From assembly GCF_004010195.1 (NCBI RefSeq), contig NC_057755.1, positions 9,527,306 through 9,591,305 on the forward strand: a stretch of 64,000 nucleotides of DNA. Direction: 5' to 3'. Each line of letters starts with the position of its first letter. Position 1 is the first letter of the stretch. The position numbers and the translations under genes were made by a program. The stretch is from Chiloscyllium plagiosum (Eukaryota). Under the pieces are notes generated by a model. That model was not told the DNA's origin. It ran no database searches and saw nothing but the letters and a program-made list of their open reading frames with translations. Positions 1 to 64,000 of this stretch are shown here, piece by piece.

Positions 1-2454
1 GAAAGTAAACTCGGAGGCGGAGGCAGCGGAAGAAGTATTCGACGACTAGCGCTCATTCATGGGAAGATTGAATTGCGTGCACATGGGTCTATATAGTTTC
101 TATCACAATTACTATTTACCCTTCTTGAATTCCCTTCTTACACCTTTTGCGGAAATAGCGTCAGCAACATGCAATGTAGAGTCAAAGGTTGTTGCACTCT
201 ATCACCACCTCACACCCAATTAATAATGGTCGCCAACAGCAGCCCTAAGCGAGGACAATGGCATTCTGTGAAAAAAAGGAGGTGGTACTGGAATGCAGAA
301 GCCAGTTTAATGGCACTATTTAAAACAAACAAAAAATGACACCGTCGTTATCCACATCAATTTGCCTGAGGTAAATTTCTGTCCCTCACTTGCTTTTGAA
401 AGACAAGAAAGCCACATCCCACAAGCCATGCATTAGCTATTTCATTGTATCCTCTTTCTCATTATTTCGAATGGAACCCCGACCTCTGTTATCTGAATTC
501 TCTTCTTTTGGAATGTGCCTAATCTCCAAGCTACAGAACTCTTTTTTTATGCATCATATGTTTCTCCCTGCAGTTTATCTTTTCAATTATAGTTTTTATT
601 TCATCTTGGGTTTGCCTGTGTCAATCTATTGATCATAATCATTTTGAACGTTGAATTTCCTTCTTCAGTTTATTTCCTACCCTGATCGTTGTTCAAGTGA
701 AATCTGTTCCTGTGATGACTATTTCACTCAACAGTTCTCTCATTTCTTACTACTGAATCATGCAAAAAAGGCATTCTGGACAATATGCTTGTCTGCGAAG
801 TTTAGAAAATTCAGAAAATTCTCCATCCTTTCATTTGAATCTGTACGTAGGCTGTATGGATTGAATAGCTACGACCCGAAGTGAAACACTTGATCATACT
901 TGTACGCCTTCATTATGTACAAAATGTACTCTATCTGTGTGTACACTACCCTGATGTGAAAGAAATTCCAGACATTGAGCAATTTGAGTTTTGTTTCCCG
1001 AAACTAACTTCATCAAAACGCAGGTATGTTTCTCTCCACTGATCCTGAACAAGTCATCGAGAATTTCTAGGATATTCTGCTTCCATTACAGTTATCTCTA
1101 TATGCAGAATAACATTTTTGAGCATGACTAGCTTATCGCCTTACCGTCTCAAATGGCTTCTGCAGTTTACAACAGCACAATACCTTCCAGAATGACTAAT
1201 GACACCTTATATGTCATTGCGTTTCCCCATCTGTTCCACAGTTTTAATTATGTTTTAGTTTTGTTAGTAACTATAAATCACTCATTGCATCTTCCTTTGA
1301 AACAATTTATTCGTGACTTTGAAAAAACATAATCACTTTTTATTTCAGCTTGCATTTCACCAGACAGATCAAGTTTCATGAACTTTCATCGTGACAGTAT
1401 GTTATCACTTCGGAGATTCAGCTGCTCGTCTATGTTTGACTCTGAGTGAGCGGTCACCTGGTTTGAGAAGCTTCCCCATCATGATGCATAGGTCCCTGTG
1501 ACATTTGTTGCAGATAAACAGACATCAGCAGAAATGGGAGAGGGTTTCCTAACCCTTTTTTTGCCCTTGGTAAGCTACTCTATCTTCTTGGCTTACCATC
1601 TATCTTTTCCTGGGCTCTTCCATCAATTGAGGTAATTGGCAACAGGCTGCAACAAGGTTGCCTCAAACTCCACAATGTATCTAAGTTGCAATTTTCTGGT
1701 AACCCATAACTCGCCATGCATCAAGTTAAAATGAATCATTAACTTTAGAAGAGTAGGGTGGCAACAAACACGTTCCAAACGTCTATTCCTTAATCCTCAT
1801 TCTTCTCTACTATCGCCGCTGCTATGCACTGAACGCCCATTGTCTGAAGGTTACGTGACTTCCCAATTTTTATTTAAAAGTCCATTTAAACTTGAAATTT
1901 ACTCACCCAAACACTTCTGAACATTCAAACGTCAAATTCTGCTTTTGTCACCGATCACTATTTAAATCTAATTTCATGTAATTGTAATGTAATAAACTGA
2001 AGAGTTCGGTGAGTCATATGTGAGGAAAATATTGTCTTGGGTTGATTGATATTTCTTTTTCCATTCAAATTAAATAGTTCATTAGTTCACGTATAATATA
2101 CGTTCAATTATCAACTTTTCAGACTGATGTGTCACTGCTGCTCCTGCAGGGGAGCCGATAGCTTGGTGGTTTTAGTCCTTACTGTTAATCCAGAGACTTG
2201 GGTAATAGTCTTGCAACCTAGATTCAAATTCGGCCATGGCAGAAACTAAAACCAAACTGTGTACAGGGAATATTGATATGATGGAAGGATGTTCTCTGAT
2301 ATGATTTTCATGCCATTAAAAATAACTTGCGATTTAAATGGATGAACCATCTTTGGAATCTTTGTATTGTGAACAGTTCTAGAATCTCCATTATTGGGAT
2401 GGAGGACGTGCGTTGGATATAATTTCATTGGTACAGTACTGAACAGATTTGCCT

Positions 2455-2800
2455 GAATGTTTCCCTGACTCCAGAGCTTCTGTTACGAATAGAGATTGCA
2501 TAGACTGGGGTTTTAGTGTCAAAGCAAAGGAGATTGAGAACGAAATGATTAAGATCGATGAAATTATTTATGGTATAGTCAGATGAAAAGGGAATTTTTT
2601 TCCTCTTGTTGGAGGGATTAGAGACCAGGTCGCAGAGATTTCAAGTAAAGGGGGAGGAGATGAGAGTTAAATTGTGGAAAAAGTAAGTTTTCGCCCAGAA
2701 TGTGCTGGAAATCTGAAACTCACTATTTGCACGATATTTAGAGTCAGAAATCCTCACAATGACTCAGAAGTATTAAAATGTTTTTCCATACCAAGTGCTA
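2455..2800 (+). mobile_element. CR1 LINE 3' fragment, old
   Basis: Decayed RT C-terminus (gagattgcatagactgggg...cccagaatgtgctggaaatctgaaact) resembling the other CR1 3' ends in the window. Confidence 0.55.
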
Positions 2801-3118
2801 GAAAACGAATAGAACAGTTTGATTTTAGTTTCTGACAACTCGATGCACTGAAGGACATTTCTGTCTGCTGTAGTCTCCTGTCCGTTTATGACTTTCATTT
2901 ACACTTTCAAGATCAGAACTTGAAATTAATCTGAGTAAACCATAAATCACCTGGTTTGAGGGGTCAATGCTAATTTCTAAGCCATGTGCAGGCTAGAATG
3001 CGTAGATGTTGTTGTTTATATCTGCATAGTCGCTTGGTTTATCATTAATAGCTCATTTGTGTGCTGCTTTTTTCTCAAATAATTGAGACAATATTCTTCT
3101 TCTCTATCTTTCTTATAG

Positions 3119-4035
3119 CAAACATGATGACGATTGTCATTCTTACACGAAGAAACTGTGGCCTATCTAAATGTATCTCTGTCTACATGCTTGCAATGGC
3201 AACCGCAGACCTTCTGGTCATAATCAATAACGTAATAGTTTATAGCATTTTAATTTATCACTTTCCACTGTCTTTTCTGTCACATACACATAATTGTAAG
3301 TTTGTTTTTTACTTGGGTGCTGTTTCACTCAATTCATCAGTCTGGTTCACAGTCGCCTTCACTTTGGATCGTTTTATCATCATTTGCTCTCCAAAATTTA
3401 AAACAATGTATTGCACTGTGCGAATTTCAGTCACCGTTTTAACGGTGATTTGTGTCCTCATGTGGATCAAGGATTTCCCTGTTTTCTTTGCATATGAACC
3501 TGAGCGCATCATTAACAATGTTCCATGGAACTGCCAATCAAGTGTAGCATTTTTTTCCTCAATTACAGGAGTAGTATACGTATGGTTTTTTAGCATTTGT
3601 ATAGTTTGGTTTCCATTCATTACAATTGTATTGTTGAATTCATTAACAATCAGACATATACTAGTGACCAGTAAAGGCCGCAGAGGGCTTCGGAGTCACG
3701 CAATTGACAATCACTGTGATCCAGAGATGAAGAATCGAATGAAGTCTATTGTTTTACTCTTTAGTATCTCAGGAAGTTTCATTCTTTTGTGGCTGACAAC
3801 TGTGATAAACCTTGTAATGACCAGAATTTCAAATCCTAATTATTATCAAGGAGACCTTGGAAATCCAGCATATATCGCCGTCGAAACTGGAGCCATGCTC
3901 AGGTATTTGAGTTGCTGTTCCAACACGTGTATTTACGCAGTGACTCAGAGGAAATTCAGGGAAGATCTTCTCGCTATTATCAAATCACCCTGTGTATTCA
4001 TTGCAAAATGGTTAAAAATGAAGAGGGACAATTAA
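3119..4035 (+). CDS. GPR139/GPR142-like class A GPCR, locus 1, coding exon 2 (partial CDS; exon 1 not found in window)
   Basis: Open frame with TM1(part)-TM7 motifs: ANMMTIVILTRRNCGLS, YMLAMATADLL, FTLDRF, DPEMKNRMKSIVLLF, SNTCIYAVTQRKFR. Polypyrimidine tract and AG at 3117-3118 fall at the same phase-1 position (G|CA AAC) as in the paralogues. Confidence 0.9.
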
Positions 4036-4759
4036 AGACTGCCTGTAGGCAGATTAATATTCGCAGTCACTCAGATTATTTTGAACACACGTTTCCTAGT
4101 TTGCATCATGTTTTCGAGGAATTCAAAAACATCTGTACATTTCCTATAAGCGTTGTTTTTTTTTCTGGACACACCAAAACAAATGGTACAAAGGAACAGG
4201 AATGGTCCCACACTCTGATTTAAGAGAAACGATTGTTCATGTTTAAACCTCATGGTGAATGTGCACGTTAGCTGTCACAAACCTGACAGATAAAAAGTGG
4301 ACATCTGACAGTACAACAGAGAGTAGTCATCCAAGTCGTAGTTTCTTCAGGAGAGCTGCGGGTTTTCAGAGTTTTCTTTCTGTAATATTATCATTCACAC
4401 ACGTAAAGACAATCTATTTTCTGACCTGCACAAATGCACATGCACCTTCGAACATCGAAAAAGTGAGCATGATTTGAACATTCGTTCGTCCAGCCTGCCC
4501 TACTTTTCACTAAGATCATTACTACCCTGCTTGTGTTTCAAATTTATCGTTGTCTTCCCCTCCCTTTCCACCGAATAACTATTGACTGGTATTGCTAATA
4601 ATATGCCCACCCTGATCTGAGAAATAGTGAATGACTTTGCATCCACAATCTTCAAACAGCAACATCCAAAGTCGAACAACAAACCGAGAGAAAAGAAAAC
4701 AGCCTACTCCATGTTCTACAAATGATTTGGAGGAGCTGGTGTTTGATTAGGTTGTAGAA

Positions 4760-5172
4760 AATTAAAATCACACGACACTAGATCATAATTCCAACACGTT
4801 TATTTGGAAGCACTAGCTTTCGAAGCGCTGTTTCTTCATCAGATTGTAGTGAAAAAGGACCAGAAGACACAGAATTTAAAGAAAAATGTTCCAGTCTCAT
4901 GCAGCCGAATTGCTATATTGAACAAACTTAGATTGTTGTCTTTCATCTTTGCAAATCGAAACCACCGAACACATTCTAATAGGTAAAAGACGGAACAATC
5001 TAAGTTTGTTCATTATATCATCTCAGTTCCATGACACTGTAAGCCTTTCCTCTAAATTCTGCGTTAAGACATTGCTTCATAAACATCTGTTGGAGAAGTA
5101 GCACTTCGAAAGCTAGTGCTTCCAAATAAACCTGTGGGATTATAACCTGGTGTTGGGTGATTCTTAACTGTG
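4760..5172. mobile_element. Penelope-like terminal repeats in inverted orientation (fold-back, arms about 190 bp)
   Basis: tatttggaagcactagctttcgaag (4801) versus cttcgaaagctagtgcttccaaata (5104); aacaaacttagattgtt versus aacaatctaagtttgtt. Confidence 0.7.
4811..4845 (-). ncRNA. Minimal hammerhead ribozyme-like motif in a Penelope terminal repeat
   Basis: Minus strand: CUGAUGA-a-gaa acagcgc uuc-GAAA-GC-UA with a palindromic AGCU helix III; stems partly decayed. Confidence 0.5.
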
Positions 5173-5499
5173 TTTTACAAAGGTGAACCTTAATTTGCGA
5201 GCAAAGGCGAATATTTCTGGACTGATCTACAAGAGAAATCGCACATAAAACAAAAACAAATGAACCGAATAAAGGCATTTAAATCATCGAGTCTGCTTCG
5301 TCATTCAATTAAATCATCGCTGATCTGGTAATTTTAGACTCCACCTTGCATTCAAGACTATTTATTATTTTACAGATAATAAATCTGTCGATGTCATCCT
5401 TGATTATACTTAATGAACTAGGCCCAGCAACATTCTTTGATAAAGTATTCTATGGAAACATTACCAATAAAAATGAAATTGTTGCATACCTCTGTCATA

Positions 5500-6815
5500 A
5501 TATAGAGAGACACAGCAGGGAAATATCCTTCAGTCGAACTTATCCATGCTGATCAGATATCCGAAAATAATCCAGTCAATTTTGCCATTATTTGGTCATA
5601 TCCCTCTGAACCATTCTTATCCTCGTCCCAATATCTTTTCAGTATTGTAATTGCAGCAGCCTTCACCAATCTGTCTGGCAACTCATTCGGTACAAGCACC
5701 ACTCCCTGCGTGAAAAGAAAAATCCCCCCTACTTCCTTATTATTTATTTCCCATCTAAGCTTAAACATATGTCATCCAGTCTTGGACTCGCCCACCCTGA
5801 GCAAAGATCTAGACCTTTCGCCATCTCTGTGTCACTCATGACATTACAAACCTCAAAAAATGACCCCATCACTTGCGACTCACAAGGAAAAATAGCCTCA
5901 GTCATAGAGTCATAGAGATGTACAGCATGGAAACAGACCCTTCGGTCCAACCCGTCCATGCCGACCAGATATCCTAACCCAATCTCGTAAATCAGCTTGT
6001 CCTTATAGCTCAAACCCACCAAACATAGCAACAAATTTGTAAATCATTTGGGAGTCCCTCAACATTCGTAACATCCTTCCTGCAGCAGTAATACCAATAT
6101 TGCATGAAGGATTTCAGTAGCAGCCGACCAATGCCTTGGGCAGCTGCAACATCACCTCCACAGTCCTATATTCAATGCACTGATCAATGAAGGCAAACAT
6201 AACAAATGCTTCACACTATCTTATCTACATGTGTGAGTCCATTTAAAGGATCTGCGAACTTGCACTCCAACTTCTCTTTATTCTGCAAAACGCCCCAGGT
6301 TCTGCTCTGTAATGTCTTTCAAAAATGCAGCATATTCCATTTACATCCTAAACTCTGTCTGCCACTCCTCAGCCCATCTGATGAATAGCCAGTTGTCCTC
6401 TGATGTAAACGTCTTCACGGTCCACTACAACTCCAATTTTGATGTAATCTACAAACTCGGTAACTATGCCTCTTATGTTAATCCTCTGAATCATTTACAT
6501 AAATTATTAAAAACAGTGCAGCTCCGATTCTCGAGGCACACCGTTCGTCACTGGCCTCCAATCTGAGAGGGAAACCCCAACACCACTCCCTCTCTTATAC
6601 CGTTGATTCAATTTTATATCTAAATGGCGAGCTCTCCCAATCTTGTTAACCAGACAACCATGAAGAACATTGCCGAATGTATTACGAGGTCCATATACAA
6701 CATGTTCACTGTTCTGCCATCATGAATCCTCTTTGTTACTTCCTCAATAAAACTCAATGAAGTTAGTCAGACATGCTTTCCCAAGTACAGATCCATGATG
6801 GCTATCCTCCATCAG
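5500..6815 (-). mobile_element. CR1 LINE 3' portion, degenerate, with a nested short CR1 3' end at about 5901..5985
   Basis: Minus-strand remnants FTQGVVLVPNELPDRLVKAAAITILKRYWD and upstream RT pieces; catagag tail repeats. Confidence 0.75.
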
Positions 6816-6879
6816 TCAGTGCGTCAAATTGTCGACTCATTACAGCAACATGGTGCTTTGCTGCTTACAACATTGAGTA

Positions 6880-8835
6880 ATGTCAACAGAGCACGTACAA
6901 GACATTTTTCCGATTCAGTATTTGGATGGACCTACTAAAACGGGTGCAAAACGTGACCTAACCTTGGTAAATAAGGCAGGGCAGCTGATTGAGGAGTCAA
7001 TGGTGGAGCACTTTGGGGACAGCGACCATTATTCTATTAGTTTTAACATAGTGATGGAAAAGGATGGACCAGATCTAAAAGATGAAATTCTAAATTGGAG
7101 AAAGGCCAATTTTGATGGTATTAGGCAAGAACTTTCGAAAGCTGATTGGGGGCAGATGATCGCAGGTAAAGGGATGGCTGGAAAATTAAAAGCCTACAGG
7201 AATGAGATAACGAGAATCCAAAGAACGTATATTCCTGTCAGGGTGAAAGGTATATCTGGTAGGTAGAGGGAATGATGGATGACTAAAGAAATTGAGGGTT
7301 TGGTTAAGAAATGGAAGGAAGCATATGCAAGGTAGAGACAGGATAGATCGAGTGAATTCTCAGAAGAGTATAAAGGAAGTAGGAGTATACTTAAGAGGGA
7401 AATCAGGAGGGCAAAAAGGAGACATGAGATAGCTTTGGTAAATAGGATTAAGGAGAATCCAAAGGGTTTTTACAAATATATTAAGGACAAAAGGGTGACG
7501 AGGGAGAGAATAGGGTCTCTCGAAGATCAGCAAGGCGGATTTTATGTGGAGTCGTTGAAAATGAGGGAGATACTAAATGAGTATTTTGCAACAGTATTTA
7601 CTGTGGAAAAGGATATGAAAGGTATAGACTGTAGGGAAATAGATAGTGACGACTTGCAAAATATGCAGATTACAAAGGAGGAAGTTCTGGATGTCTTGAA
7701 ATGGGTAAAGCTGGATAAATCCCCAGGACATGATCAGGTGCATCTGTGAACTCTGTTGGAATAGAGAGAAGTGATTGCTGGGCCTCTTGCTGAGATATTT
7801 GTATCATCGATAATCATAGGTAATGTGCCGGAAGACTGCAGGTTGGCAAACGTGGTGTCACTGCCTAAGAACGGCAGTAAGGTCAAGCCAGAGAACTATA
7901 AGTTGGTGAGCCTAACCTCGGTGGTGGGCAAGCTGTTGGAGGGAATACTGAGGGACAGGATGTGCATGAATTTGGAAAGGCAAGGACTGACTAGAGATAG
8001 TCAACATGGCTGTATGCGAGGGAAATCATGCCACACAAGCTTGATTGAGTTTTTTGAAGAAGTAACAAAGAGGATTGATGAGGGCGGAGCAGTAGATGTG
8101 ATCTATATGGACTTCAGTAAGTCGTTTGGCAAGGCTCCTCATGAGAGACTATTAGCAAGGTTAGTTCTCATGGAATACAAGGAGAACTAGCCATTTGGAT
8201 ACAGAACTGGCTCAAAGGGTAGAAGACAGAGGGTGGTGGTGGATGGTGTTTTAGATTAGATTACTTACAGTGTGGAAACAGGCCCTTCGGTCTAACAAGT
8301 CCACACCGACCCACTGAAGCGCAACCCACCCAGACCCATTCCCCTACATTTACCCCTTCACCTAACACGACGGGCAATTTAACCTAGCCAATTCACCTAA
8401 CCTGCACATATTTGGATTGTGGGAGGAAACCGGAGCACCTGGAGGAAACCCACGCAGACACGGGGAGAATGTGCAAACTCCACACAAGAGAGTCCCCTGA
8501 GGCGGGAATTGAACCCGGGTCTCTGGCGCAGTGAGGCAGCTGTGCTAACTGCTGTGCCACCATGCCGCCCGCTGTTTTTCAGACTGGAGGTCTGTGACCA
8601 ATGGCGTGTCACAAGGTTCGGTTCTCTACGTTTTGTCATTTACATAAATGATTTGAATGCCAGCATAAGAGGTACAGTTAGTAAGTTTGCAGATGACACC
8701 AAAATTGGAGGTGTAGTGGTAGCGAAGTGGGTTACCTCAGATTACGACAGGATCTTGATGAGATGGGCCAATGGGCTGAGAAGTGGCAGATGGAGTTTAA
8801 TTCAGATAAATGCGAGGTGCTGAATTTTGGGAGAT
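6880..8835 (+). mobile_element. CR1 LINE ORF2 fragment (endonuclease C-terminus and RT), degenerate
   Basis: EHFGDSDHYSI, NWRKANFDGIRQ, ENYKLVSLTSVVGKLLEGI, VDVIYMDFSK, SKFADDTKIGG across broken ORFs. Confidence 0.9.
8251..8570 (-). mobile_element. HE1-type tRNA-derived SINE (V-SINE) inserted in CR1
   Basis: Minus strand begins gggcggcatggtggcacagc...gggttcaattccc (A and B boxes), has the central gtgtggagtttgcacattctccccgtgtctgcgtgggtttcc domain and a (tctaa)n tail; flanks ggtgtttt/gctgtttt. Confidence 0.9.
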
Positions 8836-9150
8836 ATCGAGAGTACAAAGACAGTATATTCCTATTAGGGAGAAAGAAAAAGCTAGTAGGTACAGAGAAC
8901 CTGAATGATCAAAGAAATTGAGTGATTGGTGAAAAAAAAAAGAAGGAAGCATATGCCAGGAATAGATCAAATGAATCCTTAGAAGAGTATAAAGGCAGAA
9001 GGCGTGCAATTAAGAGCGAAATCAGGAGGGCAACACAGGAATATGAGATAGCTCTGACAAATAGAGTTAAGGAGACTCCAAAGCGTTTTTACAAATATGT
9101 GAAGGACAAAAGGGTAACAGAGAGAGAATAGGGTCCCACAAAGGTCAGGT

Positions 9151-9394
9151 CGGAGAAAGTGAGGACTGCAGATGCTGGGGATCAGAGCTTAAAAATGTGT
9201 TGCTGGAAAAGCGCAGCAGGTCCGGCAGCATCAAAGGAGAAGGAGAATCCACGTTTCGAGCATAAGCCCTTATTCAGGAATTTAGAGAAGAGGGCTGAAG
9301 ATTTGCCCTGAAGAAGGGATTATGCCCGAAACGTCGATTCTCCTCTGATGCTGCCTGACCTGCTGCACTTTTCCAGCAACACATTTTTAATCTC
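9151..9394. mobile_element. Penelope-like inverted terminal-repeat pair inserted in CR1
   Basis: Arms about 9185..9278 and 9307..9394 (ttaaaaatgtgttgctggaaaag / cttttccagcaacacatttttaa); flanking direct repeat cccacaaaggtcag / cccagaaaggtag. Confidence 0.75.
9304..9339 (+). ncRNA. Minimal hammerhead ribozyme-like motif
   Basis: CUGAAGA-a-GGG auuaug CCC-GAAA-CG-UC: core intact, palindromic ACGU helix III, helix I weak. Confidence 0.55.
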
Positions 9395-10980
9395 CCAGAA
9401 AGGTAGCACGGCGATCTTTGTGTAGAGTTATAGAAGATGGTGAAATACTAAACGAATATTTATCATCAGTATTTACTGTGGAAAAATAAGTGGGAAGATA
9501 TAGAATGTTGGGAAATAGATGGTGGCATCTTGAAAAATGTCCATAGTACAGACGAGGAAGTGATGGATATCACGAAACGCAATAGAGTGGATAAATCTTC
9601 AGGACCTGATGAGGTGTAACTGAGAACTCCAAGGGAATTTAGGGAAGAGGTTGGTGGGCCTCTTGTTGAGATATTTGCATCATCCATTATCACAGTTGAG
9701 GTGTCTGAAGACTGTAGGTTGACTAAAGTTGTGCCACTCATTAAGAAAGGTGGAAACCGTAAAGAACTAACAAAGAGGATTGATGAGGGCAGAGCGGGTG
9801 ACGTGATCAGTTTGGAATTCAGCAATATGTTTGACAATGTTCCTCATGGGAGACTGATTACCAAAGTTAGATTTCATGGAATACAGTGAGAACTAGCCAT
9901 TTGTATATAAAACTGGCTCAAAGAACAGGGGTTGTTGGTAAAGGTTGTTTTTCAGATTGGAGGCCTGTGACCAGTGGAGTGCCTTAAGGATCGGTGCTGG
10001 TATACTATTTTTCTCATTTATGTAAATGATTTGGATGTGAGCGTAAGAGGTATAGTTAGTACGTTTTGCAGATGACACCAAAATTAGAGGTATGATGGAT
10101 TTTTAGAAGGTTACCTCGGATTATAACTTGATTAGATGGACCAATGGGCTGAGAAGTGGCAGATGGAGTTTAATATAGACGAATGTGAGGTGCTGCATTT
10201 GGGGAAAACAAATCTTAGCACGACTAATACACTTAATGGGAAGGTCCAAGGCAGTGTTGCTGAACAAAGAGACCTTGGAGTGCACGTTCATAGCTCCTGG
10301 AAAGTAAACTCGGAGATAGATAGGATAGTGAAGAAGGCGTTTTGTATGCTTCCCTTTATTGGTCAGAGTATTGAGTACAGACGTTTTGAGGTTATGCTGC
10401 GACTCTGTAGCACATTTGTTCGACCACTTTTGGAATATTGCGTGCAATTCTGGTCTCCTTCAGATCGGAAGGATGCTGTGAAACTGGAAAGGGTTGGAAC
10501 AAATACAAAAGAATGTTGCCAGCGTTGGAAGATTTGAACTATAGGGAGAGGTTGAAGAGGTTAGGGCTGTTTTCCCTGAACATTCGAAGCTGAGGGGTAT
10601 CCTTATACAGATTTGTAAAATTATATGAGGCATAGATAGGGTAAACAGACAAAGTCTTTTCCCTGGTGTAAGGGAGTTCAGAAGAAAAGGGAATGGGTTT
10701 AGTTTGAGAAGAAAAAGATACAAAATACACCTGAGGGACAACATTTTCAGGCAGAGTGTGGTGCGTGTGTGGAGTGGGCTCGTGCATGGGTATATAAATA
10801 GGAAGGGTTTGGAGGAATATGGGGCGGGTGCTGGCAGGTAGGACTATCTGGTTTGGTTATCTGGTAGGCACGGACGAGTTGTACCAAAGGGTCAATTTCC
10901 GTGCTGTATATCTTTGTGACTCTATAACTCTATGTTCAGCAGATCTGAAAGGAATCCAACAAGATGACATAAAACAATGA

Positions 10981-11090
10981 CTTATTCCTGTTCCTCTGGG
11001 AGTGTACCAATCAATTTAGTTCTGTGATGTTATTCTGTTTATTCACTTTCGTGAAATCTGTATCTGTTGATCAGCTATGTCATCCCGATA
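10981..11090 (+). promoter_or_regulatory. Orphan distal promoter remnant of pseudogene locus 2
   Basis: gttctgtgatgttattc...gtgaaatctgtatctgtt...gtcatc matches the reverse complement of 24065..24170; similarity stops at about 11090. Confidence 0.55.
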
Positions 11091-12041
11091 TATCCATGTT
11101 GGTGTGAGAATGAAGGATTTAAAGGGAATAAGCTAGCAGTCACAGATAGGACACAGCTCAACCTGAAGGTTGTGGCCGAGGGTCTGAGGTCAGCTAAAGA
11201 AAATCAAGCAACAGATGCCATATTCTTAAGTTGTTGTAGTCACTGTTGAGTCCGAAACACTTGAAAATACCTTAGAAACAAATCGCATGTCTAAATAGCT
11301 AGTATAGACTTCTAAAAATGAAATGAAGTGTTGTTCTGCCAATTTGCAATGTGTTTGTATAAAGTGTCCTCCATTTAGTACGCAACTAGTGATGAGTGTC
11401 AATCGACCAGACCAGTAAGAAAATTCAGATCTTCCGATTCCTGTATACAATTCTTGAATGAAAATAGTGACCATCAGTCACCTCACCATCAATAGTATGA
11501 TCGTTTTGAAATCTTTGTTCATTCTTTTTCATCTTATTTTACTGTTATCGTTTGGTTATGATCTGTGGCTGAGAGCTGAAAGTTGGGCTGTGGAATATGA
11601 GTAGCATACTGTTTTTGAAAACTTAAAGTGAATAAACAAGGTGATGTTAGTTTTTGAGACCAGGACTGAAAGTTAATTGCACGATGTTTTTTGTTAAGAA
11701 TTGTCGAAAGACCATTCGACTCCAGATTCGCAGTCAGCATGAGCAGACTGCTGACTTTGAATGTTAACTGAGACATTGTGGTTCGGCTGTCAGTCTGACA
11801 AGGAGAGACCAGAGGTTGGAGTGTTGTTTGAACTATGTTTGTGTTAGAAAGCTTAAGAATGGGAATTTGATTGATCTCATCAATTAATTGAAAGCATGTA
11901 GAATGCAATATCAATTATAAGAATTACATGAATATTTTTCAGACCCCATGGGGAGTTATATGTTATGAAGACGTGGTTGCACTCTACTTAGAAGAGAATG
12001 GAATTGTACCCCAAAATACCCACCTCCAATTAACCCCCAAA

Positions 12042-12730
12042 CTGTAACGACACAGGGTAAACTCTCCTGCTTTATGTAAAATCAGCAACGCAGAAAAATA
12101 CATTCCGTGCAGTAATCTGTGAAAATTCGATTGACCTAGAACTAGTTAAAGTACAAATTAACAATTTTGTGTCTTAAAATATAACTTAGAATAATTAACT
12201 GACAACTATTTATAACTCCTTCCTCTAACCTGTATTTTAAGTTCCCCTTCTACAATACAAGTCCAAAAAAACCCTTGATTAAAATTTACAAAATAAAACT
12301 TGCTATCTCAAAACTAAGCTTTTTGTTGACATCACTGTATTCCTGTCTCCTTGTATTCCTTTTGTCGACTCTACTTCCAGGTTACTGATTGATCAAGGTC
12401 TCTTGAAGAGTGTTATTTTTGGTCATTCTTTTTACATGCTGCTGGTTTCGCAGTTCTCCTTTCAACTGTTAATTTTCCCAGTCTTATATCATCCCACACT
12501 CCCAAAGTATCATATTGTCAATATATTTAATTCAACCTTGATTGAAGGTGGGTATTTTGGGGCATAATTTAAACTGATCGGGGACTTCAAATTTGTTTCT
12601 GTCTCCAGGGAACCAGCTAATCGAGTTGTTCAAGCAAATATTACTTTTTTTTCGGAACACTTGGTGCTGTCACGTGGTTTTTGCAAGCTTTAACTCCCTT
12701 CAGAACTTGTAAGTGTGCATCATTGTCATA
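12042..12730 (-). mobile_element. Solo LTR-like element (same family as 29684..30368 and 35365..36097)
   Basis: tgtaacgacacagggtaaactctcctgct...gtgcagtaatctgtgaaaat aligns with tgttgcgacatggcgtgtacactcctgct...gtgcagtaatctgtaaaaat at 29684. Strand is tentative. Confidence 0.6.
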
Positions 12731-13663
12731 AGAAACCAAGCAAGAGATACTCCTTTGTGTCTGTGATGCTATTGATCATGAAAGCAGCTTAAGAAAGCTG
12801 ACCAGTTGGATCTCCTTCATATGTCTTCCTTATGATTTACCACTTAACGCTCTCTGTTGATCTGTCTATATTTGTTTGAAGGCGGAAAATAAAGAGGATT
12901 GGGTTAAATCTACGGTACCATTGAAGAGTGAGTAAAGTAGCTGCAGTTACAAAGATCACCACTGGTTTATCTGGACAGCATACCATTCTAGTGTGCAGAA
13001 CAACCAGAACAAGGAAGACTCATGTTCATTGAGGTTGTCGTGTTAACTTTACTGAATTGCAGAACACACTGGATGAGCCAAATGGCTTATTTTGTGCTGC
13101 TATCTCTTATGGTCTAACTCTGGTGTTAAAATTTGGTCTTTTAAGATTACTGACTTTTTTTTCAGAAATTGTTTAGTTTCTTGATTGGGCTCTGAAACTG
13201 AAGCCTGATGTCAGGCATTCATAAAGTCTGGAACGAGTTGCTCCAAAAAGTTCATTTGAAACTGTTGCATTTATGTGAAAGGTCTTTCATTTTTCTTTTT
13301 AAAATGTGAATGCATGGTTAACGAGCTTTAGTCAATGTGCTTGCAAGTGCCTGTGTCATAAGACATGTAACCAATGAAGATGAGTACTGCTGTATTACAC
13401 TTTGTTCTACTTAATGGTTGAAAATGGTTGAAGATGCCTGAAAACACACAAATTTTGAGTTCTTCTGTACGGATTATTCAGTGCTTTGTTTTTCCGTGAA
13501 GCAATCTCGAAAGTCTTTTTGTATACAGGTGACCTATATAGTAAATTTTAAAATGTCTCAAAAATCACGTCTAAGTGGCAATGATTTTGACGTAATTTAT
13601 GACTTTTTTTTGCAAAATAGTTTTCTGGGTGATCTCATTTTTAATATTTTTCTATTTGACTAG

Positions 13664-14362
13664 TGAAAGTGATGATAATGATAATTCTTTCCCGGGAAAG
13701 TGAGGCCGATTCGATTGCACCTCTGTAAATATATTTGCCATGACTACTATAGTACTTTTGATCATGATCTTCGGAGTTATGTGCGTCACATTTATAAACG
13801 TCTTCTCAAAAACTTGATTTTGGTAGTTATTTGGTTACATGAGCTGTGTCATTCTGTTAAGGCATTGTTGTTCACTGAGATGCTCACATTTGATCGATAT
13901 GAAGCTACATGCTGAGAGAATCGAAAATTAAAACATTTGCAGAGTGAAGATAGTATCTGCAGTTGCAATGATCACCATTGCCCTGGCATACCAGCAGAGC
14001 ATGCCCTTTTGGTCTGCATAACAACCAGAACAAGTAATTCTCCTGTTCCATGAGATTGTTGCGCTAGCATGAATTTTTTTAAATTTCCCACTAGCAATAA
14101 CATTCCTTCAGCTCCAAGATTTTAGTTGTTTAAGCTTCATTTTCTTTATTTGCAGATTTGATTGCTTAATCATCAGATTGTAATTGCTAAAAGAACTCTT
14201 AAGGCCATCTAAATGCGCAAAAGTGAGCATGAAAGAAATCCAGTGATGGAGAGTCAAAGGAATTTCAATAATTTACTCCTCCCTCTATCGAAGCGTTTTA
14301 CCCTCCTGTGGCTGACAGCAGCCGTGAGCTTTTAACCGACAAGGATTGCAAACACTGCGAAT
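13664..14362 (+). pseudogene. GPR139-like GPCR pseudogene, locus 2 (degenerate, 3'-truncated exon 2)
   Basis: After acceptor tag| the remnants read VMIMIILSR, LTFDRYEATC*, NPVMESQR, LLWLTAAVSF*PTRIANTA, collinear with loci 3 and 4, with stops and frameshifts. Homology is lost at about 14362 next to an L2-like fragment. Confidence 0.8.
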
Positions 14363-14374
14363 TATTGTTTTCTC

Positions 14375-14660
14375 TATATTTTAGTTATTCCTGTGTGGGA
14401 TGTGAGCCTCGCTGTCTGCGCACCATTTATTTCCCATTCCTTTTTGACATTGAGAATAATGTGGTGGGTGGCCTTCTTGAAATGCTGCAGTGCGCCTCAT
14501 GGTGGTTGAGCCATAATTCCATTAGGGAAGGGATTCCACGATTTTGAACAGTGATAATGAAGGAGGGGCGATATATTTCCAAGTCAGGGTGTTGAGTTGT
14601 TTGGAGGGAACCCACATAACTGCTGCACCTGTCTTTCCACACAGAGGTGTTTTTTAGACT
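14375..14660 (-). mobile_element. L2-like LINE 3' fragment
   Basis: Similar to 54390..54760 and, inverted, to 31260..31500 (gatatatttccaagtcagg, ggattccacgattttgaac). Family assignment is from recall. Confidence 0.5.
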
Positions 14661-15999
14661 TTGTTAAGGGTTTTCTGAGGATTTCCTGATATAAAAGCGT
14701 CACCTCTGAGGCCACTTCATTCGTGCCTAGCAGTAATCCACAGATTTCAATGTCCTTGCAACTCTCTGTCTATTTGGAGCAACTGGACTTTTTCGTATTT
14801 GGCTTTCAACATCGACGTTTGATATTTGATATCTGAAAACATTCTTTTTAGAAATCAACTCATGGAGTGTAAGTGTCTTTGGCAGGCCAGCATTTATTGC
14901 CTGTCCATTATTGGAGGTGGGGATCTGCGTTCTTGAACAAATGCAGCGTGGAAAGAGAAGTGAGCAACTTACCTTTTGTGCCCAAAACACGAGAAGTACA
15001 AGGCATGTATTCTGACAAACAAAATGCGGGAGATCGCAGTGGGCCACGCTGCATCTGTGGAGCAAAAGAAGGCTCACATTTCCAGTCTAGTTGACTCTTC
15101 ATTAGAACTGAAGTGAAATGTGGAGGCCTTGCTGTGCTAGTGAATAAAGGACTTTGATAAATTGATCTGATGCTTCAGTTAGTTCTGGACTGTCGAGGAC
15201 AGTTTTGCAATCGGTTATTCAGGCATTGAGACCACCTACAACAGAATCTGTTAGGTACAGAAATCTTCCATTATTATAGTATATATTTTGTCTTGTCTAC
15301 ATATTCTGGCATTCGAATTCCAATCGTGTCAGCACATTATGATATAATAAACAGAGGTCTACAGCCCGAGGCACATATCTAATTTCACTCAATCCTGCAG
15401 AAAATTAGTTATCCCCTACCATTGTTCCTTCTCATACAATGTGCTCCCTTCCTCATCTGCATCATTTCAGTTTCTCTTCTGCCTCTTCCATCTCCTACGA
15501 ATTTCTTGCTTTAAGCTGATCAGGGTCTTTCTGTGAGGTATCTGATGTACCCAGCTTTCTGATGTACGAGGATCTTCTGTACAGTTATGTTCTTGTAGTT
15601 TCATTTTGATCATAGTGTTGTGGGTAGCCCATGAAATAGCAGTAAGAGATCATTTGTGAAGAACGAAAACTCAAGCCAAAAATATAAATTTATTGCACTG
15701 GTTGAAAATTTTGCCAATGAAGGACTTATGCCTGAAATGTCGATCCTACTGCTCCTCGGATGCTGTCTGACCGTCTGTACTTTTCCAGCATTACACTCTT
15801 CGACTCTGATCTACAGCAGCTGCAGGCCTCACTTTCTCTTAGGCTCTATAAGGATTTGGTTGAATTTCTCATGTCATGTCATACGCATCTGATAATTGGA
15901 AAACTGCTCTCAGTGATAAACCCAACATCATTAATATTAGTTCGCACACTTGAGGAAACATTTGCATGAATCTTAAGTAATTGTGTTGAATATCACAAA

Positions 16000-17560
16000 G
16001 AAATCATGGTAACCAGTATTTGTCGATCATAATGGATGTGACTACTACATTTCTAGAGGTAAATCTGTTATGCAGCGCGAGGCTAAAAAAATGTGGAAGA
16101 GTTTCTCAATTGTGTTTACTAAAGGCATGCCTACCAATATAGAACAATTAGATGGAGAATTAAGTTCTACATCAAAGAAGTTAAGGATAGCTTGGGAATA
16201 AAATAATTCAAATCGACTGTGTTCCATCCAGAATCTGCACTGGCATTAGAGTGGTGGAATCAAATTTAAAGACCATATTAACGATGCAGAGGATTTCATA
16301 AAGAATCTTTGTTTTTTGCACCTAATGATTGAACATAATTCAGTCCATTGGAATCGGTATACGAGCAACAGATGAGAAGACTCAGAAATTAATTATGGAG
16401 ATTTGGTAAGGCAGAATTCAGAAACAATATATTATAAATATGTTTCAAATTTACAGGAAGGTTAGAAAGGGTGGAGGAATTGCATATACGGCATTTTAAA
16501 AAAGCACAGCATGTGATGAAACAGAATACAGGGTAGAGGTCGAAATTAACAGCTTTGCCTGTGGACATCACATGCTAGTGTTATTGCCTGTTGGAGGTAA
16601 ACCTTAAAGGCAAGGTTTGGTGGGCCTTTCAAGATCAAATGGAAAGTGAATGAGGTGAATTATCATATGGAAAGCAAGATAAAAAAGGAATAATCTCACA
16701 TTATTGATTGTACTCAAATAATATCATTAAAGGGAAGGAAAGCAAAAAAATGAATGTGTTCCTGGATACAACGCAGCGTGGAGAACCTAGTTCAGATGAT
16801 TCTGAACTGGACAGCGTCAAATTAATTTGAACAATGAAGATGTTCTCAAACATTACAATAGACCATTTCGTTACCTTCCAGAGGAAATTCTGAATGATTT
16901 GAAAGAGTTATTGCTGTCGCATTAGGATACATGTGAGAATCATCTGGCAAGTTTTGGAATGATTATGCGTGGCATAGATATACGCAATGCTGTTCCAATT
17001 AATCAATGCCTTTAGAGAGTTAGCATTCTAAAGTTGTCACTGCTTCAAAAAGGGATATAACCTATGATAAGAGACAATGAAACCAAAGACCGTTGCAGCG
17101 AATGCACTTCACTCATAGTACTTGTGTCATACCTAGATGGTAATCAACGATTCTGTGTAGACTATTGCACAGTTAATGCAGAGACAAAATCTGACTCATA
17201 TCTATTCCACATTGAGAAGATCGTGTTGAGAAGGTGGGAAAAAACATTTTTATTTTTATGTTGAACTTATTCTGAGGATATTGTCAGGTATATTGATCGG
17301 AAGAGTGAAGACATTTAGACTTTATTAACGCTGAGTGGATTGTACCACTTTAAAACAATGCCATTTGGGAGGTACGAAACATCCCCCGCATTTCAAACAC
17401 GAACCAATGAAACCATTTCAGAATTGCCCAATTGTGTGTTGTATATTGACAATCTGGTGACTTTAAGAGACATATTGCAGGAACATTTTGGAGCAGCTGT
17501 CAGAAATGTTTGCTCAACCTTGGAATGCGTGCTTGCTTGTAATGTTAAATGTAAACCCAA
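16000..17560 (+). mobile_element. Gypsy (Gmr1-like) LTR retrotransposon internal fragment: integrase remnant followed by RT
   Basis: RFCVDYCTVNAETKSDSY, YHFKTMPFG...PAFQ...LYIDNLV; collinear with 34640..36800. Confidence 0.8.
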
Positions 17561-17564
17561 AGAC

Positions 17565-18260
17565 CTATGGATGTTGAAAATCAGGAACAAAAAAGACATG
17601 GCTGGAAAAGCTAAGCAGGCCCTGCAGGATCAGTGGAGAAAAATCAGAAATAAAGTTGCGGATCGGGTGACCCTTCCACGGGGATGATGGTTGCTAGGAA
17701 AATATCAACAGAACAGAGGTAAGGAGAAAGATGTTTGGGGATACAGAAGAAGGAGAGAGAAGAACATTTGAAAATACAAACGAATGGATAACAACATTGC
17801 TGGAAGGTTGAATAGCTGTTCATGGAAACTCATAATGGCTGACAGTAGATAGCATCAAATGGCAGAGTATGTGATAAAAAGGCCTGGTGTGTGGGATAGG
17901 GTGCTGTGACACACGAGAGTTCTCACCCTAAAATTGTTGAATTCTAAATTGAGTCTGGAAAGCTGCAAGGTCCCAAACATAAAACAAGTGGCTTTTTTTT
18001 TCAGTTTGTGCTGAGCTTCACTGCAGCATTCCTGATGAATGACATCTTATCCTCGTATTCTACCTGACCAGCCGTGCTTTTCTATCTTTACACTTTTCGA
18101 CTTTTAACTCCCTTGGAGCACTGTAGCAATCCTGATAGAAAGATATTCGCTGGGGCTTAGACTGGTGTCAAAATGGAAGGCAACTGGAAGCTCAGAGCCA
18201 TTTTCCTGACAGAACGGAGATGTTCTGCGAAGTGTAACTCAGCCAACGCTTGTTTTCCCC
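17565..18260 (-). mobile_element. Penelope-like element 3' fragment
   Basis: Terminal repeat (gctggaaaagctaagcagg, cggatcgggtgacccttc) followed by a decayed GIY-YIG C-terminus comparable to 61190..61400. Confidence 0.55.
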
Positions 18261-18838
18261 AGAGAATCTTTGAAAGCAGAGATCAATCGTCCTGACAAAG
18301 TAGTTAAAATTTAAAAGAAAGCAGTACTCATTCCACATCTCAGGAATAAAGTTGATTTGTTATGCGAATATCGTGACGCAATATCACCACATAATTCCTT
18401 TCATCCAAGGTCACCATCATCTCAGAGGAAAGTAAACTACTTTCTTACGAGTTGAAATCACACTGAGAGTCTTTATGATGCAGAATTGGTGAGATCGAGA
18501 CAGCAGGGCATTATTAGTAACCTTAGCTAGAAAGAGTAACGAATCTATGCGAAATCACAGTGCCTGACTTTACTGGAGTGGAGTCATCCACGTTCATATC
18601 AAGCTGATTTGTTTGGCGCTTGCAAACTGAAACAAATTCTGCCAGCTTGTCTCTTCAACACGAGTAATTTACATAACAACATTCACGAAAAGTGGAGCAA
18701 AAATGAACTGTCCCCATTCTTTCTTGAAGTAGTCAGTTTTCAATTAGGGAAAGTAAAAGGTAAAAGACTTATTGCTTGTCATCAGAACTTTCGGAGGCCG
18801 AGGAATGCAAATAAGATGGAGATAGTGCTTTCTTTTTA

Positions 18839-19752
18839 TTACTTTTCCATTCGACTGGCAAACAACAGAATAAATGACCAAGGGGATGTCAACGCCTTCT
18901 TCAGTTCTTCCCTGAATTTTCTTTGTATGACTGTATAAATACACATGTTAGTGCATGAACTCAAATACATGAGCATGTAGCCAGTTTCAGTGGCAATGTA
19001 GGCAGGAGCTGTGTAATCACCTCTAAAATGTGCAGTGTTTGTTATCCTCGTCGATAAAAAGCTCACTGCTGCTGTCAAAAACAGAAGAATAAAACTTCCG
19101 GATACAGTGAAGAGTAAAACAATGGACTTCCTTCGATTTTGCATTTCTGGGTCACTTTGGTTCTCGCTATTGCACCCTCGGACTGCTCTGCGAGACCGAT
19201 TGGCGACTAGAATGCGTCTGATTGTCAAACAATTAAATGTGAATAGCAAAGAAAATGGAAGCCAAGGGACTAAAATACTTTGTAACCAGGAGAATGCTGT
19301 ACCCAACGGCGAAGTAAAGAAGTTCAACTTAGTGCGACAACCCCACTGTAATTGATCGATTACTTGTTCAGGTTCGTATGCAAAGCAAAACGGGATGTTC
19401 TCTAGGCAAACCAGGGCAGTGGTGATCATTATAACTGCAGCTGCTGTCCTCACTTTACAATACTTTGTTTTCAGCTTCTCACAACAGATAGCTATATATC
19501 GATCAAATGTGAACAAGACTGTGAACCACACTGACATGTACAGGGTGACTAAGCTAATATAATTAAGTATCTTACAAACGACAGTGTAGGAAAAGAACGA
19601 ATGTGTAAAGTGATAACTCAAAATTCGAACAACAGTTACATTGAAGATCATGACCAGAAAAGCTGCTGTTGCCATGGCCACCATGTAGGCAGAGGTGCAA
19701 CTGGAAAGGCCGCAGTTTCTCCTGGAGAGAATTATCATTGTCAACATGTTTG
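18839..19752 (-). CDS. GPR139/GPR142-like GPCR, locus 3, coding exon 2
   Basis: Intact frame ANMLTMIILSRRNCGLS...TFDRYIAICC...DPEMQNRRKSIVLLF...TNMCIY...stop; acceptor tcttacag|CAAAC. Joins in frame with exon 23806..23875 to give 327 aa. Confidence 0.92.
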
Positions 19753-20754
19753 CTGTAAGACAAATTAATGGAAGTCATGTAAGGGAATTAATCAAGTAAA
19801 AATAAAACTACAAATGTTGGCATAAATATGGAAAAGTCTGTGACTGAAAACTGTATGCTATTTTTCATTAAATATATAGGAATGTTGGAAAGTGCATTAT
19901 GGGGAAAAAAACAAATAATTGATTACTCGGAATGGATAAACTGAGAAGTTGTTTATTTTTTATTCCAGCATCCTCCAGTGAATTGTTTTCAACTATTTCA
20001 AAGTGAATGATAGAAGTTGTGTTTAGAATAGTTTATTTTTGTTCAGATACGAAGTTTGATAGCCACATTGAATTAGCTTCTCTATACTTTTATTTAAAAT
20101 GCAAGAAAATTAAAATGCTGAATGAATGGCAAACTTGAGCCTAATGGTAGCTAAGTCGACCCGTTGAATCGCTAGATCTAGACTTTGTGAATAACCATTA
20201 GCAGATAAAGGGTCTACCTGTCAAAAAAAAACTAAACAATTTATAGACAGTATATTAACCTCAGCAGAGCAATTTTAAGCAGCAAAGTAATCATATGAAC
20301 AGTTAAGTTTTCACATCAATCCACTTCAATTTGATCCGGTAATCTAACACCAAGACAGAAAGTCAAACAGACACATTGAGGCTTAATTGAAAAGCAAATG
20401 CAACAAAAAAAAAACGATTCACTGGTCACCTCGCTTTTCCAGGTTCTGCAATCCGTATGATCGCTGTCAGAAGAGATTGCATTTTTCTTGGTTTCAGGTG
20501 ACTCTGATATATGCATAAAAAACTTTCCGTCTTTTGATTGTTAGAACTGAGATTGTATTCTGTGAACGTTGAATGTTTTGATAATACCAGAAAAACTACG
20601 GATCAAACACATCTTAGTGCTGCAGCTTTAACAGGCACAATTCTTGCCCCAGAAACGCAGCCTAAACACTACTTTAGTCTCTGCCCGAATTCAATAAGGA
20701 GAGATACAGAACATAGCATCCCAGTTTTAAGGAGTAAAACAATATTCTTTGCAA

Positions 20755-21255
20755 CATGCTATAGAAAGGCTCAAAAGAGATCTATAAGGATGTTGCTAAG
20801 GTTGGAGGATTGGAACTGCAGGCAGTGGGGTGAATAGACTCGGGCTATTTTTTCTGGAGCATTGGAGGCTGACAGGTGAATTTATAGACGTTTATAAAAT
20901 CACTAGAGTCACAAATTGTGTGAATAGACAGGGTAAATTCCCTGGTGCAGCGGAAGCCAAAACTATAGGGCATAGTTTTTCGGAGAGAGGTGAAACTTTT
21001 AAAAGGGAGTTCAGGGCCGACTCTTTCACACAGAGGGTGATGCGTGTATGGAAGGAGCTGCTAAATGAAGTTGTGGAGGATGGCACAATCACAATTTTAA
21101 AAGGTATCTGAATGGGTAAATGAATAAGAAGCGTTTAGATGGATTTGGGCCAAATGCTGGCAAATGGGGTTACTTTCATTCATAACATCTGGTCGGCATG
21201 GATGACTTGGACATAAAGATTTGTTTTGATGCTGTCCAGCTCAATGACTCTACGA
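20755..21255 (+). mobile_element. CR1 LINE 3' fragment in the locus 3 intron
   Basis: NRLGLFFLEHWRLTGEFIDVYKI...FTQRVMRVWKEL. Confidence 0.85.
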
Positions 21256-21310
21256 GTGGGTGTAAAATGATTTGTTTGTTCTCGGTTCACAGAGAATAAT
21301 TGCGACAGAT

Positions 21311-21350
21311 CTCCCCCCCCCCCCTCCCCCGCGCCCCCCCCCCCCTCCCC
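21311..21350. repeat. Poly-C tract
   Basis: About 40 nt, almost entirely C. Confidence 0.9.
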
Positions 21351-22794
21351 AAAAGCGTGATCTCAGTGAAATGTTTTTGTTCACATGATGGAATTAGTCT
21401 TCGAGAAGATGTTGTCTCTTGCAAATATAAGCACTACCAAGGAATATAAAATTTGTAAATATTAATCTTTCTATTGTTTGCTACATATGAGTCAACAGTG
21501 GGATGAAAAATACACGGTTCATGCTCCTGATTGAAGAGGAAAAGTAATTAATCACGAATGATACAATTAGCTCCAGTGCCTAACAGTAAGTCGGATCTCC
21601 CATTGTGACTCCCTAACAGGATTCATTCAGCCAACAGAATCAACATCACAATGAAACAATAAATGAAGAGCCAATAAGGGTATACAGGTATTAAACCTGA
21701 AGTGATTTGAATTAAATTGAATTTACTGTTGAGAGATTTCATTTTTGTCGGCTGAGTGATGTGAACAGTGTGTTTGGCTGAAGTTACCATGAAGTCTTCT
21801 CCTTCAGACACCCTCCTCTCCTCTGAGCCAAGATTTTCCACAGGTTAAACCATCACTTGTCATCTCTGTCGAGTCGAAAACAGAATTTTAATATCATTTC
21901 ATTTCAGTTGTGTTTTTTTTTTCCTGTTCGAAATGTTAGGAAAATAATTGGCTTCTTCGGTTGTATCAGAACTCCTCTTCATATACAATATTTGCATTAA
22001 TACATATTGGTCTTGTGTTAATTGTTTAATGATCTCCCATTCATCCCTGATCTTTTAAAAATATAAGTAATTCACTCACAATATCGCTAAATCGTACGTG
22101 ACATCGTTTATCAGTTGGGCTGTCCAAAATTTTAAACAATACTCATCCCCAGTCTTAATTGGAGATGGCTCGGAATTATTATCACTCATTTTTGCTTCAA
22201 AGTGCGCACTATCAAAGTTAGGTTTCATTTTACCATTCCTAATGTAGTGTCAAATGCTCCTTGAACGCTACCGATTTTCAATATATCTCTCTTAGTCCAT
22301 TTGCTTTACCACCAATCAATGGTGTATTATTTTGATTGTACTACATCACCATGAAATTCATCCGAAGAGCATCAATTCACAGGTATTTTGAGAAAAATGC
22401 ATCCATTCTGTGTCTATCACTTTGTGATTTTCTCGAACCTGATGCAGCTGGCTCTCCTGCGTTATTCAATTATTCATTAAGCGATATTCTCAAATTAAAA
22501 TAAGAAGTTAAGAATGGCACTAAACAAACTGATTAAATTACCACAAAGCCATAAATGTTGAAACAAGATATTGTCATAGAATGCTCATGAAGAGGAAGTT
22601 GGGTGGATGTGTCACTGACATTGGATGATAGGTTGACAGACTGAATTGTATGTCACCTCAATTAATTGCTACAGGCATGGGTGACAAGGACAAACAGTTT
22701 ATGTTCAAAGCATGTGACGCACTACTTCTGCCTCAGCTGGAATATTGCATTTAATTAGAGCTGCTGTAGATTCAGAAAGATGTGAAGACACTGA

Positions 22795-23385
22795 GGACAT
22801 TAGAACTTACAAAATAAGTGCGAGGAGCAGGAGAAAACCATTCTGCCCATCAAGCATGTTCCACTATTTGATAGGATCATGGGCAATCTCATCTCAGTCA
22901 CAACCATACTTTCCTGCCCAGTCTCCACAGCCTTTTAAAGAAATTACTCATTAAAAATCTTGTTATCGCTTCCTTAAATTTACTCATTTTCCCAACATCT
23001 ACCATAAAATGCGGTTGTGAATTGTACAGACTCACGGCCCTTTGAGTGAAGTAAGTTCTTCTCATCTCTGTTTTACATCTGCTCCCTTTTATTCTAAAAC
23101 TGTGGACACGCTTCGAGATTGTGTCGACATCTACTCTGCTAATTTCATTCAGATTTCGATATACCTAAATCAGTTCTCCTCTGAATCTTCTAAACTCCAG
23201 GGAGTATTGGCTTAAAGTGCTGCGTTTCTAAACCTTCACTTTTGGCATCAACAGACTGGACCACTTTTGACTTGCCTCGAAGACAAGGACATATCTCTTC
23301 AGGTAAGGGAGCCCAGACATTCAGCAGTGTTCATGTGAGGAGCCTCTAATGTCTTGTCGCTTTGCAGCATCATTTCGTGATTTTT
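22795..23385 (-). mobile_element. CR1 LINE 3' fragment, old
   Basis: CR1-type 3' UTR (aaaccattctgcccatcaagc) and decayed RT C-terminus on the minus strand. Confidence 0.6.
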
Positions 23386-23395
23386 ATGCTTCATT

Positions 23396-23686
23396 GGGCG
23401 GCACGGTGGCACAGTGTTTAGCACTGCTGCCTCACAGCGCCAGAGACCCGGGTTCAATTCCCGCCTCAGGCGACTGACTGTGTGGAGTTTCCACGTTCTC
23501 CCCGTGTCTGCGTGGGTTTCCTCCCGGTGCTCCGGTTTCCTCCCTCAGTCCAAAGACGTGCAGGCAAGGGGAATTGGCCTTGCTAAATTACCCGTAGCGT
23601 TAGGTAAGGGGTAAATGTACGGGTATGGGTGGGTTGCGCTTCGTCGGGTCAGTTGGACTTGTTGGGCCGAAGGGCCTGTTTCCACT
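23396..23686 (+). mobile_element. HE1-type tRNA-derived SINE
   Basis: gggcggcacggtggcacagtgtttagcactgctgcctcacagcgccagagacccgggttcaattccc, central V domain and a CR1-like tail (gggccgaagggcctgttt). Confidence 0.9.
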
Positions 23687-23805
23687 ATTCGCAATGAGTA
23701 CATTGTTAGAAGCTGTCACGTATTCGACAGCAGGGTGTTAGACATCTATTCCTGCTCTGTAAAAAAATAATTATTATGTTAAACAATAGAATACTACTGA
23801 CTTAC

Positions 23806-23875
23806 CCGGAATGCCAAAGGCTGCTAGAATTGTGTAGTAAGTTATCTTTATCTGTACAATTATTGGCTGCACCAT
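23806..23875 (-). CDS. GPR139/GPR142-like GPCR, locus 3, coding exon 1 (70 nt)
   Basis: Reverse complement reads ATG...CCG G|GTAAGT, encoding MVQPIIVQIKITYYTILAAFGIP plus G, which completes the Ala codon with exon 2. Too short for the ORF track. Confidence 0.9.
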
Positions 23876-24170
23876 TTTTGGAAGAATGTCAGAAATATAT
23901 CCAGATTGATCGCTTCACTTGCAGTGCATATGAGCACAGTCAGTAGTCCGCTTTTATAGAGCAATATGTCCCTCGTTGAGGACAATATAACTGTGATGCA
24001 ACACTATCAGACTAATCGTCTCTGAAGAGATTTTTGCTGCTCCACTTTACTCATGCGTCCATGTGGAGATGACGCAGCGCATAACAGATACATCTTTCAC
24101 AAAATGAACAATTGGAATGACATCACAGAACGAAGCTGATTGTCACACCCCCAAATGAACAGAAATATGT
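23876..24170 (-). promoter_or_regulatory. Putative promoter/5'UTR of locus 3 with TATA box (TATAAAA at 23952..23958)
   Basis: TATA box about 80 nt upstream of the ATG; block is collinear with 48624..48900, 61795..62090 and (inverted) 10981..11090. Confidence 0.65.
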
Positions 24171-25226
24171 TATCGTACTCTGTCATTTTCTTCAGTTCTT
24201 CTTAACAAAACATCATTTGTCTCGTTCATTTAGACAGTAGCATAGAAAGTTCTGATTTGATACCGAGCATTAGAGTCATTGATCATTGATTGTGGTTACC
24301 ATCCTTTGATAATACTGGACGGTGCATAGCATACATTTGTTGGTATAGACTCGTGGCTACTTTTCCGAGAGAGCTGTGGGAGTGGTGTCCTTGCGTGTAC
24401 TGAAGGCTGAGATAGATAGATTCTTCATCAGGAGGGGAACCATGGGCTCTGAGGAAAGGATACAAACGTCGATGTGAGGAGTTGACCAATCATCCACGAT
24501 CCCTTTGAATGGCGGAATAGACTTATCGTTGTTCCTATTTCTTATGGTCTTCTGAAACGTGTATTCCTGAACTTCTGTCACAATAAAGTCAAGAAACAAA
24601 AAGACTACTCAATAAAATGGCAAGCAAGATTAAAAAGATTAACTCAGAATAATACTTGGCTTGCAAAAGACAGAAATGCTACATTGTTTGCTTGCTTGAA
24701 CATTTTCCAGAGAGAAAACGTCAGTGGAAAATAAAACAACTTCTCTCAATCCACTAATATTTTCAAGAGTAATGAAATGATCAAGCTCAACTGGAAGCTT
24801 GTCAATTGGATACAACTAAACATTTCACGAAAAACACAGCAACGATACAATTATATCCACAATGATGTTAATGTAAATTAGATTTCACGAATATGCTGGC
24901 AACATTTGATGTATTTCCTTCGTTTATATTGCACAACTGCTGAAATTATATTTCTGCCAATATCGATAGATAAACGTGTTCAACTCAATTTTGAGAAGGA
25001 AGGTGATTTCTTGACCAAAATTATTAATTGTGTTGAAGGTGCAATCGATTTAATTGAAAGAGCTAACTATGCAAACGTCGGATGTCTTAATATCTAGACT
25101 GAACTCAGCAAGTTATCCTTTCGTTGGCTCAAAACGGCATCAGAAAATGACGAATCGTTCAACTGCTCACAACATCTCTGACGGTCAGAAGTGAAAGAAT
25201 GAACAAGAAGAATTGATTCAAGGCAA

Positions 25227-27918
25227 CAATATCATGGGGGGTAGGTTTGCGAGCACTCTTCGGGGGGGGGGTTTAAACTAATTTGGCAGGGGGATGGGAT
25301 CCGGTCTTGTTGTCCAGCAAGTAGGATAGCTGTTTGTCAGGATGTCTAAGAATGTAGGGAGGCTGTGAAGAAGATAGCACTGACAGGGAATACTTGCGGA
25401 CACAGAGATGGGTTCAAGTGCGTATACTTCAACGCAAGGAGTATCAGAAATAAGGTGGGTGAACTTAAGGCGTGGATCGGTACCTTGGACTCCGATGTTG
25501 TGGCCATCACGGAAACGTGGATAGAAGAGGGACAGGAATGGTTGTTGGAGGTTCCTGGTTAAAGATGTTTCAGTAAGATTAGAGAGGGTGGTAAAAAAAG
25601 AGGGGGGTGGCGTTGCTAATTAGAAATGGTATAACGGCTGCAGAAAGGCAGTTCGAGGGCGATCTGCCTTTGGAGGCCGTATGGGCTGAAGTCAGAAATA
25701 GGAAAGGTGCAGTCACCTTGTTGGGTGTTTACTATAGACCCCACAATGGCAGCAGAGATGTGGAGAAACAGATTGGGAAACAGATTTTGGAAAGGTGCAG
25801 AAGCCACAGGGTAGTAGTCATGGGCGATTTCAACTTCCCAAATATTGATTGGAAGCTCTTTAGATCAAGAAGATTGGACGGGGCGGTGTTTGTGCAGTGT
25901 GTCCAGGAAGCTTTTCTAACACAGTATGTAGATTGTCCGACCAGAGGAGAGGCCATATTGGATTTGGTACTTGGTAACGAACAAGTGATGGGCTTGTTAG
26001 TGGGTGAACACTTTGGTGATGGTGACCACAATTCTGTGACTTTCACCTTGGTTATGGAGAGAGATAGGTGCGCACAACAAGGTAGATTTTATAATTGGGG
26101 GAAGGGAAATTACGATGCTGTAAGGCAGGATTTGAGGAGCATACGTGGGGAGCATAGGCTGTCAGGGAAGGATGTGGAGGAAATGTGGAACTTTTTCAAA
26201 GAGCAGATACGACGTGTCCATGATATGTATGTACCTATCAGGCAGGAAAGAAATGGTCGTGTGAGGGAGCCTTGGTTGACGAGAGAGGTTGAATGTCTGG
26301 TAAAGAGGAAGAAGGAGGCTTACATAAGGTGAGGAAACAGGATTCAGACAGAGCAGTGGAAGGATACAGGATAGCCAGAAGGGACCTGAAGAAAGGGAGT
26401 AGGAGAGCTAAGAGAGGGCATGAAAAATCGTTGGCGGATAGGATCAACCGTTGGCAATGATCTTTTCATCTTCACGGGGGGGGGGGGTGGTACCAGGGGA
26501 CTGGAGAGTGGCGAAAGTTGTGCCCCTGTTCAAAAAAGGGAATTGGGATAATCCTGGGAATTACAGGCCAGTTAGTCTTACTTCGGTGGTAGGCAAAGTA
26601 ATGGAGAGGGTACTGAGGGATAGGATTTATGAGTATCTGGAAAGACACTGCTTGATTAGGGCAGCCAGCACGGATTTGTGAAGGGTAGGCCTTGCCTTAC
26701 AAGTCTTATTGAATTCTTTGAGGAGTTGACCAAGCATGTGGATGAGGGTAGAGCAGTGGATGTAGTATACATGGATTTTAGTAAGACATTGATAAGGTTC
26801 CCCATGGTAGGCTTATGCGGAAAATCAGGAGGCATGGAATAGAGTGAAATTTGGCCAATTGGATAGAAAACTGGCTAACCGGTCAAAGTCCGAGAGTGGT
26901 GGTTGATGGTAAATATTCAGACTGGAGCCCAGTTACAAGTGGAGTTCCGCAGGGTTCAGTTCTGGGTCATCTGCTGTTTGTAATTTTTATTAATGACTTG
27001 GATGAGGGAGTCGAAGGGTGGGTCAGTAAATTTGCAGATGATACGAAGATTGGTGGAGTTGTGGATAGTGAGGAGGGCTGTTGTCGGCTGCAAAGGGACT
27101 TAGATGTGATGCAGAGCTTGGCTGAGGCGTGGCAGATGGAGTTCAACCCTGCCAAGTGTGAGGTTGTCCATTTTGGAAAGACAAATAAGAATGCGGAATA
27201 CAGGGTTAATGGTAGGGTTCTTAGTGAGGTGAAGGAACAGCGGGATCTTGGGGTCTATGTTCAAAGATCTTTGAAAGTTGCCACTCAGGTGGATAGAGCT
27301 TGTAAGAAGGCCTATGGTGTATTAGCATTAATTAGCAGAGGGATTGAATTCAAGAGCCATGAAGTGATGTTGCAACTGTACAGGACCTTGGTTAGGCCAC
27401 ATTTGGAGCACTGTGTGCAGTTCTGGTCGCCTCACTTTAGGAAAGATGTGGAAGCTTTGGAGAGGGTGCAGAGAAGATTTACCAGGATGTTGCCTGGAAT
27501 GGAGAATAGGTCGTACGAGGATAGGTTGAGAGTGCTAGGCCTTTTATCGTTGGAACGGCGAAGGATGAGAGGTGACTTGATAGAGGTTAATATGATGATC
27601 AGAGGAATAGATAGAGTAGACAGTCAGAAACTTTTCCCCCGGATACAACAGAGTGTTACAAGGGGATATAACTTTAAGGTGAAGAGTGGAAGGTATAGGG
27701 GAGATATCAGGGTGGATTCTTTACCCAGAGAGTGGTGGGGGCATGGAATGCGCTGCCTGTGGGAGTGGTAGAGTCAGAATCTTTGTTGACCTTTAAGCGG
27801 CAATTGGATAGGTACATGGATGGGTGCTTAAGCTAGGACAAATGTTCGGCACAACATAGTGGGCCGAAGGGCCTGTTCTGTGCTGTATTGTTCTATGTTC
27901 TATGTTCTATGTTCTATG
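25227..27918 (+). mobile_element. CR1 LINE, relatively young: ORF1 C-terminus, ORF2 (AP endonuclease and RT) with internal deletion, 3' tail
   Basis: YFNARSIRNK, VAITETW, GVYYRP, MGDFNFP, NYRPVSLTS, GVPQGSVLG, FADDTK; tail (tatgttc)n at about 27885..27918; few stops and frameshifts. Confidence 0.95.
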
Positions 27919-28689
27919 CAACTGTTCCCCACATCTACCCTTTTCACTCTCCAGTTCTCTCTTAGAAGAAATATGTTTGTAAACTAAGGCATGACAACAA
28001 ATTTCATGCAAACTTCAGTTGTCGATGTTCAAGGCAAAATAATATTTCTGAGTTTGTGGAGGATTGAAAACACCGAATGCGGAGGATATTATTCGCACAC
28101 ATAAAGAGTTGGTAAGTGAAAAATGTCTATTGATATCGAACTTGATTACTGAAGATTTATGGATCAGGTATGAAAGATCCAGGCTTCCCTGAGTGATGCA
28201 GAAATGAAGTTGGTAGAGATTATCTATTGAAAGTATTTTATGAAATAGCATATCGTGAAATCATCTTAGGTAGAATCTACACATGAATCAGCATTTCATA
28301 AGGACATAGGCGTTATTTACAATCTGAGAGCAAAATATCCAAACGGAATTAGCAAACACAACACGATTGACTGTCAGGTGAACCCGTGAAAAATGCAAGT
28401 GGCCAATATTGTTTTCTTTAATCCTTGTGAACGTTTCCATCACTCTATTCCATAACATTGAAAGGTGAAAAAAGGCTAATTTAAAAAAAAAAGTGACCAT
28501 AGCACGATAACGTTTGGCATTGACGTAGGATTTAAGTGAAAATGACCACTGCACGGACAATTACTGAGAAAGACTGTGTATGCACATAATCAGAATGTCT
28601 GGGAGCAGGGAACAGAAGGCAGACAGAGTTAGCATATTTCTTGCCTCCCAGCCCTCCACCACAAATTTGAGAAACAGTTGAGGCCAGTT

Positions 28690-29590
28690 GAAAACTAATT
28701 ACCGATTTAGCAGTTCTGTTGGGAGATCAGGCTGCAAGTCTTTGTCCTGAAATAGACGCCATGCCTTGGAGATGCTGGTGTTTGACTGGAGTAGACACTG
28801 CGCAACAATCGCTAGACTGGGATGGTCCCGCTCAGTTAGTGAAGACTTCAGTGAACCAGGACTTTTGGCCTCCTCCAAGACAACAACACGGAGTCGTCGA
28901 TCGGACTCTGGTATTACGTTTGGTACCCATGAGGATGTCCTCAACCGGATTTTGGTTTTATCTCACACTGCAGGGGACCCCACTACACCAGAATCTCTCT
29001 CTCTCGCTCTATCTCTCTCACACATACACACACACATCCGCACACACACTCGCACTAACGCACATACAAATAAATGTGGAACCCTTCACACTATCACACA
29101 CTCTCACACTGATACAGATTCTCTCTTATACACACGCTCGCTCAGACACACATATACACACCCACACTCACACTAACACACACACCCTCTCAAAGGCATA
29201 TAGTCCATCATACTTGTGCACAAGCACACACACTCACATACACACATGTATGCTCACACAATCACTCCCTCCCTCTAACACGAACACACAAATATAGGTT
29301 TGTTGGGTGAATATGCATTTGCAGATTTATATTTGCAGACACATTGTATTTTGTTCAAAAAGCATGCAATCTATCCATCGTCAGTCCATGTGACAGTTTA
29401 TAAATTCCTAATTTGGAAATAGAACCAGTCTGACGTGAATTTGGAATATAGTCAGACTCTAATTTCATACATTTGATCCATTTTATGAGCCGAGATGTCA
29501 CATTCTTTTATCGAAGCTTAAGTGATTTCCGCAATGCGACTTGAAAGACGTTCTGGGATTTACATATGAAATCTGCAACACATTCAAATC
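28690..29590 (+). mobile_element. Penelope-like element 3' fragment (GIY-YIG C-terminus, CA-rich spacer, 3' region)
   Basis: SVSEDFSEPG...FGTHEDVLNR resembles Penelope endonuclease C-termini. Confidence 0.6.
28995..29292. repeat. Degenerate (CT)n/(CA)n microsatellite
   Basis: Visible dinucleotide runs. Confidence 0.9.
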
Positions 29591-29683
29591 ATCGCATCAG
29601 TCATGTGACATATTGATCTTTCATGATATATTCTATTATACACACTAGTGATCCGATGAAGGATAAACACTCTAAAATTATGT

Positions 29684-30368
29684 TGTTGCGACATGGCGTG
29701 TACACTCCTGCTTAAATTAAAACCACAGAAAAGATTTATCCAGTGCAGTAATCTGTAAAAATACGAGTGGCCAAGCACTATTTAGAGTAAAAAATAACAA
29801 CTTTATTTCTGGAACTATAACAGAGAATAATTAATGAACAAAGATTTGCATCCTTTCTCTAACATATCTTTAATTTCCCTTCTATAATACTAGTCTGATA
29901 AAACTCCAAATTATGATTTACAAGACAAAACTTGTTATCTCCAAATCAGGCAGCTTTCCATTCTTCTATTTGGAACTTCCTGTGTTTTCTTTTCTCTTAC
30001 TTAGGGATTTCTGCTTCACATGTTACTGATCAAAAATGTACCTTTTTAAGAGAGGTATCTTTCGCAGTTATCCTTTCGACTGTTCATTTTTTCCCCGGCG
30101 TTATACACCCAAAGCATTTGATTATATCATTAGATTTTAAGATTGTCAATATACTCAATTCAAACTTGATTGGAATTTTTTATTGTTCGGTGTAAAATTT
30201 AAACTGATTGGATTAATTTGAATCTGCGTTTTGTCATTTTCAGGCAATGAGCAAATCTAGGTGTTCGAACAAGTGTTGCATTGTTAACTTATTGAGAACA
30301 TTTGGGGCTGTGTCTAGTAGTTCTGCTGTTTTTAACTCTCATTAAAGTACACCCACATCTTCATAACA
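29684..30368 (-). mobile_element. Solo LTR
   Basis: Termini TGTT...AACA; 4-bp flanks atgt/atgc; related copies at 12042 and 35365. Strand is tentative. Confidence 0.7.
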
Positions 30369-30854
30369 ATGCACATCAAAATGTCGCAATGCTATCTGAA
30401 ATTTAACTGAAATAGAAGTTAACTGAACGTCGGGATACACATAGGATCCCCAATGATAATCTGGAGCCTACACATGATTTCAAGTGCTGGCTTCAAGGCC
30501 AGTTGATGTGAATCAACGGACCTTCAGTCGAGACCCAGGACACTGACTGGTGCACGACTCGGTGAGGAATTCTAAGGCCAGGGATAAGACCTTTTCCTTT
30601 TGACCAATGAGGGCATTAGCGCGTCTTTGTGGAAGTAGTTTGTCTAAATATAAGCTGATGCTTTTAGGCAGGATAAACAAGAAAAGGGAATACAGGGTGA
30701 AAGGTCTGGCCATAGGAAACACCAAGGTTCAGGTAAACCTTGGTATGCATGAAGTTATCACAGTTAGATGAGGTGTTTAAGAAGGTGTACGGTAAATTAT
30801 TACTCAAAGCGTAGAGTTTAAGAGCAGGAAGGCTATGCTGGTGCTTGATAGTAG

Positions 30855-31210
30855 AGGCGATGGCATAGTGACGCTGTCCCTTGACTGATAATCAGGAGAC
30901 CCATTAAATATATGGGGACCTGGGTTAGAATCTTGCCGTGGCAGATGGTGGAAATTGCATTCGATAAATATTTGGAATTAAGAGTCTAATGACAAACATG
31001 AATGAATTACCGCAAAAATCCATTTGGGTCACAGATGCCCTTGAGGGAAGGAAGCTGCCATCCTTACCAAATCTGGCCTGCCAATGACTCCAATCCAACA
31101 ACAATGTGGTTGCTTCTTAAGTGCTCTCTCAGACAGTAGGGGTGGACAACCAATGTTTACCTAGCCAGCTATACCCTCATCTTGTGAATGCAAACGGGAT
31201 AATAAAAAAT
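30855..31210 (+). mobile_element. tRNA-derived SINE (SacSINE1/DeuSINE-like)
   Basis: tggcatagtga A-box-like and gggttagaatc B-box-like motifs, body gggaaggaagctgccatccttacc, A-rich tail; related head at about 2150..2245. Confidence 0.6.
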
Positions 31211-31738
31211 ATAATATGTTGCTTACGGCATAACTCGAGTAGTATGTGCAGTTCTGCAGACCTCCAGGTGGTTCTCTTCCAAGCTACACTCCATCCTCAC
31301 TTGGAAATACATCACATTCCTTCACTGTCATTGGATTGAAATTGTGTTAGTCCCTCCCTAATGCCATTGCTGGTCTACTTACAGCAGATGGACTTCAACA
31401 GTTCATGAACTCAGCTCAATACCATTTTCTCGAAGGTGCTACGGGTCCAGACAACGAATGCTGGACATTCAGAGACACATAAGTCACATGACAGAATTTA
31501 AAAAGTCTTGGCTCCTTCGTTCAAAATAATTGGGAATAAACTATTATCAATAAAGAAGAAATGACAAGGACTTCTATAATATTTCCTTTCTACACTGAAT
31601 CGCCAAAGAGTTACAAACTCATACTGGCATACAGCACAGAAACAGACCATTTGGCCCAACCACCCCCATACCAAAAATAATCACAAAACAAAGTTGCTCC
31701 TATCCCATTGTCCGTCCAAATATTTCCTATTCATGTAT

Positions 31739-34700
31739 TGTAAAGATACTGCTCGTTTAACAAAGCTATGATGTCTTTTTTTCAGGGCTTCGTCAACTCA
31801 AAGACTCTGAAAAGCCGTGCCTTGGAAGTTTCTTCGTGCCAGTTTGTTGCATATAATTGGAACAACATCAAATTGGGATGATATGTTGAGTTTTCAGATA
31901 AGTTAAGTTATTGTGATTCTGAACTCTTTTGTTTGCTTTTAATTTGGTCATTTGTTAAAAAAAATGTGTTTTATTTAAAACAAAGTGGTTTGAACAACTG
32001 TATTGCTTCTGGAATAACCGTGTTACATCTGCTTAAAACCACCAGCAAAACGAGGGACTGGGCTCCTTTAATGAAATGCTTTGAGGGGCATAGCCTCGTC
32101 AATTACAGACTGGGGGCTATTTGTGAGATTTGTTCTGTAGTTCCGAATTGAGATTCGGGCTGTTGGACTCTGCGGCAGCGAGTGTTATTAATATATTTTG
32201 TTCTGCGCTTTGAAATCGGTTTATTTAAACAGTTCTTGGGATGAAACTGACTAGTTTCATTACCAAGAGATTTCTGGTATTGGAAGAAGTGATCTTGGAG
32301 GTTTTGCAATCGGTGATTGAGACCAAGCTGCTGACAGGCTGGAGTTGGAGCTGCGTCCTTCCATGAGGAAAGGCAATATAATTACGGCAAGAGCTCAGCC
32401 TTTAAATTTGCTGGAAAGGCCATCAAAATCTTTCGAGATTTGGTAAATTGAATTGAAAATCAAGCTTCTTGAGTTAGAGGCAAATGATAAAGATTTACCA
32501 ACAAGACTGGAGGAAAGAGAAAAATAACAATGAATCGTTTGAGCAGAACAAAAAGAAAGAGAGAGAGCGAGAAGAGCGAGAAAGCGAGAAAGCGAGAAGA
32601 AGAGAGACAGACGGTAGTAAGAAATAGAGGGAATCTGAACTTAAAAATTGGCACTTCGAGCAGAAAATCAGTGATAATGGATGGAGATGAATGCTCAAGT
32701 TTAACTTAATGACGAGGAGAGTGGGGATGAGCAAACACATGGTAGAAAAGGTCTGGTGAGAAACTCTTTAAATATATTCAATCATTGCCAAAATTTGATG
32801 TGAAGGATTTGGAAGGCTTTTCCATCTCATTTCAAAAGATATCTGGACAAATGTGGTGGCAAGTCGCAATGTGGGATTTGTTGATTCAAGCAAAGCCTGT
32901 CGGCAGGGCTTGTGAGGATTTCAAGTCAATATCAGACAAGGTGTTAGTGGCATATGCCGAAGTGAAGAAAGCCATCTTAAATGCATATGAGCTTGCGTCA
33001 GAAGCCGACAGACAACATTTCCCAAATCGAAGGAGGCACCCTGCTCAAACCTACATTGAGTTTGAAAGGATCAAATAACGTAATTTTGATTGGTAGATAA
33101 CAGTATTAAAATAGATCAAACCTATAACGCTCCTGGAAAGAAGATTATTTTGGAGGAACTCAAAAATTCTCTTCCTGATAGAGGAGAAAGTCACTTGGTA
33201 GAGAGGAGATTTAAAAAAAGCAAGATTAGCAGCTGAAATGGCTGATGATTATGAGTTCATCCATCCATCAAAGTTTCACTTCTATTGTCAATTTCAGTCC
33301 ATAAAAGACATAATTTGTGGAAAAGAGAAATCCTGGCGTGAAAAGGGGAAGGTAGATCTAGTTGAATATCCAGAAGGATAACTTACCAAATCGTAAAAAT
33401 GAAACACTTGAAGGAGAAAGAGAAGTTGAAAAGCTCGCGTGTTTTCACTGTACCAAAGTAGGTCACATACAATTTCAAGCGTTGGTAGATTAGGCAATGC
33501 ATTGGGAAGCCGAATGAAGGAAAACAGGATAAGCCAATGAATTGTGTTGGCGTGCTGATGAAAGCATAGTGGAGGCTAGAAAACTGCACCAGAATGTACA
33601 AGCTGGTCAGTGGTTGGTTATGGAGGAAGTGTCAGATCGTCTTAAATCATATATGTGTCATGGTAAAGTTTAATCTCATCAGCCAAGAGCTGATGAGATA
33701 AAGAAGTTAAAACATCAGGAGACGCCTGATCCAGTCATTCTGTGATGTTAAAAAATGGACAGAGATGCAGACTTTAAGACATATTGCCAGAAACGGTGTG
33801 AGTAACAGGAATTCACGGTGAAACAAGAAGTGCTCAATTATCTAAAGTGAGATTGCAGTGTCCATTGAAGAGTGGAGAAGACGTGGTAGGGGAACCGGAC
33901 AAGTGCTCAGCTCCAGTGATACAACTTTTCCCTGCTAATGATATAGATGGTTCGCTTACGGTGTGCTGCCTTCACTGATTGGAAAGTAGTTAGGTACTCA
34001 GGCAACTGAACTATTGCAGGTCACAATCCTAGTATTCGTCCGATCTGTGTGGTAACCAGGTCATAATGTTACCAGTTGATAAAAGAGAGATCAAACAGTA
34101 CGGGGAAAATGTTGAAAAAGAATTAACAGAGACCCTGATTGATTAGGCGGTTGACACTAACCAGACAACACAGCAAACATCTTTTGCTCATATAACTTAA
34201 TTGAGTTGCAGCAAAAGGTGAAACATTTCAAGCAATTGTATCAAAAGGCATACATGAAAATAATCTATATTATCCCTGAATGTTATTATCTTAAAAATAT
34301 TGTCTTAATGCGGAAATGAAGACCATCACATATTCAGGTAAATGAGAAATGGTTGGACGTTCATCACGTCATATTGCCAGTATATTATACAAAGGAAATG
34401 TTGTGAGTTGCGCATCACTCCCATAGGGAATCCTTTAGGAGAGAGAAAAGCTCAAGCTAAAACACAAAGACAGTTTTACTGGCGTGAAGTGCACAAGAAT
34501 GTAGTTGAGTATTGAAACAGATGTCAAACATGTCACGTACTCGGAGAACAATAGGCAGTAAAAACACCTGTACATTTCACACCCTTTTTGCAGTTGAGGA
34601 ACCTTTTAAAAGACTTTAAGACGGCAACATCAAACAAAAAGTAGGAATCAGTTTTTTTCTTAATAATAGTAGATGTATCCACTATATTTCCAGAGGTCAT

Positions 34701-37700
34701 TCCATTATGCCATATCACAACTGAAAGGATAGTCGAGGAATTCCCCAAATCTTTCACGAAATGTGGTCTACCCACCGAGATACAATCAGATCAAGGGTCG
34801 AAATACACAGCAACATTATTCAAAGAAATTAGAGATAGATCCGGATTCAAATAATTTAAATTGACTCCGTAATATCCATAGTCAAAGAGAGAGCTGGAAA
34901 GTTGGTACCCGATTTAAAGGCAATGTTGAGGGCTATAGGAATACTATCCCGATGATTGAGATAGTGGAATTCCTTTTGTGGCTTTTCCGATCAGTGATGC
35001 AACAAATGAATCGATAAACTTCAGTCCATTTGAAGTAGTTTATTTCCACATGAATTGATAGGACCAACCATTAAAGACAAAATGGTAAATCAGAATTCAG
35101 AAACCACACATTTGGACAGTGTGCCAACTTTTCGGAACCGGTTAAATTGAGTTGTGGAGTTATCTAGAAAGCTAGAAAGTATGACAATATACAATGAAAT
35201 AGAAAGCAGACAAAAAATCAAACACACGCAATTTTGCCATCAGATGTGCAGTGTTACGGTTACTTTCAGTGGAAGGTGAATCTCCAAGCTCAATGTTTGG
35301 TGGCCTTTATTAATTCGAAGTGAAATTGAGTGAGTTGAACTATTTAAAAATTATTCCACATAGTTCTGAAATTGAAGATGTGTACAGTGCCTTTAAGAGC
35401 GAATGAATGCAGGCACATGTCATGTGAATGACTCGCCATCTCAGAGTGCACTGGCAAATTGAAAATATGCAACATTTGGCTGTGAGATAAATGTCACAGT
35501 TTGGTTGCTTTTTTCTTAACCGTTTGAATTTATCTAATCAACTTAAATTATGCCCCAGGATACTAAAACACAATCCTGTTGCATTTTCCTGTTTTCATAT
35601 CATCGACCCATCAAAGAATCCTATGTTTGGGGTATAAAAGAAGCAGACATTTTATTTGGCAGAGAGATCGACAAGCTGTCATCGACAGTGACAGACTGCT
35701 ATTTTAAAAAAATCTATTAAAAGAACCTTTTCGATATGAAACATCTCTGTCGCAGAACACCAAAGACGACCCTTGGAGATCTGCAGCGGAAGGAGACCGA
35801 CACGGACGACCAGAGCCACTTTCTGATTTTGAAAATTAGGTTGCAGTGGGGGTTTTATTGGAATAGCATATTATAGAAGGAGAGACAGATAACAAGCATT
35901 TAAGATAAATGAGGCTTACAGTTATAAATAGTTGTTTAATTTTCACTTTGGGAGAAAACGAATACATTGATATTTTTGCTTTAAATAGTGAAAGTTGGGA
36001 GTTCTCTGTCACTCAAAATTTAACACATTATGAGCCAAGGTGAGCTTTACTGGTTGTTTGGTTTGATTACCAGAGGGATTCGCCGCTGTGTCAGAAGCTC
36101 AAAAGAAATCTGACAAGACTTTTTCATTTGAATATGCTCAAAAGTCATTTTCACAGGGAAGGAAAGTAAGATGAGAATGTGGTACTGGTTACAACACAGA
36201 TGCAAGAACCAAGTTCAGAAGATTCTGAAATGGACATTATTCGAATAAATTGGACAACGAGGAAATTGTCAAAAATTTGAATAATTTATTGAGTTACCTT
36301 CCACAGAATAATCGAAACGACTTGAACGAGTTATTGTTATCACATGGGGAGATTTATTGATATAAACTGGCAAGTACTAACCTAATTATGCTTAACGTTG
36401 ATATAGGAAATGCCATTCCAATTAAGCAACATCCTTATAAAACTAGATGGTATCCAGCAGTTATATGTGTACTATCGCACAGTCAATGCAGTTACTAAAA
36501 CTGATGTATATTCGATTCTACATTTGGAAGACTGTGTTGATATGGTTGGAGACGTAACTTATACTTCTGAGTTGGGCTTGCCAGGTACCTTTGTCTCAAA
36601 ATGTGAAGATAATTTCGACTTTCATAACGCCGAATGGACTGTATTTGTTTAAATCATGGCATTGGTATGAAAAATGCCCCAGCCAAATTTCAAAGACAAA
36701 CCAATTAGATCATTGTCAGATTTTCCAACTGTGCTGCACATACAGATGACCTCCTGATATTTATTCACACATGGGAGGACCATTTGCAACAGATTTATTT
36801 GATTGACTTAGGAAGGCAGGCTTGATGACAAACCTCGCCAAAACTGAATTTGCCCATGTTCACGACACCTTCCCTAGCCATGGTTATGGATCTGGACAAA
36901 GGAAACGATGTGCTGCAAAAACAAATGTAATTGGGGCTTTTCCCATAGCATTGGCAAAAAAAGCTGTACTGCGGTTCCTGGGATTGAGTGTACTCTATCG
37001 AAAATTCTTTCCAAATTTTAACTGTGTGACTTGCTCCACTTACTGCATTGCTAAAATAACAGCAAGACATTTCAGTGGGTAACGGACTGTCAGAAGGCAT
37101 TTGACAGCCGGAATGTTATGCTAACCATGTACCAGTATCAGCCACACATATAATTCCACAAAGTAATTCAAAGTGGCGATTGATGCAAGTGATTTAGCTG
37201 TCTATGCTGTGCTCTTGCAAGAAGACAGGGAGCAGATTTTTATTTTTAAATCCTGTCCGGTATTTCTCCAGGAAAGTGAACATTCATTTGTAAATATATT
37301 AGACAGTTGAGATCAGACTTTGAGTTTGGTATTGGCGTTATAACATTTCAATATTTACGTTCCCAGTAACTAACCTGAGATAAGCATATAAACCAATCAT
37401 AACCCATTGAAGTTTATGGAGAAATTTAAGGACAGAAATGCCAGACTGTTTAAATGGAGCTTCTTGTTATAGTCATTCAATTTGAAAATTTACACGTGGC
37501 AGGTGAATAAAATCTGATCACCAATGCTTTGTTGAGATTTGAATGAGAAACAAAGGCTTTCCGTGACGGGACTAAAACAACTGAAACAAATTGTAATTGT
37601 GCATGTTTGCACGTTTAGAGTTGATTCAATATCAATGCGTGTTGGAGAGTGCTAATAGTTGAAGATTAAATGGAATTAAAATGAAACCATCCTTGGGGAT

Positions 37701-38325
37701 TATTTTCTTTTAAAGGGGGAAGCTCTTACAATGCTGCTCCTTTTGCAAGGTTAAGGTGTCCTTGGCTTTTTCCAGGACGTCATAAAAGGCAAAGACTCTG
37801 AAAAGTGTGGACTTGGAAGGTTTTCGGGCCAGTTTGATTATACTAACATATACTGTCTGAGGCAAGAAGCTGTCAAGTTGCAAAACAAAAAACACTTGGA
37901 CAATGAGAGTGGAATGGCCAGTTCTCCCAGCTCAGCTTACCTCTGATTTGTTTTGTTTAACAAGCAGTGGTGTTGTGAAGCTGCTGGATCCAAGACAATC
38001 TGGTCTATGCGGAATCTGTCTCTGTGACTTCTCTTCTGTGACATGTTTTGTATGATTTTACCTTTTTGTTCAAAGGTGTGTTCATGGGGATTGTTTCATG
38101 TATTTGGAACAGCATTATTAATTTAGGATGATCTGTTGTGTTTTCTGATGTTAAGTTATTCTGTAATCTGTTTTCGTTTGTTTGTGTTTCATTTGGTAAT
38201 CTTGTAAATAAACTATGTTTTGTTTGAAACTAAATTGTTTGACTAGCCGCATTCCTGCTAGAATATCCGCGTTACACTGGCTTAAAATAACGAGCAAAGT
38301 CAGGGTCTGGTCTAATATCCCCAAA
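31739..38325 (+). mobile_element. Full-length degenerate Gypsy/Gmr1-like LTR retrotransposon (LTR, gag, PR, IN, RT, RNase H, LTR)
   Basis: 5' LTR 31739..32107 (TG...CA) followed by PBS-like tgggggct; gag (PKFDVKDLEGF...YAEVKKAILNAYEL); zinc knuckle CFHCTKVGH at about 33440; integrase (VDVSTIFPE, IQSDQGS) about 34380..35050; RT (YRTVNAVTKTD, HTDDLLI) about 36400..37000; RNase H to about 37540; polypurine tract aaagggggaag; 3' LTR from about 37724 sharing aaagactctgaaaag...cttggaag. Confidence 0.88.
35365..36097 (+). mobile_element. Solo LTR-like element nested in the Gmr1-like pol
   Basis: Ends match the reverse complement of 29684..30368 (tgaagatgtg...tgtgtcag); pol homology to the 16 kb copy resumes after it. 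Confidence 0.6.
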
Positions 38326-38349
38326 GGTAGTGGGGGGGGGGGGGGGGTA

Positions 38350-38812
38350 TATAACTGTATCCATCCAAATATGCTTTAAACAAAGTCATTGTACCACATC
38401 CACACTTCCTCAGGAAGTTCTTTCCACCCCGACTCACCCTCTGTCTGAAGACAATGTCTCATGTCTTCTTATGTCTATCTCCTCTCATTTCAGATGTGTG
38501 GAAATAGTTTTGCAATTCCCTTTCCAAAGTAAAAGATAGCTCCCATCAACTCTATCTGTACTCCTCATTATTTTATAAACTCATATCAAGTCTTCTATCA
38601 ACCTCTTACATTCCATAAAAAAGTTCCCAGTCAATCCAGCATTTCTTTGTAATTCAAGCCTTCAATACGCAGCAACACCCCAGTAATTCTTTTCTGAACC
38701 CTCTCCAGCTTGATAGTATCCTTCTTTTAACTGGGTGATCAGAACTGGACACAAAATTCCACAGGGCGCCTCACCAATGTCTTGTACAGCCTCAACATAA
38801 CATCCCTACTAC
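38350..38812 (-). mobile_element. CR1 LINE 3' fragment
   Basis: Minus-strand RT C-terminus (cagaactggacacaaaattcc = EFCVQF). Confidence 0.7.
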
Positions 38813-38974
38813 TGTTATGATAAGATTATGAATTTCCAATTTCGCTGCAGGTTGTCAAAACTAAATTAATTGTAGAAAGTTGTCATCCGGAACTGAAATG
38901 AGAGAAACAGAACGGATACCGTTCAAAGATTTGCTTTCCAATGTAGTAGCAAAAAAGCAGCTGCCAAGATAGTG

Positions 38975-39190
38975 AAAGCAAGGATGTAGGTTTGCTCGCT
39001 GAGCTGTAGGTTTGTTATCCAGACGTTTCATTACCTGTCGAGGTAACATAATCAGTGGCGACCTCCAAGTGAAGCGAAGCGTTCTATTTATATCTTTCTC
39101 CTGGATGGGGTTCCTGGGGTTTGTGGTGATGTCATTTCCTCTTCCTTTTCTGAGGGGTTGATAGATGGCATCCAGATCTATGTGAAAGCA
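38975..39190 (-). mobile_element. Penelope-like 3' terminal fragment
   Basis: HIDLDAIYQPL C-terminal motif in ORF 38861..39214, followed by a hammerhead-bearing terminal repeat. Confidence 0.65.
39019..39058 (-). ncRNA. Minimal hammerhead ribozyme motif with one core mismatch
   Basis: cca-CUGAUUA-u-GUUACCU cgac AGGUAAU-GAAA-CG-UC-ugg: helix I cca/ugg, 7-bp helix II, palindromic ACGU; U in place of G8. Confidence 0.6.
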
Positions 39191-39319
39191 ATATGAGACT
39201 TCAAAATTCACCACAGCCTACAATGATGTAGGTGAATGCAAACCTGAGGTGTAGTTCCAGTGCACAGGAGGTTAAGAATAAGGAAGGTATGGGCAGTATT
39301 TCAAGGTCGCAGAAATATG

Positions 39320-42128
39320 CTGGCAGACGGCAGCATATTGAAGTATGTCTACTTCAATGCCAGAAGTATCCGAAATAAGGTAGGTGAGCTTGCAGCATGG
39401 ATAGGTACCTCGGAATTTGAGTAGTGGCCATTTAGGAGACTTGGATAGAGAAGGGTCAGGAATGGACGTTATAGGTTCCAGGGTTTAGATCTTTCATTAA
39501 GAACAGGGAAGGTGGTAAAAGAGGGGGACGTGTGTCCTTGTTTCTCAAGGACAGTATAACGGTGGCTGAAAGAAACTTTGACGAGGACTCGACTACTGAG
39601 GTAGCATGGAATGAGTTTAGAAACAGGCGAGTAGAGGTCACACTGCTGGGACTTCTGGTATTCCTCTACAGAGTTCCAGGGACGTGGAGGAGAGGATCGA
39701 CAAAACGATTCTTGGTCGGAGTGAAAGGAACAGGGTGGTCATTATGGGGGACTTCACATTCACGAACATCGACTCTAAATGCTCTAACTCGAGTACAGCG
39801 AAGGGATCGGTTTTGTGTCCAATGTGTACAGGAGGTTTTTCTAACACAGCATTTCGAAGGGCCACCAAGAGGGGATGCCACACTGGATCTAGTGCTTGGT
39901 AATGAACCTGACCAGGTGTTTGATTTAGTGGTAGGTGAGCACTTTTACAAGAATGACCATAATTATGTCATGTTTAGTTTAGCAATGGAAAGGGATAGGT
40001 ACATGCCACAGGGCAAGTGTTATAGATGGGGGAAGGACAATTATAATGCGATTAGGCAAGCCTTAGGATGCATAGAATGAGGTATCAAAATGCAGGGAAT
40101 GGGGACGATCGAAATGTGGAAATTTCAGACAGGGGGGGCGTGATAATGTAAGGGAACCGTGGTTGATTAAAGAAATTGCATCTCTTGTTAAGCGGATGAT
40201 AGGGGCTTATGTGGCGATGAGATGTGATGGCTCACATGTGGTGATGGAGAGTTACAGATTAGCTAGGAAGGATTTAAGGAGAGAATTAAGAAGAGTAAAA
40301 AGAAGACACGAACAGTCTTTAACAGGTCGAATAAAGGAGAACCCTAAAGCTTTATATAGTTATGTCAGGGATAAATGAATGATGAGGGTTGGAGTAGACG
40401 TAGTCAAAGGCAGAAGTGGGAAGTTGTGTCAAGACTCTGTGGAGATTGGAGAGATGCTAAACAAATATTTCTCATCTGTTTTCACTCAGGAAGAGGAGAA
40501 TATCGTAGAGAAGAAGAATGAGACACGAGATATTAGACTAGAAATGATCGAGGTTCGTCAGAAATAGTTGTTATCAATTCTAGAAAGAGTGAAAGTAGAC
40601 AAGTCCCCTGGGCTGTATGGGATTTATCCGTGTATTCTCTGCGAAGCTAGGAAGGAGGTCTGGAGACTTTGGCTTTAATTTTCGAGTGGTCATTGTCTAC
40701 AGGTTTAGTACCAGAGGACTGAAGGATTGCATTTGTCGTGCACTTGTTCAAGAAGGGCAGTAGAGATGACTCAGATAATTATAGACCAGTGAGCCTTACT
40801 TCTGTTGTAGGAAAACTGCTGGAAAGGATTATAAGAAATAGAATTTATAATCATCTGGCAAGCAGAAATTGATTGCAGATAGACAACCTTGTTCGGTCAA
40901 GGGCAAGTCTTCTCTCACAAAAGTCAATGGGTTTTTTGAGAAGGTCACCAAGCATGTGGATGAGGGTATGACAGTTCAAGTGGACTTCAGCAAAGCCTTT
41001 GATAAGAGTCCATACGGTAGGCTGTTGGATAAAATATATGGGATTGAGGGTGATTTAGAAGTTTGGATTAGAAATTGGCTCTGTATAAGAGGGCAGCGAG
41101 TGGTGATTGTTGGAAAGTCTTCAACCTTTTTTTTTTGGTTACTAATGGTTTGCCACAAGGATCTGTTTTGGGACCACTGCTGGTTGTCAATTTACAAAAT
41201 GAATTGGACTCAGGCATAGATAGATGGGTGAGTAAGTTTGCAGATGACATTAAAGTCGGTGGAGTGCTGGACAGTGTGGAAGAATGTTGCACGGAGAACT
41301 TGAAAAACGGCAGAATTAGGCTGAGAGATGGCAAATGTAGTTCAATGCAGATAAACGTGAGGTAATTCACTTTGTGAAGAATAACACAAAAGCAAAATAC
41401 TGAGTCAGTGGAAAGACTCTTGGTAATGTGGATGTGCAGAGAGATCTTGGAGTCCATGTATATAGACACATGAAAGTTGCCACTGAGGCTGATAGTGCTG
41501 TTAAGAAGACATACATTCTGTTTGGTTTTATTGGTAGAGGACTTGAGTTCCGGAGCCGTAATGTCATGATCCAACCATACAAAACTCTAGTGCGACCGCG
41601 TTTGGGATATTATATACATTTCTGGTGGCCCAATTACAGGAACGATGTCGAAGCATTGGAAAAGGTGCAAAGGTGATTTACCAGGACGTTGTCTGATCTG
41701 GAGTGAAGGTCTTGTGTGGAAAGTCTGAGAGACTTTGATCTCTTCTCATTGGAAAGAAGAAGGCTAAGAAGGGATTTGGTAGAGACAGACAAGATCAGAA
41801 GATTTTATAAGGTAGATAGTGAAAGTCGCTTCCCTCGGATGATGACGTCAGCTTGTACGCGGGAGCACAGCTACAAATTGAGGGGTGATGGATTTAACAC
41901 AGATGTCAGAGACAGGTTCTTTACTCAGAGAGTGCTAAGGGCGTGGAATGCCTTGCCAGCCAATGTAGTTAACGCAGCCACATTAGGGAGATTTAAGCAA
42001 TCCTTGGAAAAGCACATGGATGTTGTTGAGATAATGTAGGGGGATGGGCTTAGACTGGATCACAGGTCGGATCAACACTGAGGATCGAAGGGCCTGTTCT
42101 GCATCTGTATTTTTCTATGGTCGATGTT
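39320..42128 (+). mobile_element. CR1 LINE, near-complete degenerate ORF2 and 3' UTR
   Basis: YFNARSIRNK, IMGDFTF, LDLVLGNEP, DFSKAFDK, GLPQGSVLGPLL, KFADDIK, FTQRVLRAWNALP. Confidence 0.93.
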
Positions 42129-42769
42129 TTATACTGATTGATTTTATGCTGGCAGACATAATACTATGAATGAGCACATCTTCTGGAAGAAGATAAAATA
42201 AGGCTTTCTTGTACAGTTAACTTGAAACAAGCAGTCTGGAAAAATTGTCATCTATTGAGGAAGTTGGAATAGCAGGACGATGGATTTCAAATAATCTTTC
42301 CGAGAACAAACTGTCAGGAGTAATTCAAAATGAGTGGTAGTTAACGGGGTTGCTTGTGAAGCTCGAAGTTTACAAAGTAAACTCAATAAAAATAAAAAGG
42401 GACCACAATTATAACATTTTTGATTATAAAATGTCAAATGAGCAAGACCAAATTTATTATATTTGATACATTTCATGGATGTATTGATGATACTGCTGAA
42501 AGGCAATCAAATACAATTTGCTTGCATTTACAAAAAATGGCATTCTGTATGCTGCAACACTAAACATTAATCAACAGACAAGCACTCAGGGATTTGGAGA
42601 TAATTTCGTCGCACTTACAAAAGTGTGTTTAATAGACAGGGAATTAACTCCTCCAATAAGCTGAGCATTTTAAATCGGTAAGTAATAATTTTCTAGTTTT
42701 GCAAGTTCTCAGTTGCATGCAAACTATATTAATCGCTAAGTTGAAGAAGCAAACAATGATGCATCTAGA

Positions 42770-43160
42770 TTTGAACATAGAACAGCACAGTGCAGGAACT
42801 GGCAGTTCGGCTCACGATATTCTACCGAACATGAGGCCAAATTATTCTAAGCTCTCTCTATATCCTTGTTTCATAGCTCTCAACATCTTGCATGTTCATA
42901 TCCTAATTTAAAAATCTCCTTAAAACCCAACCGCCACACTGGAAGCACTTTCCACACTCTGACCATTCTCTGTGCAAAATAGTTTCCCTCAAGTCTCTTT
43001 TGAACTTTTCCCCTCACTTCAGTTGCATGTCCTGCTGTATTAAACATTTCAACTATTTGAAAAATAATTTTGTCTGTCAACACTATCTATGCATCTCAGA
43101 TTTTTTCAGACTTCTATCAAGTCTCCCCTCAACCTCCGCCGCTCCAGTGAAACCAACATG
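42770..43160 (-). mobile_element. CR1 LINE 3' fragment
   Basis: GNYFAQRMVRVWKVLP on the minus strand; gaacatagaac tail. Confidence 0.7.
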
Positions 43161-45354
43161 ACTTTTTTTTTTCCTTGTCTCCCCTTTCTTTTCACAGTTC
43201 CTGCCAAAACTGATGAGCTTCTCAACCAATTCCTGATTTTGCTAAAGTAATTGAAGTGTTAGATTTGGAATGAAATGAAGTTGAAATGGACTAGATCAGA
43301 GATGATATAAGCGCCCCATCAAAATACATTATGAAGATAGTGTTAATTCTAACATATTCTAATTTTCAAAGTAAGTACATGGAACAGTGTACTAGAAGCA
43401 ATTTAATTGTTCGTACTACTCGGAAATAAGCAAAGTACTCTGTACTTTTACATTGCAGATAAAATACAGACAACATAAAAAAAAAGAATTGGCTTAACCG
43501 TAACGCAAATTAAATGCTTAGCTAAATAATAGATACATTAACTATCGCTAACTAACTGTTCCAATTTCATTCCATCCCAAATCACATCCTTGGCCGCGAC
43601 AAACTTATGCTGACTTCTCGGAGAGGAAGAGAAACCCATGATTTTGTAGCAACAGCCAGAGTAATAAGTGCTTCCTCTTCGAATGACAAGATCACAGCGG
43701 CAACTGTAACTCCAGGCTAAAGCTGAACAACAAAATCGTCGCTCTGTGTGTGCTTTTTCTGCCTTCCGATTCATGTTGCTTTGATTGTGACAACTTACAA
43801 ACAAGCCTCACAAACTGTGTACTTTATTAGCTTTGGAGCAGACTGCCCGACTGCTGAAGATTTCTTCATTAAAAAAAACAGCATACATCTCTTAAAGGCA
43901 TTGTATTATCAGGCCACTGTAACACTTAAATGAGACATATTAGCTTTCCATGACCTGCAGCGTAGCTGAGCGTTGATGAACATTGAAATTGCTCAAACTA
44001 TAAACCGCCTGCAGCAGGAGAAAATTCTCAGCAAGATGCCTACTAAGTGCTGACAGTTTGGGGAGACAAAATTTCTGCCCATTCTTTTGTAAACATCATG
44101 GGCTCAGATGAAAGTTCTTCTTTTAGCCGGAGTGATTTTCCACATCTGCCAGTCAATCGTTCTCTAATATAGAGTGGGAAATTGGGAAATCAGAGTTTTG
44201 CCTTTTTTTAACTGTGGAAAATATGAAATCTTCAGATGGAGTCTATTTTTGTTAACTATTTAATCGAACGCTATCACTAACTATTAGAAGAAGAGAATGC
44301 AACAGGGGACGACAGTCCCAATTGTAAAAAGACAGAATTATTTAACGTTTAAAGAAATGCTGAGAAAATATAATGTTGCAAAAAAAGTGAAATATTGCAT
44401 GTATTTAATAGATAAATTAATGACTGAATTTACGATATTATTGGTTCGTGCATAAATTTGCATAGTATATTGTACTCATTTCAGTTTGTAGATAGGTATG
44501 GATAGGCGTTTGCGCTCTTTTTGCTGGCAATTTGTACATATGAATAGAATTTCATTCCATGTAGGATTTGGTTATATGGTTGTGTGTTAAAGGTGCATAG
44601 TTAGAACATAGAACACAGAAAATAGAACATCGAACAGTAAAACACATTACAGACCGTTTTGCCCTCGATATTTGACCGATGTTTTGTCCAACACTAAGAT
44701 CCAACTAACTAAGGTACCACACATTTGACTATCATCCATGTGCCGATCCAGGAGTTGCTTAAATGTCCCTAATGCATCTGCCTATACAACTACTGCTGGA
44801 AGTGCCTCCTTTGAAGCCAGAAATCTCTGCATAAAAAAAAAACCTTAGCCATTTACTCTGGAAATCCATCACTCACACTGGTGGTCACTCATTGCTGCTA
44901 TCCTGCAAATCCGATTGGTGTGGTCGCGTTGATCATTATGAAATTATTTTCACTGATATTAAATATTGGAATGTAGCTTCACCTATATAGCCTTGATCAT
45001 ATGTACCTGCTTAAGATCCCTCATTCCCGCAGTATAGCCGAGAGATCGAACAAAGCACATTTATTCACTAACTGATCATTAAAAGCATTCTGTTTAGTGG
45101 CGTGGAATCTTCCACGTCCCCGACTAGATGATTTGGATAACTAAACACTCGAAAATGTTCCATTATTCCTACGTTATATCAATAAGATATGCAACATCAT
45201 GTATAAAAAGATATTACATTTAACTGAATAATGTTCAGGTTCTTTATTGAAGCATTCAGGATTCCAATACGGAAATTAAAATTTTGGACAGTTACTTCTC
45301 CACAACATAATTTTCACAGACACAAAGGGATAGAGATAATGATACATTTTTTCA

Positions 45355-46265
45355 CTACTCCTTTCGATTTACTAATATCAGAGTACAAGACCAACGAGAT
45401 GTCAACACTTTCTTCAGCTCTTGCCTGAATTTCCGTTGTGTTGTTGCATAAATACACACATTTGTACACGAACTCAAATGCAGGAGCATGTAACCTGTTT
45501 GAGTGGCAATATAAGCAGGAGCTGTATGATCACCTCGATAATGTGCAGTGCTTGTTATCTTTGAAGATAAAAAGCTCACTGCTGATGTCACCCACAGAAG
45601 GATAAAGCTGCCCGATATAGTGAACAGCAAAATTATGGACTTCCTTCTACTCTTCATCTCTGGGTCTCTTTGAGTCTCAATATTGCATCCTCGGATTGCC
45701 CTGCGAGCTCTATTGGCAACTAAAATACGTCGGACGGTCAAGCAATTGCACATAAATATGAAACAAAATGGAAGACAAACAACAAAAATACTTTGCAACC
45801 ACGAGAATGCTGTACCTGCAGGAGAAGTGAAGAATTTCAACTTGGTGCGACAACCCCATTGCAGTTGATCAATTAGTTGTTCCGCTTCATATGCAAACAA
45901 ATACGGTATATTTTCTAGGCAAACCAGGGCAATGGTGACCATTATAACTGCAGTTGCTGTACTCAGTCTGCAGTACTTTGTTTTCAGTTTCTCACAACAT
46001 ATCGCGACATACCTATCAAATGTGAAAAAGACTGTGAACCACACTGTCAGAAACACGTTGACTGAGCTCATGTAGATAATAAATGTACAAACGCCAGTAT
46101 GGGACAAGAAGGAATGTTTCAAGTGAAAACTGAATATTTGATGCACAGTTACGTTAAAGGTCAGAACCAGAAAATCTGCAGTTGCCATGGCCACCATGTA
46201 TGCAGAAGTACAAGCAGATAGGCAGCAGTTTCCCCTCGAGAGAATTACAATTGTCACCAGGTTTG
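45355..46265 (-). CDS. GPR139/GPR142-like GPCR, locus 4, coding exon 2
   Basis: Intact frame ANLVTIVILSRGNCCLS...AMATADFL...TFDRYVAICC...DPEMKSRRKSIILLF...TNVCIY...stop; acceptor tttacag|CAAAC. Joins with exon 48554..48623 to give 326 aa. Confidence 0.92.
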
Positions 46266-46447
46266 CTGTAAATCAAAGAGAAAAAAAAAATAGTTAACGA
46301 ATGGATTCACTCAGATACATTTGGGAACTTTATTATGGGATAAGAAAGCACAAATGTTCTGAATATACAAACTAAAAAGTTGGCTTACTTTCAGCATCCG
46401 AGTAAAGTGCTTTCAACCATTGCTTCGAACAAAATACAGGAAGTTGT

Positions 46448-46722
46448 GGCGGCATGGCGGCTGAGTGGTTAGCACTGCTATCTCACAGCAGCAGGTCCCA
46501 GGTTCGATTCGAGCCTTGGGCGACTGTCTGTGTGGAGTTTGCACATTCTCCACATGTCTGCGTGGGTTTCATCCAGGTGCTCCGGTTTCCTCCCACAATC
46601 ACAAAGTTGTGAAGGTCAGGTAAATTGGCCATGTGTCAGGTACATTAGTCAGAGCGAAATAGGTCTGGGTCGGTTAATCTTCCCAGGGTCAGTGTGGAGT
46701 GGTTGTAGGGAATCTAATCTAA
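46448..46722 (+). mobile_element. HE1-type SINE in the locus 4 intron
   Basis: tggcggctgagtggttagcactgc...ggttcgattc, V domain, (aatct)n tail. Confidence 0.85.
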
Positions 46723-47819
46723 TCGTATCAGCCATGATACAAAGGCAGATGTAGCTAAAATTCCGAAGTCTGTTCTTATATCGTCTCGTCTTGTCTTCCA
46801 TCTGGTCCTGCATTCCCCATGGAATTGTTGTGACACACAACCAGCATCTTTACCTGGTCACTGAAATACCTCCGCAGAGGTGGATAGCCAATCAGCAATT
46901 GACACCTCAGTTGCACATGGAGAGCTGTTGTAACTCATTCAGCTCCCTTACAGTCAGCACTCTGGGTGAACAGGATATCTCTCACTCCAGTTCTTATACG
47001 TCAGTCGGCGCCCGATAGTTGGACCAGATTAACAACATCAATCAAGGACCTCATATTATATCAGTTAAAACTGACTGACCTTGTTATGTACACAAGATCA
47101 CCCCACCCAAATATAAGGACTTACGAAGTTTATTTTTGTAATTCATCGTAGTGCGTTTTAGACACGGGTGCTGTGGAAGGCAGAGCAGTTTCTTCTTGCG
47201 CCTGGAACATCTTGGAACAAAATCATTCAGTTCTTCAGGAAGCAAATGTATCGACGTAATGGCATTTGCGCTGTACATCACAGATTCTGAGTTATCGCCA
47301 ACACATGATGGAGAGAGAGAACCTGTCATTTTCAAATTCATAACAAGGTCTCTCAAGGAACCGTGCTCGTTTTTTCTCCAGCAACATTTACAAGATTGCA
47401 CTTTTCATATGGTCAATGTAAAGCCTACATAAACTCTGGATCTGACCTCTCATCCACCAAGCAGGTCCATTCCCGTGGTTCCTACACCAAACTTTGCCCT
47501 CTGAAGTAAACTGCTCTTTCACATAGCGGAATCTTTTGTCTGGCATTCGCATTACTTATGCAATTTCACTTTACCCCAACATACCTCCGCTCCCCACGCC
47601 CATCAGGCGGAGGAAAGTCAATTTAAACCTCGTGTGGAATCTTCTTTGGATTGACGACTCTGGTGGAGCTATAGTGGCAGTTGCCTGAGGGGTGATCCCC
47701 TAATCAAATAGGAATCAGGACATTTTGTTATCTAGTAAAGCTGTAACGTATAGCATGAGATATTATGTTCATTTATTGGTTCATCAGAAGATCGTGAAGC
47801 CATTAAAAAGATGCGGTTC

Positions 47820-48425
47820 GAGAGCATAAGAAATCAGAGCAGTAGCAAGGTATTCAGTCACCACCCACCCCTCAAGCCTGCTCTGCTATTTAATTCATTC
47901 AAGGCTGATCTCATCTCAACCTCAACTCCATTTTCCTACACTTTCTCCATAACCGTTCAACACATCACTCGACAACAAAAATTCTGTCTCCATCTTAAAT
48001 TTGACCAATGTCTCGACATTCAACTCAAACGGGCTTGTGGAGGGTGCAGATGCATGATGCTTTGAGAAAAGTAGTTTCTCCTCAGTTAAAAGCGAAATCT
48101 CATACCTATTTTTCATTAAATAAAGGAACGCCTGATGAGTACCCCAGATGAGAATTGAGGGCGGAGATAAGAAAGTAAATCTTCACCCAGTCAGAGGTGA
48201 GCCTATGGAATACTCTGCCACAGCAAGAAGATGAGAAAAAATCATTCAACATCTTCGAGAAGCAGACAGATATAGTTCTGAGCACAAAATGGAAAAAAAA
48301 AGGTAAGGGGGAGAAAGTGAAAGCAGGGTACTTAGTTGCATGAGCAACCATGATCATATTCAACGGTGAAGCAGACTCAAAGAGCCGAATGGCCTCTTCT
48401 TGCATCTAATATCTGTGTTTCTATG
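47820..48425. mobile_element. Two CR1 3' fragments in opposite orientations (about 47820..48100 minus, 48120..48425 plus)
   Basis: ttcacccagtcagaggtgagcctatggaat and a CR1-type 3' UTR on each strand. Confidence 0.55.
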
Positions 48426-48553
48426 GACTGTATATCTGTTCACTGATCACATTATCAGAGTTGCTACGCTAGTGACAACAGGGTGAGACACATTCCCTTC
48501 TGTTCTGTAACAATTCGGTGATTGTATCAAGCCACAATATATAACAGACTTAC

Positions 48554-48623
48554 CAGGAATGCCAAAGGCTGCCAGCATCGGGTAGTAAATTATCTTTACT
48601 TGTCGAATCACAGGCTGAAACAT
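48554..48623 (-). CDS. GPR139/GPR142-like GPCR, locus 4, coding exon 1 (70 nt)
   Basis: Reverse complement encodes MFQPVIRQVKIIYYPMLAAFGIP plus G|GTAAGT; same length and phase as locus 3 exon 1. Confidence 0.9.
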
Positions 48624-48900
48624 TTTCAGAAGAATGTCTGAAATCTATCCAGCCTGATGGCTTCATTGCCTGAGCATACCGAATGCTCCCTACTTATAGA
48701 ACGACGTGTGCCTGGTTGAGCATATAATAAACAGATTGGAATATTACCATAATTACTTACGTTCACTGAAGAGATTATCACTGCTCCATTTCACCGCTAC
48801 CTTGTCCATATGGAGATGCCACAGCTGAGTAGCAGATACACATGCCATTAAAATGAACAAATGGAATTACATCACAGAACAAAATTAACTGGCACACTAC
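48624..48900 (-). promoter_or_regulatory. Putative promoter/5'UTR of locus 4 (TATAAG at 48693..48698)
   Basis: Shares gaagaatgtc, ttataga, gtccatRtggagatg, cagatac and acatcacagaac (plus-strand reading) with the locus 3 upstream region. Confidence 0.6.
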
Positions 48901-48984
48901 CAGAGGCACAGGGGGAAGAAATCATTGTTCTCTGCCATTACGTTGGCTGCATTTCTGATTGCAATTCAACAGAAACATAAAAGA

Positions 48985-49385
48985 ATGGAAGGTCACCTGC
49001 TTCAAGGATTCAGGATTTTTAAGGAAGGTTGACAGATTAACTGCTGAGAGTTGTTTATCCACCTGGGAGAATCTGGAAGCACAGGGCATAGACATGGGAT
49101 AAAGTGATTCCAATTTAACATTTAGATAAAGAGGGATTTCTTCTCTCAAAGAGTTGTGTGCGTTTGGAATTCCTTGATACAGAGAGTTGTAGGGGCAGGA
49201 CCCCTATCTATATTGAAGAATAATACCGATGGATTCTTGATCAGTTTGGGGAAGGAAGATTTTTGGGGACAGGGCAGTGTGGACGTGAGGAATGTCAGAT
49301 TAAATGTTCCTATTGAATGCTGTAGCTGGATAAAAGGGATGAATAGCTGACTGCAGATCCAATTTTATTTGGCTTTATGATCTTA
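48985..49385 (+). mobile_element. CR1 LINE 3' fragment
   Basis: FFSQRVVCVWNSLIQRVVGAG. Confidence 0.7.
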
Positions 49386-49849
49386 GACATAATGTTGAAT
49401 TGCTCCTTGCATTATTCTTGAAGTGTGTTTCCTTTTTCATTGCGACCATGTTCCTTTAGCATGACTAGTGCAGCATATGGCAGAGAGGTACTGATTATGA
49501 ATCATGACTATTTGTGACTGACAGCAACGAGAGTATTGTTTTGTCGTGTATTTGAGATGGTCGCATCTTGATCAGAAGGGAAGTGAATGGTGGTCGAAAA
49601 AGGGCAGAAACGTGGATTTCAGCAATATCAGAACAACCACGGTTTTGTCAAATGGTGGAACAGGCTCGAGGGGCCGAAGGATCGATGCTATCCTGTTCTT
49701 GAATTTCTGCAGCAATGACATGCAAAAGAAGAAAATTGGTTTGCTAATGTTAATTACTTTATTGAATGTGAAATATTTGAAAGGACAAACAATGCAAACA
49801 ATAGAACAGCAGAAAATGCTGAATCATGAAACACCTCGCAAGAGTCATC

Positions 49850-50995
49850 GTTATAGAGTCATAGAGATGTACAGCGCAGAAACAGACCTTTCAGTCCAGC
49901 TCATCCATGTCGACCAGAATTCCAAAACTAATCTAATTCCATTTGCCAGCAGTTAGCCCATTTAACTCTAAACTCTTTAGATTCACACAACCATTCCACA
50001 TGCCTTTTAAATATTGCAATTGTACCAGGCTCCACCACTCCCTCTGGCAGCTAATTCCATACAAGCACCACACTCTGCGTGAAAAATCTGCTCCTTAGGT
50101 CCCTTTTGTGTCTTTCCCTCTCACCTGAAGCCTATGCCCGCTAGTTCCAGACTCCGGCATCCCAGGAAAAAGATTCTGTCCATTTATCCTATCCACGCTC
50201 TTCATGGTTTTATAACCCTCTATGAGGTCACCCCTCAGACTTCGACAGTCCAGGGAAAACAGCCCCAGCCTATTCAGCCTCTCCCTACAGCTGAAATCCT
50301 CCAACCATGACGACATCCTGTTAAATCTTTCCTGAACACTTCCATGTTTCACAACATCCTTCTGATCAAAAGGAGACCAGAATTGCAAGAAATATTCCAA
50401 AAATGTTCTAACTAATGCCAGGTAGAGCCGCAATTTGACCTCCTAACTCCTATACTCAATGATCTTACCATTAAAAGAAAGCCTACTAAACGCCATCTTC
50501 ACTATCCTGCGACTCTTCTTTCAAGGAGCTATGAACCTGTGCTCCAAGGTTTCTTTTTTAACCAGGACTTTACCTTTAAGTATGTAAGTCCAGCTAAGAT
50601 TTGCAGTCTCAAAATGCAGCAGCTCAGATAAATCTAATTTTAACTCACCTGCCACATCTCTGTCCATTTGTCATTCTGATCACGATCCCGTTGCATTCAG
50701 AGGTAACCTTCTTCGCCGCCAATGTACCTCAAACATTGGTGCCATCTGCAAACTTACTAACCGTACCTCTTGCGTTCATATCTAAATAATTTAAGTAAAT
50801 GACGAAAAGTAGTGGAGTCAGACCGATCCTCATAGAACTCCACTGGTCACAGGCCTCTAGTCTGAAAAACACCTTCAACACCACCCACTGTCTTCTACCT
50901 TCGAGCCAGTCTGTATCCAAATGGCTCTTCTCCCTGTTTTCCTTGAGATATAAACTTGCTAATCACTCTCCCATGAGGAACCTTGTCGAACGAAT
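49850..50995 (-). mobile_element. CR1 LINE RT and 3' fragment
   Basis: VSKFADGT, LVRTFLEYFLQFWSP, LNRLGLFSL; catagag tail. Confidence 0.88.
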
Positions 50996-51879
50996 CAATC
51001 GAGTCTGGCGATCTTGAGACAAAAATTGCAAAGGTCAGGATGATTCAAGATATCTGCTTCCTACATGCATCCCGGCCTCGTTCCATTTCTGTTTGAAAAT
51101 ATCTGGTCTTTATAATATATCATTGAGGGCAATATGCAGCTTCCCCTTTGTATACAAATTCAGTTTCAGTTGTTCACGGCTAAGTATTTCTGATTGTTTG
51201 TGGGATTGAGAGGTAAAATTGGAAGAGCTTTGCTTAATAAACAATGACTAAGATCGAGATATCATGGAACTTGATGACAGAAAGTGAGCACACTGAGAGA
51301 GAATTATTGAGAAAAAGACATTTATCTGATACAGAGAGAATTCTGACAAACTGTGTCGGCAATGTTTGAGTTTTGCAATAATGAACTCAAAAAGAATTTG
51401 ATCGTAGAGTAGAAGTTTCCTTGTTTCAGCCCTGAATACATGAGTTTTAGAGTCTATTTACTTCATTCCATGCTCCATTCCAGTAATTGTACATTACTGA
51501 CAGTTCAGTATTATGAGTACATTTCAGAAACGATGTGCAAGATTGGTACTGCAATGTTTGTATTGTATGTTCAGGTAAAAAAGACGTAGTCCAGAGGATT
51601 GTTCCCAAATTAGAGATAGACAACTGGTCATGGTTTAATCTGATGGCTAAAGTATTTCAGGCAATTTAGGGCGATTGGCAATAAAAATCCTTCATGAGCC
51701 AGCAGGTTGCTTGGGAATTGAACCCGCACTACTTACATCACTCAGCATTGCTAAGCAACCAACTGAGCTGACTGGCCTCACACGTGGGTGGTACAGGCCA
51801 GCCTGTTTTCACTGGAGTTTAGAATAGTGATGGGAAATTGACTGAGTATTCAGAAATAAGAATCTGAATAATCTTGGAA

Positions 51880-52445
51880 ATAAAATTGCGATAGGAAACC
51901 TTACTGAAACCTACCAGATTCCTCATGAAATTGACAGGGTAGGCGTGGAAAGATTTCTGGAAAGGTTGTAAAAGTTGTTTCTGGATTCAAAACATTACCT
52001 TTGTTTTCTTTCCGTTATGCTGCTGGACTTGCTGAGTTTCCCCAATACTTGGTATTTTTAAAAGTATCAGATCTTCAGCATTGGAATTTTCTTGTTTTAT
52101 TTTAAATGTGGGAAGTCTGTTTCCCATTGTGGGACAGTCTCGGATCAGAAAACATCATCACATAATAAAAAGTCATCAACGTATAAAAGAGATTAAGAGT
52201 ATTTCCTTCCCTCAGAGGGTCGTGAACTATCGAATTCCTTATTGCAGAGGGCTCTTAATGCTGGGGTCTTATATGTACTAAAGTTTGAGATAGGCTGATT
52301 TTTAATCAGTGAAGGAATCAAGGGCAATTTGGAAAAGCCAGGAGAGCAGAGTTTAGGACTATCCTATCACCCATCATCACATTGACTGGCAGTGCAAACT
52401 CGCTTGGCTGAATGACGTCATTTTGCTTCTCTGATTTTAGTTCTT
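51880..52445 (+). mobile_element. CR1 LINE 3' fragment interrupted by a Penelope-like terminal piece
   Basis: LFPIVGQSRIRKH...FPQRVVN; tgctgctggacttgctgagtttccccaatac at about 52020. Confidence 0.55.
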
Positions 52446-54389
52446 AAGAATGTGTCATCTTGTAGATCTGTCCAGAATCATGGGCGACTGCTTGAAAATT
52501 AAGGATATCTTTTTTCTAACAAAGCTTCAGTTAATTTTACTTCTCTTCATGTTTTGTTTGACTTTGGAACTTGCAGTCTCTGCACATTGGTGGTTGAGAG
52601 TTAATTAAGAAGTTTTAAATTCAGGAAGGATGTATTCCTAACAGGAAAACCAATTAAGTATATTTGGGGAATGGGGGAGAAGTGTCTTTGAATAAGAAAT
52701 TGGAAACACGAACAGAGCAACAATGATCTCCTTGAATAGCTGGACAATCTCAACCTGAAAGGTATGGTACTGCTCCAGTTTCCTAAATTCTTATATGACT
52801 ATGTCCTCAAACTGAACAGTTTTTTTTTGTTTTACTGTTAATATTGCAGGCATAAAGCTGCAAACATGTCTCGCTCCTTAGTAAATGCAAAATGTGATGA
52901 CTGTTATAGTCTCATGTGCCCTCAGATAGACCATAAGACCATAAGGCATCACAGCAGAGATTAGCGAATTCAGCCCAATAATTCTGCTCCACCATTCAAT
53001 CATGACTGGCACTTTTCTCACACCCATTATGCCACTTTCTCCCTATACCCCTTGATTCCCTTAACAATCAATAACCGATCTACATCTGTCTCAAATATAA
53101 TCAATGACCTCGAATCCACAACCTTCTGTGGCAGTGAATTCCATAGACTCACCAATTTATGGCTTCAGTTAATGGGCAAAATTTTAATTTTCTCTCAATT
53201 GGCTCATAGGCCCGTTTGCAACACCGAATAATACTGACAGAAAGGTTTAATTAACGCATTGGGAACAATCCAAGAAGATTCAATCTTTCCCCTTGTCTGA
53301 GGTTGTGACCCTCAGATTAAAACACCCCCAGTTGTTCCCCTTTGATGAAAGAGCGAGACTACAGGATAATTACATATGTATTTAATTCACAAACTGTACC
53401 CTCCTCTATTTGTGTACATTTACGTTGGTTAAGTCCAGCACATGATACAAACCAATGTCATTAGAAAATGTGCAGATATTTGTCAGTTCCTGGAAGTCAT
53501 GATCCAATATACAAAGCGACTACCCAAAAGAGAAACATTAACATGCCACTTAATTAAAAAAATTAAACATGACACAATTCTAGAGGAGGATGTGTAACTT
53601 TCAAATCAACACAATATTCACTGTTCATAGTACTTAGTTCTGAAGAAAAGTTAATTGAATTTAAACTTTATCTCTGCTTTCACTAGATAGACTATGCCAA
53701 ACTTGCCAAGTTTCTCCATCAGTTTCTGCTTTTGTGAAAGTATTTGTTGCCTATACCTTGGAATGAAATGCTCTGAAAGTGACAGTGGTGATATGAGATT
53801 TTGTTCTTCGCATCCTGCAATGCAACTGTGAGGCGAAGGACGTGGAAACTGCTCAAACTGTGAAGCATCCGCAACAGGATAAAATGCTCAACAGCATTCG
53901 TTTTTGCTAGTGAAAGCATTAGGAGTTCGAAATGCTGCTTATGACTTTGCAGACTTCATAGGCTTAAAGGAAATATCTCAAAACTTCGCCCCAGTGGTCT
54001 TGCATCTCTGCCGGACCTTCGTTCTTTATTGTAGAAATCATCAGGGGGACATTGGACTATTCCAGTTGCTAAATTTGTAAATAGGCTATATTCAAACGAA
54101 GCTAATTATTTATAACATCTAATAGAATATTAACACAAATCACTGAAAGAAGACAACGCAATTATAGATGCATTGTTCCAAGTGAAAATTATCAAAGAAA
54201 CTTAATGTTTACAGAAATGCAGAAATGAATAAGATTGTGTTAATCTGCTATATAGTGAAGTGAATGACTGAATTCATGGTATGAATAGATCATTGATAAA
54301 GCCGGTTAGTATTTTGTGTTGTGGTCAGTTATTAGATCAGAATAGATGAATGTTTCTGCTCTTTGTTTTCTTTTAATTTCTGCTCGTTC

Positions 54390-54770
54390 TTTCTTCATTT
54401 GTGGCATGTGAAACTCACTGGTTTCGTCAGTATTTATTACCCATCTGTATTTGCCACTTGATAAGGTGGTGGTGAGGTGCCCTTTTGAATTGTAGAAGTC
54501 CTCCTGCTGTGGGTTAACACACAATGGCATTCAGGAGGGAGCTCCAGGATTTGAACAAGTGGCAATGAAGGAACAGCAATATATTTCTAATTCAATCTGA
54601 TGACTGGCTTTCACTGAATTGGTGTTGGCGCTTTCATGTATTTGCTGCCCCTGTCCTTTCAGGTGATAGTGTTCCTACGTCTGACAGGCTCTTCTTTAGG
54701 ATCTTTGGTGAATTTGGTGAAATGTGCACATCCATGTCGTGGCATTGCATCTTGGCTGTGGTTGCCTGTT
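54390..54770 (-). mobile_element. L2-like LINE 3' fragment
   Basis: Homologous to 14375..14660. Confidence 0.5.
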
Positions 54771-57034
54771 TGTGTTGTACATCTGCAGAGTGCTTTATTG
54801 TGTTATCGATAAACTGGTGAAGGTGGTCAACATATTCTCTTTGATTATTGTGTGATGCTCGACATGTATTTGTGTTCTGTGTTGACCGTGGATGAACCTG
54901 GAAAAATAATTTGCTTTGTGTGTATTCCTGAATAAATATTGGGATTGAAAATACCCTCGGAAATGAATATTTCTCCGTGAAAGACGTGAATATGCAAGAT
55001 GGTCAATCAGCATAATCAGGAATTACCCTGTGTTTTCTTAGATCTAATGAATAGAACCGATGATGAAAGAGGTGACGATGCATTTTGTACCTGACCGAAG
55101 CATTAATCAGTCCATTGATCCACTTCATATGAACTGCTCTGCATGCTGTTTGTAATTGTAACTATTGTATCCATTGAGCATTGGATGTTATCTGCCATTC
55201 GTGCCTAATTTGCTGCTGGAATCATTTATTAGATAATTACGAGTCCTACAATTTTAGATTGATTAGTCTACTGTATATATCACTGTCTGTAATGTTCTCT
55301 CCCCCGTTGCTGTGTGCTCATATGAATCTCTGTCATTCTTACACACATTTCCAACTGTCCCCTCCTCACAATGAAACCATCGTCCAAAAGGAACGATCTG
55401 TCCTGACAGAAAAGCAGCTGGTGTTCAGTTTAACATGAGAGTCACCTTACTGTAGGCGAAATGTGAGGGTGAAAAAACAGGGAATTCTTTGAAACTCAGC
55501 TGGCAAGTGAAATGTATCCATGCTGCTAGCGTCACTCTGCATTGCAAAACTGTTTTTTAGCCAACTGAGGTAAACATTACGATTTTCAACGAATTCCACT
55601 GTGATCATTGCGATCTTTAGTTACCGTAATAAAACATTTCACTATTGAAGCGAACGTCCTTGTTTAACATCTCTCGATAATCTGTTATCATCTTTCCATT
55701 TTTGACCATCCTTGCTCTCCTATAATGTTCTCTAATTTTGTAACCGTCTCTAGCCTGAATGCTTGTGATAAGATATGCATTTAAGAGGGATTTGCTTTGT
55801 TCTCTTTCGCTTGCTGAGGTGTGTTGTAAACTTTGAACTGAAATTTCTTCAACATGGAAATGTTTGTCTATAAGAAAATGTTCAAAAGAAGGTGAGAGGG
55901 TGGAGACAAGCTCACACAGAGAACCAACGTTTAGTTTCGCTTTCAGTTTCTGAAGCTTTTATTTTTTGCAGTTGAAGCTGCTCGCTAAAGTTCATACTCT
56001 CGTTCATCTTCTTTCTATCTCTATCGCTCTGTCGCTTTGAAAGCTTGAGTTCTTTCCCATCTGTTAAAGTCATTCTATCCATGGTTCTTCTGCTGGACTG
56101 GAAGAGGTAGCAAGTGAAGCCACTCTGTTTATGCTGAATTTGCGCTTTCACAGAACATGTTTATGGGATACTGAAATATTAGAAGAGTTGATGAGTTGCT
56201 TTTTAAAAAAAAAATAGTACTTTGTTCAGCATTTCGATCGTTCTGTCAAATATTTTACTTTTCCTTTTTTTCAAACCATGTTTTAAGAATAAAGTTTATG
56301 TTGCTTAATAACTTAACCAATCAAGTCAGTGCTGGAATTCAACAATATACAATCTCATTTAAATAAGGTAAACTCTACTGTCTAGATGATATCGTTGGTT
56401 TGTTTGATCAGTCTGTCTCGTCCAAAATCCACTTGTTCCATTTCCCTTGGTATATCCATTGATTAAAACTTCCCTATCTTTGCATACTCCACCAGACCCT
56501 AAATTCCATAACATCTGAGTAATGTAATTTCAAAACTTTAAAGCGATACAAAATGTCTGATCGTTGTATCCAGCTCCCTAAAATAAATTATAATATTCTA
56601 TAATCTGCTCAAGTGTTACAAATCTTCTTGTTTTCAGCAATTTCGTTGCAGTGCACAACCCTCTCTATATTGGGAATATGCCTACATTCCTGAAATTCCC
56701 ATTATCTCTATTAATTGCATGGTAGTAAAGAATTATTTGGCGGAACCATCCTATTGCCTGACATCCTACAGTTCAACAACAAACTCCCCTTACCTCACGA
56801 AATGCATTCAGCAGCTAATCTCCATTGCTACACGGCCTGGAAGCAGATCTCTCACACTGGCTGTAACTCAATGCTGCTTCCCTACCAATGCCGTTTATTG
56901 CTCAGTTACTACCCTCGACAACAGTTACTGACTTAGCTCAAAAAGGACAAGCATCACCGAACCACCAACTTTCCCATTTAATTAAAACCAACATTCAATT
57001 CACAATGGCTTGGTTAATAAATGTTTAACTACGG

Positions 57035-57700
57035 GAAACGTCGATAAAGTGTAGCGCTGAGAAATGCATCGCAGATCAGGTAGCATCTGAGGAGGAAGAG
57101 AGTCGATGATTCGAACATTCATCAGGACTGGCGAGAAGGAAGCGGGCTCTGAAATAAGGGGAAGAGTGTTGGGCCATGGGAAAGGCAGGTGAGATGGCGA
57201 AAGGTGGGAGAAAGTAGGAGGTGATTGTGATCAGTTACTGGGAAGACTGAAGCAGATAGTTGGAAAGGAAGATAGATAGGTAGGTTAAGTCAAGAGGGTG
57301 GTGCCGAATCGGAGATTTCGGTATGGGATGGGGTGGGATGGATGGGGAGATTACGAAACTAATCAATTCAATGTTGAGTCCATTTGATTGTTGAATGTCG
57401 AGGCAGAAGCTGCGATGTCAGTCCTCCAGTTAGATGTTGGTCTTTTTTTAACTCCGGGCAAGCAATTCATAACAGGCTAAAATCCAATCGCACATGCATC
57501 GGTTATCCAATGACTTTTCCTGAGCAGTCAACAAAATTGAAGGCTTGCCCCCAAGAACAGAAGGTCAGGCTGGCCAGGCGATATTTCGCAGTTCTTAGAG
57601 TGATCTCCACACTACCAAGCATGGGTCCACTACTTCACAAAGATTGTCAATCTGAGATTTCACTTCTGCTCTGACGAACTCCTTCATTTTTATTCTTAAT
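57035..57700 (-). mobile_element. Penelope-like 3' fragment
   Basis: Terminal repeat (cagcatc...gagtcgat...ttcatcagg) and a purine-rich spacer like 60830..61200. Confidence 0.55.
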
Positions 57701-58046
57701 TCTTTGCACTTGCTTGCAGAGGCCCTAACCCAGACAGGATGGAATCGAGATCCAATAGCCGTTTCTCATCTGAAAGAGACCTTTGTTTGTTGTGAATAGA
57801 ACCTTCCACCTGTACTTCTACATGATGTTGATGGTGTTCAAACAACAAACAAATTCGATAATTTCTACTTCACACAAAAGAGGCAGATAACGCTCTTTAT
57901 GAAAAATAATGAAGAAATACAGAGTTTTGATTACTCCACATTGACACAAATTTGAATTGAGGAAGTTGAAATGTAAGAGGTTTAGTTCTCTATATGAGCA
58001 CTTTCTGAGACAGTAGAACACAAGAAGACAGAGAATATAACATCTT

Positions 58047-58912
58047 TCACTGTTCCATTCGATTAAACAATGTCAGAATACTCGACAATAAACATGTCAA
58101 CACTTTCTTCAGCTCTTGCTGGAATTAACTTTGAACGGCTGCATAAATGCACATATTGGAACACGAATTTAAGTAAATGAGCATGTAACCAGTTTCAGTG
58201 GCAATGCAGGCTGAACCTGCATAATCACTTTGATAATGTGCGGTGTTTATAATCCTTGTTGCTAAAACGTTAAGATTTGCTGTCAGACACTGAAGAATAA
58301 AACTACCCGATATCGCCAAGTGTAAAATAATGGATTTTATACGATTCTCCACCTCTGGACCTTTTTGATTCTCACATTTGCATCCTTTGATGGCCCAGCG
58401 CTCCCTATTTGCGACTACAATACATCAGAATGTTCAGTAATGAAGCAGGTGTATCAAAGAAAATGAAAGACAAACAGTTAAGGTACTTTGCAATGAGGAG
58501 AATGCTGCACCTGCTGGAAAATTGAAGGATTCCAAATTGAGGCGACAACTTCACAGTACATGATCATTACTTGTTCAGGTTCATATGCAAACCAATGTTC
58601 ACAAGGTAAACCAAGGCAGTAACGCTCAAGAAAGTTTTCAGCCTCTCACAACATACAACTAAATATCGATCAAACGTGAACAACGCAGTGAAACACACTG
58701 CCATGGACAGGTTTGCAGCGTGCATGTCGATAACAAAGTGTCAAAATCCAGTGTAGGAGAAGAAGGAATTTATAAAATGTAAACTGAACATGTAATACAT
58801 ATCGAAGATCATCACGAGAAGAAGAGTTTATGCCATGGCGACAATGTAGACAGATGTAGAATCGGAGACGGAGCACTTTCCCCGGAGAGAATTATTATTG
58901 TCATCAGGTTGG
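58047..58912 (-). pseudogene. GPR139-like GPCR pseudogene, locus 5, exon 2
   Basis: Acceptor tttgcag|CCAAC; ANLMTIIILS then a frameshift, VYIVAMA* stop, TFDRY, ENRIKSIILHLAISGSFIL...SNMCIYAAVQS*, ending NRMEQ*. Confidence 0.88.
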
Positions 58913-59879
58913 CTGCAAATCAAATGAAGAAAAGATACAAAGCACACGACTATTGAGAGAACGAAAGTCTAAAACATTTGTGACAGAATACCCAATGATG
59001 TTACTTAAATGCACTTGCGTTTTGAACATTTCATGATGCCATACATCGCATGTGACACTCAGAATACAGAGACTTAATTCAGCATCATCTAGTTAAGTGC
59101 TTTCAACTATTAAACAGATGGAAGTATACTGTGGCAGTTGTGCTTAATATAGGTTTCGTGTGATATGAAATGCACACTGCCTGGCAATTCAAATTCGCCT
59201 CCCTATTGTTATATCCAAAGCACAGTAAATTTAAGTGATTCACTCGACACCAAACTTGACCACAATCTGTCTTCAGTAAACATTTTAATAACTAGTAATC
59301 ATTTGGGAGTAACTAACATCAGAATTTTTTTCAGTCAAAATTAAGACCAAACAAGTAATTGCCTGGGCAGCAACTTTAGCAGAGCAAAACTACACATAAA
59401 AGTAAGATAATAAAAATGCCGTCTAACATTTAAATCTAATCCTATTTAGTTCTGGCCCCAACTTTCACACAAATATAACCAAGCAAATGGACTTATTTAA
59501 TGGATAAATCAAAATTTGAAGAATGAGATAAAACCAGCCAGTTTACATCCACGTTCTCCACATTCCAATACATCACATCCACAGAGGATTGTGCCTTCAT
59601 CAGTTTCAGATAACATTGATGAATGCAGACAGTTTACAAAAGACTTCAATGAATTACAATATATTTCTGACAACTGAGATTCTCTTTTCCTGAAAGAAGG
59701 GCCGAATAGCCTCGTCCTCCTTCGATTTTCTATGTTTCTACCAGATTTATATCTTTTCACTGAGCACAACGACAGAAGGTGTCCCTGATGTCCCTTTCTG
59801 CTCTGTAACCGTTCAGTGATTGAAGCTACCGACTCAGCGTCACACATTCTTTGTTCCAACAAGATATCCTCAACTTTAC

Positions 59880-60782
59880 TAGCCCCACTTGGCTACGATT
59901 GCTCTATGTCCTTCTAACCCTGTCCTATTCATTTACAGGTCGAAATGTTTTTTTAATGTTAGAATTGCACCCTCCACCCAAATTTCCTCTGCCCCTCAGG
60001 TGTCTTTTAAAACTTTCCCCTCTCAATTTAAACCTTTGCCCTCTAGATTTTTATAAATCCGCACCCTTGCAAAAAGAACTTTGCTATTCACATTATCGAA
60101 GGCCTTGTAATATCGTAAACCTCTATAAGGTGACCCCTCAGATTCCTGTCCTCCACAGAAGAAAGGCTAAGCCTACCGAGCCCCTCTTTTTCACTCAAAC
60201 CCTGCAGGCCCAGCAACATCTTTGATGTTTTCAGTACCCTTCTAATTTAAATTCATCTTTCCGAAACCAGAGTGAGCCGAATTGTGCACAGTATTTCAAA
60301 AGTGTCATCAAAAGGGTCTCGTACTGTGGCAACTTGGCGCCCTAACGTCTGTACTCAAAGCTCAGACCACAGAAGGGAAACGTGGAAAACGCCTTTTTTC
60401 ATCATCCTGTTCTTGTGCAAAGTCTCCTTCAAGGAACTGTGTTGAGGCATCCCTGGAATCCTCTGACCAACATATCTCTCCGCAGCTTAACCATTAACCA
60501 TCTAAGTCCTGTGCTGGTTTGCCTCAAGGTCTTGTATTTATGTTAATTAAATTCAATTTGCAACTTCTCATCACACTGGTCAAGTTGTTCAAGAATTCCT
60601 TGGACTTCAATAACATTCTTCATGCACCCCACAGTACCAATGTTGGTGACATCCGCAAATTTACTCATTATAGCTCCTATATTCTCATCACCATTGTTGA
60701 AATAAATGACAAATAACAATGGACCAGAACTGATCCTTGCACCACACTACCAGTCACAAGCCTCCATTTGAAATAGTTGTCT
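59880..60782 (-). mobile_element. CR1 LINE RT and 3' fragment in the locus 5 intron
   Basis: WRLVTGSVVQGSVLV, FADVT, decayed C-terminus. Confidence 0.8.
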
Positions 60783-60810
60783 CTCCCGAAACTTTCATTT
60801 ACTGACATAC

Positions 60811-61794
60811 CAGGAATTCCAAAGACTTCGAGAAAGTGAGGACTGCAGATGCTGGAGATCAGAGTCGAGAGTGGGATGCTGGAAAAGCCCAGCAGGTGAG
60901 GCAGCATCCGAGGGGCAAGAAAATCAAAGTATCGGGTAGTAGCCCTTCATCAGGAATGAAGCTTGTGAGCCGAGGGGGTGAAAGAGATAAATGAGAGGAG
61001 AATGCGTCTGAGGGGAAGGTGGCTAGGAAGTCGATAGGTGGACAGAGGTGCAGGTAATGATGATAGGTAGGAGGAGAGTGGAGTGGATAACTGGGAAGGA
61101 AGATGGACAGGTATGACAGGTCATTTGGGACAGTGCCGGGTGGTAAGGTTGGAACTGGGATACTTCGTGTGGGGGGGAAATGAAGAAAGTGTTGAAATCC
61201 ACCTTGGTGCTATGTAGTTGGAGGGTCAAAAGGCGGAAGATGAGATGTCCTTCCTCGAGACGTTGTGTGATAAGGCTGTGGAGATGGAAGAGGCCGACTA
61301 CCTGCACGTCCTTAGCAGAGTGGGAGGGGGAGTTGAAGTTTTTGGCCACAGGACAGTGGGTCGCTTGGTGTGTGTGTCCTGGAGATGTTCTCTGAAGCAC
61401 TCTGCAAGTAGGCGTCCTGTCTCCCAAATGTAGAGGTGACCACATCGGATACAACGGATTCAGTATTATGTGTAAATGCACGGAAAACTGATGGATTTGC
61501 ACGGATACTTTGGTTCCTTGGATAGAGGTGTGGGCACAGGTTTTGTAATTCCTGCGGTGGTAAAGGAAGGTGCCAGGAGGGGAGGGTATGTTGGTGACTG
61601 GGCTTGGAACTTATAAGAGAGTAGTGGAGGGAATAGTCTTTATGGAAAGCTGATAGGGGAAGGAAGGGAAAATAATCTATGTTTATGGGGTCCGATTGTA
61701 GGTGGCGGAACTGACGGAGCATGATCCGATACATAATGGCTTTGAAAATGGGGTAAGAAATTACCTTTATCTGCACAGTTATTGATTGTGCTAT
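60811..61794 (-). pseudogene. Locus 5 exon 1, split by a Penelope-like insertion (5' part 61735..61794, 3' part 60811..60829)
   Basis: 5' part reads IAQSITVQIKVISYPIFKAI (ATA where paralogues have ATG); 3' part reads EVFGIP G|GTATGT with the donor intact. Confidence 0.85.
60830..61734 (-). mobile_element. Penelope-like element (5'-truncated, GIY-YIG region and terminal repeat) inserted in GPCR exon 1
   Basis: RIMLRQFRHLQSDP...LSAFHKDYSL, PVAKNFNSPSHS...RLEEGHLIFRL; terminus gagaaagtgaggactgcagatgctgg as at 9153. Confidence 0.85.
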
Positions 61795-62090
61795 TCTGAG
61801 AAGAATGTTTGGAATATATCCAGATTCCTGCTTTACTTGAAATGTATCTGGGGGCAGTGAATGTTCCTTATTTATCGAGTAATCTGTCCCTATTTGAGGA
61901 CAAGTTAAACATGTTGCAAAATGATCACAGTTATGTTCGCTGAAGAGGTTTTGCTGCTCGATGTCACCCAACTTGTCCATGAGGAGCTGACACAGCTGAC
62001 CAACAGATGCACCTTTCTCTCACGAGTAGAAATGAAGTAACTTTACAGAACGAAGATGATCAGCACATGCCCAGAGGAACAGGGAAATGT
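61795..62090 (-). promoter_or_regulatory. Degenerate promoter copy of pseudogene locus 5
   Basis: gaagaatgtttggaatatatccag...ctgaagaggttttgctgctc...gtccatgaggagctgac aligns with the locus 3 and 4 upstream blocks; TATA position altered. Confidence 0.55.
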
Positions 62091-62344
62091 CATTATTCTC
62101 ATTTATTGTGTTGGCGTTCTTTCTTTCTCTCCATTAAAAGAGATGGATTTTTGATCATGAAGTGACTCATTTTATGAGGAAAGTTTAGTGAAGTGAATGT
62201 AAGGATTGCTGGATCTCTCATGAACCTATTGAATGGTAACCCAGACCTGATGAGGCAAATGGAGAAAGATGCTGCCTGACCTGCTGTGCTGTTCCAGCAA
62301 TAAAGTTTCAACTGATGAGGCAAATGGCCTACTCTTATTCCTAT

Positions 62345-63060
62345 TTCAAAGAACAAAGAACACCACAGCGTGGGGCCAGACCTTGCAGACCTGCAAGCCT
62401 GCGCTGACACGTTTTGGTGTTCCATAATAAATCTCTCCTCACTTACAGAATCCATATCCCTGTCTTCTCTTCCCATTCATGTTTTCGTACAAGTGCTTCT
62501 TAAATGCTGTTGTAATGCCTGCTTCACAATCTCCTCTGGCAGCACATTCCATGCACTCAAACATCCCTTGAGTGAAAAAATAAGCGTGGCTCTCACATCT
62601 CGTTTAAACATCCCCCATCCGTCCGCTGCTTCGCACCTAAAGCCAATCACCCCGAGTAATTGGTCCTGTGAAAAAGCCTTAAATTTTCTACTCTAATCAT
62701 GCCATTCACTATCTGAGAAACTTATATCATTTTGTCCCTCATTCTCCTGTGTTACTGGGAAAAGAAACAGAGTCGGTTCAACCTTTCTTCATAGTTAAAG
62801 TCCGCCCTACCAGGCAATGTCCTGAGCCACCTTTTAAGCACCTCTGCAAAGTATCCACCTCTTTCTGAGTAGTGTGGTAGCAGACTCGTACAACGTATTC
62901 CAAGTGTGACCTAAATATAGTTTTATAAAGCTGCACCATAACCTACTTATCTTTATATTAAATGCCACTAGGAATGAAGACAAGTGTGCCACATACCTTT
63001 TTTAAAAAAATAACTTATCTACTTGAGCTGCCCTCTGCAGTGATCTGTAGACTCCCATGC
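62345..63060 (-). mobile_element. CR1 LINE 3' fragment
   Basis: ggcagcacattccatgcactc (= AWNVLP on the minus strand) and further RT C-terminal remnants. Confidence 0.65.
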
Positions 63061-63679
63061 CCTGTATCAATACAAAACAGTCCGTTGGTCTCACATAAAA
63101 AATGCTCTGGATGAGAAATTTGCATCTTTTTTAATTTTGGTGAATTATGTGACTAAGAAAATAAACTACGTTTTTAGTTTAAACTACAAGATTTAAACCA
63201 CAAGACGAGTGTATGTGTGTGGGGGGTGTGGGCGGGTGGGGGGTGAGTATTATGTACATATGGAGAAATATATGCTTTCATTTAACTTTTCATCAGTAAA
63301 CAGTGTGTATTGTCGCCTGAGTGCACTGATCATGGAGATGTCAATCTGGCAGACATGGTAACAACATTAGATTAAATGCTTGGTTTGTGAAGGAGGGGCA
63401 GGACACAGTTGCCACAGTTTAGATTTTGGCGATGCTGTGAGGGAAGGAAGTGATGCATAAGACAGCAATTTAGCCAAGCTGCATTTTAGTAAAATAGAGA
63501 TGCGAAACTGGATATCTTCGTCCAGACATTAGCTTAATACAGAATTAGTTATGCATTCATATTTCCTGATCCATTGACCATTCATCAGAAAACAGCAGTG
63601 AATGGCATTAAGATTAGAGAAACATAATGAAAGTAAGATGATTGCAGACATGAAGGACAGGAGGATATAATAGATTCAA

Positions 63680-64000
63680 TTGGGGCGATTGAGAGTTATA
63701 AGGTAGCCAGGAAGGATCTGAAGAGAGAGCTAAGAGCAGCAAGGAGGGGACATGAAAAGTCATTAGTTGGTAGGATTAGGGAAAACCCTAAGGCTTTCTA
63801 TAGGTATTTCAGGAATAAAAGAATGACGAGGGTAGGAATAGGTCCAGTCAAGGATAGTAGTGGGAAGTTGCGTGTGGAGGCTGAAGAGATTGGGGAGACA
63901 CTGAATGAATACTTTTCGTCAGTATTCACTCAGGAACAGGGCATTGTTGCCGATGTGAATATTGAATCACAATTAATTAGAATGGACGGCTTTGAAGTAT
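63680..64000 (+). mobile_element. CR1 LINE ORF2 fragment running off the window
   Basis: GRIRENPKAFYRYFRNKR, LNEYFSSVFTQE. Confidence 0.88.

What the first reader, a model, noticed from the sequence alone, without database searches (positions are those of the whole stretch)
3119..61794. Tandem birth-and-death cluster of five GPR139-like GPCRs: candidate expanded sensory receptor family
Seen: five paralogous loci in 60 kb (three open frames, two pseudogenes), in both orientations, with the same intron position and diverged TM3-TM5/ECL2 sequences. Established: mammalian GPR139 and GPR142 are single-copy and respond to aromatic amino acids (L-Trp, L-Phe); clustering with frequent pseudogenisation is typical of chemoreceptor and immune receptor families. 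Inference: this is part of a lineage-specific repertoire, possibly for amino-acid or peptide sensing. I cannot tell from the window whether it has been functionally described.
Basis: partly seen in the sequence, partly recalled or inferred. Interest (0 to 1): 0.8.

Follow-up and report, generated by a model that had tools for sequence, protein, structure and literature searches.

The report
Giant orphan receptor family in sharks
Five related receptor genes (two whole, one open but lacking its first exon in this window, two broken) lie in a row in what is likely carpet-shark DNA; they belong to a very large receptor family of sharks, rays and chimaeras that databases call GPR139 although it is only a distant relative, and their fast-changing predicted binding pockets make them likely a set of chemical sensors.

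Summary
Confirmed: five paralogous class A GPCR loci. B and D are intact two-exon genes; A has an open exon 2 but no exon 1 in the window; E and P are pseudogenes. They are not GPR139 orthologues: about 22% identical, keeping 0-1 of 5 pocket residues, while catshark has a true GPR139 81% identical to mouse. They belong to a chondrichthyan family (1345 clusters at 90% identity; all 120 listed are elasmobranch; one chimaera member found). Its sister group is an apparently single-copy amphibian/sturgeon receptor (99/95) that keeps 4 of 5 GPR139 pocket residues. Intact paralogues are under purifying selection (dN/dS 0.25-0.30). Predicted pocket sites change about twice as fast as the rest, yet are the most conserved sites in the single-copy relatives: an odorant-receptor-like pattern. 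E's closest whale-shark match is an open frame, consistent with birth and death. Expression and ligands are untested, so 'chemosensory' is inferred (about 0.45); an immune role is the main rival. Ten literature searches found no description of the expansion. This scan already noted the family on other DNA (a ray genome, another piece of this genome).

The parts
3119..4035 (+). Gene A, exon 2 (TM1 second half to stop), open; exon 1 not found in the window (probably upstream of base 1, or lost)
10956..11115 (+). Remnant of the conserved upstream module, belonging to pseudogene P
   Evidence: 73-75% identical to the B and D upstream modules, aligned
12920..13040 (+). Stray 120-bp duplicate of the TM3-TM4 coding part
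   Evidence: 75% to 13937-14059, 72% to B
13664..14365 (+). Pseudogene P, exon 2 remnant: 9 stops in B's frame, many frameshifts, truncated before TM7; closer to B (67%) than to A (52%), so an inverted copy from the B/D/E group
18839..19752 (-). Gene B exon 2; with exon 1 gives an intact 327-aa receptor (D2.50 replaced by A, W6.48 by F)
23806..23875 (-). Gene B exon 1 (23 codons + 1 base, GT donor; intron 4053 bp)
23876..24200 (-). Gene B upstream module with a TATA-like box about 80 bp before the ATG; about 68-69% identical to those of D and E (likely promoter)
45355..46265 (-). Gene D exon 2; with exon 1 gives an intact 326-aa receptor
48554..48623 (-). Gene D exon 1 (intron 2288 bp)
48624..48950 (-). 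Gene D upstream module
58047..58912 (-). Pseudogene E exon 2: six internal stops in B's frame, deletions of 1, 6, 6, 27, 7 and 1 bp; best stored match is an open whale-shark protein (P0018, 348 vs next 274 bits)
60811..60834 (-). Pseudogene E, 3' part of exon 1 with GT donor
60835..61744 (-). About 910-bp decayed insert splitting E's exon 1; Penelope-like by a recalled GIY-YIG-type motif and 3' end, no Pfam hit for the two frames tested
61745..61794 (-). Pseudogene E, 5' part of exon 1, start codon read as ATA
61795..62121 (-). Pseudogene E upstream module

Best explanation
[quoted passage not shown] Shown: a shared two-exon layout with a co-duplicated upstream module; a 7TM fold with N1.50, DRY/F, the TM3-ECL2 cysteine pair, P5.50, F6.44 and N7.49..Y7.53 kept; purifying selection on the scaffold; faster change at predicted pocket positions; gene death by point lesions and a transposon insert. 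Inferred: the family arose from one ancestral jawed-vertebrate receptor, still apparently single-copy in amphibians and sturgeon, whose pocket resembles GPR139's aromatic-amino-acid site; duplicates in chondrichthyans re-tuned that pocket while keeping the intracellular, G-protein-facing half. Untested: tissue, ligand, G protein.
For: Size: 1345 of 2534 candidates pass E<=1e-3; the 120 listed all carry elasmobranch names, 15 species by my count, with 36 clusters from Heterodontus and 27 from Pristiophorus alone; 133 representatives at 50% identity pass 1e-30; 19 of 19 high-scoring representatives looked up are chondrichthyan, 18 elasmobranch and 1 Callorhinchus. For scale, catshark has 34 V2R genes, its largest olfactory family (PMC10116579, passages). 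Sister group: family + amphibian/sturgeon clade 99/95 (SH-aLRT 99); that clade gives one cluster in each of 20 amphibian species and one sturgeon among 25 hits. Selection: dN/dS B-D 0.26 (0.17-0.36), B-A 0.25, D-A 0.30, against 0.36-0.73 for pairs with E or P. Pocket: over 29 generic pocket positions dN is 0.29 vs 0.14 elsewhere for B-D (permutation p=0.009; p=0.047 and 0.020 for the A pairs). Column entropy in 70 deep family members is 2.56 bits at the pocket, 2.17 at other extracellular-half sites (p=0.011) and 1.16 in the intracellular half; in the two single-copy groups the pocket is the more conserved part (0.72 vs 1.21; 0.15 vs 0.58). Fold: AlphaFold2 pLDDT 79, seven helices, ECL2 hairpin.
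Against: No expression or ligand evidence was obtained. Pocket dN/dS stays below 1 (0.37-0.49; 0.51-0.69 for extracellular TM3), so relaxed constraint explains it as well as positive selection; dS is near saturation for the A pairs. The pocket excess is not significant among the 120 closest relatives (p=0.13), and entropies are not corrected for relatedness. Pocket positions are generic class A positions chosen from recalled knowledge, not read from a liganded model. Immune-type repertoires show the same genomic signature. The catshark sensory-organ paper found no GPCR among the 50 most abundant specific genes of its brain plus olfactory library (PMC11979771 section 11), though that list also lacks the V2Rs. 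Monophyly of the family against its sister is weak (85/75).
Confidence: 0.45

Rival explanations
1. An innate-immune or barrier repertoire: the paralogues sit on leukocytes, mast-like cells or skin nerve endings and detect microbial or damage peptides, working like FPR or MRGPR receptors.
For: Same clustering, death rate and pocket variation as under the best explanation. Cartilaginous fishes lack MAS1 and its relatives (PMC8455134, passage), leaving that role open. The peptide-receptor-type cysteine pair and ECL2 hairpin are kept; CCR1 is the second family in the profile search (52 bits).
Against: The nearest kin are GPR139-, FMRFamide- and MIP-receptor-like neural receptors, not chemoattractant receptors. 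The names GPR139/GP139/'coupled receptor 139' do not occur in 4 supplementary files of a shark immune single-cell paper; weak, because its gene labels were not checked.
Confidence: 0.25
2. Internal sensors for endogenous peptides or nutrients in gut, brain or reproductive tissue, sub-functionalised after duplication.
For: The wider group (GPR139, FMRFamide, MIP and proctolin receptors) is neuropeptide- or amino-acid-sensing (PMC12208981 section 8); the sister clade keeps a GPR139-like pocket.
Against: Receptors of fixed endogenous ligands keep their pocket, as the two single-copy groups do; these paralogues vary most there. Dozens of copies per species exceed any known endogenous ligand set (my knowledge).
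Confidence: 0.15
3. Largely neutral copy-number drift in a repeat-rich genome: duplicates are redundant and decay.
For: Two of five loci are dead; the window is full of LINE fragments; tandem clusters grow with genome size in batoids (bioRxiv 10.1101/2025.06.08.657570, passages); pocket dN/dS is below 1.
Against: dN/dS of 0.25-0.30 between intact copies; D has a one-to-one whale-shark partner; deep subfamilies below 50% identity persist across sharks, rays and a chimaera.
Confidence: 0.1
4. They are extra copies of GPR139 itself and sense L-Trp and L-Phe.
For: Database names; GPR139 is the top solved-structure match of the profile and ties for first in Foldseek.
Against: 22% identity in the structural alignment; 0-1 of 5 pocket residues in the window proteins and none of 173 family sequences with all five; catshark has a true GPR139 81.3% identical to mouse (PMC13200729 supplement row); the same profile scores amphioxus (139) and centipede (107) receptors above human GPR139 (67).
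Confidence: 0.05

Closest known systems
GPR139 (and GPR142)
   Same: Class A receptor; best solved-structure match of the family profile (67 bits); both lack P7.50; similar TM1 and TM3 motifs.
   Different: About 22% identity; family has C3.25 plus an ECL2 cysteine and an ECL2 about 12 residues longer, where the aligned human GPR139 has no TM3 cysteine; P6.50 mostly replaced by T; Trp/Phe pocket not kept; multi-copy, whereas catshark GPR139 is a separate gene 81% identical to mouse. GPR142 was not compared: no call returned its sequence.
Non-mammalian orphan clades beside GPR139/142 (GPR210A/B of Rinne et al. 2019, PMC6504862)
   Same: That paper reports three orphan subtypes near GPR139/142 in coelacanth, gar and fishes (passage). 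I find three such groups: one across sharks, fishes, coelacanth, amphibians, turtles and squamates, one with anchovy and caecilian, and the amphibian/sturgeon sister of the shark family.
   Different: The paper has no shark data ('shark' 0 occurrences) and describes low-copy genes. I could not map its Ensembl ids to my groups, so the identity is likely, not shown.
Vertebrate chemoreceptor repertoires (OR, TAAR, V1R/ORA, V2R/OlfC, T2R)
   Same: Tandem clusters, compact coding region, pseudogenes, variable pocket on a conserved scaffold.
   Different: Different ancestry: only 7tm_1 matches in Pfam; nearest kin are GPR139/FMRFamide-type receptors. Sensory expression not shown.
MRGPR and FPR expansions (recalled)
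   Same: Class A peptide-type receptors that expanded by birth and death and serve sensory or immune detection.
   Different: No sequence kinship seen; a functional analogy only.

Membership tests
Class A (rhodopsin-like) GPCR | 7tm_1 domain and seven-helix fold | tested here: met
   Pfam 66-76 bits; AlphaFold2 model pLDDT 79; Foldseek TM 0.63-0.73 to class A structures
Class A (rhodopsin-like) GPCR | Activation motifs N1.50, D2.50, DRY, C3.25-C45.50, P5.50, CWxP, NPxxY | tested here: met
   Mostly kept; P6.50 and P7.50 are replaced family-wide, and B has A2.50 and F6.48
GPR139 orthologue | High sequence conservation across vertebrates | tested here: not met
   22% identity, 32 bits against 81.3% for catshark vs mouse GPR139
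GPR139 orthologue | Trp/Phe pocket F109, H187, W241, R244, N271 (PMC5430874, passages) | tested here: not met
   A 1, B 0, D 1 of 5; of 173 family sequences 4/88/76/4/1 keep 0/1/2/3/4 and none keeps 5; positions mapped by me from the alignment
GPR139/GPR142/FMRFamide-receptor supergroup | Closest characterised relative is GPR139 | tested here: met
   Profile: GPR139 67 bits vs next 52; atlas neighbours are GPR139- and FMRFamide-receptor-named clusters. The single sequence ranks the ghrelin receptor higher.
GPR139/GPR142 clade proper | Groups with GPR139/142 in a tree | not testable with these tools
   No call stored a true GPR139 or GPR142 sequence, so neither is in the trees
GPR139/GPR142 clade proper | Same intron position in TM1 (recalled for GPR139) | not tested
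   Position shown for the five window loci only
GPR210A/B orphans (Rinne 2019) | Orthology to the named coelacanth genes | tested here: inconclusive
   Coelacanth P0211 found, but the paper's Ensembl ids could not be mapped
OR, V1R/ORA, V2R/OlfC, T2R families | Family-specific Pfam domain | tested here: not met
   Only PF00001 at E<=0.01
Chemosensory receptor repertoire (works like) | Large clustered family with birth and death | tested here: met
Chemosensory receptor repertoire (works like) | Pocket variable among paralogues, conserved among orthologues | tested here: met
   not significant among the 120 closest relatives (p=0.13)
Chemosensory receptor repertoire (works like) | Positive selection (dN/dS above 1) at pocket sites | tested here: inconclusive
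   0.37-0.49 on pooled pocket sites of three pairs; no site model run
Chemosensory receptor repertoire (works like) | Sparse expression in sensory cells | not testable with these tools
   No reads could be laid and the catshark tissue tables could not be read
Chemosensory receptor repertoire (works like) | Activation by environmental chemicals | not testable with these tools
   Needs a ligand assay

The most novel reading that the evidence does not exclude
Sharks, rays and chimaeras, held to have tiny smell-receptor repertoires, carry an overlooked further chemoreceptor family, larger than their V2R set, built by mass duplication of a GPR139-like aromatic-amino-acid sensor that stayed single-copy in amphibians and was lost in mammals.
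Probability: 0.35. Interest if true: 0.9.

Novelty: new variant of a known kind. Interest (0 to 1): 0.68.

Why it matters
Published work describes cartilaginous fishes as poor in GPCRs and olfactory receptors (PMC8455134, PMC10116579; passages), which sits oddly with their large olfactory organs. A family with dozens of diverged copies per species, hidden under the automatic name 'probable GPR139', is a concrete candidate for the missing receptors or for an unrecognised immune sensor set. One look at existing tissue RNA tables would decide between these. The single-copy amphibian sister with a GPR139-like pocket gives a direct way to test the ancestral ligand.

Tried and rejected
No own genome is held, so copy number in this genome was not counted. 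Sequencing-run search: four holders from one study, no RNA holder listed; no reads were laid, so expression is open. Supplements: the catshark sensory paper's file could not be read and may bear directly on expression; no hit for the family name in the catshark cartilage (8 files), shark immune single-cell (4 files) or whale-shark supplements (24 files, one GPR142 orthogroup row only); bioRxiv supplements and figure labels (for example Fig. 5A of the Squalomix preprint) were not visible and could name the family. Ten paper searches found no description of the expansion; subscription journals are largely missing from that library. A's exon 1 was sought three ways without result. Foldseek does not separate GPR139 from other peptide receptors. 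PMC6367278 gave nothing on the disulfide. The manta-ray genome preprint does not mention GPCRs. Rfam found nothing. A by-sequence look-up of earlier findings was blank. Rejected: true GPR139 copies; members of the four known olfactory families; an artefact of opposite-strand frames. Tree rows dropped: only sequences covering at least 255 of 328 profile positions were kept (plus two amphioxus-like rows), 11 further rows were thinned, and 46 of those 97 rows were used.
Full report
Observation. The window (about 40% GC, rich in LINE fragments) holds five paralogous 7TM loci arranged A+ P+ B- D- E-. B and D are whole two-exon genes: a 23-codon exon 1, a phase-1 intron in TM1 (4053 and 2288 bp) and a long exon 2, giving 327 and 326 aa without stops. 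A is an open exon 2 with a proper acceptor, but no exon 1 was found in bases 1-3118 by three methods. E has lost its ATG, has an insert of about 910 bp in exon 1, and six internal stops and six deletions in exon 2. P has nine stops in B's frame, many frameshifts, no exon 1 and no TM7. All five share the acceptor position. B, D and E share a 390-500 bp upstream module at 64-70% identity with a TATA-like box, and P keeps a piece of it, so the unit of duplication was the gene with its likely promoter. Exon-2 DNA identity is 80% for B-D, 72% to E, 64-67% to P and 52-61% to A.

Family. A search with B returned 1345 clusters at 90% identity (E<=1e-3, of 2534 candidates); the 120 listed all carry shark or ray names, mostly 'probable G-protein coupled receptor 139', 36 from Heterodontus, 27 from Pristiophorus and 26 from Heptranchias by my count. 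I did not see the other 1225 names. A profile of 59 members found 133 representatives at 50% identity below 1e-30; 19 of 19 high scorers that I looked up were chondrichthyan, among them one Callorhinchus protein, which falls inside the family in the quick tree. B and D lie in a clade with whale shark, zebra shark and bamboo shark proteins only (100/99), so the window is likely from a carpet shark. D pairs with whale-shark P0003 (100/95), and dead E best matches an open whale-shark protein: copies were born before that split and one died here.

Relation to GPR139. The family profile's best solved-structure match is human GPR139 (67 bits; CCR1 52), so the label points to the right neighbourhood. 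It is not orthology. B alone scores 32 bits on GPR139 and 45 on the ghrelin receptor; structural identity is 22%; catshark has a true GPR139 81.3% identical to mouse (one supplement row of PMC13200729). The same profile scores salamander 213, coelacanth 204, amphioxus 139, anchovy 134 and centipede 107 bits. These define three low-copy vertebrate groups. One (coelacanth P0211) spans sharks, fishes, amphibians, turtles and squamates, with no bird or mammal name among the 120 of 145 hits listed. Another gives one cluster in each of 20 amphibians and one sturgeon (21 of 25 hits) and is sister to the chondrichthyan family (99/95; family monophyly alone 85/75). Both searches are word-limited, so absences are soft. 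Rinne et al. (PMC6504862, passages) named three such orphan subtypes GPR210 without shark data; the match to my groups is likely but unmapped. True GPR139 and GPR142 are missing from my trees because no call stored them.

Pocket. Mutagenesis and modelling place Trp/Phe binding of GPR139 at F109, H187, W241, N271 and R244 (PMC5430874, passages). Mapped through the alignment, A, B and D keep 1, 0 and 1 of these, and none of 173 family sequences keeps all five, whereas 22 of 23 sister-group sequences keep four (K counted for R). The family also keeps a TM3-ECL2 cysteine pair (96-99%) and an ECL2 hairpin; the aligned human GPR139 lacks the TM3 cysteine and has a shorter loop. Across 70 deep members, 29 generic pocket positions are more variable than other extracellular-half positions (2.56 vs 2.17 bits, p=0.011) and far more than the intracellular half (1.16); in the single-copy groups the order is reversed (0.72 vs 1.21; 0.15 vs 0.58). 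Among the 120 closest relatives the excess is not significant (p=0.13). Between window genes dN/dS is 0.25-0.30 overall; pocket dN is about 1.6-2 times the rest (p=0.009-0.047) but pocket dN/dS stays at 0.37-0.49. So diversification of the pocket is shown, positive selection is not.

How it likely works. A conserved intracellular half with DRY/F and a basic TM6 start points to ordinary G-protein signalling (coupling untested). A pocket re-tuned from copy to copy, dozens of copies per species and frequent death point to a repertoire for many ligands that the genome does not itself fix. Given an ancestor with a GPR139-like pocket and neural relatives (PMC12208981 section 8), I favour external chemosensing of amino-acid derivatives or peptides (0.45) over an immune or barrier role (0.25), internal peptide sensing (0.15), drift (0.10) or true GPR139 function (0.05). 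No expression data were obtained, and that is the deciding gap.

Novelty. The proteins are in RefSeq under automatic names, but ten searches found no paper on the expansion. The whale-shark genome paper speaks of a paucity of GPCRs in cartilaginous fishes (PMC8455134, passages); catshark's largest olfactory family has 34 genes (PMC10116579, passages); the catshark sensory paper (passages and section 11) and the Squalomix tandem-gene preprint (passages) do not name the family in their text. Unread supplements, figure labels and subscription journals could. Two earlier AI notes of this scan report the same family in a ray genome and elsewhere in this genome; I had reached the family reading before seeing them, confirmed the chimaera member afterwards, and could not check the claim of over a thousand copies per genome. 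The kind (a birth-and-death receptor repertoire) is known; this instance, from an orphan lineage, appears undescribed.

Noticed in passing
window 18839-19752 (gene B); P0001, P0002, P0003, P0005: The nearly universal D2.50 is alanine in B and appears to be lost in several carpet-shark relatives too, and B also has F6.48; may alter sodium sensitivity or basal activity.
   Followed up: partly
alignment A1, ICL1/TM3 end/ICL2: Several intracellular cysteines are invariant or nearly so (C15, C20, C91, C100); lipid attachment or a metal site are possibilities.
   Followed up: no
P0205, P0393-P0412: An apparently single-copy amphibian/sturgeon orphan receptor keeps F3.33, W6.48, K6.51 and N7.39, a GPR139-like pocket; a good candidate for deorphanising with aromatic amino acids.
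   Followed up: partly
P0211, P0275-P0392: A second single-copy orphan, from sharks to squamates and turtles, is also named 'probable GPR139'; two of its models (P0278, P0376) are named as TMEM183A isoforms, suggesting it lies beside or overlaps TMEM183A.
   Followed up: no
window 60835-61744: Decayed Penelope-like insert (label from a recalled motif) that split exon 1 of E; its 3' end recurs at 9153-9281 and 15717-15838.
   Followed up: partly
window 25413-27768 and others (about 9829-10790, 39338-41957, 49854-50993, 60118-60725): LINE fragments with endonuclease and reverse-transcriptase matches; CR1-like is my recalled label.
   Followed up: partly
window 23396-23685 and 46448-46633: A SINE-like repeat, 81% identical, in the introns of both B and D, with another copy elsewhere in the window.
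   Followed up: no
window 17319-17684, 32746-33075, 36807-37079: Short frames that look like decayed LTR-retrotransposon pieces by recall; no Pfam match at E<=0.01.
   Followed up: no
P0183, P0212, P0135: Database models that fuse a family member to a sodium channel, an integrin or a RING protein; probably annotation errors.
   Followed up: no
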